Positions 1-60,206 of a DNA stretch of 60,206 bases are shown one piece after another. The notes beneath the pieces were generated by a model that saw only the letters and a list, made by a program, of their open reading frames with translations, made no database searches and was not told the DNA's origin. The translations under genes were made by a program, and so were the position numbers. This DNA comes from Pseudomonadota bacterium. GTDB taxonomy: Bacteria > Pseudomonadota > Alphaproteobacteria > Caulobacterales > Caulobacteraceae. Numbering within the stretch: the stretch's first letter is position 1; each line of letters opens with the position of its first letter. The stretch lies in assembly GCA_040390885.1 (NCBI GenBank), contig JAZJXN010000036.1:29194-89399 (forward strand), given 5' to 3'.

Positions 1-2022
1 GCCCGCCCCCGTGGTCGAGTCCGTCGTCGTCACGGTGAAGTTGAAGGGGCCCTGCACGGTCGGCGTCCCCGACAGCAGGCCGCTCGGCGACAGGGTGAGG
101 CCGGCCGGCAGCGCGCCGGCGGTGACCTGGTAGCTGTAGGGCGATGAACCGGCGCCCGCGGTGAAGGAGGCGCTGTACGCCTCTCCGAACGTGGCGTTGG
201 CGAGGATGCCCGGCTGAAGCGTCAGGTTCGGCGCCACGATCGCAAGGCTGTAGGCGCGCGATCCGGTGGCGGGGAAGCCGTTGGAGTCGGTCGCCGTGAC
301 GGTGAAGTTGAACGCTCCGCTCGCTGTCGGCGCGCCGGTCAGGGCGCCGCCGGCGCTGAGCGAGAGTCCGGCCGGCAGGGCGCCGGCCGTTACGGCGTAG
401 CTGTATGGAGCCTGGGCGCCGGACGCGGTGATGTTGGCGCTATAGGCCTGGCCGATCTGGCCGTCGAACAGCCCCACGGGCGACACGGCGACGGTGGGCG
501 CGGCGATGTTGATCGCATAGACGCCGCCGGCGGCGAAGGGCGCGTTGGTCCCGGTGCTGGAGTCGGTGGCCGTGATCGTGAAGTTGAAGACTCCACCGGT
601 AGTCGGCGTGCCGCTGATCGCGCCCGATGCTGACAGCGTCAGGCCGGTCGGCAGCGCGCCGGCGGTGACCTGATAGGCGTACGGGGCGGTCGCGCCACTG
701 GCGGTGACGGAGGTCGCGTAGGGCGTGCCGACGGTCCCGCCCGGCATCGGGGCGGCGGACAGGATCATCGGCGGCGGCGAGACGGTCAGGCTGTAGGCGC
801 GCGACCCCGTGTAGCTAAGGTTGTCGACGGCCGTGACACTGACATTGAAGGCGCCGGCCGCGGTTGGCGTTCCGCTGATGACGCCGACGGGAGACAGCAC
901 CAGGCCCGCCGGCAAGGCGCCCGCGGTGATGGTGAAGCTGTGCGGAGCGACCCCGCCCGCCGCCGTGAGCGTCTGGCTGTACGGCGTGCCGATCGCCGGG
1001 CTTCCGGCCAGGGTCGGCGGCGAGACGGTGATGGTCGGCGGCGCGACGGTCAGGCTGTAGGCGCGCGAACCCGTGTAGCTAGAGCTGTCGACGGCGGTGA
1101 CGCTGACGTTGAAGGCGCCGGACACAGTCGGCGTGCCGCTGATGACGCCGACGGGCGACAGCACCAGCCCGGCCGGCAGGGCGCCTGCAGTGACGGTATA
1201 GCTGTACGGCGCAGTCCCGCCGGAGGCCGTGACCGTCTGGCTGAAGGCTTCGCCGACCGTCGGGGTCCCGGCCAGGGCCGGCGGCGAGACGATGATGGTC
1301 GGCGGAGCGATGTTGAAGGTGAAGGAGAAGTTCTCGACCTGGTTGCCCGTCTGGCCATAGGAGCTGTCGGACAGGACGTAGTTTACCGAAAAGCCGCCTG
1401 CATCGGTCGGCGTGCCGGAGATCACGCGGGTCGCCGGATCGTAGGACAAGCCGGGCGGGAGCGGATCGTTGAGGGTGATCGTGTAGGGCGCGAGGCCGCC
1501 CGAGATCGCGATCGGCGCGGCGCCGGGGTTGTACAGGACGCCGACCTGACCGGAATTCGAAGGCGTGCTGACGGAAATGACCGGCCAGTTCACGCTGATG
1601 TGGACGGTCGCGGGGGCGGACGTGCCGTCGGCGTTGCTGGCGGTATAGTAGACCCAGTCGGTCCCCTTGAAGCCGACCGGGGGCACATAGGTGATCGCGC
1701 CGCCGTTGGTGATGCTGACCGTGCCGCCCATGTCCGACGTCCCGGAGACCATGGCGAAACTGGTCGGAGCGCCCGTGACGTGCGGCAGGACGCTGAACAC
1801 CAGCGGCGGGTTGGAGCCCGAGTTGTAGAGGGTGCCGCCGGGGCCGAAGTTGCTGGCGGTGGGAACCGCCGCCATCGACGGCGCGGCCATGCCCAGGCTC
1901 ACCGCCAGCAGCGCGACCATGAACAGCAGGGGAGCGGCCATGAGCCGCCAGCCGGACACGACGGATTGGCGAGGAAAGACCGCGACGGCGGACGCGCCGG
2001 CGACACGACGAACAAGTTTCAT
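1..2022 (-). CDS. Large secreted/surface protein with tandem putative Ig (He_PIG/cadherin-like) repeats; C-terminus runs off the left edge
   Basis: Not in the ORF track (no stop in window). Manual translation from ATG 2022: MKLVRRVAG...LLFMVALLAVSLGMAAPSMA (long signal peptide), then ~88-92 aa repeats of the type PYSYxVTAGALPAGLxLSxxGxISGTPTxxGxFNxTVTAxD. Confidence 0.88.
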   Translation of the reverse strand, partial: MKLVRRVAGASAVAVFPRQSVVSGWRLMAAPLLFMVALLAVSLGMAAPSMAAVPTASNFGPGGTLYNSGSNPPLVFSVLPHVTGAPTSFAMVSGTSDMGGTVSITNGGAITYVPPVGFKGTDWVYYTASNADGTSAPATVHISVNWPVISVSTPSNSGQVGVLYNPGAAPIAISGGLAPYTITLNDPLPPGLSYDPATRVISGTPTDAGGFSVNYVLSDSSYGQTGNQVENFSFTFNIAPPTIIVSPPALAGTPTVGEAFSQTVTASGGTAPYSYTVTAGALPAGLVLSPVGVISGTPTVSGAFNVSVTAVDSSSYTGSRAYSLTVAPPTITVSPPTLAGSPAIGTPYSQTLTAAGGVAPHSFTITAGALPAGLVLSPVGVISGTPTAAGAFNVSVTAVDNLSYTGSRAYSLTVSPPPMILSAAPMPGGTVGTPYATSVTASGATAPYAYQVTAGALPTGLTLSASGAISGTPTTGGVFNFTITATDSSTGTNAPFAAGGVYAINIAAPTVAVSPVGLFDGQIGQAYSANITASGAQAPYSYAVTAGALPAGLSLSAGGALTGAPTASGAFNFTVTATDSNGFPATGSRAYSLAIVAPNLTLQPGILANATFGEAYSASFTAGAGSSPYSYQVTAGALPAGLTLSPSGLLSGTPTVQGPFNFTVTTTDSTTGAG
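781..1308. repeat. Near-identical 264-bp tandem duplication of one Ig-repeat unit
   Basis: GACGGTCAGGCTGTAGGCGCGCGA...CCCGTGTAGCTA starts at both 781 and 1045 (264 bp = 88 codons). Confidence 0.8.
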
Positions 2023-2218
2023 GACTTCCCCCGAGACCGCGGGCGTCGGAGGCTCGCGGTATCGGCCGTTCTCACTCATCGACCGGCGTTAGTCATTGAC
2101 TGGGCGTTCGCGAATCCTTGACCCTGTGTCCGTAAACACTCGCCTGTGGACCTTGCGGCGTCAGTCTTTCCGGCGCTCACCGGCGGTCGCAGCGTAGCGT
2201 CTCGTAGGAGCGGCAGCC

Positions 2219-3244
2219 ATTTCGTCGACGACCGATCGCCTGCCCCGGGACCTCTGGGTTCTCGACGCCTCGACCCAGGCCGACGCCGTCGACCGGTACC
2301 TCGAGGCCTGCGCGCCCATCTTCGCCGTGGACCTGCGTGACGCCCCGGATGCGTTCTACAACCGCACCGAAGGCTACAATCTGGCCGGCGCCCTGTTCGG
2401 GCGTTGCGAGACCGTCGCCCAGCGCTTCAACCGCACCTGGACCCACGTCGCCGCCGATCCCACCGACACGGTGCAGGTCATTCTGCAGATCCGCGGCGGC
2501 TGGACCGGGCTGTATGACGGCCGCACCGTCGAAGGCGCGCCGGGTTCGATCCGCTTTGTCGACATGGCGCGGCCGTTCGACCTGACGACCGAGGCGTTCG
2601 AGACCCTCAACCTCGTGTTTCCGCGGGCGCTGTTGGGCGACCAGAGCCTCGTCCATGTGCACGGGCTGGTGCTCGCCGGGGACAGCGTCGACGGGCGCCT
2701 CATCGCCAGCCAACTGCAGGGCCTGTGGGAGGTCGTCGGCCGCATGTCTCCGGTTCAGGCGTCGACGGCCGTGGCCGCTGCGATCGCCCTCCTCTCCGGC
2801 ATCCTTCGCGCCCACGCGCCTGACGCGGCTGAACAGGCGCCCACCGGCGCCAAGCGCCTGCTGGCGTCGGCGCGCGCCTTCATAGACACGCGTCTGGCGG
2901 AAGCGGACCTGACGCCGGACGCCGTCAGCCTTCACCTCGGCGTCTCGCGCACCCTGCTCTATGAGGCCTTTCAACCGGTCGGCGGCGTCGCCGCCTTCAT
3001 CCAGGGCCGGCGGCTGGACAGGGCCTTCGACGCCCTCATCGCCCCCTCAGGGTCAGTCCCGACCCTGACAGAGGTCGCCTTCACCCACGGCTTCCGCTCG
3101 GACGCGCATTTCAGCCGCGCCTTCCGGGCACGCTTCGACATCCAGCCCGGACGCCTGCGTCAGCTCCATACCCAGGGCGCGACCGCCGGCCTGTCGGTGG
3201 TGAACCGCCCGCAGGAAGTCCTGGCCTGGCTGCGCGCCCTGTAG
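2219..3244 (+). CDS. AraC-family transcriptional regulator (N-terminal ligand-binding domain + C-terminal HTH)
   Basis: C-terminal LTPDAVSLHLGVSRTLLYEAF...LTEVAFTHGFRSDAHFSRAFRARF is the AraC HTH signature. Frame is open from 2198; AGGAG at 2206-2210 precedes ATT at 2219 (track start is GTG 2327). Confidence 0.9.
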   Translation: MSSTTDRLPRDLWVLDASTQADAVDRYLEACAPIFAVDLRDAPDAFYNRTEGYNLAGALFGRCETVAQRFNRTWTHVAADPTDTVQVILQIRGGWTGLYDGRTVEGAPGSIRFVDMARPFDLTTEAFETLNLVFPRALLGDQSLVHVHGLVLAGDSVDGRLIASQLQGLWEVVGRMSPVQASTAVAAAIALLSGILRAHAPDAAEQAPTGAKRLLASARAFIDTRLAEADLTPDAVSLHLGVSRTLLYEAFQPVGGVAAFIQGRRLDRAFDALIAPSGSVPTLTEVAFTHGFRSDAHFSRAFRARFDIQPGRLRQLHTQGATAGLSVVNRPQEVLAWLRAL

Positions 3245-3434
3245 GCGCCTCGGGGTGCTGAGGCCTAGGCGGCCCGGACCTCGGGGCCTTGTTCATCGGA
3301 CGTAAGGCCCATCACCGTCCGAACCGGCGCAGGGCGGAAGATCGGTGCGGCGATCGTGACGACTCCGGGGTTCGCCTGATTGCCTCGATCACATGGGAGC
3401 GAGACGCTTCGGGGACTTCGCTGAAAGACGCCCC

Positions 3435-3824
3435 ATGAAAGCTGCTGCTCTCGTTTTCGCCGGCCTCCTCGTCCTTGCGACCGCGCCGGCTCTGGCCCAG
3501 GCCGGAATCGATTTCGACAATGACGGTCGGATCAGTCTGTCGGAGTTCAGGTCTGCCCGCGCCGGTCTCATAACCGCCGCGGACGCCGACAAGGACGACA
3601 GGGTCAGCCCCGCCGAACTTGGCGTGGTCACGCCGCAGGATCCCGCCCTGCGCGCCGGCAATGCGGACCGTGTGTTCCGCCTGCTCGATACCGACAGGGA
3701 CGGCTACCTTTCGAGGGGCGAGATCAATGTCGCGGTCGACCGCCGCTTCCGCAGTCTCGACGCCGATGGCGACGGCTATCTGAGCAAGGCGGAACGCCAG
3801 AACTGGAAGGCGCCAGGGCAATAG
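3435..3824 (+). CDS. Secreted EF-hand protein
   Basis: Signal peptide MKAAALVFAGLLVLATAPALA; four EF-hand loops DFDNDGRISLSE, DADKDDRVSPAE, DTDRDGYLSRGE, DADGDGYLSKAE. Confidence 0.88.
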   Translation: MKAAALVFAGLLVLATAPALAQAGIDFDNDGRISLSEFRSARAGLITAADADKDDRVSPAELGVVTPQDPALRAGNADRVFRLLDTDRDGYLSRGEINVAVDRRFRSLDADGDGYLSKAERQNWKAPGQ

Positions 3825-3945
3825 GCGCGATCACCGTGGGGGCGCAGGCGCGACAGAGGCCTTCGGAGAGGGCTGCGGGCTTTCCGGCCGTGCCTCGGGT
3901 CAGCGCCGGATTGCAGCGGCGCCACGCGCCCGATTGTCTCGCGAC

Positions 3946-5400
3946 ATGACTGCCCTGCCCACCGTGGCCGCCGCCAGCTACGCCATTCTCGCGCCGGCGC
4001 CAGCGACCCTGACGCCGCCGCCCGAGCCCATCGCTGCACCGGTTGTCGCGGCCGAAACCGGGTCGACGATCGCAGGGCCGGCCGACCTTCTGTTTTCGCT
4101 GCTCGATCTCGACTTCGCCCTCGGGCCCTGGACATTCCGGGGCTACATAAACGTCGACAGCGCCGAGTATGACCAGGATCCCGCCGGGCCGCTGGACAGC
4201 GATTTTCGTCGCGGCGCGATCGGGGACGACTCCCCCGGCTCGGCGCGCGACATGGGCGGCGGCGCCTACCTGCGACGCGCGCGGCTTGGCGGCGAAGGCA
4301 CGCTTGGCGAGCACATCGCCTACCGCGCCATGTTCGAGCTCGGCGCCAACCGCGAACTGCGTGAGCCGAAGATCGCCGAGGTCTGGATCAGCTATCGTCG
4401 GTTCAAGCCCTACGTGATCCAGCTCGGCGCCTACCCGGCCCCCGCGAATATGTCCGACGCCGCCAACTCCGACAGCACCCTTTTCCTGGAGCGGACGACG
4501 GCGGGAAACCTCGCGCGCAACCTTGGCGCCGGCGACGGCCGTCTGTCGTTCACCGTGCGGCGCAGCGATCCGCGCTGGATGGCGGCGGTCAGCCTGACCG
4601 GCCCCCTGCTCGACGCCCAGGACGACTACTCGCCCCAGGCGGCGATCGTCGGTCGCTTTTCCCGCGCGCTGGACACCAGGTTCGCAGGCACCGTCCACCT
4701 GGGCATGTCTGGAACGTACGTGCTGGTTCCTCCGAAGGCGGAACGGGCGAAGGATGGCGGCGCCAGCTTCCCGGTCCGCCTCGCCGCCACGCCAGAGATC
4801 GGTGTCGACGACACGGTCCTGATCGACACGGGCGAGATTTCGGCCCGCCGCGCCAATGTCATCGGCGTCGAAGCGGCGACGCAACGCCGAAACCTATACG
4901 CCCAAGCCGAGGTCTTCCGCTTCGGGATCGATCGTCGCGAAGACGGTCCTGGCGGGGAGGATCCGCACTTCTGGGGCTTCTACGTCCAGGGCAGCTGGAT
5001 CCTGACCGGCGAGCAACGCCGCTTTGACCGCTCGCGCGCCACGTTCACATTCCCTGAGCCGGCCCGGCCGCTGGGCGAAGGCGGCTGGGGAGCCTGGGAA
5101 GTCGGCCTGCGCTACAGTCGCATGAACCTCAACTACGAGGTCGGCCGCGCCGGCGAGCTGATGCCGCCGGGAGCCGTGCGCGGCGGCGATCAGAGTATCC
5201 TGGCCGTTTCGCTCGCCTGGTATCCTCGCCGGCGCGTGCGGCTGATGCTCAACTACTCCCAAGTCTCGGTAGACCGGCTGAACCCGGCCTCGGCGATCGA
5301 ACCGGAACCCTTTGGCCCCGCGCCCGAGACGCCGCCGCCAGGCGCGCAGATCGGTCAGGACCTGAACATCCTGGCGCTGCGTCTGAGATACTCGTTCTGA
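3946..5400 (+). CDS. OprO/OprP-family (phosphate-selective-like) porin
   Basis: LRRARLGGEG, FLER, GFYVQGSWILTGE, GGWGAWEVGLRYS, RLMLNY motifs; terminal Phe (RYSF). Start uncertain. Confidence 0.82.
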   Translation: MTALPTVAAASYAILAPAPATLTPPPEPIAAPVVAAETGSTIAGPADLLFSLLDLDFALGPWTFRGYINVDSAEYDQDPAGPLDSDFRRGAIGDDSPGSARDMGGGAYLRRARLGGEGTLGEHIAYRAMFELGANRELREPKIAEVWISYRRFKPYVIQLGAYPAPANMSDAANSDSTLFLERTTAGNLARNLGAGDGRLSFTVRRSDPRWMAAVSLTGPLLDAQDDYSPQAAIVGRFSRALDTRFAGTVHLGMSGTYVLVPPKAERAKDGGASFPVRLAATPEIGVDDTVLIDTGEISARRANVIGVEAATQRRNLYAQAEVFRFGIDRREDGPGGEDPHFWGFYVQGSWILTGEQRRFDRSRATFTFPEPARPLGEGGWGAWEVGLRYSRMNLNYEVGRAGELMPPGAVRGGDQSILAVSLAWYPRRRVRLMLNYSQVSVDRLNPASAIEPEPFGPAPETPPPGAQIGQDLNILALRLRYSF

Positions 5401-5433
5401 ACGCCGTGACGCCCGGACGAGAGGCCTTCTGCC

Positions 5434-6549
5434 TCAGCGCCGGGCGTTCGCCGTCTCCCACGCCCTCACCTTGACGCGGGCGGCGTCGAACAGACGCTCA
5501 TAGTTCCCTTTGCGGATGGCGCGGCTGGCTTCCGGCGTGAGCTTGGCGAAGACGCTGTCCCACATGTGAAAGACCCGAAGCTGCGTCTGGGTCGTCGACG
5601 GCGCGACGTTGTCGGTGCCGAACAGGAAGCGGTCAGGATACCGGTTCAGAAGCGCCGCCGTCCGCGCCTCCACCTCCGGCGAAGCGGTGACGTACTTGGC
5701 CACCTCATCCCAGGAAATGTCGAAATAGACGTGGCTCAGGCCGGGATCGGCCAGCATCCCCTCAAGTATTTCGAGGTGATTGGGCGGCCGCTCGCCCGTG
5801 GCTCCAGCGTCGACGACGGTCGGATGCACGACGCGGCCCAGTCCTGTGTGGGCCCAGATGATCGTCGTCTTTGGATGCCGCCTCAGCAGCGCCTTCATCT
5901 GGTCCAGGTACATCGGCGGCGCGTTGGTCTTGGCGAACGGCACGTCGATGTCGTTGTGCAGCACCACGACCAACCCGGCCTCGCCGGCGAAATCGAGGAT
6001 TCTGTCGAGCGCCGGGTTGGTCAGGCTGGCGACCTCGCCCGGGATCTTCGACGACACGAACTCCTTGTGAATCGAGAACTCGCCGATGCCGCTGAAGACC
6101 CCGGGGAAGGTCTTCAGCACCCGCCGGATGTGATCGGCGGCATACATGTCCGACGGATTGAAGCCGGTGATCATCGGGTCGAGCCGGGCCTGCGCATTCG
6201 GCGGCAGCGACAGGAAGGCCTGGGCGATGAAGGCGTCGGTGAAGGAGTAGTAGTAGAGCGGCGCGTCGCTGTTCAGATAGTAGCTCGGCGCGTACTCGCC
6301 GGAGTTGCCGTACGACCACATCTGCTGCAGCGGAATGCCGAACAGCACCGAGCGCCCGACCGTGTCGCCCATCACGTCCTTGAGGTAGGTGCGGATGTCG
6401 ACCCCCTCCTGGACGTAGTTGGTCAGGTGGACGTGCGAATCCGAGAACAGATAGTCCGTCTCCGCCGCGCCGGCCGACGGCGCGGCGAGCGCGAAGGCCG
6501 CGCAGGCCGCGGCGGCCATCAGGGCGGCCGGTCTGCGCGCCTTTGACAT
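5434..6549 (-). CDS. Secreted amidohydrolase-family (TIM-barrel metallo) protein
   Basis: Signal peptide MSKARRPAALMAAAACAAFALAAPSAGA; DSHVH, GIGE, LHND, IWAHTG, RFLFGTD metal-site motifs. Confidence 0.82.
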   Translation of the reverse strand: MSKARRPAALMAAAACAAFALAAPSAGAAETDYLFSDSHVHLTNYVQEGVDIRTYLKDVMGDTVGRSVLFGIPLQQMWSYGNSGEYAPSYYLNSDAPLYYYSFTDAFIAQAFLSLPPNAQARLDPMITGFNPSDMYAADHIRRVLKTFPGVFSGIGEFSIHKEFVSSKIPGEVASLTNPALDRILDFAGEAGLVVVLHNDIDVPFAKTNAPPMYLDQMKALLRRHPKTTIIWAHTGLGRVVHPTVVDAGATGERPPNHLEILEGMLADPGLSHVYFDISWDEVAKYVTASPEVEARTAALLNRYPDRFLFGTDNVAPSTTQTQLRVFHMWDSVFAKLTPEASRAIRKGNYERLFDAARVKVRAWETANARR

Positions 6550-6581
6550 CTCGAACCTCTCCCCTTGGGCCCTGCCCGCCC

Positions 6582-7622
6582 CTAGACGGGACGGGAGGCG
6601 AACGGATTGCCGCCCAGGCTGTTGGAGATCTGGGTGATGGCGCGCTGGCCCCGCACGCTGTTGCCGGCGGCGTCCAGCGGCGGCGCGAAGGTGCCGATGC
6701 CGAACTTGCCGGGGGAGACCGCGATCAGGCCGCCGCCGACGCCGCTCTTGGCGGGAAGGCCCGTGTGGAACAGCCACTTGCCGCTGTCGTCATAGAGGCC
6801 CGCCGTGGCCATCACCGCCAGGATGCCGGGAATGAACTTCGGGTCGATCACCTGCTTGCGGGTCACCGGGTTCCGGCCGCCGTTCGAGAGGGTCGCCGCC
6901 ATGATCCCGAGGTCCTTGGCGTTGACCGCGATGGCGCAGGCCCGGGTGTACAGGTCCACGGCCACGGCCGGGTCGCCGGGGAAGCGCTCGTAGGCCGACA
7001 TCAGCTGGCTGATCGCCCGGTTGCGCTGGTTGGTGTCGGCTTCCGACTTGTAGACCACCTTGTCGACTGTCAGCTGGCGGCCGGCGAAGTCGCTGTGGAT
7101 GCCGATGACCTTGGCCCAGATCTCGTCAGGGCTCGAGCCCTTGACCATCCCCATGGTGGCGATGGCGCCCGGGTTCACCAGCGGGTTCATCTCCTTGCCG
7201 CGGAACTGCTCGACCGCGACGATGGAGTTGAACACCTGGCCAGTGGCGTCCACGCCGATGCTGTCCTCGATCAGCTGCTCGCCCGACTCCTTGAAGACCA
7301 GGGCCATGGTGAAGACCTTGGAGATCGACTGGATCGAGAACAGCGGCTCGATGTCGCCGGCGGTCGAGACCTGACCGCGGGGCGTCACCAGGGCGATGCC
7401 GAAGTACTTGGACGGCACCTCGGCAAGCGCCGGGATGTAGTCGGCGTTCTTGCCCTCGTTGAGACCCACGAACTGTGTGTGGGCGGCTTTCACCGCGGCG
7501 TCGACGGTGGCGTCGCCGGCGGGCTGGGCCCTGGCGGCGATGGGGGCGGCGGCGGCTCCAGCCAGGCCAAGCAGGGCCAGGCCCTTCGCCAGATCACGCC
7601 GGGAAGTCGAGACTTGGGACAT
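6582..7622 (-). CDS. glsA: Glutaminase A with predicted Tat signal peptide
   Basis: GKNADYIPALA, FSIQSISKVF (SxxK), NPLVNPGAI, GLYDDSG, LPAKSGVGGG, LDAAGNSVRG; N-terminal SRRDLAKGLALLGLAGAAAAPIAARA. Confidence 0.95.
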   Translation of the reverse strand: MSQVSTSRRDLAKGLALLGLAGAAAAPIAARAQPAGDATVDAAVKAAHTQFVGLNEGKNADYIPALAEVPSKYFGIALVTPRGQVSTAGDIEPLFSIQSISKVFTMALVFKESGEQLIEDSIGVDATGQVFNSIVAVEQFRGKEMNPLVNPGAIATMGMVKGSSPDEIWAKVIGIHSDFAGRQLTVDKVVYKSEADTNQRNRAISQLMSAYERFPGDPAVAVDLYTRACAIAVNAKDLGIMAATLSNGGRNPVTRKQVIDPKFIPGILAVMATAGLYDDSGKWLFHTGLPAKSGVGGGLIAVSPGKFGIGTFAPPLDAAGNSVRGQRAITQISNSLGGNPFASRPV

Positions 7623-7639
7623 GGTATGCTCCTGAATTC

Positions 7640-8848
7640 CTAGCGGAAGTCGTTGCTGGAGAAGCTGTACTTGAAGGAGACCTGGATACGGACGTCATCG
7701 CCGCTGGCGCCGCCGTTGTCCTCGCGAGAGCCCCACAGGAGCTCGGCGCCCATCATCAGGTTCTTGGCCGGGGTGTAGAGGACGTTGGCCGAGGCGTACT
7801 GGGCCAGGTAGAAGGCGTTTGCGTCCTGGAACGAGGTGTTGTTCACCTGCGTGCGGCTGTAGCCGATCGAGCTGCTCCACTGGTCGTTCCAGTAGTGATC
7901 GTAGTAGGCGACCATCCCGAACAGCGGCACCACGTCGCCGCGCAGGCCCACGCCCCCGCCGGTCACTTCCGGCGCCAGGTCGACGCCGCCGTCGTTCATG
8001 TAGCTGGCGATGCCCTCGCCGTAGACGGCGGCCAGATGGATGACGTCCTTCTCGCCGGCCTTGATGTTCGAAGTCAGGTTGAAGCCCCAGCCGGTCTTCT
8101 CGTCCGAGGGCTCGTTGTTGGGCGTGCCGCGGGTCTCGTAGGCGACGCGGCGCAGGATGCCGGCCAGCTGCACGTGCCCCCAGTCGCCGCCGTAGCGGTA
8201 CTGCGCGGTCAGGTCGGGAATCTGCTCGTCGCCCTGGATGTCCGCCGCGATGTCCGGCGCCACGAGGCGGAGGTTGCCCGGGTCGATGTCGTTGCTGGGC
8301 TGCTCGATCGCGACCGCGAATTTGTGCGGGCCGGTCTTGTAGGTGTAGCGGACCTGCGGATTGCGCAGGAACACCATCCCGTTCGGCCCCCAGTAGTCGA
8401 TGGTGTTGGGGAAGGTGTCGATGTCCATGAACAGGCTGTTGGTCTGGCCGGCGAGAACGGGTCCCCACTCACCGTAGGCGTGCCGCAGCCGGAAGGTCGT
8501 CTTGCCTGCGTCGTCGCCAACGCCGAACAGATCGAACTCGAACTTCACATAGAGTTCCCGGTCGCCGACCGGCTGCCGGGCCTGCACCCCGAGCCGGCTT
8601 TGCCGGGCGCTGATGATGCTCTGACCATCGTCGCCGTAGATGCCGTCCTCGGTCGGGATCTTGGAAGGACGCAGGGTCGCGTCCCATTCGGGGGCGACAC
8701 GGTTGAAGTCCTGGATGTAGTCGACCTGCGCGTAGCCGTAGATCTCGAAGTTGCGCTCTTCGGCGTGGCTGGCGGACGCCAACCCCAATGCGGCGGCGGT
8801 CGACAAAAGTCCGACTCGCAACGCAACACGACGTGCCTTGCTGTTCAT
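7640..8848 (-). CDS. DcaP-family trimeric outer-membrane porin
   Basis: Signal peptide; IYGYAQVDYI, SARQSRLG, FEFDLF, RLRHAYG, LAGQTNSLFMD, RNPQVRY, PDLTA motifs. Confidence 0.85.
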   Translation of the reverse strand: MNSKARRVALRVGLLSTAAALGLASASHAEERNFEIYGYAQVDYIQDFNRVAPEWDATLRPSKIPTEDGIYGDDGQSIISARQSRLGVQARQPVGDRELYVKFEFDLFGVGDDAGKTTFRLRHAYGEWGPVLAGQTNSLFMDIDTFPNTIDYWGPNGMVFLRNPQVRYTYKTGPHKFAVAIEQPSNDIDPGNLRLVAPDIAADIQGDEQIPDLTAQYRYGGDWGHVQLAGILRRVAYETRGTPNNEPSDEKTGWGFNLTSNIKAGEKDVIHLAAVYGEGIASYMNDGGVDLAPEVTGGGVGLRGDVVPLFGMVAYYDHYWNDQWSSSIGYSRTQVNNTSFQDANAFYLAQYASANVLYTPAKNLMMGAELLWGSREDNGGASGDDVRIQVSFKYSFSSNDFR

Positions 8849-8941
8849 TCCGGTGGCTCCCCAGCCATTGCGCCCTCGAAGGGCGAAACAGTAGGAACTC
8901 TAGGTTGAACCTTTATTCGAGAGTATCGGGTTGACCCCCTA

Positions 8942-8988
8942 AGGAAAACCCTGACCCCGACGCCAGTACCGGCGTCAGGGTTTTACCT
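8942..8988. promoter_or_regulatory. Inverted repeat upstream of dcaP-glsA operon; candidate regulator site or hairpin
   Basis: AAAACCCTGAC (8945-8955) / GTCAGGGTTTT (8974-8984), extendable to AGG/CCT, with an internal GACGCC/GGCGTC stem. Confidence 0.5.
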
Positions 8989-9178
8989 GCGAAAGCCTTC
9001 GAGCTAGCCTGAATCCCACGCCATATCCTGACGTCGTCAAGGCCCGGAATGGCGCCAGCTTCTCTCGAGGTCGGGGTTTGACCCCAGCGCCCGCCGCCTT
9101 CGCGCGAGGCCGTCGCCGACGCCAAGTCCCCATGGCCGTCCGCGGCGGTCAGGCCGCGAGCGTCGATCGCGAAGCAGC

Positions 9179-10075
9179 CTAGAACGGCGCCACAACGGCG
9201 GTGCGGAAGAACCAGCCGTCCGGGCCATCGTCGCTGCGGTCGATGACATGCTGGTAGGTGAAGATCACGTTGGTCCGCGACGTGAACGGGACGGACGCGC
9301 TCAAGCCCGCCGACCAGCCGTGCATGCCGACGTCGGTGACGCCGTCGGTCGTTGTCTCTCCGCCGCGACGGTACAGAATGTCGGCCGATACCCACCACCG
9401 GTCGCGCAGGTTGCGCGTCAGATGCGCTTCGACGCTGAACAGAGGGTCCTTCGTGCTCCGCTCGGCCCCGTATGGATCGTCGTTGGCCTCATAGAGAGTC
9501 ACGGTCGGCAGGATCTCCAGGCTCGTCAGCGAGGGATCGCGATACGATCGACCTCTGGCGAACACTGTCGGCAGCCCGAGTTGATAGGCGATCCTGTTCG
9601 AGCCGAGGTTGACGGGCCGCTTGTCGCTGTAGTCTCCGGTCGGGAAATAGACCCGTCCCAGCAGGGCCATTCCGAAGCCGGGCCTGAAGGCCGCGAAAGA
9701 CTCGGGCGACAGCGCAGGGGCGCCGACCAGACCGACGGCGCCGCCCACCTGCATGTCCCCTGCCCCGGAACTCGCGGGCAGCCCCGTCGACCGCACCTCG
9801 CCCATAGGCAGGATCAGGAACGGCGTGACGGGCCGGCCGCCCATGTCCAGGGTCTGGGCATATCGAAACACCAGGATGTCGGTGTCGATCTCCGTCCCTG
9901 GCCTGATGGACCCTGGCTCGGGCGTCTCGTTGCCGCGCTTGTTCACCAGGAATGCCGTGACGTTGCGCGCGCCCACCGGCGCCAGCTGATAGACGCGCGG
10001 GCCATCGTCCTGCGCGGTTGCTGGAGAGGCCGCGCCGAGGCCCGCGACGATCGCCAGCGACGGAAGGAACCTCAT
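9179..10075 (-). CDS. Outer-membrane beta-barrel 'transporter' (phenol MetA-pathway/SphA-like family)
   Basis: Signal peptide MRFLPSLAIVAGLGAASPATA; SGAGD, FPTGDYSDKRPVNLGSNR, DPLFSVEAH; terminal Phe. Confidence 0.75.
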   Translation of the reverse strand: MRFLPSLAIVAGLGAASPATAQDDGPRVYQLAPVGARNVTAFLVNKRGNETPEPGSIRPGTEIDTDILVFRYAQTLDMGGRPVTPFLILPMGEVRSTGLPASSGAGDMQVGGAVGLVGAPALSPESFAAFRPGFGMALLGRVYFPTGDYSDKRPVNLGSNRIAYQLGLPTVFARGRSYRDPSLTSLEILPTVTLYEANDDPYGAERSTKDPLFSVEAHLTRNLRDRWWVSADILYRRGGETTTDGVTDVGMHGWSAGLSASVPFTSRTNVIFTYQHVIDRSDDGPDGWFFRTAVVAPF

Positions 10076-10088
10076 CGCTCGCTGAAGC

Positions 10089-11507
10089 TCACGACAGGCC
10101 ACCGATCTCGGCGCCAGGACGGCGTGCGGCGCCGCCGAATGTGCTCGCCGCCACCGCGGCGGCTCGGCCGAGCACGCCGGCGTAAGTCGGGAAGCTGAGA
10201 GGCATCCGCGCCATCTGGCCAACCGTCAGCCCGCCCGCCATGGCGACGGCCGCAACCTGAACGACGTCCACGGCGCGCTCGCCGACGATGTGGCAGCCGA
10301 GGATCGCGTGGCTCGACCGGTCGACGATCAGCTTGCAGAAGCCCGCGGCACGCCCGTCGATGATCGGCCGGGTCGCCTCGTCGTACCCGACGACGACAAC
10401 CTCGACATCATGGGCGAGACGCGCGCCCGCCTCTCCCAAGCCAACCTGGGCATACTCCGGGTCGGTGAAACTGCCGACGGGGTTGATCTCGTGGGCCCCG
10501 GTTTCCGCCGGCCCATCCAGCGCATTCGTGGCCGCCGCGAAGCCCGCCTGCAGAGCCTGCGGCGCCAGCATCCGCCGGCCGGTGACATCCCCCGCCGCGA
10601 AGATGTGAGCGGCGCTGGTGCACAGCCGCTCGTCCACGCTGACAAAGCCACGGTCAGTCGTCGCGACTCCCGCAGCGCCGAGATTGAGGGCCGCGGTGTC
10701 GGCGGTCCATCCCACGGCCACCACCGCCAGCGCGGCGTCGACATGGCGGGATAAGCCATCCCGGCTGTAGGTCATGCGGACGCCGTCAGCGGTCTTCGCG
10801 AAAGACTCGATCGCGCCGAACGCCTCGTGCACGACGATGCCGGAGTCCCTGAACGCCCCTGCCACGCAGGCGGAAACCTCAGGCTCCTCGGTCCCCAGGA
10901 TGCGCGGTCCCGCCTCGAACAGGTGAACGCGCGATCCGAAGGCGTTGAACACCGAGGCCACCTGGGCGCCCGTGGCGCCAGAGCCTACGACCAGCATGGA
11001 CTCGGGCACAGCGGCCAGCGACCACGCATCGCTGTGCGTGGCCGTCAGGTTAAACCCGGGGATCGGCAGCTTCCGGCTCACCCCGCCTGTGCAAAGGATC
11101 ACCTTGTCCGCAGTGAAGCGACGTCCGTCCGCAGCCTCGAGCGCGTGGGGATCGACGAAGCGGAGCGGTCCCGCGCCCTCGCGAACCGTGACGCCGGCGG
11201 CGTCGACCTGGGCGCGGAGGGTCGATTGACGCCCCGTCTCCTGCACCACCCCGGCGACCCGGCGCAGCAGCGCCGGATAGACGAGATGGGGATCGCCGAC
11301 CGTGACGCCATAGTCGCCCAGCTGCCGCGCCTCCCGCATCAGCCGCGCGGCATGGGCCAGCGTTCGCACCGGGACCGGCCCGTCTGTCCCCGCCATCCCG
11401 CCGAAGGCGCCGCTGGTCACAAGGGTCGTCCGGGCGCCGAGGGTGGCCGCGCGCAGCGACGCCATCGCCCCCGCGGGCCCCGCGCCGACCACCAGGACAT
11501 CGGTCAC
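10089..11507 (-). CDS. Pyridine nucleotide-disulfide oxidoreductase family flavoprotein lacking the redox-active cysteines
   Basis: VLVVGAGPAG (FAD), VVGSGATG (NAD(P)H), TSAAHIFAAGD, FTDPEYAQVG. GGMAGTDGPVP replaces GGxCxxxGCxP. GTG start overlaps the Dyp stop (GTGA). Confidence 0.85.
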   Translation of the reverse strand: MTDVLVVGAGPAGAMASLRAATLGARTTLVTSGAFGGMAGTDGPVPVRTLAHAARLMREARQLGDYGVTVGDPHLVYPALLRRVAGVVQETGRQSTLRAQVDAAGVTVREGAGPLRFVDPHALEAADGRRFTADKVILCTGGVSRKLPIPGFNLTATHSDAWSLAAVPESMLVVGSGATGAQVASVFNAFGSRVHLFEAGPRILGTEEPEVSACVAGAFRDSGIVVHEAFGAIESFAKTADGVRMTYSRDGLSRHVDAALAVVAVGWTADTAALNLGAAGVATTDRGFVSVDERLCTSAAHIFAAGDVTGRRMLAPQALQAGFAAATNALDGPAETGAHEINPVGSFTDPEYAQVGLGEAGARLAHDVEVVVVGYDEATRPIIDGRAAGFCKLIVDRSSHAILGCHIVGERAVDVVQVAAVAMAGGLTVGQMARMPLSFPTYAGVLGRAAAVAASTFGGAARRPGAEIGGLS

Positions 11508-12862
11508 GCTCGCCCTCCGGCACTTTCGGGCAGCTCCGCGAGCCACCGCAGCGCGGTCAGGCTGGGCATGAAGCCGTACTCGCCGCCACGGGTCGTCACG
11601 AAGCTCGCCAGCCCCTGGACGCGCCTGGGGATCGGCCGTCGCGGTATGGTGTAGCTCCCGGCCCCGTCGGCCGCGCCGGTTACGGGGTCCCTGGCGTCGC
11701 CAAGACCCAGAAACTCGCCGCCGTTGACCCACTCCGACTGCACGAACTCGAATTGTCGCTTCAGGTGGGCGCCGACGAACGCGAACATCAGCCCGCGATC
11801 AACCCCGTCATCCTCCATGACGCCCTCAGGCAGGTCGGGGCCATAGGCGGTGCCGCGGCGGATCATGCGGTGGAGCCGGACCACGCCCGCCACCTCGGCG
11901 TCGCGCGGATTGCAGCGGCGCACATGCGAGCCGGGCGGCGTCCTGTAGCCCGTGGCGTCGTCGGCGCGGAACAGGAACGCGTTGTTGCGTGTGTGGTCCG
12001 CGCCCAGCGCCGGGTCGTCGTGCAGCGGGCACAAGGCCAGCGGCGCCCCGCTCCGCCAGCGGCCCATCATCTTGGCCGCCAGAAACTCCACGTCGTCGGG
12101 CCCGCTCGCATTGGCCCTCAGGTACCTGCGGAACGCGGCGACGTCCTGGCGCAGCTTGCGGAAGACGACATAGGCGCCGTTGCGGCCGAGCACGTCCGGC
12201 TGCGGCGCCGGCGGAAATCCACCCATCTCGTCCCGGTAGCCCAGCACCAGCTCGCCCGCCTTCAGTGGCGCTTCCAGCGGGTTCGAGCCGGGGATACCGC
12301 TCCCTTCGACCGCGGGATGGCTGATGCCGTCCTTGAAACCGAACGGCTCCTTTTCATCGGGCGGCGCGTAGCAGTCCTGACGCCAGATCGGGACGACGCC
12401 GGAAAGATCCGCGAACGCGGCCCGGGCCCGATCGACCGCCAGCCCCAGCGACGTCGTGTTCGGCGACACGCCGACCAGGACGACATGGACGTCCGGCGTG
12501 CCGAAGGGCGCTTCCCAATGCTCGGGCGCGCTCTCGCCGACATCGCCCAGGGCGGAGGCCCGGGCGACCATCCCCTGCCGAAACTCCCAGGCGAAGCTGT
12601 CGAGCGACGCCTGCGGCACATCCAGCGCCTTCAGACCCTGAAACGTGAGCGCAACGCTCACCCAGGTATCGCGCCCCGGACGGTCGGGCGACGCCGCACA
12701 GGTGACCACGTTGCTCAACCGGCGCAGCAGTTCGCGGCCTTGGGCGGCCGCGTCGATCCGCAGCAGGATGTAGGTCGCGGCATACGGCGATGGCCGAGGC
12801 CGCAGCGCTCCCGACTGGATGTCGTCCAGCTCAAGCACAGGAACATCGCCGTCGTCAGCCAT
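11504..12862 (-). CDS. Dyp-type heme peroxidase
   Basis: DDIQ, EPFGFKDGISHP (GxxDG), NGAYVVFRKLRQDV, AKMMGRW, SHVRRCNPR (proximal His), IRRGTAYG, GLMF, QFEFVQ, GGEYGFMPS. Confidence 0.93.
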   Translation of the reverse strand: MADDGDVPVLELDDIQSGALRPRPSPYAATYILLRIDAAAQGRELLRRLSNVVTCAASPDRPGRDTWVSVALTFQGLKALDVPQASLDSFAWEFRQGMVARASALGDVGESAPEHWEAPFGTPDVHVVLVGVSPNTTSLGLAVDRARAAFADLSGVVPIWRQDCYAPPDEKEPFGFKDGISHPAVEGSGIPGSNPLEAPLKAGELVLGYRDEMGGFPPAPQPDVLGRNGAYVVFRKLRQDVAAFRRYLRANASGPDDVEFLAAKMMGRWRSGAPLALCPLHDDPALGADHTRNNAFLFRADDATGYRTPPGSHVRRCNPRDAEVAGVVRLHRMIRRGTAYGPDLPEGVMEDDGVDRGLMFAFVGAHLKRQFEFVQSEWVNGGEFLGLGDARDPVTGAADGAGSYTIPRRPIPRRVQGLASFVTTRGGEYGFMPSLTALRWLAELPESAGGRA

Positions 12863-12871
12863 CGTCCAGCC

Positions 12872-13882
12872 TCACACCGACACGAGGTTCTTCCAGAACC
12901 GCTCGAGGCTCGCGTCCGCGCCAAACAGCGTGCTGAAGACCGTGGAGTCGCAAACCAGCACGTCGCCTGCCCGATCCCCCGCCGGCGGCGCCCAGACAAG
13001 GCTGTTGAACTCCGTCTCACCACTCAGCGTCATCGGATGCGGGTGCGATAGGTCGATGGGCTGCCTGGCCAGAACCCGGGCGGTCCCGTCGTCCCGCGTC
13101 ACGGCGTAGTGCGGCAGGTGCATGTGAAAGTTCAGGCTCTCGACGCCGTCGAGCAGACCCAGGCTGTCCGCTTCGCGGACGGCCGTGAACGGCGCGATCT
13201 GGTTGGCGGCGCCCGCGCGCACCGCCGGGCGAAGCGCATGGCGGCTCTCCACCGGGATGTCCAACGCGCGGAGAAGCGCCAGCGTGTAGGCGCCGAACCG
13301 CTGCTGGCGCGGGACCAGCAGATCTCCGTGATGCGCGTACTCCATCGCCCGCTGCTCGAGGTCGTCGGTCGCGCCAACGTCGTGGTGCGGCCCGATCACC
13401 AGCCGCGTCCCGGGGCGGCGCAACCAAGCGGACAGGGCCTCGATCTCGGCGTCCGACGGCAGCTGCCCGGTCACGTTGTGGTCGAGACCGAACAGGAAGA
13501 GGACGTCAGTGTCGTCCAGAACGCGCCCGTCGAGCGGCTGCGGAAAGCCGGCCTGATCCACACGCTGGTACACGGGGACGGCATGGCCCGTGACCTCACC
13601 CACCAGGTTCTGGAACGGGACCCAGGCCAGGAAGAAGAGCTCCAGCGACCCGGCGATGCTTTGCTGGAACTGCAGCGGATCTGCGTAGCGAGGCGTCTCG
13701 TAGGCCGGCCAGAGAACGCGGCGGACTTCCGTCATCGTCGAGAAGCGGTTGTCCATCTCGGCGACGTTGCGGTTCGCCTCGGCGGGGTAGCTCCAGGAGA
13801 CATAGACGCTCGCGCGCCGCCTGCCGGGCGTGGGAGCCCTGGCGACATGGGCCTGATTGTAGGTGCGTGCCGGTTCGCTCAT
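12872..13882 (-). CDS. Conserved hypothetical protein in Dyp operon (His-rich motifs)
   Basis: 336-aa ORF with host-like codon use, 9 and 14 bp from neighbours; GLDH, GPHHDVG, HHGD, HMHLPHY motifs. Confidence 0.75.
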   Translation of the reverse strand: MSEPARTYNQAHVARAPTPGRRRASVYVSWSYPAEANRNVAEMDNRFSTMTEVRRVLWPAYETPRYADPLQFQQSIAGSLELFFLAWVPFQNLVGEVTGHAVPVYQRVDQAGFPQPLDGRVLDDTDVLFLFGLDHNVTGQLPSDAEIEALSAWLRRPGTRLVIGPHHDVGATDDLEQRAMEYAHHGDLLVPRQQRFGAYTLALLRALDIPVESRHALRPAVRAGAANQIAPFTAVREADSLGLLDGVESLNFHMHLPHYAVTRDDGTARVLARQPIDLSHPHPMTLSGETEFNSLVWAPPAGDRAGDVLVCDSTVFSTLFGADASLERFWKNLVSV

Positions 13883-13896
13883 GGCGCGCCCTCCCC

Positions 13897-14454
13897 CTAC
13901 TGCAGCTGGTCGAGCGCTTCGGTGAGCGACGCCTTGAGGCGAAGCGCCTTCTTGATCTCGTCCACCGAGACGTAGGGATATTCCGCGTACTCCATGAAGC
14001 TGGAGACCTGATGATCCCGGGCGAAGCGGACGAAGGCGGCGGGGTTGGTCTTCCAGTCTTCCGGGAACCCTTCCAGGTTCTCGAAGACCGTGTCGACGCC
14101 GGACAGCTTGAACAGCTCGACGGCGTCCTCGGTGTACTTGTCGAAGTCGGTGTCGAAGATGCCTTGGTACATGAAGTAGAGGTCGCTACCGATCGGGAAC
14201 AGCAGCCAGCGCAGGTAGTGCAGCTTCAGCGGCGCAAGCAGGGTCGGGTTTCCCTTGATCGCGGCCTCGATGGTCTGGCCATAGCCGCGGATGACCGCCT
14301 CGCGGCCCGGGATGACCTTTGCCAGGATGGAGAAGCCGTAGTTCGCCGGGGTCTTGGGAAAGAGCGGGCCATACGGGCCCTCCACGCGCTCGAAGTAGCC
14401 TTCCTTCGGGATGGCCATGGCGGAGGGGGTCAGGAAGTCTGGGGTGGTCGTCAC
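13897..14454 (-). CDS. Hypothetical protein, first gene of Dyp operon
   Basis: GTG 14454 preceded by GAGG; LHYLRW...FDTDFDKYTED...FENLEGFP...FVRFARDHQ resembles domains I recall next to or fused with Dyp peroxidases. Confidence 0.75.
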   Translation of the reverse strand: MTTTPDFLTPSAMAIPKEGYFERVEGPYGPLFPKTPANYGFSILAKVIPGREAVIRGYGQTIEAAIKGNPTLLAPLKLHYLRWLLFPIGSDLYFMYQGIFDTDFDKYTEDAVELFKLSGVDTVFENLEGFPEDWKTNPAAFVRFARDHQVSSFMEYAEYPYVSVDEIKKALRLKASLTEALDQLQ

Positions 14455-14758
14455 GGCGCCCTCGCTGTGCACTCCGCCAAGCCACGGAGACCCAAAACCT
14501 AGAGAAAGGCAGAGCCGCATCCATGCGGTGAAACCCTCGCTCGCCTCCCGGCGATGCCCTACGGAAATCGCGACGGTAGAAGTGCTTCCGGAGCCGCCCG
14601 GGCGCGGCACGCGCGGGCGGGGAGTCGAGTCACGCGCCGGTGCGGGTTCGACCTGATTTAGCCGGGCCGCGATTTCGAAGAGGCTTCGGCCGGGTCGGGC
14701 ACTGGCGAAATCGCGGTCGTCGAATGGCTTCACCGACGCCACGAGGAAGGCTGGTCCG

Positions 14759-15613
14759 ATGAGCACCCTCCATGACTGGGTTCAGTCGACGCCTATCTGG
14801 GCTCTGAGCCTCGGCCTGTTCGCCCTGATGTTCGTCGCCGCCGTAGCGGGCAGCCAGATATCGCTGCGAATGGTGTCCAGGACCCCCGACACCTGGACCG
14901 GCAATGACGCCCAGGAGGGATATGCGCTGTCGGCGGTTCTCGGTCTGCTCGCCCTGATGGTCGGGTTCACCTACGCGCTGGCGGTGGATCGCTTCGAGGA
15001 GCGTCGCCGGCTCGTGCTCGACGAAGCCAATGCCGTCAGTGTCGCCTTCTTCAATACGCAGTTGCTCGTCGAACCCTACCGGGAGCGCGGCTCGCGGCTC
15101 CTGATCTCCTACACCGAAAACAAGATCGCCCTCGCCCGGGCCACCTCGTGGGCGCAGGCGGCATCGCTGTCGGCCAGGGACGAGCACATCACGGCAGAGC
15201 TGTGGACACTCGCGGCCCAGGCCTATCCCAGCATCCGGGACTATGACTTCTCGACGGCCTACCTGAGTTCGATCAACCGGGTCATCGAACTGGATCTCGC
15301 CCGAAAGGCGTCGCGCGCCCTCAGCGTGCCATCCCTCGCGATCGCCCTGCTGGTGATCTACCTGATCGCAGCCGCCGGCATGCTCGGCTTCGTGATGAAG
15401 GGTTCGGGCGGCCGGTTTGTCTCCACCTTCCTGCTGGTGCTGCTGAACCTGTCGATCATGTTGGTGATCGACATCGACCGCCCGGTGAGCGGCGCGGTCA
15501 ACGAGAGCCAGATGCCGATGGAGGTTCTGCGCGACACGATCCTTGCGCGGTCTCCGGTTCAGCCTGCGCCCGCCCGTCCAGGCGACATGCCCCGGGCCGA
15601 TCCCGCGCCCTGA
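14759..15613 (+). CDS. DUF4239/bestrophin-like membrane protein
   Basis: AVLGLLALMVGFTYALAVDRFEERRRLVLDEANA and IDIDRPVSGAVNESQMPM motifs; about four TM segments. Confidence 0.8.
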   Translation: MSTLHDWVQSTPIWALSLGLFALMFVAAVAGSQISLRMVSRTPDTWTGNDAQEGYALSAVLGLLALMVGFTYALAVDRFEERRRLVLDEANAVSVAFFNTQLLVEPYRERGSRLLISYTENKIALARATSWAQAASLSARDEHITAELWTLAAQAYPSIRDYDFSTAYLSSINRVIELDLARKASRALSVPSLAIALLVIYLIAAAGMLGFVMKGSGGRFVSTFLLVLLNLSIMLVIDIDRPVSGAVNESQMPMEVLRDTILARSPVQPAPARPGDMPRADPAP

Positions 15614-15798
15614 ACCACGCCGCCGCACGCTGGGCGCCCAGCAACGCGCCGCGAACGAGTTCCGACATGGGGACGGCGCCGAATGCGCAGGACGCCCTGC
15701 CCGGTCCAATAGCCCCCGGTCTCAGGAGAAGACCTGATACCGGCGTCGGGGCGCGGGCCCCAGTCTCGCCGCGTCATCGGCAACATGCGGGCGCGATC

Positions 15799-18360
15799 AT
15801 GCTCACCTACGGCAAAGCCTTCAGCGGGAGCGTCGCGCTGCTTGTCCTGCTGCCGTCCCCCGCCTCGCCCGCGCCGGGCGGCCCCGCTTCACCCCCGCCG
15901 GCCGCGGTCGCCACGGGGCCCGAGCGAACCATCGACGCGCGGCCCTGGCCCCGCGCCTATACCGTCGACGGCGTGACCTTCTCGATCTACCGGCCGCAGG
16001 TCGACAGCTGGACCAACAACCAGCTGAGAGCGAGAGCGGTCATGGCCGTGCGGACGGGCGAGCAGAAGGCGCCGTCCGGAGACACCGCGGCGACGCAGGA
16101 CTACGGCGTCCTGTGGCTCACCGCCCGGACAGAGACGGACCGCGAAGCGCGCGAAGTGGTGCTCGACGACGTCACTGTCGACCGCATCAGCTTCCCCTCG
16201 GCCCGGGACCAGGAAAGCCGCTACCTGGCTCTCGCCCGCAAGGTGGCGCCGACGAACCAGCCCGTGGCGAGCCTGAACCAGATCGAGGCCTCGCTGGCGC
16301 TGGCCGAAGCCGGCGCCGTTCCGGGCGTTTCCGATCCCATCAACACCACGCCGCCTGAAATCATCTTCAGTTTCCAGCCAGCGCTGCTGGTGCTCATCGA
16401 CGGCGAGCCAGTGTTCAAGCCGTCCGGCGTCGCCGGCGTCGAGAAGGTCATCAACACCCGCGCCATGCTGCTTCGCCATCAAGGCGTCCTCTACATCACC
16501 GGCGCCGGCGGGCGCTGGGGGACCGCCAAGGCGCTGAACGGTCCGTGGACCCTGTCGGTCAAGCCGCCGGCCGCAGTGACGCAGGCGGCGACCAGGCTGA
16601 CCCCCGCCAAGCCCGCCGGCCAACAAGCGCAACCCGCCGGCGCCAAACCGCCGGGGCCGCCCGCCTCGCCGCCGCAGGTCATCGTGCGGACGCATCCGGC
16701 CGAGTTGATCGTGGTCGACGGCGAGCCAGCCTTCAACGAGATCAAGGGCACCCAGCTCAGGTACGTTTCCAACACGCCCGCCGACGTCCTGGTCGCCCCC
16801 TCGGGCGCCTGGTACGTCCTGATCGCCGGCCGCTGGTTCACCGCCCCGTCCAGCAAGGGACCGTGGGGCTATGTCCCCCCCAAGGCGCTGCCGGGACTGT
16901 TCGGCAAGATTCCGAGCGACGGTCCCAAGGGCGCGGTCCTGGCCTCGGTGCCCGGGACGCCGGAGGCGCAGGAGTCGCTCGTCGCCAACGCCGTACCTCA
17001 AACGGCGACGGTGAGCCGCAAGGCGGCGAAATTCACCGCCCGATACGACGGTCCGCCCGAGTTCCGACCGATCACCGGCACGAGCCTGTCCTATGTCTAC
17101 AACAGCCCTGATCCAGTCATCCGGGCAGGCGCGGCCTACTATGCGCTGCAGAACGGAGTTTGGTTCATGGCCGCGTCGCCGGCGGGTCCCTGGGCGGCGG
17201 CGACCGAGGTCCCGGCGGAGATCTACAAGATCCCGAGCGCCTCGCCGCTGCACTACGTGACCTACGTCCAGATCTACGGCTCCAACGGCGACGACATCTA
17301 CGTCGGCTACACGCCGGGCTACTACGGCACGGTCGTGAACGACGGGGTGGTGGTCTACGGCTCCGGCTATCCGTGCGACTCCTGGATCGAGAACGAGTGG
17401 TACGGGTGCCCGACGCCCTACGGCTACGGCGCGGCGTTCGGCTACGGCGCCGCCTACGGCTGGGGACTCGCCTTCGGCTGGGGCTGGTACGATCCCTGGT
17501 ACGATCCGTGGTGGGGGCCATGGGGATACTACCCGGGCGGCTACTGGCCGGGCGGATACTGGCCCGGAGGATACTGGCCGGGCGGTGCGGTAGCCGGCAA
17601 CGTCTATGGTCGCTGGGGGTCCAGCGTGGTCGCCGGCACGGCGGCGGCGTGGGCCAACCCGTGGACCGGAAACTACGGTCGCGCTGGCCAGGGCGGTTAC
17701 TACAACACGGTCACCGGCGGACGCGGCTACGGCTATGCGGGCCGCAACACCAACATCTACACCGGCGGCTCGGCGGCCGCGGCGGGCGGCGTCCGCTACA
17801 ACCCGACGACCGGAAGGGTGGTGGCGGGCCAGGGCGGCTCGATCTCGAACATCTACACCGGCGAAGGCGTCGCCGGCGGCTCCCGCACCGTCGTCAACAC
17901 CAACACAGGTCGGGTGACGCAGCAGGCCGGCGTCGCCGGTCGCGGCTCCGAGGGGGCCGGGGCGGCGCGGGCCTTCAAGTCAGACGGCGCGCGCGTCGAC
18001 GCCGCCGGAGCCGGCTACATCCACTATGATCGGGACACCGGCGATATCTCCAAGGGCGGCGTGGTCGACATCAACGGCAACATCTACGCGGGCAAGGACG
18101 GCCAGGTGTACAAGCGCGACGCCAACGGCGAGTGGTCGCAGGCCGGCGCCGGCGGCAGGTTCTCGAAGGTCGAACGACCTGACTCCACCCTCGATCGCGA
18201 GCGGGCGAGCCGTGACCGCGGCTTCGAGCGCGACCGCGCCGCGAGCCGGGGCTTCGAGCGATCCGCGGCCAGCCGCCCGTCGTTCGACCGCAGCTCGTTC
18301 GGCGGCGGGTACGGCGGCCGGATGGGCGGAATGCGCGGCGGCGGGGGGCGGCGGCGCTAG
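15799..18360 (+). CDS. Large secreted hypothetical protein (family often auto-annotated carbohydrate-binding V/XII) with Gly/Tyr/Trp-rich and RG-rich tail
   Basis: WPR...IYRPQVDSW, PPEIIFS..PALLVLIDGEP, repeated GPW motifs, YVGYTPGY, NVYGRWG, NIYAGKDGQVYK, terminal GGMRGGGGRRR. Confidence 0.75.
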   Translation: MLTYGKAFSGSVALLVLLPSPASPAPGGPASPPPAAVATGPERTIDARPWPRAYTVDGVTFSIYRPQVDSWTNNQLRARAVMAVRTGEQKAPSGDTAATQDYGVLWLTARTETDREAREVVLDDVTVDRISFPSARDQESRYLALARKVAPTNQPVASLNQIEASLALAEAGAVPGVSDPINTTPPEIIFSFQPALLVLIDGEPVFKPSGVAGVEKVINTRAMLLRHQGVLYITGAGGRWGTAKALNGPWTLSVKPPAAVTQAATRLTPAKPAGQQAQPAGAKPPGPPASPPQVIVRTHPAELIVVDGEPAFNEIKGTQLRYVSNTPADVLVAPSGAWYVLIAGRWFTAPSSKGPWGYVPPKALPGLFGKIPSDGPKGAVLASVPGTPEAQESLVANAVPQTATVSRKAAKFTARYDGPPEFRPITGTSLSYVYNSPDPVIRAGAAYYALQNGVWFMAASPAGPWAAATEVPAEIYKIPSASPLHYVTYVQIYGSNGDDIYVGYTPGYYGTVVNDGVVVYGSGYPCDSWIENEWYGCPTPYGYGAAFGYGAAYGWGLAFGWGWYDPWYDPWWGPWGYYPGGYWPGGYWPGGYWPGGAVAGNVYGRWGSSVVAGTAAAWANPWTGNYGRAGQGGYYNTVTGGRGYGYAGRNTNIYTGGSAAAAGGVRYNPTTGRVVAGQGGSISNIYTGEGVAGGSRTVVNTNTGRVTQQAGVAGRGSEGAGAARAFKSDGARVDAAGAGYIHYDRDTGDISKGGVVDINGNIYAGKDGQVYKRDANGEWSQAGAGGRFSKVERPDSTLDRERASRDRGFERDRAASRGFERSAASRPSFDRSSFGGGYGGRMGGMRGGGGRRR
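17527..17586 (+). repeat. 4 x 15-bp coding tandem repeat (Y[Y/W]PGG)
   Basis: tactacccgggcggc tactggccgggcgga tactggcccggagga tactggccgggcggt. Confidence 0.85.
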
Positions 18361-18385
18361 CCGTCGCAACGCTCGACCGCCGCGG

Positions 18386-19936
18386 TCAGAAGGCCAGCGA
18401 AAAATCGGTCACCAAGGTGAAGCCATTGCCGCCGACCGGCACGGGATAGGCCGTGTAGCCGACCGGCGAGCGATCCGTGTACAGGCCCATCATATTGACC
18501 CGCAGGTCCCGGCGCTTGAACGGGAACCAGTTGAGGCCGATGGCGACGTCGTAGGGATCGCCGTACTCGCCGAAGATTTTCGAGCCGGAAACGTAGACCT
18601 GCAGGGTCTTCGGGATAATCATGGCCGAGGCCTGCAGCTGGAATCCCTGGTCGAAAAGATCGTTGACGGGGATCGAACCCTCGACGGTGAAATCGTCCAG
18701 CCACCGCGCGTAGTATTCCAGCTCGAGCGCGTATCCCTGGTACTTCACGCCCGCGTTCAGGGCCGCCATCTGATAGCGGGCCTCGGTGATCCGTCCGGGC
18801 GTGTCGAAGGCGTCGATGGCGAACAGCAGGGTCCCGTCGGACAGCCGAAGCTGGGTGTTCTCGATCGAGTCCGTACCGGGCTGCGACTGCGGGGTTTCGG
18901 TGCTGCGCGTGTAGTGGACGCTGAACAGAGTCGCGACATCCTCATGGACCTCGAAGTCCCCGAAGCCGGCGGCCGGTCCGAATTCTCCCGTCGTCGGCAT
19001 CCAGGTCAGCGCGCCGGACAGAGTGTCGAGGTTGGCGTCGAGCTGCCCGGCGTTGACGCCGAGCGCACTGAGGTTGTTGGCGATCATCACGCGATAGTCG
19101 AGACCGGTCGCTATCTTCCCTTCCGCCCACAGGCCTTGTGTGTAGGACCCGCGGAAGAACTCGTCGGCGATCGGCCGGCTGTCGTTGCGAAGCCAGTAGG
19201 GGAAGGTCCGGTTGGTGGATCGGGTCGACGGCACCGAGTGGACGCCGGCATAGACCCGGAGATGCTCGTTGAAGGTCCACGAGAGGTTGCCCGCCCCGAC
19301 AACCTGGGCGCCCTGACCCTGGTTGGCGTTCGACGTCCAGAAGTAGGCGTTGTAGTTGAATCTCGGGTCGAACAGCCACCCCCTGAAGGTCAGCTGGACC
19401 TTGGCGAGCTGGAAGTCCTGCCGCGTGTCGATCGCCTTCGTCCGCCCGAACGAGTCCGTGTAGGTGTCGTCCAGGCCCTGCTGGTTCAAGTACCTGAAGT
19501 AGCTCACGATCCCGAGGTCGACCTCGCCCATGTCGGATCTCATGAGCACGAGCCCCCGACCCGGCTCGAACCCGCCCCACTTGACCGGGGGCTCCGCCTC
19601 GGCCTGTTGCATCGCGCCTTCCCGGACGGGAGCGGCGTCGGAGGCCGCGCCGCCCGACGCTGGGACCGACGCCGGCGGCGCACTGCCATAGAGTTCGACC
19701 TCGAGCGCCCGAATGCGCTTGTCGAACTCGCCGCGCATCGTGATCAGGTCCTGGAGCTGCCGCTCCACGCTTTGCCGCTGCCCGTCGCCGACAGGGGTGG
19801 CGGCCTCATCGGGTGCGGGGGTCGTCTGGGCGCTGGCCGGTGTGGCGTCGATCGCCAGCAGGCCAAGGCCGGCCACCGCTGCTCCTACCCAGGGGCGCGC
19901 CGTCGCTCGCCCCGCTCCGACTGCCTTGCCAACCAT
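18386..19936 (-). CDS. Outer-membrane beta-barrel/porin-like protein with N-terminal coiled coil
   Basis: Signal peptide, coiled segment VERQLQDL...IRALE, amphipathic beta-strands, terminal DFSLAF. Confidence 0.75.
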   Translation of the reverse strand: MVGKAVGAGRATARPWVGAAVAGLGLLAIDATPASAQTTPAPDEAATPVGDGQRQSVERQLQDLITMRGEFDKRIRALEVELYGSAPPASVPASGGAASDAAPVREGAMQQAEAEPPVKWGGFEPGRGLVLMRSDMGEVDLGIVSYFRYLNQQGLDDTYTDSFGRTKAIDTRQDFQLAKVQLTFRGWLFDPRFNYNAYFWTSNANQGQGAQVVGAGNLSWTFNEHLRVYAGVHSVPSTRSTNRTFPYWLRNDSRPIADEFFRGSYTQGLWAEGKIATGLDYRVMIANNLSALGVNAGQLDANLDTLSGALTWMPTTGEFGPAAGFGDFEVHEDVATLFSVHYTRSTETPQSQPGTDSIENTQLRLSDGTLLFAIDAFDTPGRITEARYQMAALNAGVKYQGYALELEYYARWLDDFTVEGSIPVNDLFDQGFQLQASAMIIPKTLQVYVSGSKIFGEYGDPYDVAIGLNWFPFKRRDLRVNMMGLYTDRSPVGYTAYPVPVGGNGFTLVTDFSLAF

Positions 19937-20269
19937 GCCATTCGCCCCGCGCCGATCAGCTTCGATGCCGGGTGTTTCCCTTGGCGGGTCCGCCCTGCCC
20001 CGAAGCCGTGTGTTCCGGCATTGGGCTTGGCTGGCGCGCGCGCCGCACTCCGTGGAAACCCGCTGTTCGGCGGATTAGACACCTGACGCGCGAGCACAGG
20101 CGCGAGGCGACGAAGATGTCGGCGGCTCAACTCCTCGAGAGTGGCTCGGACGCCTGGCGTCAGGCGATGGCAGCGCCAGAGAGAGGAGCGATCCGTCAGC
20201 GGCAGTAGCTCGGTGGACGTGAACAAGACCTGGGCTCTGTCTCACGTCGTCACCCTGCAGCACCCGTCA

Positions 20270-20452
20270 ATCCGCGTGGGCGTCGCTCTGCGGGCCGGCG
20301 TGGAAATCCGACCGCATCGGCCCCGGACCCTCAGCCTAGACGTCAGGAGAGTGTTCTTCGAGACGGACGCCAGCCTCAGTGGCGGAACTCTGCTATCGGA
20401 CGTGACGCTCGCCCCCTGGGTCGTCTTCGCCGGCATCGCACGGCGACTCTAG
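20270..20452 (+). pseudogene. OmpW-family C-terminal remnant
   Basis: GVALRAGVEI...LSLDVRRVFFETDASLSGGTLLSDVTLAPWVVFAGIARRL matches the OmpW C-terminal strands; no intact N-terminus or signal peptide; terminal Phe lost. Confidence 0.65.
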
Positions 20453-20532
20453 GCAGCCTCTGCGGCTGGCGCGTCGTGACCTCGGGGCGGAGCCGTCCGG
20501 CTCCGCCCTCTTTGCGTCTGTCGGCGCGACGG

Positions 20533-22626
20533 TCAGAACTCGCCGCTCATCCCGACCCGAAAGCCGCTCTCGCCGCCGGAGTGCGAGAAGCCGGCAGAGA
20601 CCGCCAGCGGCCGCTCGCCGCTACCGAACCGGTGGGCGATGGAGCCGCCCAGCGCGGCTTCCCCATTGAACTCCGCGGCATTCACGGTCCAGCTGGTCCG
20701 CCCGGGCGCCGACGGCATGGGCGCGGACGACATGGCCATCGCGGCGGCGATGCCTCGGCGGGCTTCGAGCCGGGAGTCCGAGGCGAAGCTGGACACGGCG
20801 TCGAGAGCCGAGCCGACGTTGTCAAACGTGCCCATGCCGAGGGCGTAGCGGGGGGCGCTGATCACACCGGAGGCGTCGGCCGTTGCGCCGCCGCCGAGAG
20901 CCCTCGCGACCGAAGCGCCGGAAGCGCCCAGCTGGCCGACATTGGCGGCGTCGGTCGGGGCGGTTCCGGCCCCGACATTGGTGATGCGACGGGTCGCGCC
21001 GTCCGCACCGACAGAGACGGTGTTGGCCTGGTTGGCGACCGAGCCGGAGCCGATCGCGGCGCTGTTGGCGGCCAGGGCCTGGGCGCCAGGGCCGCTGGCC
21101 ATGGCGTTCTCTCCCGTGGCGACCGCGCCGTCGCCAAAGGCCGCGCCGCCGTTGGCCGCGCTGGCCCCCGCCCCGACCGCCACCGAGCCCGTGGCCGTGG
21201 CGCCCGCGCCTATGGCGATGGCGTTCACGCCCGAGGCCGTGCTGTTCAGTCCAACGGCGACGGCGCCGTCGGCGGTGGCCTGGGCCGTATCGCCCACGGC
21301 GACAGCCGAGACGCCCGAGGCCGTCGCACTGGCGCCGGCGGCAGTGGAGCGTTCGCCTGAGGCGGTGGCCTGTCCTCCCATCGCGGTGGAGCCGACGCCG
21401 GTGGCCTGGGCCATGCCCAGGGCGCCGTCGGTGCGGAAGTGACGAGTGCCGGTGGTGTCGATCGCGTTCAGCGCCCCGCCGACGCTGTTGTAAAAGGCGC
21501 CGGCGACGCCGTAGCTCGGCGCGGTGACAAGGGCGTTGGCCGAGTCATAGGTCGCGCCGCCGCCGAGGGCCGACGCCACGCTGGCCCCGATGGACTCGTC
21601 GCGCGCGGCGGCCGCCGCGAGCGTGGCGGCGTCACCCGCCGCCATGTCGGTTCGGATCACGCTCTCGCGGTCATCGGTGTAGGTGGTCGCGGTGACCAGG
21701 GTCGCGGCGTCGCCGGCGGCCATGTCGGTGCGGATCTCCGTCTCCCGGCTATCCGTATAACTCATGGCGCTGTTCAGCACGGCAACGTCGGCCGCGTACA
21801 CCTCGCCACGTGTCACGCCGTCGGCCACGACAGCCTCCAGGCGCGTGACCCGTTGGTTGGTGCTGAACAACTGGCCGCCGTTGACGGCGTCGCTGCCGTT
21901 GGCCACGACATTGCCGGCGGTCACGTTGACGATGCGGCGGGTGAAGGTGGCGTTCCCCACCGCAAAGGTCTGTTCCTCGTTGGCGACCGATCCCGAACCG
22001 ATGGCGACGGAGTAATTTGCTTGAGCTTCCGCGTTCCAGCCCATGGCGACGCTGTTGGCGCCGACCGCGTTGGTGTCCTGGCCGATCGCGATCCTGGCGC
22101 TCTCATCGCCAACCGCTTGGGCGTTATTGCCCAGGGCAATGTTATAGCTCCTGCTGCCGGTCGCCCAAGATCCGACTCCCATTGCCAGGTTGGCGCTGTA
22201 ACTGCCTGAGGCGTTCGCCTGGAATCCCAAGGCCGTGTTGCCGTCAGATGTTATATCGCCTCCGGCCTCGGAATAGGGTCGCGTCTCGCCCTCCGCGTTG
22301 GCATGCGAACCTATCGCCGTATGACGGTTGCCGTCCCCGGCCTTGGCATAGGCGCCGATAGCCGTGTTGTCGGTTCCGCCACGGGTATCCGACCAGCCGC
22401 CGCAAGCCGTCTGCAGATAATCGAGGTCACCGCCGAAAGGGCTGTCAGGAGCATCGCCGGTGTAGTGAGGTTCACCCCCGCAACTCGCCTGCGCACTTGC
22501 CGTACCGGCGGTGGCGAGCAGCCCCAAGGCCACCCCGCCCGCCGCCATCAGGGCAAAAGTGGAAACGCCAGCCTCGCGGCGCCGGCTTGAGATGGACGGC
22601 TCGGTCGTGATCACTTCAAGGGACAT
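20533..22626 (-). CDS. YadA-like trimeric autotransporter adhesin
   Basis: Head repeats (AxGxxSxAIG), necks RRIVNVTAG..DAVNGGQL and RRITNVGAGTAPTDAANVGQL, YTD-R stalk repeats, anchor ARRGIAAAMAM...GMSGEF. Start uncertain (22698/22626/22548). Confidence 0.92.
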   Translation of the reverse strand: MSLEVITTEPSISSRRREAGVSTFALMAAGGVALGLLATAGTASAQASCGGEPHYTGDAPDSPFGGDLDYLQTACGGWSDTRGGTDNTAIGAYAKAGDGNRHTAIGSHANAEGETRPYSEAGGDITSDGNTALGFQANASGSYSANLAMGVGSWATGSRSYNIALGNNAQAVGDESARIAIGQDTNAVGANSVAMGWNAEAQANYSVAIGSGSVANEEQTFAVGNATFTRRIVNVTAGNVVANGSDAVNGGQLFSTNQRVTRLEAVVADGVTRGEVYAADVAVLNSAMSYTDSRETEIRTDMAAGDAATLVTATTYTDDRESVIRTDMAAGDAATLAAAAARDESIGASVASALGGGATYDSANALVTAPSYGVAGAFYNSVGGALNAIDTTGTRHFRTDGALGMAQATGVGSTAMGGQATASGERSTAAGASATASGVSAVAVGDTAQATADGAVAVGLNSTASGVNAIAIGAGATATGSVAVGAGASAANGGAAFGDGAVATGENAMASGPGAQALAANSAAIGSGSVANQANTVSVGADGATRRITNVGAGTAPTDAANVGQLGASGASVARALGGGATADASGVISAPRYALGMGTFDNVGSALDAVSSFASDSRLEARRGIAAAMAMSSAPMPSAPGRTSWTVNAAEFNGEAALGGSIAHRFGSGERPLAVSAGFSHSGGESGFRVGMSGEF

Positions 22627-22930
22627 CTGAAACTCCGAATGCACTAGATGGCGTGCGCCGGAGTTGACCCCCTTCTTGTCTCGGCTCGCTTCATCCATCT
22701 GGATGAAGCGCGCGAGAGACTGGGAGGCCTGGAAGCATCGATGCCCGGAAAGCCCGCGGGCAGCGCGGTAGTCAACGCCCGCTAACGGTCATCAGCCGAC
22801 CTCTCGCCGGCTCCAAGCCAGATCGAACCACAGACTCATTCGCGATTCCGGGACCGCCCACTGGCCCGGATAGTGGCGTCCAACGTCGGGATCCGAACGG
22901 AGCAAGGTGGGAATTGGGGGAGTATGTTTC

Positions 22931-22945
22931 CTATTCCCACTCGAT
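22931..22945 (-). mobile_element. Probable att site: duplicated 3' end of guaA (island boundary)
   Basis: Minus strand reads ATCGAGTGGGAATAG = I-E-W-E-stop, the conserved GMP synthase C-terminus, containing GAGTGGGA; adjacent to IHF-type sites and alpA. Confidence 0.75.
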
Positions 22946-22960
22946 CACCTGGGGAGATTA

Positions 22961-23044
22961 TAACCCGTTGATTGATTGGGGACTTTTTACCGCGAACATT
23001 CGATAGACCGCTATCAGTACCGTCGAAAACCTAGCCTTTTGATT
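22961..23044 (-). promoter_or_regulatory. IHF-type binding sites in att arm
   Basis: 22961-22973 reverse complement AATCAACGGGTTA fits WATCAANNNNTTR exactly; 23032-23044 AATCAAAAGGCTA has one mismatch. Confidence 0.6.
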
Positions 23045-23237
23045 TTTATGGTGAATTTTCGCACCCAATTTTTCGTGCCTATCGGCAACTATCGAGTATG
23101 GACGCTGCTCATCCCGAGCCGGGGCTATGTGGCTCATTTCCGAATCCGGTGCTGACGGTATCTCCTAGCACCCCAGACCAATCATATGCCGTGACCTCCG
23201 GCCGCGCCCGATTCCGGGCGCAGTATGGAGTCTTCAC

Positions 23238-23524
23238 ATGACCGATATCCCGAAGCCCAGGCACGTTTCGATCTCTCAGATGCCCAGGATGATAAGGCGC
23301 GGAGAGCTCAGGCGTACGTGCCCTTGGCCGACACCACGATCTACGAACTTGAGCGCAGCGGCGACTTCCCTCGCCGCTTCAGCCTCACGCTACGTTGCGT
23401 GGTCTGGGACCTCAGTGAGGCCGAGGCCTGGATCCGCGAACGTATACGGGCCTCGGACGAAGGGCAGTCTGCCACCGGCCCCGACGTCCATCTGCGCCGG
23501 ACCCGGCGAATTCGGCGGGGGTAG
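23238..23524 (+). pseudogene. alpA: AlpA-family excisionase/regulator, frameshifted
   Basis: MTDIPKP...RMIRRGELRRT in one frame continues as VPLADTTIYELERSGDFPRRFSLTLRCVVWDLSEAEAWI in another; one base missing near 23318. Confidence 0.8.
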
Positions 23525-23752
23525 TGGATAGTCGCCCCGCCTAAAGGGACGACGCGAGGTTCTTCCAAGGCCTCCGGGGCAGAGGACCTAGTGGCGCAAT
23601 TGATTGTCCAGAGCCCTCTGCCCCAACGATCAGACCTCAAGCGAGATCGACCTCGCACTCAGCGCCCGATGAGCGCATCCAGGGTCCATTGAACAGACGC
23701 GCGGCATTTGGACTTTTCGCTCGTGATTGGAAGCGCGCGTTGACTAGTTTGA

Positions 23753-23847
23753 GGCCGCTATGCGCCAGGAGCGGACATTCGCTTGCCGCCCGAATGCGGA
23801 CGCTCCGACGCCCTGCCCCCGGCGTCCGCTTTCGACCCATTGCGGAC
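23753..23847 (+). repeat. ~95-bp three-unit element, copy A
   Basis: GGCCGC-TATGCGCCAGGA-GCGGAC, ATTCGC-N13-GCGGAC, 22-bp spacer, GTCCGC-TTTCGACCCATT-GCGGAC. Confidence 0.75.
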
Positions 23848-23882
23848 ACAACGCCAAGCCCTCGCCAAGCTGCACTTGTAGG

Positions 23883-23943
23883 TGTCAAAGATATTTGACA
23901 ACCGGCGCCATGGGCGTCATGGCTATGTATAAGATATTTGACA
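23883..23943 (+). promoter_or_regulatory. Two 18-bp operator-like sites, probably for the XRE regulator
   Basis: TGTCAAAGATATTTGACA (23883-23900, palindromic arms, contains TTGACA) and TGTATAAGATATTTGACA (23926-23943). Confidence 0.7.
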
Positions 23944-23957
23944 CTGCGGAGACGGAC

Positions 23958-24374
23958 ATGTCGTTTCGAGAGATATCAGCGTGGGTGATGGGCGCGCTGA
24001 TGTGCGCCACAGGCGCCCATTATCTGAAGACATACTTCGCTGCGGCGCAGGCGCTCGGCGGCGCGCCGCCGCTTGAAATGTTCATTCCCTATGCGGCCTT
24101 CGTGGTGACAGCCTCCATCGTCGTTCAGATCGTGCTGGCCAGTGTCGCGCCGAAGGAGGCCGACCGGCCGCCGGACGAACGCGAACGTCCGCTGCTCTGG
24201 CGCGCCGGCCACTGGGCGGGGCTACTTCAGGGCGGGCTCTGCGTCGCGGCGGTGCTCTACGTCGGTCACTCTGGCGACACGGCGATCTTGTTTCACCTGA
24301 TCGTAGGGGGTCTGATTATCTCGCAGGTCGTCGAGTATGGGCTCCAGATCGCCTTCCTTCGCCTCCGCTCATGA
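23958..24374 (+). CDS. Small four-TM membrane protein
   Basis: GGAGA then ATG; MSFREISAWV...DERER motif; ATGA overlap with the XRE gene. Confidence 0.75.
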   Translation: MSFREISAWVMGALMCATGAHYLKTYFAAAQALGGAPPLEMFIPYAAFVVTASIVVQIVLASVAPKEADRPPDERERPLLWRAGHWAGLLQGGLCVAAVLYVGHSGDTAILFHLIVGGLIISQVVEYGLQIAFLRLRS

Positions 24375-24595
24375 TCGGCCGGAAGCGACTGCCGATCACC
24401 AACCGGGTGCCGGCATTTCGCGAGAAGCAACAGGCCATGAGCCAGGCGGCGCTCGCCGACGCGATCGGCGTCAGTCGCCAGACAGTGGTGGCGATCGAGA
24501 AGGGCCACTATTCGCCGAGCTTGGAGACTGCGTTCCGCATCGCCCGACTGTTTGGGGTCGGCGTCGAGGACGTTTTCGGGTGGGATGAGCAATGA
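24371..24595 (+). CDS. XRE-family HTH transcriptional regulator
   Basis: MSQAALADAIGVSRQTVVAIEKGHYSPSLETAFRIARLFGVGVEDVF. Confidence 0.92.
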   Translation: MIGRKRLPITNRVPAFREKQQAMSQAALADAIGVSRQTVVAIEKGHYSPSLETAFRIARLFGVGVEDVFGWDEQ

Positions 24596-25899
24596 TGAAG
24601 GCACGCATTCGGTGGCGGCGAGTCGCCATCAAGGTCTCGGTGACACTGCTCCTCGCCGTCGGCTGGGCTGGTGCGATCGGTTACGGGGCGCTGGCGGGCT
24701 GGTGGCACAGGCCGATCGCTGAGCGAGGCGACGCGGCGGCGTTCACGGCGGCCGCCACCCGGATGATCGACAGCAGGATGCGCGGCAACGCCGCCTTCGT
24801 CCTGGTCGAACGCGGCCGCGTCTTCGCGCAGGTCTATCGATCGCGGGGGGTGTCGGTTGGTCCGCACACGAGATTCCAGGTCGCGTCGCTCAGCAAGTGG
24901 CTCACGGCCTTCGGCGTCATGAGGCTGGTGGAGACAGGCAGGCTGAACCTTGACGCCCCCGTGTCACGCTATCTGACGCGCTGGCGGCTCCCCGCGAGCG
25001 CCTACGACAACCGGCAGGTGACGGCGCGACGCCTGCTCAGCCATACTGCGGGACTGACTGACGACCTCGGCTTCGGCGGGTTCCCACCCGGGGTCCCGGT
25101 CCAGTCGCTCGAAGGGGCGCTTACCCGTGCAGTGGACGCCTCGCCCGGCAAGGACGGTCGGGTGCGCGTGGGCCAAGCGCCTGGGTCGTTCCGATATTCC
25201 GGCGGGGGCTATGCCCTCCTCGAGCTACTGATCGAAGAGACCGCCGGCGAGCGGTTTGAAAGCTATATGGACCGCGCGATCTTCAGGCCCCTGGATCTGG
25301 CGGACACAAGCTTCTCCCCGCCCACCGAGCGCGACGATGTCGCCCAGTCCTTCGACACCAAGGGACGCGCCACACCACTGCAACGGTTCTCGGCCCCGGC
25401 CGCGGCGGGCCTCTACACTTCGGCGGCTGACATGGTCCGGCTGGTGCAGGCGCTGCGGCCGGGTACGCGGGGTGAGCCGGTTGGCCGCGGCGTGCTATCT
25501 GCACGGTCGCTGGAGCTGATGCGCCGGCCGGAAGCCTCGCAGTACGGCGCCGCGATTTGGGGGCTCGGGACCATCCTCTATGCCCCGAACGACAGGGGCG
25601 GCTTCATCATCGGACACGACGGCAACAACACGCCGGCCATTAATACCGCCGTGCGGATCGATCCCGCTACAGGCGATGGGATCGTGCTACTCGAGACCGG
25701 CGACGAGCGGCTCGCGACCCAGTTGGCGGGCGAGTGGGTGGTATGGAAGACCGGCCACATCGATCTGTTCCAGTTTTCCGCCGAACTTGCCCGCGTGACG
25801 CCAGCGCTGTTCGCGGGCCTAGCGTTCATCCTGCTCGGCGGCTTGGCGTCCCTGCTGACACCAAGTTTGCGCGAGCGCCCAGCGGGCGCGCTCAGGTGA
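24592..25899 (+). CDS. Membrane-anchored serine hydrolase (beta-lactamase/AmpC-like fold)
   Basis: FQVASLSK (SxxK), LLSHTAGL, FRYSGGGY, GHDG; N- and C-terminal TM helices. Confidence 0.88.
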   Translation: MMKARIRWRRVAIKVSVTLLLAVGWAGAIGYGALAGWWHRPIAERGDAAAFTAAATRMIDSRMRGNAAFVLVERGRVFAQVYRSRGVSVGPHTRFQVASLSKWLTAFGVMRLVETGRLNLDAPVSRYLTRWRLPASAYDNRQVTARRLLSHTAGLTDDLGFGGFPPGVPVQSLEGALTRAVDASPGKDGRVRVGQAPGSFRYSGGGYALLELLIEETAGERFESYMDRAIFRPLDLADTSFSPPTERDDVAQSFDTKGRATPLQRFSAPAAAGLYTSAADMVRLVQALRPGTRGEPVGRGVLSARSLELMRRPEASQYGAAIWGLGTILYAPNDRGGFIIGHDGNNTPAINTAVRIDPATGDGIVLLETGDERLATQLAGEWVVWKTGHIDLFQFSAELARVTPALFAGLAFILLGGLASLLTPSLRERPAGALR

Positions 25900-26007
25900 A
25901 TGCTGCATTCCGAAGCCCTAGGTCCGCTCACCACCCCCAGCACGCGTTCGGAAGGTCTGCTATGCGGCTGGTCGCCTTGAGGGTCTGCTTTCCGGCTCGC
26001 GTCCAAC

Positions 26008-26031
26008 GGGCAAGAACGACCCATTGCGGAC
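26008..26031 (+). repeat. Partial copy of element (third unit)
   Basis: CGACCCATTGCGGAC (26017-26031) is identical to 23833-23847; GTCTGCTATGCG at 25955 resembles the first unit. Confidence 0.6.
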
Positions 26032-26193
26032 CTACGGCAGGCCCGCAAACGGGCTCGCTCAACCTTGCGCGGTTCTACTTCGATCACCTGTACGGCATCG
26101 CCTGATGCGTCACGCCTAGGCGACGTTGTGTCGTTCTCCAATGCCCCGTACAGGCAGTTCGAAGGAAGCAATGGGTCCTCGAGAGGCAGTGAG

Positions 26194-26592
26194 TTGACGA
26201 TAAGAACATCAGGGTCGACGATTTCGCATGAAGTCTCAGAAGAAACCCGGTCAGTGCTCGTGCGCCTCAGCGCCCAATCACACTTTAGCCACATGGTTAC
26301 TCACTTCAGAGAACTCATAAAAACTCGACCCGAGCTAGGGGGCTACGACTATATCTGCGACCTGACCTCCTTCTCCGGCGATGCCTTCGTCCAAGACGTC
26401 CAACAAATCGCCCAAGAGTATGCGCCGTTTGCGGCGACCGGTCCAACATTCACGTGCTTTGCGACACGAGATCCGCACTTTGGACTCTGGGCGCAATCGA
26501 TGGACCATATGTTCGCTGGCCGAAAACATGTCGTTTTTTCGACTGTTGATGACTGCGTCAGGTTCCTCAGAGAGAGGCGGGCGACGGTCTAA
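26194..26592 (+). CDS. Hypothetical protein, possibly STAS/SpoIIAA-like
   Basis: GAGAGG then TTG; YDYICDLTSF and VFSTVDDCVRFL resemble SpoIIAA-like family patterns; visibly AT-richer than neighbours. Confidence 0.55.
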   Translation: MTIRTSGSTISHEVSEETRSVLVRLSAQSHFSHMVTHFRELIKTRPELGGYDYICDLTSFSGDAFVQDVQQIAQEYAPFAATGPTFTCFATRDPHFGLWAQSMDHMFAGRKHVVFSTVDDCVRFLRERRATV

Positions 26593-26654
26593 ACAAGAAC
26601 TTCTCTACCGCCCGCGATGGCGAAACGGCTGGCCTGCGCCCGCCCGGCGTCAAC

Positions 26655-26678
26655 GTCCGCAACCCACCCGTGGTGGAC
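26655..26678 (+). repeat. Single hairpin unit of the element family
   Basis: GTCCGC-AACCCACCCGTG-GTGGAC (12-nt loop). Confidence 0.55.
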
Positions 26679-26919
26679 TTTCGGGCCGTCCGCTCTCGGC
26701 GAACGCCGAGCGAGGCGTTCGACTTCCCAGATGCTTGAGTTCGCCTCAGGCGCGGCGACCGACGAGCACACGACCCAGGGTCTGTGGCGGTGTAAAGCGG
26801 TCGCTCGCTTGGAGGCCCGCCATCGTCGATCGCACTCCAGCGTAGGAGCCGATTTCCGTTCAGGTCTCTGGCGGCGGTCACGCCGCTAGAGGTCCGCTGA
26901 GGGGGAAAGGAGGCCAGCG

Positions 26920-27684
26920 TTACGTCCGGTTGATGGACACGCCGCCATCGACGAGTGTCGCTGTACCGGTCATGAAGCTTGAGGCGTCGGAGGCGAAGAA
27001 CGCTGCCGCGTTGGCAATCTCCCCTGGTTGAGCAATTCGCTTCAGGGCGTGCAGTCCCGAAACGACGGCCAGCGATTCTGGCGTATCAGACACCATCCGG
27101 CCCATCGGCGTATCCACACCCCCGCAGAGGAGCGCGTTGGCGCGAACCTTCTGCGCTCCGAACTCTGCGGCGATCACCAGGGTCAGGCCGACTAGCCCGG
27201 CTTTGGCCGAGGCGTAGGCGGCCATGCCCGGAAACCCCACAGTGTGACCGACAAACGTGGAGGTGAAGATGATCGAGCCACCGCCGCGCGCGAGCATGGC
27301 GGGGATCTGGTATTTGGCGCCCAGGAAGGCGCCGGTCAGATTGACGTCGAGGGTTTCGCGCCATCCGGCGACGGAGATGTGCGGTGTCGACTCCATCTCC
27401 GGGATCGCTCCGGCGTTATTGAACGCGATGTCCAGCCCGCCGAACAGGTCTGTAGCGGTGCGCACCAGGCCGATCGAGGTTTCCTCCTCGCGGACATCGC
27501 CGGCCACTGCGACCGCATTTCCACCATTGGCTTTGATGGCTGCGACAAGTTCGGCAAGCTCAGCCTCACGACGCGCTGACACCACGACGTTGGCGCCGAG
27601 CTGCGCGAACAACCTCGCCGTGGCGTGGCCTATCCCAGAGCTGGCTCCGGTTACGATGGCGACCTTGTCTTTAAGTTGATGCAC
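26920..27684 (-). CDS. Short-chain dehydrogenase/reductase
   Basis: TGASSGIG, NNAG, YASAK, DGG. Confidence 0.92.
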   Translation of the reverse strand: MHQLKDKVAIVTGASSGIGHATARLFAQLGANVVVSARREAELAELVAAIKANGGNAVAVAGDVREEETSIGLVRTATDLFGGLDIAFNNAGAIPEMESTPHISVAGWRETLDVNLTGAFLGAKYQIPAMLARGGGSIIFTSTFVGHTVGFPGMAAYASAKAGLVGLTLVIAAEFGAQKVRANALLCGGVDTPMGRMVSDTPESLAVVSGLHALKRIAQPGEIANAAAFFASDASSFMTGTATLVDGGVSINRT

Positions 27685-28151
27685 GGCGATCCCTTTCAAT
27701 GAAGGGGCGCACATCCCACCACAGACGCAGCCTAGCGACCCGGTTCTTGCGGCCGGGCCCGTTGCGCGACTGGCAGGCAACGAACGCCGCGAACCGGCGG
27801 TCCGGCGTCACGTTACTGTGGAGCCGGATGTCCTGCTCCATCGTACGCGTCACCCCAGGATCGCATCCCCGCGGCGACAGCGCGATGGCCACCAGGCAGG
27901 CGGCGGGCGCGCCGACGATCTGCCCTAGAAGCACCCATAAATGTCCTCTTCGACCGAACCAGCCGGCACGATTCTCGACATGTAGAAATCGGCCGGCGCC
28001 AATGTCGACCCTGGTTTGTCACGAATGAAACCGCCCCCTATATGCCCGCCGCCGGTTGGCGAGACCGGGCGAGTTGTTGGCGTCTGGTCCGCAGCCTCGG
28101 TTCCGCCACAGGCAAAGGGATCTACCGTCAGCGGTTCCTCTCACCCCGGGT

Positions 28152-28176
28152 GGAACGGGACGCTTGCTGATCTGTT
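28152..28176 (+). promoter_or_regulatory. sigma-EcfG (sigmaT)-type promoter of the mfd-like gene
   Basis: GGAAC-N16-TGTT, 25 bp before ATG 28202 with AGGAGA RBS. Confidence 0.65.
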
Positions 28177-28201
28177 CGGTCTGCCCAGGAGACGGGTGGC
28201 C

Positions 28202-31200
28202 ATGAAAGACACACCAGAGACCAACGCGCCCGATGCGGCACAGGTCGACGCGATCCTTGCGCCGGGCGGTGCGGTCGCCCCGGAGACGACCCAGCGACGT
28301 GCCGGACGGCGACAGCCCCCCGCGGCTTGGTGCGCCCAAGCCCTAATTGCGCCCGTCCGTGCGTCCGGACTGAAGGGCTTTCTGTATGCAGCCTCCAGTG
28401 AGCGCCGCGCCGCCGAAATCGGCCGGGCGTTGCGCCAGTTCGCGCCGGATATCGAGGTCCTGGTGCTCCCGCCGTGGGACTGCCTCCCCTACGACCGTGC
28501 TTCGCCATCGCGAGAGTGCATGGGGCGCCGGATGGCGGTGCTCGCGCGGCTTGGCGCGCCGGCGACGTCCCCCCGCGTGCTCATCGCGGATGTCGACGCC
28601 CTGATGCAGCGGGTTCCGCCACTGTCCATTCTACCCACCGCGTTCCGGACGTTTCGCGTCGGCGACACCCTCGACCGCGCTGCACTCGACGCTTTTGCCG
28701 CGGCCACGGGATATGTCGCTGATGATCGCATCGACGAGCCGGGCGAAATCGCGGTTCTTGGGACGGTCGTCGACATCTATCCCGCGGCGGCGTCGATGCC
28801 GGTCCGGATCGTGCTGGACGAACAGGATCGCATCGTCGAGCTCAGGGCGTATGACCCGCTGACCCAACGCACACAAGAAGCCTCCGAAGAGGTGACGGTC
28901 GGCCCGGCGTCCGAACTCATCCTGAGCGAGGGCCGCTCCGAAGGGCGCGCGCCCGGTTCCGAGCACCGCGCGCCAGAGATCTACGGAAAGATGGCGACGG
29001 TCTTTGACCTCGTCGGCGGGTCGGCATATGGCGCCGATACGAAGGCGAAGGCCCGGATCAAAGCGTTCGCCGACCAGGTGGCGGAGGCCTACGACGCGCG
29101 TCGCTCGTTGGGAGCCGACGATGGTGTGAGGCTTCTGCCGCCGGCCAAACTCTATCTGACCCCCGCGCTTTTCAGGCGAAAGGCGGCGGGGCGCGTACAG
29201 GCCAGCCTCGATGGCGAAGCGGTTCAGACGATCACCAATTTCGCGCTTGAGCGTAATCCGGGTCGCGCATTCTGCGACTTCGTGCAAGCGCGGCTGCAGG
29301 CTGGTCACCGGGTTGTAGTAGCGGGCATGCCGCACGAAGTCCGCGCCTTGGCACGGGCGGTCAAACGCGGCCTCAACATCGCGCCCGCCTCCGTCGACGC
29401 CTGGGATACCGTTCTGGGCGCTCCGGGCGGCGCCCTGATGGCTGTTGCCGCTGATGTGGACACGGGCTTCGAACAGGCGAGCACGCGGATTGTGCTCATC
29501 GCCGCCTCCGACGTCCTCGGCGGTCGGTTGGCCGCGCGCCGCGCGCAAGGCGGTACGGTGCAGCTAACCGACCCCGATCTAAGACTGGGCGATGTCGTGG
29601 TCCACGAGGATCATGGCCTCGGCGTTCTGCGCGGCCTGGAACCCGTCGATGTCGACGGCGTCGGCCGCGAAGCGCTTCGGCTGGAATATCATGGCGGCGC
29701 CCATCTGCTGGTTCCGATCGAGGAGTTCGACAAGGTTTGGAGGTATGGCGCCGAACCCGAAGCGGTCTCTCTTGACCGCCTTCATACAGACGCGTGGCGG
29801 GAGCGCCGGGTCGAGCTGAGCGCCGACATCGATCGTACGGCGGCGCAGCTCGTCGAGCTTGCCCGCGAGCGAGCCTCGACCAAAGGGCCAGTCATTCGCC
29901 CGCCCAAAGCGGCCTATGCGCGATTTGCCGCCCGCTTTCCCTATCCTGAAACCCCCGACCAGGCCGCAGCCATCGACGCGGTGCTGGAGGACCTTGCCTC
30001 CGGCCGCGTCATGAGCCGGCTGGTCTGCGGCGACGTCGGCTTCGGCAAGACCGAAGTCGCGTTGCGCGCGGCCGCAGCGGCGGCGCTGAGCGGCAAGCAG
30101 GTCGCCGTGGTCGCCCCGACGACCGTCCTGGCGCGGCAACACTTTGAGAGCTTCCGGCGCAGGTTTGCCGGTACCGGGGTGAGGGTCGCCCGACTGTCGC
30201 GGCTCGTTTCCCCCTCCGAGAGCCAGGCGGTTAAGGCAGGTCTCACCGACGGCTCGATCGGGATTGTCGTGGGCACCCACGCTCTTGGCGGCGCCGACGT
30301 CAGCTTCGCTGATCTTGGCTTGCTGATCATCGACGAGGAGCAACGCTTCGGCGCCCGGCTGAAGACCAGACTCCGGGACCTGGCGCCGAACGCCCACCTG
30401 CTGACCATGACCGCCACGCCGATCCCCCGGACGCTGCAGTTGGCCATGGTCGGGGTGGAGGATGTCAGTGTCATCGCCACGCCGCCCGCGCGGCGGCGGC
30501 CCATCCGAACCTTCTTCGCGCCGTGGGATCCCGCGACCGTGAGGACAGCGCTGCTGCGGCAACATCGCCGAGGCGGCCAGAGCTTCGTCGTGGCGCCGCG
30601 GATTTCAGATCTCGATGGCCTGGCGGAGGAGCTTGGCCGCTTGGCGCCCGAACTCACACTCCGCATCGCCCACGGCGAATTGCCGGCCGAAGCGGCGGAC
30701 GAGGTGATGGTCGGCTTCGCGGCCGGCGAAGGGGATGTGTTGCTCGCCACCAACATCATCGAAAGCGGCCTGGATGTGCCCGGAGCCAACACCATGCTGG
30801 TGTGGCGCGCGGATCTCTTCGGCCTCGCCCAGCTTCACCAGCTCAGGGGGCGGGTCGGGCGTGGACGTGCCCAGGGAATTGCCTACCTCCTGCACGACCC
30901 GGACGAGACCCCCAGCGAGGCGACCCGAGCCAGGTTATCGACGCTTGAGGCGTTTGACCGGCTAGGATCTGGTCTATCGATCAGCGCCCGGGACCTCGAA
31001 TTACGCGGGGCGGGCGACCTCGTCGGCGATGACCAAACCGGGCACCTGAAACTCATCGGAACCGCCCTCTATCAAAAGCTCCTGACCCGCGCTGTCGAAG
31101 TTGCAAAGGGTGAAATATCGGATCTGGATTGGCATCCGGAGGTCAACGTCGGCATCACAGGAGCCTTTCCCGAAAGCTATGTCCCCGACGTCACCGTGAG

Positions 31201-31558
31201 GATCAACCTGTACGCGCGCCTGGGACGCATGACACAGCCGGACGAAATCGAGGAGTTCATTGAGGAGCTGGAGGACCGCTTCGGGCCTCCGCCTCAGGAT
31301 GTGGTCGGCCTTGTCGAGGTCGCTCGGCTGAAGTCTTGGGCGCGAGCCGCGAGCGTCAGACGGATCGACGCCGGTCCAAAAGGGGTCGCGTTGACTCCAT
31401 CTGGTCCGATCACGGCCCCTCCCGCTGGTTATGCGGTCACCGACGGGCGGCTTGTCCTGCACGGAGACTTCGCTGAACCGTGGACCAGACTTCCGGATAT
31501 CCGTCGCGGGCTAGCGTCGATGTGCAGTGCTGGAGCACTCCGGCAACACACAATCTGA
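28202..31558 (+). CDS. Mfd/TRCF-like SF2 helicase (probable accessory paralog)
   Basis: WDCLPYDRASP, UvrB-like GEIAVLGTVVDIYP, CarD/RID GDVVVHEDHGLG, GDVGFGKTE, DEEQRFG, TATPIPRT, QLRGRVGR, TRG RDLELRGAG, D7 EELEDRFGPPP. Confidence 0.9.
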   Translation: MKDTPETNAPDAAQVDAILAPGGAVAPETTQRRAGRRQPPAAWCAQALIAPVRASGLKGFLYAASSERRAAEIGRALRQFAPDIEVLVLPPWDCLPYDRASPSRECMGRRMAVLARLGAPATSPRVLIADVDALMQRVPPLSILPTAFRTFRVGDTLDRAALDAFAAATGYVADDRIDEPGEIAVLGTVVDIYPAAASMPVRIVLDEQDRIVELRAYDPLTQRTQEASEEVTVGPASELILSEGRSEGRAPGSEHRAPEIYGKMATVFDLVGGSAYGADTKAKARIKAFADQVAEAYDARRSLGADDGVRLLPPAKLYLTPALFRRKAAGRVQASLDGEAVQTITNFALERNPGRAFCDFVQARLQAGHRVVVAGMPHEVRALARAVKRGLNIAPASVDAWDTVLGAPGGALMAVAADVDTGFEQASTRIVLIAASDVLGGRLAARRAQGGTVQLTDPDLRLGDVVVHEDHGLGVLRGLEPVDVDGVGREALRLEYHGGAHLLVPIEEFDKVWRYGAEPEAVSLDRLHTDAWRERRVELSADIDRTAAQLVELARERASTKGPVIRPPKAAYARFAARFPYPETPDQAAAIDAVLEDLASGRVMSRLVCGDVGFGKTEVALRAAAAAALSGKQVAVVAPTTVLARQHFESFRRRFAGTGVRVARLSRLVSPSESQAVKAGLTDGSIGIVVGTHALGGADVSFADLGLLIIDEEQRFGARLKTRLRDLAPNAHLLTMTATPIPRTLQLAMVGVEDVSVIATPPARRRPIRTFFAPWDPATVRTALLRQHRRGGQSFVVAPRISDLDGLAEELGRLAPELTLRIAHGELPAEAADEVMVGFAAGEGDVLLATNIIESGLDVPGANTMLVWRADLFGLAQLHQLRGRVGRGRAQGIAYLLHDPDETPSEATRARLSTLEAFDRLGSGLSISARDLELRGAGDLVGDDQTGHLKLIGTALYQKLLTRAVEVAKGEISDLDWHPEVNVGITGAFPESYVPDVTVRINLYARLGRMTQPDEIEEFIEELEDRFGPPPQDVVGLVEVARLKSWARAASVRRIDAGPKGVALTPSGPITAPPAGYAVTDGRLVLHGDFAEPWTRLPDIRRGLASMCSAGALRQHTI

Positions 31559-31672
31559 CCAAACCGCGTCGACTTCGCTCGCATCCAGCAGCCGCGACTT
31601 TGGGTGAGCTTTTTTGGGCGTCGCGGCCTAAACTGCCGCGGCTAGCGCCGCGCTGGCATCGGAGTAACGAAT

Positions 31673-32674
31673 TTGTCGGCCCAAGGCCCTGGGACTCAAG
31701 TCTGGAGGCCCGAGCATCTCAGGCTCGCGATCGACGCGGCGCAGGTCGCACTTTGGTCCTGGCAGGTCGATACCGATCACTTCACCATGGACGAACGGGC
31801 ATTCGACCTTTGGGGGTTGCCCTGGGCGGACGTCGTCGCCTTCGAACAGCTTTCGGCTCATATCCACCCGGCCGATGTCGATCGGGTGCGTGCGGCGTTT
31901 TCCAGCACCCGGTCCGTCGTCGGCTCATACGAAATTGACTTCCGCATCGTTCATGGCGAGCGGGTCCGCTGGATTTCCGCGCGCGGTCAGGGCGCGGACG
32001 TTGGCATGGTCGACCGGGTCATGTTCGGCATCTTCCTCGATGTGACCCTGCGCAAGCAGGCCCAAGAGAGCCATGAACTTCTTGCCGGGGAGATGAGCCA
32101 CCGGGTCAAGAACCTGCTGGCGATCACGACCAGCCTGACACACATCTCCTCGCGATCCGCGAAGAGCGTTGAGGATATGGCGGGTGATCTCGTCGACCGC
32201 CTCACCGCGCTTGGCAGGGCTCACGACCTGGTGCGTCCGCTGCCCGGTTCGGAAGGAAAGGCGGCTCTGCTTGGCGACCTGCTTTCAGTGCTCCTCGCGC
32301 CTTATGACGATCCCAAAGCCTTCGCTGATCGCATCCGCATCGCTGTTCCACGAATGGGAATCGGCGAAGCGACCGCGACCACGCTATCGCTGGTGATCCA
32401 CGAGCTGGCGACTAATTCAGTCAAGCACGGCGCACTGTCCAGCGCTCACGGAGCCTTGGACGTCTCCGGATCTGTGTCCGAGGACGATCTTGTGATGACG
32501 TGGGCGGAGGATGGTGGTCCGCAGCTGTCCGGAACGCCGCAAATGCAGGGCTTTGGCAGTCAAATGATCGCGCGGAGCATGTCTCGGCAGTTCGCGGGGA
32601 GCTTACGCTACGACTGGCAGCCAAGTGGGCTGGTCGTCACCATGCGAATGCGCAGGGATCGGCTGGCGGGCTAG
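31673..32674 (+). CDS. PAS-domain HWE-family histidine kinase
   Basis: IHPADVDRV (PAS), EMSHRVKNLL, HELATNSVKHGALS, WAE, GFGS. Confidence 0.9.
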   Translation: MSAQGPGTQVWRPEHLRLAIDAAQVALWSWQVDTDHFTMDERAFDLWGLPWADVVAFEQLSAHIHPADVDRVRAAFSSTRSVVGSYEIDFRIVHGERVRWISARGQGADVGMVDRVMFGIFLDVTLRKQAQESHELLAGEMSHRVKNLLAITTSLTHISSRSAKSVEDMAGDLVDRLTALGRAHDLVRPLPGSEGKAALLGDLLSVLLAPYDDPKAFADRIRIAVPRMGIGEATATTLSLVIHELATNSVKHGALSSAHGALDVSGSVSEDDLVMTWAEDGGPQLSGTPQMQGFGSQMIARSMSRQFAGSLRYDWQPSGLVVTMRMRRDRLAG

Positions 32675-32712
32675 CCTACGCAAGGCCCCGAGGGGTGCGC
32701 CTGCAATCCTGT

Positions 32713-33081
32713 CTAGATGCTGTGCAGGGCAAGCGCCGCCGAACACACCTCCTCCACGCGATACGGCTTGGCGAAAAACGTCGCACCGATATGGTCGATG
32801 GCTCTCAAGACCGGCAGCGCGGAGGCGATGAAGATATGGACTTCGGGCGCCGAGGCCCTGATGCGTTCGGCGAGATCGATCCCGTTCAAATCGCCAGGCA
32901 TATTAACATCAGTGAAGAGAAATTGGATCGAGGCTCCACCCTCGTGGATCGCAAGCGCCTCGGCGGCGTGGCCGGCTTCGAGCACAGTGAAGCCGGCATC
33001 TTCAAACCCCGTAGCCACGATTAAGCGGACCAAGGGCTCGTCCTCAACAATGAGAACAGTGGGTGCGACCAGGTTTTCCAT
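32713..33081 (-). CDS. Single-domain response regulator
   Basis: VLIVEDE, LFTDVNMPG, KPY. Confidence 0.9.
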   Translation of the reverse strand: MENLVAPTVLIVEDEPLVRLIVATGFEDAGFTVLEAGHAAEALAIHEGGASIQFLFTDVNMPGDLNGIDLAERIRASAPEVHIFIASALPVLRAIDHIGATFFAKPYRVEEVCSAALALHSI

Positions 33082-33089
33082 CTGGCGGT

Positions 33090-33114
33090 AAGCGACGGGG
33101 CATTGCGTTGTTCC
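33090..33114 (-). promoter_or_regulatory. Possible sigma-EcfG promoter (near-leaderless) for the response regulator
   Basis: Minus strand GGAAC-N16-GCTT, 8 nt before ATG. Confidence 0.45.
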
Positions 33115-33386
33115 GTAGAAGATTAGAAGAGGCCTGTGGATCCGCAATATTTAATCAGTAATCCAACCTTCAAGATGCTTCGCGGGCGACCGGCGGATGC
33201 GCACCGGTGACATCGAGCGGCCCGCCTCGCCTCCATACCTAGCGACCATTCGCTGGGAGTGTGGCTCCCGTTTCGAATCCGAACGACCGGCTTTTACGAC
33301 GCGGAAACAGCAGGCCTCGCGTAAGCAAGCCAAATACAACGCGCGGCATTCGGCGTACGGCAGGACCCGACGCCATTGCCGAGTGA

Positions 33387-34052
33387 TCAGACCCTCAAAC
33401 GGACGCGGCCTGCGCCAGTAGCCAGCGCCTCAAGGACGGCGCGATGACCACCGTGAAGTTCGCCGGGCAGATCATGCAGAGCGACAAAACCCTTCGTCCA
33501 GAGGAGCATGATCGACCAGAAGGCGCCCGTTAGGCGGCGCGCGGCCATATCAACGTTGGTGTCTGGAAGTAGCACCCCTTCCACGATCATCTGGCGCACG
33601 GACGCTCGGTCGAGGGCGATCCGTTGCGCGACCAGGAGATTGGTCACCTCGTCTGAGGGCGCCGCGTTGAACATCAGCTGCGTCATCGCTTCCGCGTAGC
33701 GGGGCCGCTGCACCACCTCTTCGGTCACCGCGCCAAGCAACTCGAAGTATCGGCCGATGGCATCTTGCCGTCCAGACACACGATGCGCCGCGAGCCGTTC
33801 GAGGTTGTCGCGCAGCGCCGCCAGCACTAGGCCGTCCTTGGTCTCGAACTGGTTGTAGAGCGTCGCATGCGCGACCCCCGCCTCTAAGGCGACATCGCGC
33901 ATAGTTAGACTGGCATAGCCGACATCCCCAATCAGCCGCCGAACTGTCTCAAGGATCTGGCGGCGACGTTCGCGCTGCTTGGGCGTGAGGGCGTCACCTG
34001 AACCCTCGTCTGTTCGGTCCGTCCTCGATCGCCCAATATCCCGTCGCGCCAT
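33387..34052 (-). CDS. TetR-family regulator
   Basis: RRRQIL...GYASLTMRDVALEAGVAHATLYNQFETKDGL. Confidence 0.92.
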   Translation of the reverse strand: MARRDIGRSRTDRTDEGSGDALTPKQRERRRQILETVRRLIGDVGYASLTMRDVALEAGVAHATLYNQFETKDGLVLAALRDNLERLAAHRVSGRQDAIGRYFELLGAVTEEVVQRPRYAEAMTQLMFNAAPSDEVTNLLVAQRIALDRASVRQMIVEGVLLPDTNVDMAARRLTGAFWSIMLLWTKGFVALHDLPGELHGGHRAVLEALATGAGRVRLRV

Positions 34053-34056
34053 CCGC

Positions 34057-34139
34057 TTAGACCACGCTCCAAAGCTATTTCCTCTGCGTAGCGGTATCCC
34101 TCATGGGATACGAGTTGCCATTTTTAGATCATGGTCTAA
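34057..34139. promoter_or_regulatory. Candidate TetR operators in divergent promoter
   Basis: TTAGATCATGGTCTAA (34124-34139) between TTGCCA and a TAATAA-like -10; degenerate copy TTAGACCACGCTCCAA (34057-34072); perfect IR GTATCCC-TCAT-GGGATAC (34094-34111). Confidence 0.6.
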
Positions 34140-34172
34140 TAATTTGCATCGCTTGGGGATGGGAGACAGCTG

Positions 34173-34907
34173 ATGTTCGCGCGCAACGCCGTCGTCACCG
34201 GAAGCGCGTCTGGCGTCGGAGAAGCTCTCTGCGCCAGGCTCGCGCTGGCCGGCAGCGTGATTATGGCGCTGGACAAGTCAGACCACGGCGCCGCCGCCGC
34301 GGCGACGGGCGGCCGCTTCTGGCGATGTGATGTGACCTCGCGCAACGACTGGCAGTCGGCTGCAACGGCGATCACGGGTGCGCCCACCTTCGTCGCCCTG
34401 AACGCCGGCATCATGACGCGGCCGCCGGAAGCGGCGCTGACCGACGACATCTTTGGCTGGATCGCCACCGGCGGCTATGACCGCGTTATGCGGGTCAACG
34501 TGGACGGCGTTGTCTTCGGGCTCGAAGCCCTCCTGCCTCTGATGAGCGACGGCGGCGCGATCGTGGTGACCTGTTCGATGGCGGGCTTGTCGCCCCTGCC
34601 CTTCGACCCCTTCTACGCGGCCAGCAAGCACGCCGTGGTCGGGCTGGTGCGCAGCTTGGCGCCGGTTCTGAAGGCGCGCGGAATCAAGATCAACGCCTTT
34701 TGTCCAGGCGGCATCGCTACCAAGCTGGTTCCAATGCAACTGGCCGCTGCCTCACCTCTGTTGATGAGCGTCGAAGAAGCCGCGGACACGATCCTCGACA
34801 TCGCCGCCGGGACGAGCAGCGGTGAAACATGGATCAAGAGCGGACCGGGCGAGCCGCTGACCATTGTCGCGGCGCCGAACCTGATGAACACCAGGGAGAA
34901 GACTTGA
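34173..34907 (+). CDS. Short-chain dehydrogenase/reductase
   Basis: TGSASGVG, LNAG, YAASK; TGATG overlap with the Rieske gene. Confidence 0.9.
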   Translation: MFARNAVVTGSASGVGEALCARLALAGSVIMALDKSDHGAAAAATGGRFWRCDVTSRNDWQSAATAITGAPTFVALNAGIMTRPPEAALTDDIFGWIATGGYDRVMRVNVDGVVFGLEALLPLMSDGGAIVVTCSMAGLSPLPFDPFYAASKHAVVGLVRSLAPVLKARGIKINAFCPGGIATKLVPMQLAAASPLLMSVEEAADTILDIAAGTSSGETWIKSGPGEPLTIVAAPNLMNTREKT

Positions 34908-36148
34908 TGGACAGCGTGCTCTTCGACGAAGTCTGCGCCCGACCCGACCGTGAAAGCGAGCGGGTGGAGTTCCCGGCAGGTTTCCCGGATCCCATCGATG
35001 TGCCCGCACAGCGCTACGTCGATCATGACTTCCACGCGCTAGAGCAGGCCCACGTCTTCTCGAAGGTCTGGCAGTTCGCCGGCTGCGCCGACCAGATCCC
35101 CAATCCAGGCGACTATGTGCTGCTAGAGGCCTACGTCCAGCCGCTGTTCCTAATTCGGGGCGATGACGGCGTGATCCGCTGCTTCTTCAATAGCTGCCAG
35201 CATCGCGGCGCGGCGCTGCTCAGCGAAGCGGCCGGCAACAAGGGCACCATCGTCTGCCCCTACCACGCCTGGACCTACAGCCGGCACGGCGCCTTGCGCG
35301 GCTACCCCGAGGCGAAAAACTATCCGCGCAACGCGAACAGGGATTGCCTCGCGCTCAAGAGCGTCCGCTGCGAGACCTACGGGACCCTGGTGTTCATCAA
35401 TCTAGACCCGGACGCCGGGCCGCTGCGGGAACACCTCGGCGGGGTGGCTGACGAGCTCGACATGCTGCTCGGCGACCGTTCAGAGGGCGTCCATTTCTTC
35501 GCCTCCGATATCAAGTGGGTCGACGCCAACTGGAAGTTCGCGGGCGATGCGAACATCGAGACCTATCACGTCCCTTACCTGCACCGGGACACCGCGCATC
35601 TGGGCGTCGATAGTGAGCGGACCGGGCAGTGGCTTCTGCCCAATGGCCACTCACGGATGATGATCAAGCTGCGCCCGGCGGCTAAGGCTGCCATGGCGAG
35701 AGCGCAGGCGGCGATGCCCTCGTTCCCTGGCCTGGCCAAGAACCCACTGCCGTTAGAGGGGGTGTATTCGTTCCACCTGTTCCCGAACATTTCGATCGTG
35801 ATGGCCGGGTCGGGGATGTTCTTCGTCATCGCCGCCGTGCCGCACGGCCCGAACCGGCACGCCTACGCGGTACACTTCATGGGCGCCGCCCCGCCGGACG
35901 GCCCCTACCGCGACGCGCTGCAGGGTCTGATGGACAGCAACGCTCTGGTTTTGGGACAGGACCTGGCGATGATGCCGACCCAGCACGCCTCGATCGCATA
36001 CGGCGGCATCCGGGCGTTCAAGCTCCAGTATCAGGAGCGCCGCATCCGACGGCTGCACGAGGACTTGGATCGCTGGATCGGACCGCAGAACGTCCCTGCG
36101 GACTTGCGGACGCCGCCACTCCTCGACGCCTTCGTTGACAGCCACTGA
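34907..36148 (+). CDS. Rieske aromatic ring-hydroxylating oxygenase alpha subunit
   Basis: NSCQHRG...CPYHAW (Rieske), ANWK..ETYHVPYLH (mononuclear Fe), E-RIRRLH C-terminal motif. Confidence 0.92.
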   Translation: MDSVLFDEVCARPDRESERVEFPAGFPDPIDVPAQRYVDHDFHALEQAHVFSKVWQFAGCADQIPNPGDYVLLEAYVQPLFLIRGDDGVIRCFFNSCQHRGAALLSEAAGNKGTIVCPYHAWTYSRHGALRGYPEAKNYPRNANRDCLALKSVRCETYGTLVFINLDPDAGPLREHLGGVADELDMLLGDRSEGVHFFASDIKWVDANWKFAGDANIETYHVPYLHRDTAHLGVDSERTGQWLLPNGHSRMMIKLRPAAKAAMARAQAAMPSFPGLAKNPLPLEGVYSFHLFPNISIVMAGSGMFFVIAAVPHGPNRHAYAVHFMGAAPPDGPYRDALQGLMDSNALVLGQDLAMMPTQHASIAYGGIRAFKLQYQERRIRRLHEDLDRWIGPQNVPADLRTPPLLDAFVDSH

Positions 36149-36204
36149 GGGACGGGATTCCCGCGCCGCGCCGCGCGCCGATCTACAGAAACAGGCCCAT
36201 TGAT

Positions 36205-36990
36205 ATGACTGAGCCCGTCACGCTGCAGCCGTTCCTGCAGCTCATGAAGCACTACTGCATCGACTATACCAATTCGCACGACACGAGCTGGCTGCCGCGG
36301 ATCATGACCGACGACTACGTCGTCAACATCTGCCGGCAGAAGCTGCTGCGCTCTGAAAGCTACCAAGACTCGGTGGAGCGGCTGTTCGCCGAGGCGCCCG
36401 GCCTCGGGCTGACGGTGCATCAACTTTACTGCAACGGCGAACGGCTCGCGATGCGGTTCAGCGAGCACGCTTGCTGGCGGAGCCGGGGCGACGCCCTGAC
36501 CGCTTGGCGCGGCTTCAGCACCTACACCTGGGATGGCGAACGATTGACCAGTTGCTGGGTCGAGCAGGATTTCTACTCCCGCGAACGACAGATCAGCAGC
36601 GGCCAACCCCGCACGCCGGCCGGCCCGGCGCTGGACCCCTGGATGACGCCGATCGTTGCCGAGGACCCGGGCACGCTCGCGTCGGCCAAGGCTTGGCTGA
36701 AGACATTCGACCTCTCCACGGTGGCTCGGGTCGAGATCGACGACAGCTCCGACGACGCATCCTGGCTGCTGGAGGTCTTGCCGGAAGCAGTCCACATCAA
36801 TGACGTCTTCGGCGCGGGGCCTCACGTGCCCTTTCATATCGACCTTGTCGGACGCCTCCGCAGGAACCCCGGGATGACCGCGAAGCTGGCAGTTTGCGGC
36901 GTGCTCACGATCGCCACGGACGGCTCCATCGCCCGCCTCCAAGCTGTTAGTGACCGGCTGACGCTGGCCATGCGCAAGCTCATCGCCTGA
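36205..36990 (+). CDS. SnoaL/NTF2-like fold protein
   Basis: IMTDDYVV...APGLGLTVHQL..NGERLAMRF...WRG...WVEQD pattern. Confidence 0.6.
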   Translation: MTEPVTLQPFLQLMKHYCIDYTNSHDTSWLPRIMTDDYVVNICRQKLLRSESYQDSVERLFAEAPGLGLTVHQLYCNGERLAMRFSEHACWRSRGDALTAWRGFSTYTWDGERLTSCWVEQDFYSRERQISSGQPRTPAGPALDPWMTPIVAEDPGTLASAKAWLKTFDLSTVARVEIDDSSDDASWLLEVLPEAVHINDVFGAGPHVPFHIDLVGRLRRNPGMTAKLAVCGVLTIATDGSIARLQAVSDRLTLAMRKLIA

Positions 36991-37180
36991 CCGTCGGGCT
37001 CGTTGATACCTGCTCTCTGCCCATGGTGGCGTAGGGCTCGGCGCAGGCGAGCCGCCTCAAATTGCTGCCCGCTCCCGGAAGGCACATCCCTCGCGTGCGG
37101 GTCATAAGCCTGGTCAGGGCGAGCGTTGCCTTCACCCGGACGTCGCGCAACAGATCGCCGTCAACGCGGTTGGAGACGCG

Positions 37181-37330
37181 CTCACAGATCGCGATTTCGA
37201 GCTTTTGAGACACTTGGCGGCGGGGGAGGCAAACAAGCAGATCGCTCGTCCCCAGACCTGTCGGAAGCGACTGTAAAAGCGCACGTCCGGGACATCTTCG
37301 AGAACTCGATGTTCAAGATCGCACGCCCCG
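37181..37330 (+). pseudogene. LuxR/NarL HTH fragment with two frameshifts
   Basis: LTDRDFELLRHLAAGEANKQIAR / DLSEATVKAHVRDIFE / LDVQDRT, joined across two frameshifts. Confidence 0.75.
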
Positions 37331-37605
37331 CTCAGCGTCAGCGATCTACCCTGATCACAACGTCGCCGCCAGCTCGGCGAAGCCGTGGCCTCAGCGCGCT
37401 GGATCGCCAGGAAGGCGTTGGCCCAGGCGCGAGACGCCCACACGGGATCCCGCTCCTTCCGCTGACTTCGACCCTGCGCACGGCAGCGAGGCTGCTGGCG
37501 GCGAGGTCGAACCTGAGAGGATAATGCCCTTTCAAACCGAAACGATGTCGGTGCAACCTTCTCGGCTCATTTGCGCTAAGGCCTCACTCGAGGGGTGTTT
37601 GCAGC

Positions 37606-39543
37606 GTGCAGAATCGAGAACCGCCTACCAGCGACCACCGCTACCGCCAGTTGGTCGATGCGATCACTGACTACGCGATCTACATGCTCGACGTCGAAGG
37701 TCGGGTGACGAGCTGGAATTCTGGTGCTGAGCGCTTCAAGGGCTACAAACCCTCCGAGATCATCGGGCGACATTTCTCGACCTTTTACACCGATGAGGAG
37801 CAGCTCGCAGGCGTGCCGGCAGAAGCGCTGCGCACTGCGGCGAACGATGGTCGGTTCGAACGGGAGGGGTGGCGGATCCGCAAGGACGGCTCGCGATTTT
37901 GGGCTCACGTGATCATCGATCCGATCCGCGACCCGGACGGCGAGCTGGTCGGATACGCCAAGGTGACCCGCGATCTCACGGAGCGGCGAGCGGCGGAGGA
38001 GCGCCTTCGCCGAAGCGAAGAGCAGTTTCGCATCTTGGTCCAGAGCGTCACCGACTACGCGATCTATATGCTCGACGGCCTAGGCCACGTCACGAGCTGG
38101 AACGCGGGGGCTCAACGCATTAAGGGTTACAGCGCTGACGAGGTCATCGGACGCCACTTCTCCTCCTTCTACACGGACAAGGATCGCAATGCGGGCCTGC
38201 CGTGTTCCGGGCTGGCGCAGGCAGCTGAGCACGGGTGCTGGGAGACAGAAGGATGGCGGCTTCGCAAGGACGGCTCCTGCTTCTGGGCCCACGTCGTCAT
38301 CAATGCCATTTATGATGACGGCGGAGCTGTTATCGGCTTCGCCAAAATCACGCGCGACATCACGGAAAGGATCGAGGCCCAGCGGACCCTTGATGAAGCG
38401 CGTGAAGCGTTGTTCCAGGCTCAAAAGCTGGAGGCGGTCGGCCAGCTCACGGGGGGCGTCGCCCACGATTTCAACAACCTGTTGATGGCCATCCAAGGCA
38501 GCATCGAACTCGCGAGAAAGCGAGCGCCGGCGGACTCAGGACTGTTGCGGTTGCTGGACAATGCGATGGAGGGGGTTAGGCGTGGCGCTGGGCTTACCCA
38601 ACGGATGCTGGCCTTTGCGCGAAAGCAGGATCTCCGTGTCGAAGCCGTCGACCTGTTGGCCCTCGTCCGGGGCATGCAGCCTTTTGTGCAGCGAAGCATC
38701 GGGCCGGAAATCCGCGTCAGCATCCGGATACCGTCGAATCTGCCTCTGGTGCGTACCGATCCCAATCAGCTTGAAGCGGCGCTGCTTAATCTGGTGGTTA
38801 ACGCGCGCGACGCCATGCCTGACGGAGGCGCAATCGTCATCTCCGCCCGCAGGCTTCCCGCATTGACGTCGGTCGGACCGCCAGTTCAGGCGGGCGACTA
38901 TGTGTGCCTGACAGTGGTCGACACGGGCCTGGGCATGAACGAGGAGACCATAGCCAAGGCCACGGAGCCGTTCTTCACCACCAAGGGTGTCGGGAAGGGC
39001 ACAGGGTTGGGTCTTTCGATGGTCCACGGCCTCGTGAGCCAATCTGGCGGCAGCATGCGGATCGACAGCACGCTCGGCGAAGGAACGTGCATCGAACTTC
39101 TGCTGCCAACGGCCAACCTGTCAGACGCTGCCATTACGCCCGCGCCGCAATGGCCGGCGGACACGCCCCCCGAGAGTGGTCAACTTGTGATCCTCGCTAT
39201 TGATGACGATCCCCTCGTGCTGGCAAATACGGCGGCCTTGCTTGAAGACCTTGGGCACACGGTCCTCACCGCGACCTCTGGGGCTGAGGCCCTGACCATC
39301 TGGCGGCACGCCGGCATAGACCTCGTCATCACGGACCAAGCAATGCCGGGCATGACCGGTGTGCGATTGGCCGAAGACCTTTGGTCCGTCCAACCGTCGC
39401 TGCCCGTCATCGTTGCGACCGGCTACGCCGAGCTTCCTGACGGGCTGGACCCAAGACTTCACCGCTTGGCCAAGCCCTTTACTCAAGGCGAGCTCGTCGC
39501 AGCCATCAATGCAGCCATGGTGGAGCGCGCTACGGTTTATTGA
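37606..39543 (+). CDS. PAS-PAS hybrid histidine kinase/receiver
   Basis: Two DYAIYMLD..G.V.SWN.GA PAS repeats, GGVAHDFNNLL, PFFTTKGVGKGTGLGL, receiver IDDD/TDQAMPG/ATGY/KPF. Confidence 0.93.
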   Translation: MQNREPPTSDHRYRQLVDAITDYAIYMLDVEGRVTSWNSGAERFKGYKPSEIIGRHFSTFYTDEEQLAGVPAEALRTAANDGRFEREGWRIRKDGSRFWAHVIIDPIRDPDGELVGYAKVTRDLTERRAAEERLRRSEEQFRILVQSVTDYAIYMLDGLGHVTSWNAGAQRIKGYSADEVIGRHFSSFYTDKDRNAGLPCSGLAQAAEHGCWETEGWRLRKDGSCFWAHVVINAIYDDGGAVIGFAKITRDITERIEAQRTLDEAREALFQAQKLEAVGQLTGGVAHDFNNLLMAIQGSIELARKRAPADSGLLRLLDNAMEGVRRGAGLTQRMLAFARKQDLRVEAVDLLALVRGMQPFVQRSIGPEIRVSIRIPSNLPLVRTDPNQLEAALLNLVVNARDAMPDGGAIVISARRLPALTSVGPPVQAGDYVCLTVVDTGLGMNEETIAKATEPFFTTKGVGKGTGLGLSMVHGLVSQSGGSMRIDSTLGEGTCIELLLPTANLSDAAITPAPQWPADTPPESGQLVILAIDDDPLVLANTAALLEDLGHTVLTATSGAEALTIWRHAGIDLVITDQAMPGMTGVRLAEDLWSVQPSLPVIVATGYAELPDGLDPRLHRLAKPFTQGELVAAINAAMVERATVY

Positions 39544-39742
39544 TCGCTCGCGGGAAGGCGCGACGGTAGGCCCCTCCTCCGTGCTGCACATCCTCTGGCT
39601 TTCACGCACGGGCTGGCGGTGCGTTCACGGCCTTGGACGTCTGCGGCTTCTGCGCGCCCCCTCGAAGCCACGATGCTCCGCTCCCTGACGATCTTCGGTG
39701 AGCGGTGAAGACTTCACAGTCGCGCGACGCGCACCGTTGCTC

Positions 39743-39768
39743 GGAACCTTCCTTCGCCATGAAGGCTT
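39743..39768 (+). promoter_or_regulatory. Possible sigma-EcfG promoter
   Basis: GGAAC-N17-GCTT upstream of AGGAG/ATG 39796. Confidence 0.45.
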
Positions 39769-39795
39769 GCAGAGCCATCACTCAGGAGCGCGTCA

Positions 39796-40146
39796 ATGTA
39801 CCGAACAGCTTTAGCAACTCTGGCCGCCGCAATGCTGGTCACAGCTTGCGGTCAGGAAGCCCCGAAGGCTGAAGGCGACAACACTGCGGGGCCGGTCGTG
39901 TCGACCTCGGAAACGCCGCGCAACACGGCAATCGACACGGCCCCAGCGACCGCAGAACCGGCGCAAACCCCCGGCGCCAACTCTTTCACCGAGGCTCAGG
40001 CTCAAAAGGCCATTACCGACGCCGGTTATACGGACGTCGGCCCCCTGACCCAGGACGAGCAGGGCTTGTGGAAGGGCTCTGCCACCAAAGACGGCACTAA
40101 AACACCTGTGTCCGTCGACTACAAAGGCGCCGTCGCCGCCCAATAG
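39796..40146 (+). CDS. Lipoprotein with PepSY-like domain
   Basis: Lipobox VTAC; PGANSFTEAQA...GYTDV..L.QDEQGLW.G.A.KDG...VSVDYKG. Confidence 0.8.
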   Translation: MYRTALATLAAAMLVTACGQEAPKAEGDNTAGPVVSTSETPRNTAIDTAPATAEPAQTPGANSFTEAQAQKAITDAGYTDVGPLTQDEQGLWKGSATKDGTKTPVSVDYKGAVAAQ

Positions 40147-40181
40147 TGCGCCCCGTTCAGATACATCTTTGGAGAAGAGAC

Positions 40182-40964
40182 ATGTCCAGGACTGTTACTC
40201 GTCTATTCAATACGCACACGGAAGCGCTGACCGCTGTTCGGGTGCTTGAAGCGCAAGGGGTCGATCATGACCGCATCAGCGTAATCGCGAACAACTCCGA
40301 CAACTGGCATAACCCCGACACGTCAAAAGGCTTCCTTGACGGCGCTGGCGACCGCGCTGAACGTCTGGCCGGATCGCGCGGCGATCTGAACCGTGACGGC
40401 GAAAACGATGTCGCCGAAGGCGCAGGCAAGGGGGCGACAACAGGCGGTCTGCTCGGTGGCGGCGCCGGCCTTCTAGCTGGCCTTGGCATGCTCGCGATTC
40501 CAGGCCTCGGCCCCGTGGTCGCCGTCGGCTGGCTCGCGTCGGCCGCTGTAGGCGCGGTCGTGGGCGCCATCGCCGGCGGAGCCACGGGCGGCCTCCTGGG
40601 CGCCCTGAAGGAGGCTGGTCATTCGGACGAGGAGGCCAACGTTTATGCCGAAGGCGTCCGACGCGGCGGCGCCTTGGTTAGTGTGAGGGCGGATGATGAC
40701 GACGCTGTCCGCATCGAGGGCTTGCTCGCCGGCAACCGCGGCGTCGACGCGATGACGCGGGGGGCAGCCTACCGCGCCAGTGGCTGGACAACCTTCGAAC
40801 CGTCCGCCGAGCCCTACTCTCCCGATCAGATCGCACGAGAACGCCAGCAGTATAGCGAAGACCGGTCCTTCGCGGGATCTCAACCGTCCGACCTCTCGGA
40901 GGACGGCGTGGATCGCGCCCGGACAGAGCAGCAGAGCGGCTCGATCCCCTCCCGTCCGCTTTAA
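40182..40964 (+). CDS. General stress protein (YflT/17M-like with glycine zipper)
   Basis: VTRLF...AV..L...G....ISVI, GLGMLAIPGLGPVVAVG, EEANVYAEGVRRGGALVSV. Confidence 0.8.
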   Translation: MSRTVTRLFNTHTEALTAVRVLEAQGVDHDRISVIANNSDNWHNPDTSKGFLDGAGDRAERLAGSRGDLNRDGENDVAEGAGKGATTGGLLGGGAGLLAGLGMLAIPGLGPVVAVGWLASAAVGAVVGAIAGGATGGLLGALKEAGHSDEEANVYAEGVRRGGALVSVRADDDDAVRIEGLLAGNRGVDAMTRGAAYRASGWTTFEPSAEPYSPDQIARERQQYSEDRSFAGSQPSDLSEDGVDRARTEQQSGSIPSRPL

Positions 40965-40977
40965 CCGTCAAAGCGCG

Positions 40978-41006
40978 AGGCCCGGCGGCGACGCCGGGCC
41001 TAGTTT
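40978..41006 (+). terminator. Candidate intrinsic terminator
   Basis: AGGCCCGGCG-gcga-CGCCGGGCCT followed by AGTTT. Confidence 0.6.
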
Positions 41007-42032
41007 CAATGTCGTCCCGCCGCAGCAAAGAGTGGGCCATCAGACCGTAAGCAGCACGTACGCGAAGGGATCACCCGCACGGAGCGATGTCAGGGGACAG
41101 CCATCATTTTTCCGGTTTCGCGGCATATGCCCCCTCGGTCCGTCCGAATGATGAAACACCATTCCGGCCAAGCAGGCGTTTCCGTCGGACAGACCTGTGC
41201 TGAGGGATGACTACAGCAAAGAAATGTGTCCGCTTGCACAGGGACCCGGCTGCCCCGCCACTTTGGCACTTTGCGCTCAATGAGCGGCCCAGGGCCGATC
41301 CCGCAGCGCCGTTCCGCGATCGGAGAACTCCAGCATTACGTTGCCGGATGTGTAGGTCGTCGAGCCCATGGTCCCGCCCGCGCCGCATATCAGCCGCCCC
41401 CAGCGCGCAGCAGGTCCACAGGCCTCGCCTAAAACGCCTGCCGTGGCCCCCGCCGACAGAGGAGGCCGACGGCGCAGGGACGCTTGCGCTCCCGCCGGGA
41501 CGGTGAAGCCGCCTCATGTTCTGATCGACCTGTCGCCTCGATGGAGCGACTCTTCAGATGCCGCGACCATAGGCGCACCGGCAAGCCGCAGGTTGTCCTT
41601 GCCGCCCACCGTTGAAGGTGAGTAGGTGGCGATGCCCTTGGCCGCCCCCCCCATGATTGGCCAAGGGTCCTGCGCCAGTCACCTCGCGCAGAGGGCCGGC
41701 GTGCGCGCGAGCGCCGCCGGCCAATCACCCCTCACCGCAGAGCGCGGACTCTGTGGCCGCAAGAAGCACGGATCAGCCGCGCCCCCCGGCCAATGCCCGT
41801 CCCGCGGATCTGCCCCACCCCCGCCGCTCCGTAGGACGCGCATTGGACCAGCTTGATGGCCACGCCGGATGGCCACGGTCGTCATCAAGCACGGCTCCAC
41901 AAAGCGCAGGGACGTCTAGCTTTGGCAGACAGCGCCTACCGATCCTGCTGCGAGGGTCTGTCGGAAAGCCGACTGCACCGATCACTGCGGGAAGCTATGG
42001 TTATTCGCACAAGAGGTAACCAGGAGGGCAAT

Positions 42033-42239
42033 GTGAAGAGCGTTACTCTGACATCTGGCTTGGGAAACGTAATCGAGCGCGCCCTAACGCTGGCCGGCTC
42101 AGGGCAGTGCACGTCGATGCTGGACGTGAAAAACCGACTGCAACGCGAGGGCTTCGAGCAGATCGATGCATACCTCTCGGGCTACAGCATTCGGAAGGAC
42201 ATCAACAGGCGCCTGCTTGCAGCAAGGAGCGCTTCGTGA
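42033..42239 (+). CDS. Small hypothetical protein (ERA-x-x-LA-x-SG family)
   Basis: AGGAGG RBS then GTG; homologous to the frameshifted copy at 54028-54223. Confidence 0.65.
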   Translation: MKSVTLTSGLGNVIERALTLAGSGQCTSMLDVKNRLQREGFEQIDAYLSGYSIRKDINRRLLAARSAS

Positions 42240-42415
42240 TGACGCATCCTCCGGCATACTTCCGGCGCCAGGCGGCGCTTAGCCGACAACAGGCTCGGGA
42301 AGAAAGAGATAGCCATACGCGCGCTGCTCTGATCGAACTGGCGCTGGAGTTCGAGACCTGGGCCCTCCAGGCTGAATGGCTTACGCCCGGACCCAGTCGC
42401 CGCGCAGCCCCGTGA
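42239..42415 (+). CDS. Small helical hypothetical protein
   Basis: TGATG coupling; MTHPPAYFRRQAALSRQQAREERDSHTRAALIELALEFETWA. Confidence 0.55.
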   Translation: MTHPPAYFRRQAALSRQQAREERDSHTRAALIELALEFETWALQAEWLTPGPSRRAAP

Positions 42416-42490
42416 AAAGCGCGCTCGCCGGTTAATAGGCGGTCGGTCGATGCGCCTGGATTCAGGTCGCCAGAGGGATCGCCGCGCGAT

Positions 42491-44866
<2,376 letters not shown>

Positions 44867-45440
44867 GAACGCGTCTCCATGCCGTAAGGACTACGATGCT
44901 AGACTCACAGGCAATGACAATTGCCTAAGATCGGTGCATTTTTCGGGTGAGATCTTGTCGATCAACGCCGAACGGGCGCTTTACGGCCCGCCCCTGCACG
45001 CCTGGTGCGCGCATTGCCGTCCCTGGGGGCGGGGACTATCCGCGTCGCGACGGCGCGCCGCTTGTCCGGCCTTCAGAAGCGCCGAGCACACCACCGCCGC
45101 GACCGTACCCTGCCCCTCGCCTGGCCGATCGCCGATCTTGCGCAGGGCCGTGGCCGGGTCTGCCGGCAATGCCCCGCGCTCTCCGGGCGTCGCCTCTGCC
45201 GCGCTGGCGCGATCGCGCGACGCCGCGAACGGCTACCGTCTGGCGGCCTCGTCCGCGTGCGCCGGTTTGCGCGGTAGGAGCGCGCGAACGCCGGGGTGCG
45301 CTGGTCATGCAACGCCGCCGCCAGCGCTAGGCAGCTCCAGCCAGCGACGAGAGAGGCGCGCCATTTCCGCCACACCGCGCCTCGGAGCACCGCCAGCCTG
45401 GCGGGGGACGATGGGAGGCGGCGTTTGGGGAAGGCTGCCC

Positions 45441-46106
45441 TCAGGCGTTGCCTGTCTTGCGGTGGGGATCGCCAACCGCCTTGCTCTCGGGCGACCCGCG
45501 CTCGCGCAGGAAGATCGCCAGCACGATGAGGACGGCGGTAGAAAGAAACTCGCTTTGCCAGTTCTGGAAACTCTCGAACCAGAATTCGGCATCGCCGAGA
45601 TAGGCGACCAAGCCGAGCGGGGCTTCGCGGTGGCGCAAGGCTGCGTCTGCGGCCTTTCGGGCGCTGTTCAACCAATGAAGCACAAAGGAGGCCGCAAACA
45701 GCGCCAGCAGCGTCCACCCCAGCGAATGAGCATAGATCGCACGGGCGAGGCCGCCGACGCGCACTGGCCATGGCGCGTCCGGCTTGCCCGAGTCGCGGAC
45801 GGGGTTGCGGTCCTGCGGCGCGGTCTTGTCCGGGTCTTTCGATTCCGGTGAACCGCGCTGGAACAGGTAGGCCGTCAGCATCACATAGGCCCACATCTGC
45901 AGGAATTCGCTCTCCCAGTTCTCGAACAGAGAGGAAAGAAATTCCCCGCTGAACAGGTAAGCTCCGAACCTGATCGGCGCCACGCTGTGCACCGAACGCG
46001 CGTTGTTTTCTGCGCTCCAGCCGGTCAGCATCTGACCGCCAAGACTGATGGCGAACAGCGCCAGCAAGGCCAGCGTCAGGCCATTGTCCTTCACCCAACC
46101 TTTCAT
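45441..46106 (-). CDS. DUF6766-like membrane protein
   Basis: DNGLTL; internal duplication FENWESEFL...QRGSPESK / FQNWQSEFL...ERGSPESK. Confidence 0.75.
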   Translation of the reverse strand: MKGWVKDNGLTLALLALFAISLGGQMLTGWSAENNARSVHSVAPIRFGAYLFSGEFLSSLFENWESEFLQMWAYVMLTAYLFQRGSPESKDPDKTAPQDRNPVRDSGKPDAPWPVRVGGLARAIYAHSLGWTLLALFAASFVLHWLNSARKAADAALRHREAPLGLVAYLGDAEFWFESFQNWQSEFLSTAVLIVLAIFLRERGSPESKAVGDPHRKTGNA

Positions 46107-46152
46107 CGCTCATCCTCCCAGCCTGGTTCGTACAGGCACTGGATTTCAAGGC

Positions 46153-46860
46153 TCAGACGGAAGACTTGTTCGCGTGCCCCCGTCGTTGTCCCCACGTGCA
46201 GAGGGGATGGTAATGAGGGCCCGCCAGAGCGACGAGACCATCGCGATCGAGGATGGTCAGCTGTCCCCTTTGGTAGGCGATCATCCCCCTGCCCTTCAAT
46301 TTGGACGCTGCGGCCGTCACCGTGGTCCGCTGAACTGCAAGGATATCCGCCAGGCCTTCCTGGGTGATGCGGAAGCTCACGGCGCCGGTGCGGTCGGCGG
46401 TCACGAGCAGACAGCGGGCCAGGCGCTCGCCGACCGAACCGAGCGTGTTGGATGCCAATGCTTCGGCGCAGCGGCAGGCCGAAGCGTTGGCGTTGGCGAG
46501 GATCCTCGTCACCAGTGACGCGCTGTCGGCCATGCGGTCCCGCAAAACCGAAGCCGGCAATGCCACACCCTCACCGCTGATCTGCACAACGACCCGCCCG
46601 GTGCTTTCTGAGCCTGTAAGAGCGCTGAGGAGTTCGACTCCGGTTTCGTAGCCGATGGTCGCGCTTGGCGCCGATCGACCATCGGCCAGAACTGTGAACA
46701 GAGAAATCACCGCATCGTGCGGGAAGTAGACGATGGGCACGACATCTCCCGGCTCAAACAGAACGTCGCCTGCGGGCAGCAGCACGGGGCGCAGATGCGG
46801 TCTGAGATAGGCGAGATCGTCCTCGTCGAGCGTGTTGAGAAAGAGATTCCGGCGCGGCAT
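46153..46860 (-). CDS. Crp/Fnr-family regulator
   Basis: cNMP-like domain (LFEPGD..VYFP..AVISL); ERLARCLL...ITQEGLADILAVQRTTVT HTH. Confidence 0.9.
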   Translation of the reverse strand: MPRRNLFLNTLDEDDLAYLRPHLRPVLLPAGDVLFEPGDVVPIVYFPHDAVISLFTVLADGRSAPSATIGYETGVELLSALTGSESTGRVVVQISGEGVALPASVLRDRMADSASLVTRILANANASACRCAEALASNTLGSVGERLARCLLVTADRTGAVSFRITQEGLADILAVQRTTVTAAASKLKGRGMIAYQRGQLTILDRDGLVALAGPHYHPLCTWGQRRGHANKSSV

Positions 46861-47117
46861 TTACCCCTCCATGGCCGATTGTGGACGGCCCAGGCCAGCG
46901 CTGGCAGGCCAGAAGCGGACCCTGGTCCCGCCTCCTGTCCCTGGCCGGCTGCGAGCCGCGCGAAGTATGTCCACGGTGGGCGCGGTGTCGATCTACGATG
47001 TGGGGCTGCACGGACTGCTGGTGGCGGCTTTGATCCGGCGCGCGAGGATTGCGGCCTGGGCGCGCCGCACTGCCCATCGCCCGCGTTGCGCCTTTCGAGC
47101 ACGAGCCGGCGGCGGCG

Positions 47118-49283
47118 TCAGCTCCAATCAAGATCGATCGGCTCACCGGCTCTCGCCTCGAAGACCACGGCCCCGTCCTGCGGCTTACGCGCTTCGCCGC
47201 AGACCTTCACCGCCTGCAGTGGCGTGCGGCCCCGCGGCAGCAGCCTGACCTCGCAACCGTAACCCTTGGCCCCATCGACTTCGAACGACACCGTGGTCCC
47301 GGAGCGCACCAGGTTGCGCACGGGATACGCGGCGAACAACCGGAATGGCGCCCCCGGGACATCATGGAAGGCGCGCGTGGCGAAGGTGAATGGAGCCCCG
47401 CAGCCATAGATCTCCTGGCCGACCTGGCCCGGCGGCTGGCCGTCGCCGTAGAGGTCCTCCACGGGGAATGACAGCTTGCGATCGATGTGGCCGTTGCGGA
47501 CCTCGTCGCCGGACGGGAAGACGTCGGCGGGCAGCGCATCGGGAAAATAGAACCAGGCCCGGTGAAGCGCATACTTTCGGTACTCGGTCAGCAGCAGCCT
47601 CACCGCGTCGGGCAGGCCGTCGCCGCCGCGCACCAGCAATTCCTCGAAGGCGGCGAAAGACTCGAAGCACTCGTAGAGCGCCATGTAGGGCCCGTCGTGC
47701 AGGCAGCTGGCTCCGAGGAAGTTGGAATAGTGGGCGGCCGCCTTCAGCTCCGACTCCCAGATCAGGCAGTTGTGGAAGAATCCGGCGAGAAGCACCTGGC
47801 ACTGGCCCAGGAACCAGGCCTCGCCAGTCGCGCGCCACAGACGCACCGCCGCAGTCGCGCCCCAGGCCGACAGGTTGGCCTGGTACAGCATCTCGAAGCG
47901 CCAGCCATCGAGCGCCCGAAGCGCCTTCTCGGCCTCGCGCAGATAGCGCTTTTCGCCGGTCAGGTCGAAAGCGAGGACCATAACGTAGGCGTAGATCCCG
48001 CCTACGTCCGACTGGCCGGGTCCTCCGGGGGTGCGGGTCGCCTTGATGACCTTGCGGGTCTTGACGTTGAACTTGATGGGCCAGTCGTACTTGAAGCGCC
48101 GGGCGACTTCGATGGCGTAATCGAGGCAGTCGAAGAACAGGCTTCGCGAAGCCTCATCGCCGTCAACAGCGAGCCGGCCGAGGTTGACCAACGGATGGTA
48201 CAGGTACCAGCTATCGACCTCGTCGGCGTCCTTGTCCTCGCCGACGTTCGGCAGGTAACGACGCAGGGTCTGCAGGTCGGGGTCGTGGAATTTGCGCATT
48301 CCGCTCAGGAGCGCCGCTTCGAGAGCGATCGGCCGGCCTCGCCACCGCGCGTACTCGTGCACAGATTGGCCCACGCTGAGCTGGACCATGCAATCAGGGT
48401 ACTCGGCGTCGGTATAGGGATGCAGGTAAAGGTGGCCATAGTGCCGCACGTGAGCCTTTGGCGACCGCGTCAAATGGCGGAGTGTCAGGTCGGCACGGAC
48501 AGGCCAGTCGCGGAACCGGGTCGCTGGTTTCTCGAGCCGCCGGTAGGAGCGAGCCAACAGGTCTAGGAAGTGGGCTCCCTCGTCCTGGTCGTCGTGCGGA
48601 ACCTGCGGGTTCCAGCACAGCAGCACGTCCGACTGGATGAGCGGTTCGCCCGCCGGGAGCGCCGCCTCAGTGAAGGGCTTGGGCTGATAACCAAGTTCCG
48701 GCCATTGGCCGCCAACGACCCCATCGGGCGCCGTTCCCGCCGCCCGGTGCCAGTCGTTAAGCGCCGTAAGATTCTGCAGGTAGAGGACGGTCCCAAAATC
48801 CGGTTCGCGCAAGGTGAAGAACACCAGGCCGACATTGACCCCCCGCTGCGCCGCCTCAACACGGCCTTCCGACCTCAGGGGGCGTCCCGTGGGGTCCAGC
48901 GGATAAAGATCTCGCGGCCAATGCGGCACGAGCAGGTCGATTGCCGGCGTGAACCGGGTCGTCGCGCGCAGCAGCCTGTCGTCCGGCTCGATCACCAGCT
49001 CGACGTGGAACTGGCCGAGCGAGGTCATGGCCTCGAAGCTGAGGTCCCCGGCGCGCTTGACCTTGAGCCCGCCACCCGGGCTCCACGCCGTGCGCAACGC
49101 CAGGCGGCCGCCGACGAAGAACCACAGGGCGTTGCGGCCGACCTTCGGCTCGATCGTAACATCGCCGAACGCGATCGGGTCCAGCTCGAAGAACCCGTCC
49201 GCCAGGATTTCGGCGTCGAGCGCCATCGCGTCCACCGGTACGCCGACGCTCGAAGGGGCAGTGCTGTGACTATCCTTGGCCAT
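47118..49283 (-). CDS. Large conserved hypothetical protein (721 aa), possible alpha/alpha-toroid glycoside-hydrolase-like fold
   Basis: GAAGG RBS, ATG 49283; aromatic-rich helical motifs DSWYLYHP, DLTGEKRYL.EA, LWRATGE, GQEIYGCG. Fold is inference. Confidence 0.75.
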   Translation of the reverse strand: MAKDSHSTAPSSVGVPVDAMALDAEILADGFFELDPIAFGDVTIEPKVGRNALWFFVGGRLALRTAWSPGGGLKVKRAGDLSFEAMTSLGQFHVELVIEPDDRLLRATTRFTPAIDLLVPHWPRDLYPLDPTGRPLRSEGRVEAAQRGVNVGLVFFTLREPDFGTVLYLQNLTALNDWHRAAGTAPDGVVGGQWPELGYQPKPFTEAALPAGEPLIQSDVLLCWNPQVPHDDQDEGAHFLDLLARSYRRLEKPATRFRDWPVRADLTLRHLTRSPKAHVRHYGHLYLHPYTDAEYPDCMVQLSVGQSVHEYARWRGRPIALEAALLSGMRKFHDPDLQTLRRYLPNVGEDKDADEVDSWYLYHPLVNLGRLAVDGDEASRSLFFDCLDYAIEVARRFKYDWPIKFNVKTRKVIKATRTPGGPGQSDVGGIYAYVMVLAFDLTGEKRYLREAEKALRALDGWRFEMLYQANLSAWGATAAVRLWRATGEAWFLGQCQVLLAGFFHNCLIWESELKAAAHYSNFLGASCLHDGPYMALYECFESFAAFEELLVRGGDGLPDAVRLLLTEYRKYALHRAWFYFPDALPADVFPSGDEVRNGHIDRKLSFPVEDLYGDGQPPGQVGQEIYGCGAPFTFATRAFHDVPGAPFRLFAAYPVRNLVRSGTTVSFEVDGAKGYGCEVRLLPRGRTPLQAVKVCGEARKPQDGAVVFEARAGEPIDLDWS

Positions 49284-49320
49284 GGTCTGATCGCCTTCCG
49301 ATCGACAGGTGCGATGGCAA

Positions 49321-49345
49321 ATCGTCTGAGGGCGAGAGTTGTTCC
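49321..49345 (-). promoter_or_regulatory. sigma-EcfG-type promoter
   Basis: Minus strand GGAAC-N16-CGAT, 37 nt before ATG 49283. Confidence 0.55.
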
Positions 49346-49411
49346 AGGCCAGGCGCGATAGCGGCGCCACGACAGCGCGGCGGCGGAGCAATAACGCGCT
49401 GTGCGCGCGAG

Positions 49412-50023
49412 TCAGGCCCAGGCTTCAATGATTTCAGCGACCGACGCCGTCTCGAGCTGCTGGCCAAAGCGGTCATTGTAGATGTCCAGCGTCGCCTCGT
49501 GAGTTTTATTGGCGGAACTGCAGAGCGCGTCAGTCGCCACCACGACGCGGTAGCCGTGGTCGATGGCGCCAAGGACGGTCGCCAGGACGCAAATGTCAGT
49601 CTCGCCCCCCGAGATGACGAGCGTGTCGACCTCGCGCGCGGACAGCTGATCCTGGAGACGGCGATCAAACCAGGGAGAGTAGGCGTGCTTGTCGATCACC
49701 CGGGCCGGCGGAACGAAGAGCTCCAGTTCCGGCAATAACCCCACCATCTCGGCGCCAAGGAGGTCGAGCGTCATCTCCGACCAGCGCTGATAGTATCGAC
49801 GCCACGTCCCCCTGCCGTCCCCCGGTGATTGCACGGGAATGAACCGTGTGAACCAGGTCTCGGCCGGACGCTTTTCGCACAATTGCACCACCTGGGGCAG
49901 CACCCGCCGCATCCATGGCGTCCGCCAGTTAGTGTCCTCGGCAAACATGCGCTGCATGTCGACGCACAGGTGCGCGGTTGTCGCTGACAGTGCGCCGTGT
50001 CGAAGTCCCGTATTCTCGGGCAT
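49412..50023 (-). CDS. Cysteine hydrolase (isochorismatase family)
   Basis: VDMQRMF, IDKHAYSPW, GGETDICVLAT (D-K-C triad). Confidence 0.9.
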   Translation of the reverse strand: MPENTGLRHGALSATTAHLCVDMQRMFAEDTNWRTPWMRRVLPQVVQLCEKRPAETWFTRFIPVQSPGDGRGTWRRYYQRWSEMTLDLLGAEMVGLLPELELFVPPARVIDKHAYSPWFDRRLQDQLSAREVDTLVISGGETDICVLATVLGAIDHGYRVVVATDALCSSANKTHEATLDIYNDRFGQQLETASVAEIIEAWA

Positions 50024-50069
50024 AGGCTGTCCGTCGCCTCGGCAAGGCCGCCGCGTCGTGTCGACGCCG

Positions 50070-50852
50070 CTAAAGTTGAATTCTCGGTTCAATCCTCAAC
50101 AACGGGATGTCACATCGTTCCGGTTGGGTGAGGATATAGCGCACCGCGACGGCGATATCTTCGGCCCGGAGCATCTCGTGCTTGCGGATCTTCTCTCGCT
50201 GCGCCGCCGGAGACGACGTGTTCATGTCACTCCCGACCGTTCCAGGTTCGACGAGCGCGACCCGAATGCCCGTCTTGGCCACCTCTTCGCGGAATGACTT
50301 GGCGAAGGCGCGCACGCCGCCCTTGCTGGCCGCGTAGACCGCGCTGCCCTCGCCGTCGGCGTCGGCGCTGATCGATCCGACCAGAGCGATCTGTCCGGCG
50401 CCGTCTCGCCCGGCAAGGCGTTTGGCGGCTTCCTGGGCGAAGGCGATGTATCCCGCAAGGTTCGTCTCAAGGACATAGCGCCACTCATCTTCGGGGGTCT
50501 CAGCCAGCTTTCCCGCTCCCAAGCCGGCATTGGCGATCAATACGTCGAGCCCACCCAGCACCTCATCGCTTCGCGCCAGGACGCGGTCGATGTCGGCGCG
50601 CCTTGCCTGGTCGGCGACCATGCCCTCGGCGTCGCCGCCGACGCTGCGGATGTGTTGAAGCGCGTCCTCCAGTTCCGGCGCATGGCGGCCGAAAATGAAC
50701 ACCTTGGCGCCGTCGGACGCGAGGAGCGCGGCGACGGCCCGGCCAATGCCGGTGGTGCCGCCGGTGATCAAGACGCGCTTGCCATTCAGCGGGGGCTCGG
50801 CGGTATGGATATCGCGGTCGGGCGAGAACGAGCGAGGCTCAGGGGCGGTCAT
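50070..50852 (-). CDS. Short-chain dehydrogenase/reductase
   Basis: TGGTTGIG, ANAG, YAASK. Confidence 0.92.
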   Translation of the reverse strand: MTAPEPRSFSPDRDIHTAEPPLNGKRVLITGGTTGIGRAVAALLASDGAKVFIFGRHAPELEDALQHIRSVGGDAEGMVADQARRADIDRVLARSDEVLGGLDVLIANAGLGAGKLAETPEDEWRYVLETNLAGYIAFAQEAAKRLAGRDGAGQIALVGSISADADGEGSAVYAASKGGVRAFAKSFREEVAKTGIRVALVEPGTVGSDMNTSSPAAQREKIRKHEMLRAEDIAVAVRYILTQPERCDIPLLRIEPRIQL

Positions 50853-50884
50853 GGCGGTCTCGGGGCTGATGGTGTTTTTGCGTC

Positions 50885-50909
50885 AACGTCAGCGTCGCGC
50901 CACCGTTCC
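50885..50909 (-). promoter_or_regulatory. sigma-EcfG (sigmaT) promoter, exact consensus
   Basis: Minus strand GGAAC-GGTGGCGCGACGCTGA-CGTT. Confidence 0.75.
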
Positions 50910-51287
50910 GTTGCGCCGCTTCGCCTAGGGGCCAGCGGCCCCTGGTCGGCCTCTGCCGGGCGCCCGCCCTGCGCGTCTCCGGCGCCTGTATTCACCGAGC
51001 CTTACTCTGGACAATCAACGGACGTCGGATGAGCGTCTGAAGATCAGGATAACGTCTGCGAACCTGCTTGCGCCCAGGGCTGCGCGGCTCCCGGCAGCGC
51101 GCTTCTGAGACGAGCGGCAGGCGGCCGGTTTGCCGCGGTGACGTTGGGCGGCAGGGAAGAGGTACGCTCGGCCGCAGACCGTCTTCACAGCCGGCGCCTG
51201 GTTTTGGCACCATGGCCGTCGGCCCCGCTTGGATAGATCGTCCGACACCCTATCTATCGCACCCACCCTGGAGCAAAGGACGTCCGC

Positions 51288-51551
51288 ATGGCGACCGGCT
51301 GGGCCCATGAAGGCGCGGTTCTCGATCAGATCGAAGACACCATCACTGACGGCGTCCTGACCGCCCGCGCTCGCCTCCCCGTTGGCGAGGGCGCCGAACA
51401 TTGCATTGAGTGCGGCGACGCCATCCCTGAGGCTCGGCGAAAGGCGTTGCCCGGCGTTCGCACCTGCGTCGGGTGCCAGGCCGGCCGCGACAGCCGAATC
51501 GTGCTGGCGGGGATAAATCGCCGCGGCAGCAAAGACAGCCAACTGCGCTAG
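51288..51551 (+). CDS. DksA/TraR C4 zinc-finger protein (YbiI-like)
   Basis: MATGWA..GAV.DQI, CIECG..IPEARR.ALPGV..CV.CQ, NRRGSKDSQLR. Confidence 0.92.
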   Translation: MATGWAHEGAVLDQIEDTITDGVLTARARLPVGEGAEHCIECGDAIPEARRKALPGVRTCVGCQAGRDSRIVLAGINRRGSKDSQLR

Positions 51552-51868
51552 GCGCCCGTTGCGGTCGGATCGGGCTGAGCCAACCACCCGGCCTACGGTG
51601 TTGATGGCCGCAGCCGGTTGAGCCGGGCGAGCTCGTTCCGCCACACCCGCTCGCCCAGCGCGCGCTTGACCGTATCGACATCGACCGCGCCTGCGCTTCG
51701 CCGACGTCGTCGCCGACCGTCGTGCCCCTGCACGCGGCGCGCGCCCCTGAGGTGACCGAGAAGCCGCTGAACCGCTTTGCGTTTGTCGGGGCAGTTCGGC
51801 CCTCCACCCTGCCGGCGCGTCCGGCCAAGCAACCGGCAGCAGGCGCGACGACCAGGCTATGGCTAGAC

Positions 51869-52804
51869 CTAAAGCGGACGGCTCGCGTCCTCGGCCCTTA
51901 TCCGCTCGCGGAGTCCGCCGTCTATTCTGAGGCCATCGTCCACCGATTCATGGATGGCGCCTTGGCTGGGAGGCGCACAAGACGCCTTCATTGCCTCGGC
52001 CTTGGATAACTTGGCCGAAATCCGCTCCGTGAGCTTCGGGGCCAGATGATGCGAGATGTCCGACCCCTTGGCCTTCCAACCGACCGGCTGCTCCTCCTTC
52101 GGATCAAGGCACGCGTGCACGATGGCGTCCGCCACCAGCTGGGGGTCGTCCAGCAGCGCCATTCGAGGCGCATGACCTGTGTAGTTCGCCGCGTGCGTCC
52201 ACCACGGCGTGTCGACGCCCCAGGGCATGATGGTCCCGACGCGAATATTGTCCTCGTCAGCCAGCTTGAGTTCTTCGTTGAGAATGCGGCCAAGGCTCAG
52301 GACCGCGGCCTTGGTCGCGGCGTAGGTGTTCTGCAGCGCCAGTGGGGTTTCACTGTCGATCGATCCGGTGTTGATAAGCGTACCGTAGCCCTGCACGCGG
52401 AACTGGTTGAGCGCCGCGTGGGCGCCGTAGATCAAGCCCTTGAGGTTTACGTCGACCAAACGGGCATGGTCCTGGATCGGGATGTCCCAGAAATAGCCGA
52501 TGGCGCCGACGCCGACGTTGTTCACCCAGACGTCGATGCGACCGAACGCCGCCACGGCCGCCCCAGCCAGAGCGGTCACCTGGGCCGGGTCGCTGACGTC
52601 GGTCACCACTGCCAAGGCGCGGCCGCCCGATGCCTCGATCTCAGCGACGACTTCATCGAGCATTGCCTTGCGGCGCGCAGCGACCACGACCTTGGCCCCA
52701 TGCGCTCCCAGTTGCAGGGCGGCGCCCCGACCAAAGCCGCTCGAGGCGCCGGCGATCACCACGACGAGTTCGGAAAGGTTGGAAGGACGGCGGGGCATGT
52801 TCAA
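51869..52804 (-). CDS. Short-chain dehydrogenase/reductase
   Basis: AGASSGFG, VWVNNVG, YAATK, DTPWWTHAANYTG. Confidence 0.9.
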   Translation of the reverse strand: MNMPRRPSNLSELVVVIAGASSGFGRGAALQLGAHGAKVVVAARRKAMLDEVVAEIEASGGRALAVVTDVSDPAQVTALAGAAVAAFGRIDVWVNNVGVGAIGYFWDIPIQDHARLVDVNLKGLIYGAHAALNQFRVQGYGTLINTGSIDSETPLALQNTYAATKAAVLSLGRILNEELKLADEDNIRVGTIMPWGVDTPWWTHAANYTGHAPRMALLDDPQLVADAIVHACLDPKEEQPVGWKAKGSDISHHLAPKLTERISAKLSKAEAMKASCAPPSQGAIHESVDDGLRIDGGLRERIRAEDASRPL

Positions 52805-52825
52805 GATCTCCTGTTCGGCGGGGTG

Positions 52826-52851
52826 AACAACGCGCAGGCGTGATTGGTTCA
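52826..52851 (-). promoter_or_regulatory. Possible sigma-EcfG promoter
   Basis: Minus strand TGAAC-N17-TGTT upstream of AGGAG RBS. Confidence 0.45.
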
Positions 52852-53178
52852 GGCCACTTGCAACAGGACAGGGCTCGCCCGGCCCAGGTCTCAGGCTTCA
52901 TGCGAGGGCGCGAAGCCGTGGCGATGCAGCCGCCGTCAGAGGAGCCGCTCTGCAGGATGGTGCGTCGCGATCTGGGTCGCGATCTGGAACGAGTCGGTCG
53001 CGGCGGGATTGTCCTTCGCGCAGGCGCCGCCCCCGTCCCCTCCAGGGGCTATCCTGCGCAAAGCCCCCGGTTCGCGCCGGGGGCTTCGTCGTTAGCGATC
53101 AGAACGTCCGCGCGCGCAAGCGAACACGCCGCGAGGCTCGGCCGTGCCGGTTTTGGCCAGCGCCCGGCGTGTCGGGGC

Positions 53179-53203
53179 GCAACCGAACGCGCGTCAGGAA
53201 GTT
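53179..53203 (+). promoter_or_regulatory. sigma-EcfG-type promoter
   Basis: GCAAC-N16-AGTT upstream of the DUF4142 gene. Confidence 0.55.
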
Positions 53204-53245
53204 GCAGCTTCAAGCTCCATCAGGAGCCTCTATGGGGAGAGTGAA

Positions 53246-53929
53246 ATGATCCGTAATCGACTGTTCCAAGCGGCCGGCCTGACGGCGGTGCTGTTGCTTG
53301 CGGCCTGTGGTCAGAAGGCCGGTGAACAGCAGCCCGAAAGCCAGGACCAGGAGCCGACCAACATTGCCCAAGACGTCGCCGGGGCCGCTACGGGCGTGGC
53401 GACCGGAGCCACCGCGGCGCTCAGCACCGAGGCCTTCGTTCGCGATGCGGCCATCGCAGGCCTCTATGAAATCGAGTCGGCCAAGCTCGCCCTCGTCCGC
53501 TCAAAGAATCCAGATGTTCGGGCTGCGGCCGAGATGATCATCAAGGACCACACGGCCGCCGATAAGGCGCTGAAGGCGCTGGTGGCCGCCGGCAAGGCGC
53601 CTGGTCCTCTGCCGACGGCCCTGGATGAACGCCGCAAGGGGATGCTCGACAACCTCCAAGGGGCGGCCGCCGACGACTTTGACGATCGCTTCCTCGACCA
53701 GCAAACCATGGCCCACCATGAGGCTCTGCTGGCCTTCAATGGCTACAAAGCCGCCGGCGACAACGCTGACCTCAAAGCCTTCGCTGCGGCGACAGCCCCC
53801 AAGCTCGAGACCCATGCCAAGATGGTTACAGGTCTCGACCGCACGACCAATGCCGACGATGAAGCCGGCGCTGGCCAGCCAGCTCGGCCTAACGCGGTGG
53901 GACGGGCGATGGACGACATGAAGCACTAG
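53246..53929 (+). CDS. DUF4142 (ferritin-like) lipoprotein
   Basis: Lipobox LAAC; FV..AA...LYEIESAKLA, MIIKDH, FDDRFLDQQ..AH, P.LETH. Confidence 0.88.
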   Translation: MIRNRLFQAAGLTAVLLLAACGQKAGEQQPESQDQEPTNIAQDVAGAATGVATGATAALSTEAFVRDAAIAGLYEIESAKLALVRSKNPDVRAAAEMIIKDHTAADKALKALVAAGKAPGPLPTALDERRKGMLDNLQGAAADDFDDRFLDQQTMAHHEALLAFNGYKAAGDNADLKAFAAATAPKLETHAKMVTGLDRTTNADDEAGAGQPARPNAVGRAMDDMKH

Positions 53930-54027
53930 CGGCGTGGGCGCCGGCGGGCGATCCGTCGCCGCCGATGCTGGTCCGTGAGTGGTGTGCAGGTTAGCCGCCG
54001 CAACGGCCGCGTCGTCGCCTGTCGTCG

Positions 54028-54223
54028 CTATTGCGTCTCCGGGCGCCCCTGGTCCGCCCGTGCTTCGCGGATGGTTTGGTTCAACGCGCGCCGTATTCTC
54101 AGCCCCGAGATGTGGCCGTCGACGTTGCGAAAGCCCTCGCGCCTAAGTTGGGTGCGGATGTCGGTGAGGGAGGGGTATCGGCCGGAGCGCGTAAGCGCGT
54201 TCGACGGGATTATCGGACGGCAC
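54028..54223 (-). pseudogene. Frameshifted paralog of the 42033-42239 small protein
   Basis: VPSDNPVERAYAL / RSGRYPSLTDIRTQLRREGFRNVDGHISGLRIRRALNQTIREAR aligns with NVIERALTLAGSGQCTSMLDVKNRLQREGFEQIDAYLSGYSIRKDINRRL. Confidence 0.7.
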
Positions 54224-54225
54224 GA

Positions 54226-54477
54226 TCAGGTCGGCCGTTGTTGCAGAGCAACCGACCCGGTCCATCCGCGTCGCGCATCAGGTCGCCACACAGCGAGCGA
54301 TCCGTCTCTCAGCGTGACCTCAAGTCGGGCCAGCTCGCCAGCGGCCCATAGAGCTCTTACAAGGCGCCGTCCCGCAGCTTCGGCCTTTTCGCCGCTGAAG
54401 AACACCTGGTCGTTATCGAGGCAATCAGCTCGAACGGTCCAACCGGCGCCGGACGGTAGGACAGATACCTTCTTCAC
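54226..54477 (-). CDS. Small hypothetical protein
   Basis: AAGGGAG RBS, GTG; VSV.PSGAGWTV...FFSGEKAEAAGR.L..A...GE.A.L.V..RDG; ends 2 bp before the next gene. Confidence 0.6.
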   Translation of the reverse strand: MKKVSVLPSGAGWTVRADCLDNDQVFFSGEKAEAAGRRLVRALWAAGELARLEVTLRDGSLAVWRPDARRGWTGSVALQQRPT

Positions 54478-54517
54478 GAGGCTTCTCCCTTACTCACTCT
54501 GCATAATCTAGGCAGCG

Positions 54518-54700
54518 ATGCTCGCGCGTCAAGAACGCCAACATCTCAGCCACCCGGCAAAATGCCGCCTGGAGCAAGTCGACTTTGCGGGGCGAACCTT
54601 GAAATGCCCCCTCGGCTTCGTGAGCGATCAGATGTGTAACCTCTACGCGATGATGAAGACCCGCGCCGAAGCGGCCGCAGCCGTGACGCAGCCCCCCTAA
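54518..54700 (+). CDS. Small hypothetical protein
   Basis: 60-aa ORF divergent from 54477; protein-like composition; weak support. Confidence 0.3.
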   Translation: MLARQERQHLSHPAKCRLEQVDFAGRTLKCPLGFVSDQMCNLYAMMKTRAEAAAAVTQPP

Positions 54701-54958
54701 GCCTGCTCCACCTGGTCGCGTACAAGGTCTTCGCCCCGCCCCCGCGGTTTTCCAGGCTGGGCCAGCGAGACACGCCCTTCCCTCTCCTCCACGGCCGCGG
54801 CGATGAAGGGCCCGAGGATCATCGCCGCATCCACGCACCCGACCGCCACTCAAGGCGCGGGTCCTCTACTCACCCGACCTCCATATCGACACGCTCAGGC
54901 AAACGTCCCGCAACGTCCGCTGACGGGATCGAAAAGCGGCTTGGCCCGTATCCGGTCC

Positions 54959-55336
54959 ATGACCGCCCCGCTCAACACGCCGGACGGCCGCTATCTGGTC
55001 ATTCGCGGCCGGCTGTGGCGGCAGTCCAATCCGAGCCTTCCAGCGGACCGCCGCGCTGAATTGGTGACCCAGTTGATGGACGCCCGGCGCGCGGTCGGTG
55101 TGGCCCGCAAGGCCGGCGACCGGCAGGCCCTGACCGATGCGGGCCGGAGGGTCGACGAGGCGAAGGTGGGGCTCGGCGAACGCGGCCCTGTCTGGTGGAC
55201 GGATGGCGCACCCGACGTGAACCGCCATCTCGTCCACAATACCGCGTATGCGGAATGGTGGAAGGCGCTACCCGAAGCGTACCGCCAGGAGCCGAAACCT
55301 AACCGCCCGTCGAACAGGCTTCACCGGCCAAAGTGA
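54959..55336 (+). CDS. Conserved hypothetical protein
   Basis: TPDGRYLVIRGRLWR.SNP.L...LMDARRAV...VDEAK..LGERGPVWWTDGAPD.NRH...NT.YA.W is a recognisable conserved family. Confidence 0.8.
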   Translation: MTAPLNTPDGRYLVIRGRLWRQSNPSLPADRRAELVTQLMDARRAVGVARKAGDRQALTDAGRRVDEAKVGLGERGPVWWTDGAPDVNRHLVHNTAYAEWWKALPEAYRQEPKPNRPSNRLHRPK

Positions 55337-55595
55337 CGGGACGGGTCGCCAAGGCGCCGCAAATAGCCGTGGCGCGCCCCCCTGCGATCCAGGCCTCGGC
55401 AGCCGCCGGACAGGTTAGGCGGACGATAGCCGAAGAGGACTTCGTTGCTGCGCGGAAGACGGGCCGCTGTCTTGCTCATCGATCCGGGCCGACAGACTAT
55501 GGACCTTCCGGCGGCGTGGAGACAGAGACCCATCTTGAGCCGGGGTGTGGACATCGCCACAGGCAGCGGTGAGTCTTGAAGCACCGGCCTCACGC

Positions 55596-56040
55596 ATGAA
55601 GTTCGACCGCCCCCTTTCGAGGCGCCTTGTCAAACCGACGCCCGGGGCCCGGCCGCGGCCAGCGCCGTCCGCGCTCGAAAACCACTATCGCAGCACCTCG
55701 AATTGGCTCGTCGCCCGGCTCCGCCGGCGCTTCTGCGAGACGCTCGCCGACGATATCGCCCAGGAAGCCTATCTCCGAATGTCCCGGATCGACATGGATG
55801 AGGTGCGGCACCCCAACACGCTGCTCCTGAAGGTGGCCCTCAACGCCGGGCTCAGCCAGACGCGACACGCGGCCTCGCGGACTCGGGTCGCCAACCTGGC
55901 GCTTGAGTGCGACGCAGCCGAGATCGATGCGCCCTGCCCTCTGAGCAGGACGAGGCGCAACTGCTGAAGGAACTCATTGATGGGCTGCCGCCGCTCTACC
56001 GTGACGTGTTCCTCTTGAGCCAGTTCGCGGGAATGCCGTA
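55596..56040 (+). pseudogene. ECF (FecI-like) sigma factor, frameshifted and truncated in region 4
   Basis: ADDIAQEAYLR (region 2), frameshift ~55935, LKELIDGLPPLYRDVFLLSQFAGMPY, then the sigma homology stops. Confidence 0.75.
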
Positions 56041-56231
56041 CGACCAAGACATGCACCGCAACGAAGGCGGCTCGGTCGACCTCTATTTCGGTTCTGCCGA
56101 GCCAGCCGGAAACGCGGTCAACTGGATCCCGAACGCCCTGGGCCGCCAGTGGATTTCGTTGTTCCGCTCCGGACAAGCCGCTGTTCCAGAAGACCTGGCG
56201 GCTCGCGGCCTATGAACGCCTCGCAAACTGA
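56041..56231 (+). pseudogene. DUF1214 C-terminal fragment joined to the sigma remnant
   Basis: NEGGSVDLYFG..EPAG...NWIP......W..LFR / PDKPLFQKTWRL across a frameshift. Confidence 0.7.
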
Positions 56232-56413
56232 CAGATGGAGGCTACCAACGACGATATGAAATGTCGCGGCTGGCCCGCCGCCGGCGTAAGCGCGCCAACA
56301 CCGCATCACGTAATAGCGGCACGCTAAGGCGCTTATCCGACAGATGCCGCGCCAGCTTCGCGTAGTGTGGGTCTTCGTAGCCCGGTGCGAGCCGGCAGCA
56401 TGCTGGGGGTTCC

Positions 56414-56596
56414 TTGGATTCGAATGAACTGCTCAAGGCGGCCAAGGCCGCGCGCGACCAAGCTTCGAGATCAAGCGAAAGCATGGCGCAGGTTTTTATC
56501 TCTGCGGCGGAAGGCTTTGAGGCGAGAGCGGCCGCACTCCAACGCGAGGAGCGCGCTGCGATAGCCCGGCGAAAACCTCCGGGCGTCCCGGACTAG
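56414..56596 (+). CDS. Small helical hypothetical protein
   Basis: TTG start after GGGGG; MDSNELLKAAKAARDQA...FISAAEGFEARAAAL, loosely similar in pattern to 42239-42415. Confidence 0.5.
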   Translation: MDSNELLKAAKAARDQASRSSESMAQVFISAAEGFEARAAALQREERAAIARRKPPGVPD

Positions 56597-56757
56597 CAAG
56601 CACCGCTTCCGCTAGGCGTCGATAGAGGTCGCCTCCCGCCCGCGCGTTGACCTGTCCCGCAGAAGCGAACACTCAGCGGTATTGCAGCACCCAAGGACCG
56701 CTGCCTACCACTACGGACGCCGATGCCGCGGGTGTTCTCCAGCTGCCCGGGCTGCCG

Positions 56758-57010
56758 TCACAGTTTGTCGACCGGGGGCGGGAAGTACGAACCGTCCACC
56801 GCTCCCCCAAGCGGTCCGTAGAACCGGAGGGTGAACCGGTAGTCCCTTTCCCCAGGGGTCGGCAGCCAGTTGAACTCGGGCGTCCCCGAGGGCTTTTCCG
56901 GCCCGAAACAGAGGGTCAGCGAGCCGTCGTCGCCGTACTTCAGACCCGACTCCTTGTTCAGCAGGAACTTGTCGAGGGGATTAGGCAGCGTACGCATGTG
57001 CTGGGTAGCC
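56758..57010 (-). pseudogene. DUF1214 C-terminal fragment
   Basis: PNPLDKFLLN..SGLKYGDDGSLTL.FGPEKP......NWLPTP....FTLRFYGP; N-terminal DUF1254 part absent, homology ends next to element copy B. Confidence 0.75.
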
Positions 57011-57026
57011 GGGTTAAACCCGCGAC

Positions 57027-57119
57027 TTCTGCTATGCGCCACTACCGGACATTGGCACCCGCGCGGGACGTGGTCATTCGCAGATCGGGGATGAAGGCCC
57101 GCTTCCAACCATTGCGGAA
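57027..57119 (+). repeat. ~95-bp three-unit element, copy B
   Basis: TTCTGC-TATGCGCCACTA-CCGGAC, ATTGGC-N13-GTGGTC, 21-bp spacer, GCCCGC-TTCCAACCATT-GCGGAA. Confidence 0.7.
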
Positions 57120-57159
57120 GATGTGAGGGCTTAGCTCCTAAAGGCGGGGGCGCCCTTCA

Positions 57160-57633
57160 TTAATCCCTCGCCAACGCGCTGGCTGCCTTGCCGTCATACT
57201 GGCCGCCGAAGCTAGTCTTCAGGTAGGCCATGATAGTCCCGACGTTGGCATCGGGGTTCTTGCCCCGGAAATCGTTTATGGCCTCGCGCAGTTCCGATTC
57301 CGTCATCTGCTTTGGGCCATACGAGGAAAGGATTGCCAGTTCGGTTTCAGCGGCCTTGGCGCGCTGGTCGACCTTCGACGCATCGCTACCGGCTTCGATC
57401 AGGCGCGCGCGCTCGCTCGCGAGGTTCTCCAGCGTCAGCTTCGTACTCTTTAGGAACTTCGCGACGGTTGCGCCGACCTTTTCATCAGTGACTTTCGTCA
57501 CGCCGCGCTTGAACTCTTCGGTCGTGATCTGCGTAGCTTCGCCGATCAGTGTGGTGAGCAGGTCAGCCTTCAGACGGTCGTTCGCTTTCCGTGCGGCTAG
57601 CTGGTCAGCTTTGAGCTCGTCGAGCAAAGCCAT
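57160..57633 (-). CDS. GatB/YqeY-domain protein
   Basis: LLDELKADQLAARKAND...ELAILSSYGPKQMTESEL...VGTIMAYLK..FGGQYDGK. Confidence 0.85.
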   Translation of the reverse strand: MALLDELKADQLAARKANDRLKADLLTTLIGEATQITTEEFKRGVTKVTDEKVGATVAKFLKSTKLTLENLASERARLIEAGSDASKVDQRAKAAETELAILSSYGPKQMTESELREAINDFRGKNPDANVGTIMAYLKTSFGGQYDGKAASALARD

Positions 57634-57749
57634 GTCGCCGTCCTTTCAATTCAGGCTGTTCGGCAGCGGGGGAACGAGACCGCCGATCAAGCGCGGTTGC
57701 GCCGTAGGGCTACCGTAGCAGGCGCTAGCCATATCCATGTCCGCATTCC

Positions 57750-57844
57750 GTCAGCCATGCGCCAAAGGCGTACATCGGCGCGGAGGCGGAAAGCGGACGC
57801 TTCGCGCGGTACGCAATCGACGTCCGCTTCCCATCCTTGCCGAC
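57750..57844 (+). repeat. ~95-bp three-unit element, copy C
   Basis: GTCAGC-CATGCGCCAAAG-GCGTAC, ATCGGC-N13-GCGGAC, 23-bp spacer, GTCCGC-TTCCCATCCTT-GCCGAC. Confidence 0.7.
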
Positions 57845-58567
57845 CTTCGGGCGCTCCGCTTGCCGGCCACTCTCCGCATCAGCGCCGAGCCAAACGTTCG
57901 ACCCTCCAGACGCCTGCCACCTTCATACCGCCCACTGCGCAGACTAAAGTCGAACTGTCATCGCGGTGCTCGAACGCGGTGGTTGCGCAAATGCTGAGCT
58001 GAAGACGCAGTTCGACTCTCGTGTGCGCCAAGGGGGTTGGGGCTCCGGCGCGCGGGTTGCAAAGGTCCGGGTTAGGTGGAGCGTGGAGCGTCCACCACCA
58101 GCGCTTCAGCTAGAATGGCAATGTTTGAGGGAGGCTCTCAACTTGGGCTGCCCAGTGAGTGAGAAAGTCCCGAATGCCCGCACCGGCCACTGCTCCCGTG
58201 CTAGATTTCGAGCTTCTCGGCGATCGGCCGGCGACGGCGATGAACGACGCCCCATGTCCGCTTGGCCGCTCGAGACCACGCTGGCGCCGGGCTTGGTGGA
58301 TCACTTCCTTGATCAGGGAGCTGCGTGACGACCTCTCCCTTGGCCTCTTCGACCGCGTCGCCGGCCCGGTCTAGGGCTGGGTCAGGACAAAACCGCTCGT
58401 CGAGTACTGGCGCGTTGTGCCGGGGAAGTAGACCGCGAAGGCTTCTATTCCCTCCTGGACCGCCAGCGGTGCACCGCTGGCCGACGCTGGTTGCCGCTCA
58501 CTCCTCCCCACTGCAGGGTTTCTCCAGACCCGCTCCCGCTGATCACCGCTCGCCGACGCTTCTTGCC

Positions 58568-58597
58568 TTAGGGCTGGTGTTAGGGCGGGACTTAGGG
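58568..58597 (+). repeat. Three TTAGGG direct repeats at 12-bp period; probable integrase arm-type sites
   Basis: TTAGGG at 58568, 58580 and 58592, ~50 bp upstream of the integrase ATG. Confidence 0.7.
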
Positions 58598-58649
58598 TGG
58601 CGAGACCAAGACCCCGGACGTATGTTCTCTGTCCGTTCACGGTGAGGCG

Positions 58650-59846
58650 ATGGCGCGCGAAATCAACAGGCTGACGAGCAAGACCGTCGATGCGCTGCAG
58701 GACCCCGGCCTGCACGCGGACGGCGCCAGCCTGTACCTGCGCATCGACCAGACCCTGAACCGGCGGTGGGTCTTCGTCTTCTTCTGGCGTGGACGTCGTC
58801 GCGAGATGGGCCTGGGCGCGGCCGAGGGCGGTAACCTCACAAAGGCGCGCCTTGCCGCAGCCGATGCTCGCCGGCTGCTGAGCGAGGGCGTGGACCCCAT
58901 CGAGGCCCGCAAGCGCGCACTGCTCGCCGCCGCGCCGCGCACGTTCGGCGAAGTCGCGCTCGAGCTGATCGAGCAACTCAAGGGCGGCTGGAAGAGCGAG
59001 GTCACCTCTGCCCAGTGGGAATCGTCGCTGAAGATGCACGCCCCGAAGATCTGGACGCGGCCGGTCGCCGAGGTCGACACCGTCGACGTGCTCGACGCGC
59101 TCAAGAAGATCTGGGCCTCTCACCATGAGACCGCGCGTCGGGTCCGGATGAGGATCGAACGGACCCTGGACTACGCATGCGTCAAAGGATTCCGCGACGG
59201 CGAGAACCCTGCCCGCTGGCGCGGCCACATGCAGCTCATGCTTCCGAGCGTCTCGCACGTGGTCGAGAACCACGCGTCGATGTCCTACGAGGACCTGCCG
59301 GCGTTCGTCGTCAGCCTCCGGCAGAGAGCGGCGACCGCTGCCCGGGCCCTGGAGTTCACAATCCTCACGGTCGCCCGCACAACGGTCACGGTCGAGGCGA
59401 CATGGTCGGAGATCGTCGGTGATGTCTGGGTCATACCGAAGGAGCGCATGAAGACGCCCAAGGACCACCGCGTGCCGCTGACGCCTCGCATGGTCGAGAT
59501 CCTGGAAGTGATGAAGCCGCTGCGGGCCGCCGGCGACTACATCTTCCCTGGCGATCAGCGGATCGATCCGCTCTCCGACATGGCGATGCTCATGTTGCTC
59601 CGGCGGATGAAGGTCGACGTCACCGTCCACGGCTTCCGCGCGACGTTCAAGGACTGGGCCGAGCACTGCACCGAGCATTCGAACGTGATCATCGAAACCG
59701 CGCTTGCTCACTCGGTCGGCGGCGCCGTCGAGCGCGCCTACCGGCGCCGGGATGCGCTGGAGAAGCGCCGGGCGCTCATGGCCGACTGGGAGGCGTTCTG
59801 CACGACACCCCCGTCCGCCAAGGTCATCCCTTTCGCCCGGGCATAG
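58650..59846 (+). CDS. P4-like tyrosine recombinase/integrase
   Basis: Arm-binding N-domain (DG..LYL....W.F....GRRREMGLG....AR..A..AR.....G.DP), ENPA, catalytic R (TVART), K (RMKT), HGFR, LAH, RAY all present. Confidence 0.95.
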   Translation: MAREINRLTSKTVDALQDPGLHADGASLYLRIDQTLNRRWVFVFFWRGRRREMGLGAAEGGNLTKARLAAADARRLLSEGVDPIEARKRALLAAAPRTFGEVALELIEQLKGGWKSEVTSAQWESSLKMHAPKIWTRPVAEVDTVDVLDALKKIWASHHETARRVRMRIERTLDYACVKGFRDGENPARWRGHMQLMLPSVSHVVENHASMSYEDLPAFVVSLRQRAATAARALEFTILTVARTTVTVEATWSEIVGDVWVIPKERMKTPKDHRVPLTPRMVEILEVMKPLRAAGDYIFPGDQRIDPLSDMAMLMLLRRMKVDVTVHGFRATFKDWAEHCTEHSNVIIETALAHSVGGAVERAYRRRDALEKRRALMADWEAFCTTPPSAKVIPFARA

Positions 59847-59857
59847 ACGGTCGAGCC

Positions 59858-60206
59858 ATGGCGCAACCCGATACGATCGCGCGGCGGCTCACCCCGACGA
59901 GCCGGCTGGTCCTCGAATGCACGGCGCCGGGCTGCGGTGCGCGGTTCGAGGCCACGCGGGCCCAGGCTATCAAGAGGTTCGGACCGACCGCCACGGCCTA
60001 CGCGGTCGAGAACCTCGCCCGCTGCGTCTCCTGCGGCGCGAACAGGATCAAGGCGATGATTGCCGACGCCCGCGAGCTTGCCGGCCCGAAGCCCCGGGAC
60101 CGGATCACGGCAGCCGACGTCGACGCCATGAACGGGCAGCTGGCTACCAACTGCGCGCCATGCCGCGTCGGGTCTCGCCCTGATGTCCGAAATCCGGCCC
60201 TGCGCT
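59858..60206 (+). CDS. Cys-rich (zinc-ribbon-like) hypothetical protein, runs off right edge
   Basis: Manual translation MAQPDTIARRL...LECTAPGCG...RCVSCGA...NCAPCR; open to the window end; 11 bp after the integrase stop. Confidence 0.6.
   Translation, partial: MAQPDTIARRLTPTSRLVLECTAPGCGARFEATRAQAIKRFGPTATAYAVENLARCVSCGANRIKAMIADARELAGPKPRDRITAADVDAMNGQLATNCAPCRVGSRPDVRNPALR

Follow-up and report, generated by a model that had tools for sequence, protein, structure and literature searches.

A stretch of about 95 bases occurs three times in the 60,206-nucleotide piece of a Caulobacteraceae genome analysed here (the window, meaning this whole piece of DNA), and it raises the question of whether genes have been inserted and exchanged at its borders. 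A sequence-only reading of the window regarded it as a single element of three units that marks the ends of captured gene cassettes. Direct inspection confirmed the three copies (A, B and C) at the positions which that reading gave, all in one orientation, and the second box lies at +43 in each of them (Table 1). The inner organisation was found to be different. Judged from its sequence, the repeated element is a junction of two short recombination-type sites placed face to face, an R site and then an inverted L site about 70 bp away, rather than one 95-bp unit. Each site is laid out as an arm, a 6-bp core and another arm; R has a weakly conserved outer arm, the core GCGCCA and two binding boxes, and L lies in the inverted orientation with the core GGGTSG. 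The supposed arm-loop-arm unit 2 contains no palindrome and is the second R box, a direct repeat of the putative binding box located 25–26 bp inward of the first. The supposed unit 3 is a separate, inverted type of site that is also found alone, twice in the window and four times consecutively on contig C13.

The mean column identity across the three copies is 69%. All of them have the R+ ... L- geometry and keep their cores while the interiors differ widely, and the core-to-core R-L module measures 77 bp, its two inner arms being inverted repeats. The R sites of A, B and C were all scored with a matrix built from 32 sites of other genomes only (Table 1). The bare dyad GTCCGC-N12-GCGGAC is not enriched genome-wide, with 4 exact occurrences at spacer 12 versus 0–5 at other spacers; the signal resides in the core and the boxes, not in the dyad. 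The exact three-unit pattern gave no stretch in the viral contigs and a looser pattern gave two stretches in the genome contigs, which argues away from a fixed 95-bp element.

Table 1. Sites and genes of the window (positions in the 60,206-nucleotide stretch)
Feature	Position	Strand	Details
alpA-type regulator	23225..23524	+	PF05930
Copy A, R site	23753..23804	+	core GCGCCA 23762-23767, box 1 23770-23779, box 2 23796-23801; weak outer arm; 38.7 bits
Copy A, L site	23824..23847	-	core 23833-23838, GGGTCG on - strand; 29.0 bits
Cargo block between two co-oriented L sites	23895..25899	+	2,184 bp core to core; small membrane protein, XRE regulator 24371-24595, serine hydrolase (beta-lactamase fold) 24592-25899
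Lone L site	26008..26031	-	core 26017-26022, degenerate inner arm; 19.3 bits
Single ORF between two L sites	26065..26592	+	647 bp core to core; no Pfam match
Lone L site	26655..26678	-	core 26664-26669; 22.8 bits; absent from the list of the sequence-only reading
Copy B, R site, left end of yqeY cassette	57027..57078	+	core 57036-57041; 23.9 bits
Copy B, L site	57097..57119	-	degenerate core 57105-57110; assigned from sequence, under the matrix threshold
yqeY-like gene	57160..57633	-	PF09424; cargo of 723-bp unit between B and C R cores
Copy C, R site, right end of yqeY cassette	57750..57801	+	core 57759-57764; 23.2 bits
Copy C, L site	57822..57844	-	core 57831-57836; 17.5 bits
P4-type arm-binding integrase of host island	58650..59846	+	

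The alpA-type regulator probably represents the left portion of the host island, and the GC content of the window falls from about 22 kb onward. It had been proposed that the XRE/serine-hydrolase operon is bracketed by copy A and a partial copy. The partial copy corresponds to the first of the two lone L sites. The block is at most a candidate for mobility; its homologues are only 64–80% alike, and because they are so distant the ends of the operon on the A side could not be mapped.

The behaviour of the sites between loci fits that of recombination sites at cassette boundaries, so that the main inference drawn from the sequence appears to hold. When 167 sites were compared across loci, 12 pairs had only one flank in common; in 7 of these the identity set in with the first base of the core, and in the other 5 it stopped after the last one. 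All were R-R or L-L pairs with no R-L recombinant among them, in a set that is small and partly related. The R site of copy A matched a copy on contig C222 at 87% beginning at the first core base, and the identity dropped off at the L core. This A-type interior was found beside four different neighbours, namely in the window, on C222, and at two further loci (L214, 62 of 77 bases; L244, 57 of 77), in both of which it replaces the interior of copy C next to the yqeY flank. An apparent excision joint from 8848 to 10684 on C222 was a contig with copy A of the window that mapped onto two similar sites.

Copies B and C flank exactly one gene, yqeY, as had been claimed. Close homologues of this gene occur in 48 of the 126 other genomes of the genus, in many different neighbourhoods. 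The flank leading to copy C is shared by 14 of 109 related yqeY loci, in 7 of which the similarity ends exactly at the C core, where the identity among 12 distinct sequences is 82% on the gene side versus 37% beyond. At copy B, three relatives having its interior diverge just past the R core, and six relatives diverge within about 6 bp of the L core. A scoring site was found near a minority of the yqeY homologues (27 of 91 upstream flanks and 16 of 90 downstream flanks). The contigs of four runs showed the B-yqeY-C region neither as a circle nor with a deletion; rare forms are lost from contigs, so the absence of such a joint says little.

A profile of the three copies detected 10 copies at E<0.01 in the source genome, on 5 of its 246 contigs, and the matrix from the foreign sites gave 10 matches at 15 bits or more compared with 2 on the reversed sequence. 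R sites are present in 116 of 127 genomes of the genus, with up to 45 per genome; against plasmids, copy A gave one match of 28 bp. Neighbours within 20 kb were found for 128 of 166 sites (random placement gave a mean of 24.5 and a maximum of 44), and 109 of 111 neighbouring sites lie on the same strand. This clustering and co-orientation agree with what the sequence-only reading had proposed to look for with a model of the copies. The same reading had named target-site duplications as evidence for an ordinary repeat, and none was found outside the cores or the outer ends of A, B and C.

These observations bear on the view that the 77-bp module is a MITE-like non-autonomous transposon with inverted ends, whose copies merely provide short homologies for ordinary or illegitimate recombination. 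The inverted inner arms and the movement of the module between loci as a unit agree with it, but besides the lack of target duplication, R and L are mostly found alone, in L-L and R-R arrays, and the short L-R junction makes up only 5 of 93 neighbouring pairs. Moreover, the interiors of A, B and C diverge while their cores stay, and the breakpoints fall at the core and not across the module, which makes a transposon improbable. Taken together, the idea of cassette-capture sites at junctions of gene gain and loss stands as to clustering, co-orientation, missing target duplications and junctions inside the element, but the unit is two sites and has no attC boxes (RYYYAAC ... GTTRRRY) on either strand of A, B or C.

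With origins taken from dnaA, the direction of replication is followed by 136 of 145 sites and, among unmixed clusters, by 37 of 43; one of nine chromosomes (G069) departs from this bias. Gene-strand bias as its source was unsupported, as a simple longest-ORF call placed 20 cargo genes along the polarity and 19 in the opposite direction. The bias could instead stem from the orientation of the host islands, and we suggest more weakly that it reflects a replication-linked step. No description of a replication-strand bias of such sites was found in the literature searched.

This polarity was also weighed in relation to recombination of the element as a folded single strand, attC- or REP/HUH-like, in which the L arms would pair with the R arms. 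The - strand of copies A and C folds into a long stem (z -1.7 and -2.2); given the observed bias, it would serve as template for the lagging strand, and the relevant part of PMC5371416 reports an orientation effect of replication in attC arrays. On the other hand, B folds no better than shuffles (z +0.3 to +0.4; the six folds of the three copies range from -2.2 to +0.4), and attC boxes are missing. Most sites have no close partner for pairing, and complementarity is not preserved, since the outer arm of R shows little conservation and is altered at junctions. We consider a folded substrate very doubtful, and exchange at the R and L cores remains the preferred reading.

As for the enzyme, it had been stated that no cognate recombinase is identified in the window. 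The window does hold a tyrosine recombinase, the P4-type integrase, but it is probably not cognate, as only 2 of 29 of its homologues have a site at most 250 bp away. On another contig of the same genome, a small tyrosine recombinase of about 208–210 aa heads a site array, with an R site before it and L sites after it that have single genes between them. PF00589 covers its residues 31–192 only, with no core-binding domain. Of 21 small recombinases, at loci that are close kin, 16 had a site at a distance of up to 250 bp when scored with a matrix from 9 sites of the source genome only, and 19 kept all catalytic motifs. Based on this linkage, the small recombinase is likely the enzyme of the sites. 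No solved structural relative was found by sequence; the predicted model was mediocre (pLDDT 66) and gave weak matches to tyrosine recombinases, the best being XerA (E 7.5e-4). Two recombinase fragments that were scanned gave no IntI-level match, and no Fim model was listed either. We found no description of this recombinase together with these sites, and one may exist in subscription papers and supplements, which lay largely outside the search.

It may also be that the joints are true swap joints made by another enzyme, such as host XerC/XerD, an island integrase or an unlinked recombinase, with the small recombinase as a passenger cassette. The sites are far more widespread than the recombinase, which was matched in 28 of 127 genomes, while 30 of the 99 others carry at least 10 sites; a renewed search of five site-rich genomes without a match gave no full-length recombinase, and one genome (G087) has two recombinase matches and no R site match. 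Flanking sites are a property of every cassette gene, and lying next to them does not by itself prove cognate use; an FtsK-dependent host Xer system would fit a replication-linked polarity. However, sites lie at nearly constant distances from either end of the small recombinase, also in an enteric plasmid homologue, the share of recombinase loci with sites is higher than that of yqeY, and the loci of P4-type integrases mostly lack sites. The arms of R and L are presumably unlike XerC/XerD arms. Hence, we judge another enzyme to be unlikely, though less so than a transposon or a folded strand.

Our preferred reading, to which we give a probability of roughly 0.7, is that R and L form a face-to-face junction at whose 6-bp cores the flanking DNA changes partners between genomes, and that the catalytic-domain-only tyrosine recombinase of about 210 residues, acting in trans, likely cleaves these cores and joins each only to its like. 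Recombination of R with R or L with L between direct repeats would add, remove or reorder the intervening DNA, and the 723-bp yqeY unit and the single-gene L-L units may be mobilised in this way. An R crossover together with an L crossover would replace whatever sits between; the 70-bp interior of A, B and C may thus fill, without any gene, the same slot that fun(Z) occupies in phage P2.

A matrix assembled from units of alphaproteobacteria and viral contigs gave 25.9 bits to a 28-bp unit of P2 that borders fun(Z) on its G side; opposite it, beyond fun(Z), P2 has another unit in inverted orientation, for which the L matrix gave 11.3 bits. The two-box R matrix had no match in P2. Among the 40 P2-like records listed, all but the two of P2 itself lose the match at or just past the fun(Z) unit. 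Inverted repeats flanking fun(Z) in P2 and P2-like coliphages were reported by Nilsson, Karlsson and Haggard-Ljungquist in 2004, as cited in a review (PMC8987985) whose passage on them names no enzyme, and our P2 units are presumably these repeats. P2 and the window thus share the family of site sequence, the R+/L- geometry and two inverted sites around a replaceable segment. They differ in the cores (GTGCCA and GAGCGA in P2 versus GCGCCA and GGGTSG) and in the second R box, which the P2 site lacks, and here there are long chromosomal arrays, gene-free fillers, a strand bias and a candidate enzyme. The sequence-only reading did not recognise a named element, and the window indeed matched none of 4227 Rfam families at the gathering score; nevertheless, the relation to the fun(Z) sites means that the element is not wholly unnamed.

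A 2026 survey of P2/P4 defence hotspots, in its passage on cargo exchange with other mobile elements, regards transposons and homologous and illegitimate recombination as possible, unproven routes (PMC13586616). On this question, the mapped sites locate the crossover exactly and add two types of core as well as a candidate enzyme. We see about even odds for a wider view, that this would be a third general cassette system beside integrons and dif modules across Proteobacteria, with a catalytic-domain-only recombinase in trans, two mutually incompatible sites, natural cassette exchange and a replication-strand-specific step that polarises chromosomal arrays, and that it would also supply the mechanism still missing for the exchange of cargo at the fun(Z) hotspot of P2. 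In that case, unannotated cassette arrays would be present in most genomes of the genus, and a recombinase of 208 residues that acts on two 6-bp cores without cross-reaction would be a compact exchange tool of natural origin.

Several known systems resemble parts of this one. FimB and FimE, as generally known, have about 200 aa and no core-binding domain, like the small recombinase, but their role is to invert a single promoter segment. The passages of a 2021 classification that set out the tyrosine recombinase groups give each of them a core-binding and a catalytic domain (PMC8138268). REP, REPIN and BIME sequences do not fit, since the GTAG tag is absent from A and C (the + strands of all three copies lack it, and the B stretch has one on its - strand) and there are about 10 clustered copies rather than many dispersed ones; the inverted repeats in the pertinent part of a PIME preprint are oriT features.

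The pdif modules are also bounded by arm-6-arm sites of about 28 bp that exchange at the central 6 bp without a transposase, with compatibility likewise set by the site sequence (PMC11705084, PMC13141974). For those of Acinetobacter plasmids, the former describes host XerC/XerD as the enzymes and formation of cointegrates, not excised modules. Here, by contrast, the sites have GC-rich arms and lie in arrays on the chromosome, for the most part as direct repeats of a single type, and they are linked to a dedicated small recombinase. Integrons, sedentary chromosomal integrons and CALINs share with our arrays the co-oriented sites between single genes, the presence or absence of the enzyme, and the orientation tied to replication as described in PMC5371416, and one L-L cassette on contig C13 encodes a member of the integron-cassette family Hfx_Cass5. 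The arrays here differ from them in having two site types, cargo in both orientations and, in place of an IntI with a core-binding domain, an enzyme of about 208 aa, and the likely recombinase and its swap sites would form a little-described gene-shuffling system alongside integrons.

The three copies (A, B and C) of the ~95-bp element are present in the window where the sequence-only reading had placed them, and the offsets that it gave are common to all three. The description of each copy as a single three-unit element was not borne out, as sites from other genomes revealed a composite of two site types, R and L. In the R site, an outer arm of 9 bp, variable in sequence, precedes a 6-bp core (GCGCCA) and the box AGCGGACRTT; a second box, a direct copy of the first, lies 25–26 bp further on. 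The L site runs in the order of arm, core (GGGTSG) and box. In the window, R lies on the + strand and L on the − strand, and each copy is an R facing an L with core starts 69–72 bp apart. Matrices trained on other genomes recovered the R sites of all three copies and, for A and C, the L site as well; the degenerate L core of copy B scored below the threshold. An iterated profile search found 10 copies on five contigs of this draft genome (3.47 Mb, 69% GC). The earlier reading had not recognised it as a named element. The window has no match to any Rfam family. No target duplication is present at copies A, B and C, a sign which the earlier reading would have counted against itself.

Positions of the sites and associated genes
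Feature	Position	Strand or setting	Basis
Copy A	23753-23847	R on +, L on -	
Copy B	57027-57119	R on +, L on -	
Copy C	57750-57844	R on +, L on -	
Lone L site	core 26017-26022	L on - in window	matrix trained on other genomes
Lone L site	core 26664-26669	L on - in window	matrix trained on other genomes
alpA	23225-23524	left of all three copies	
P4-type integrase	58650-59846	right of all three copies	
Small tyrosine recombinase gene	C222:7548-8214	another contig of the same genome	PF00589 match

alpA and the P4-type integrase gene enclose the copies, and the GC content there is lower, which places the copies in a genomic island. Its interior (26920-55400) contains many PAS histidine kinases, response regulators, short-chain dehydrogenases and stress-type small proteins, together with an Mfd-like (TRCF) helicase gene (28016-31558), an unusual location for this family. 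No R site scored in the matrix scan between 26.7 and 57 kb. Left of copy B (56000-57000) are unrelated gene fragments, apparently truncated near the site. Two near-identical short repeats with GATATTTGACA (23878-23945) directly precede a membrane protein/XRE/hydrolase operon and are likely an XRE operator.

Our results suggest that the sites are joints at which DNA is exchanged, with a probability of about 0.9. In pairwise comparison between loci covering 167 sites, 12 pairs shared one flank only, four of them L–L pairs from related loci. All 12 were R–R or L–L, and the identity started at the first core base in seven and stopped after the last core base in five. The yqeY-like gene between copies B and C was compared with 109 loci carrying homologues. 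The upstream flank towards copy C is common to 14 of the 109, and seven of these go no further than position −131 or −132, where the core of copy C ends on the side away from the gene. After removal of two near-duplicates and one locus without an anchor, 12 sequences (window included) were 82% alike on the gene side (24 bp) but 37% past the core (50 bp), where each has its own version of the boxes. The downstream flank is common to 14 loci; the alignments end near the L core of copy B in six, just before its R core in four (identical), and at or shortly past the R core in the remaining four. The interior of copy A recurs on C222 at 87% identity, which sets in at the first core base, between unrelated flanks. 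In two loci (L214 and L244), an A-type interior is joined to the upstream yqeY flank with an R core 2 bp short, possibly a product of imprecise recombination. Few of the distinct yqeY flanks have a scoring site within 300 bp (upstream, 27 of 91; downstream, 16 of 90); thus, yqeY in most relatives is not visibly a cassette, or the sites have decayed.

About 40 loci were fetched and gave 93 neighbouring site pairs, including 30 long L–L, 24 long R–R, 11 short R–L and five short L–R pairs, the last being the type of the window's element; polarity was discordant in eight. A second gene-free junction, an R followed by an L whose outer arms face each other, has exactly 45 bp between core starts (L116-L155, n = 8). 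On contig C13 (8337-9633, L041), four co-oriented L sites lie 390–490 bp apart with one ORF per interval. For one of these ORFs there is a match to an integron-cassette family, Hfx_Cass5 (E 7e-21), which suggests that cargo is shared between this array and integrons. In a genome of another family (G148; L014, L019 and L021), the sites are near-perfect single palindromes of 24–28 bp and have the core GGGTCA; a distance of 589 bp separates two of them.

Seven PF00589 matches were found in this genome, including the short gene on C222. An R site lies before it and L sites after it, with single genes of unknown family between them, and the array ends in an L–R junction resembling copy A. A draft gap falls inside the gene; the reading frame continues across it in a contig from a possible source run, so the gene is likely intact. 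Its homologues are about 208 aa long and match the catalytic domain only, 19 of 21 have the complete set of catalytic motifs, and 7,880 of 7,999 scored proteins pass E 1e-40. With a matrix built solely from the sites of this genome and a 250-bp limit, we found a site beside 16 of 21 small recombinase homologues but only 2 of 29 P4-type integrases, in counts that, like those of genomes below, include kin and are hence not independent. Near the small recombinases, 17 of 21 sites share one orientation. The earlier reading identified no cognate recombinase in the window and missed the P4-type integrase, which is probably not the cognate enzyme, as its homologues are rarely near sites; the candidate is on C222. 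R sites are widespread in the genus (116 of 127 genomes), whereas the small recombinase matched in 28 of these genomes (and in 342 plasmids). The median R-site count is 11.5 in genomes with the small recombinase and 4 in those without; at least 10 R sites occur in 30 of the 99 genomes without a match, and a second search of five such site-rich genomes found only fragments or distant recombinases. One genome (G087) has the recombinase and zero R matches. Taken together, the small recombinase is probably the enzyme of these sites. In L077 (G075), yqeY lies tail to tail with a small recombinase gene, directly at its 3' end.

For chromosome-wide organisation, we used nine near-complete genomes and their R matches on the main chromosome at E ≤ 0.01 (166 sites); the set excludes weaker matches, the fragmented G079 and second contigs. 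Of these sites, 128 lie within 20 kb of a neighbour (random mean 24.5), and 109 of 111 neighbouring sites were co-oriented. The GCGCCA-reading strand was the leading-strand template at 136 of 145 sites, with the origin taken as the dnaA position, some chromosome lengths rounded or assumed, and the 21 sites that lay no more than 200 kb from the assumed origin or terminus removed. By cluster, the bias held in 37 of 43, with a further two mixed and 10 ambiguous; G069 departs from it. Transcription direction does not account for it, as cargo genes lie in either orientation (20 with the polarity of the sites and 19 against it). It could come from a replication-linked step or from the orientation of the host islands. 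By eye, small recombinase genes or fragments in G074, G070, G159, G011, G004 and G069 appear to be transcribed along the replication direction.

An exchange that stays within a 6-bp core flanked by inverted arms is the expected product of a tyrosine recombinase, as established for Cre/lox and Xer/dif. We infer that the small recombinase would act in trans and join like with like, R with R and L with L, the two types being incompatible. Direct R–R or L–L pairs would allow cassettes, for example that of yqeY (723 bp), to be gained, lost or reordered, presumably through circular intermediates, and an R and an L crossover together would replace the segment in between. The 70-bp interiors of A, B and C would then be gene-free fillers of a replaceable slot.

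The sequence-only reading had proposed recombination sites of a cassette-capture system. The breakpoints at the cores agree with this, but there are two sites rather than one element, and the system differs from integrons, as it failed the attC and IntI tests. In its workings the system resembles pdif modules (PMC11705084) and integron arrays (PMC5371416), for the latter including an orientation effect that replication has. A description of the small recombinase with these sites was not found in the literature searched, which lay outside subscription papers and supplements. In phage P2, one flank of fun(Z) carries a unit of 25.9 bits in matrix scoring and the other an inverted, weaker unit, and both sites have the same geometry as in the window's element. 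P2-like phages lose their match to P2 at or just past the fun(Z)-flanking unit (40 listed of 109 records). Inverted repeats flanking fun(Z) were reported in 2004, according to a review (PMC8987985), and are probably these units. A 2026 study of P2/P4 hotspots left the exchange mechanism open in the sections consulted (PMC13586616). The present system belongs to a known but barely described kind, of which it is a variant.
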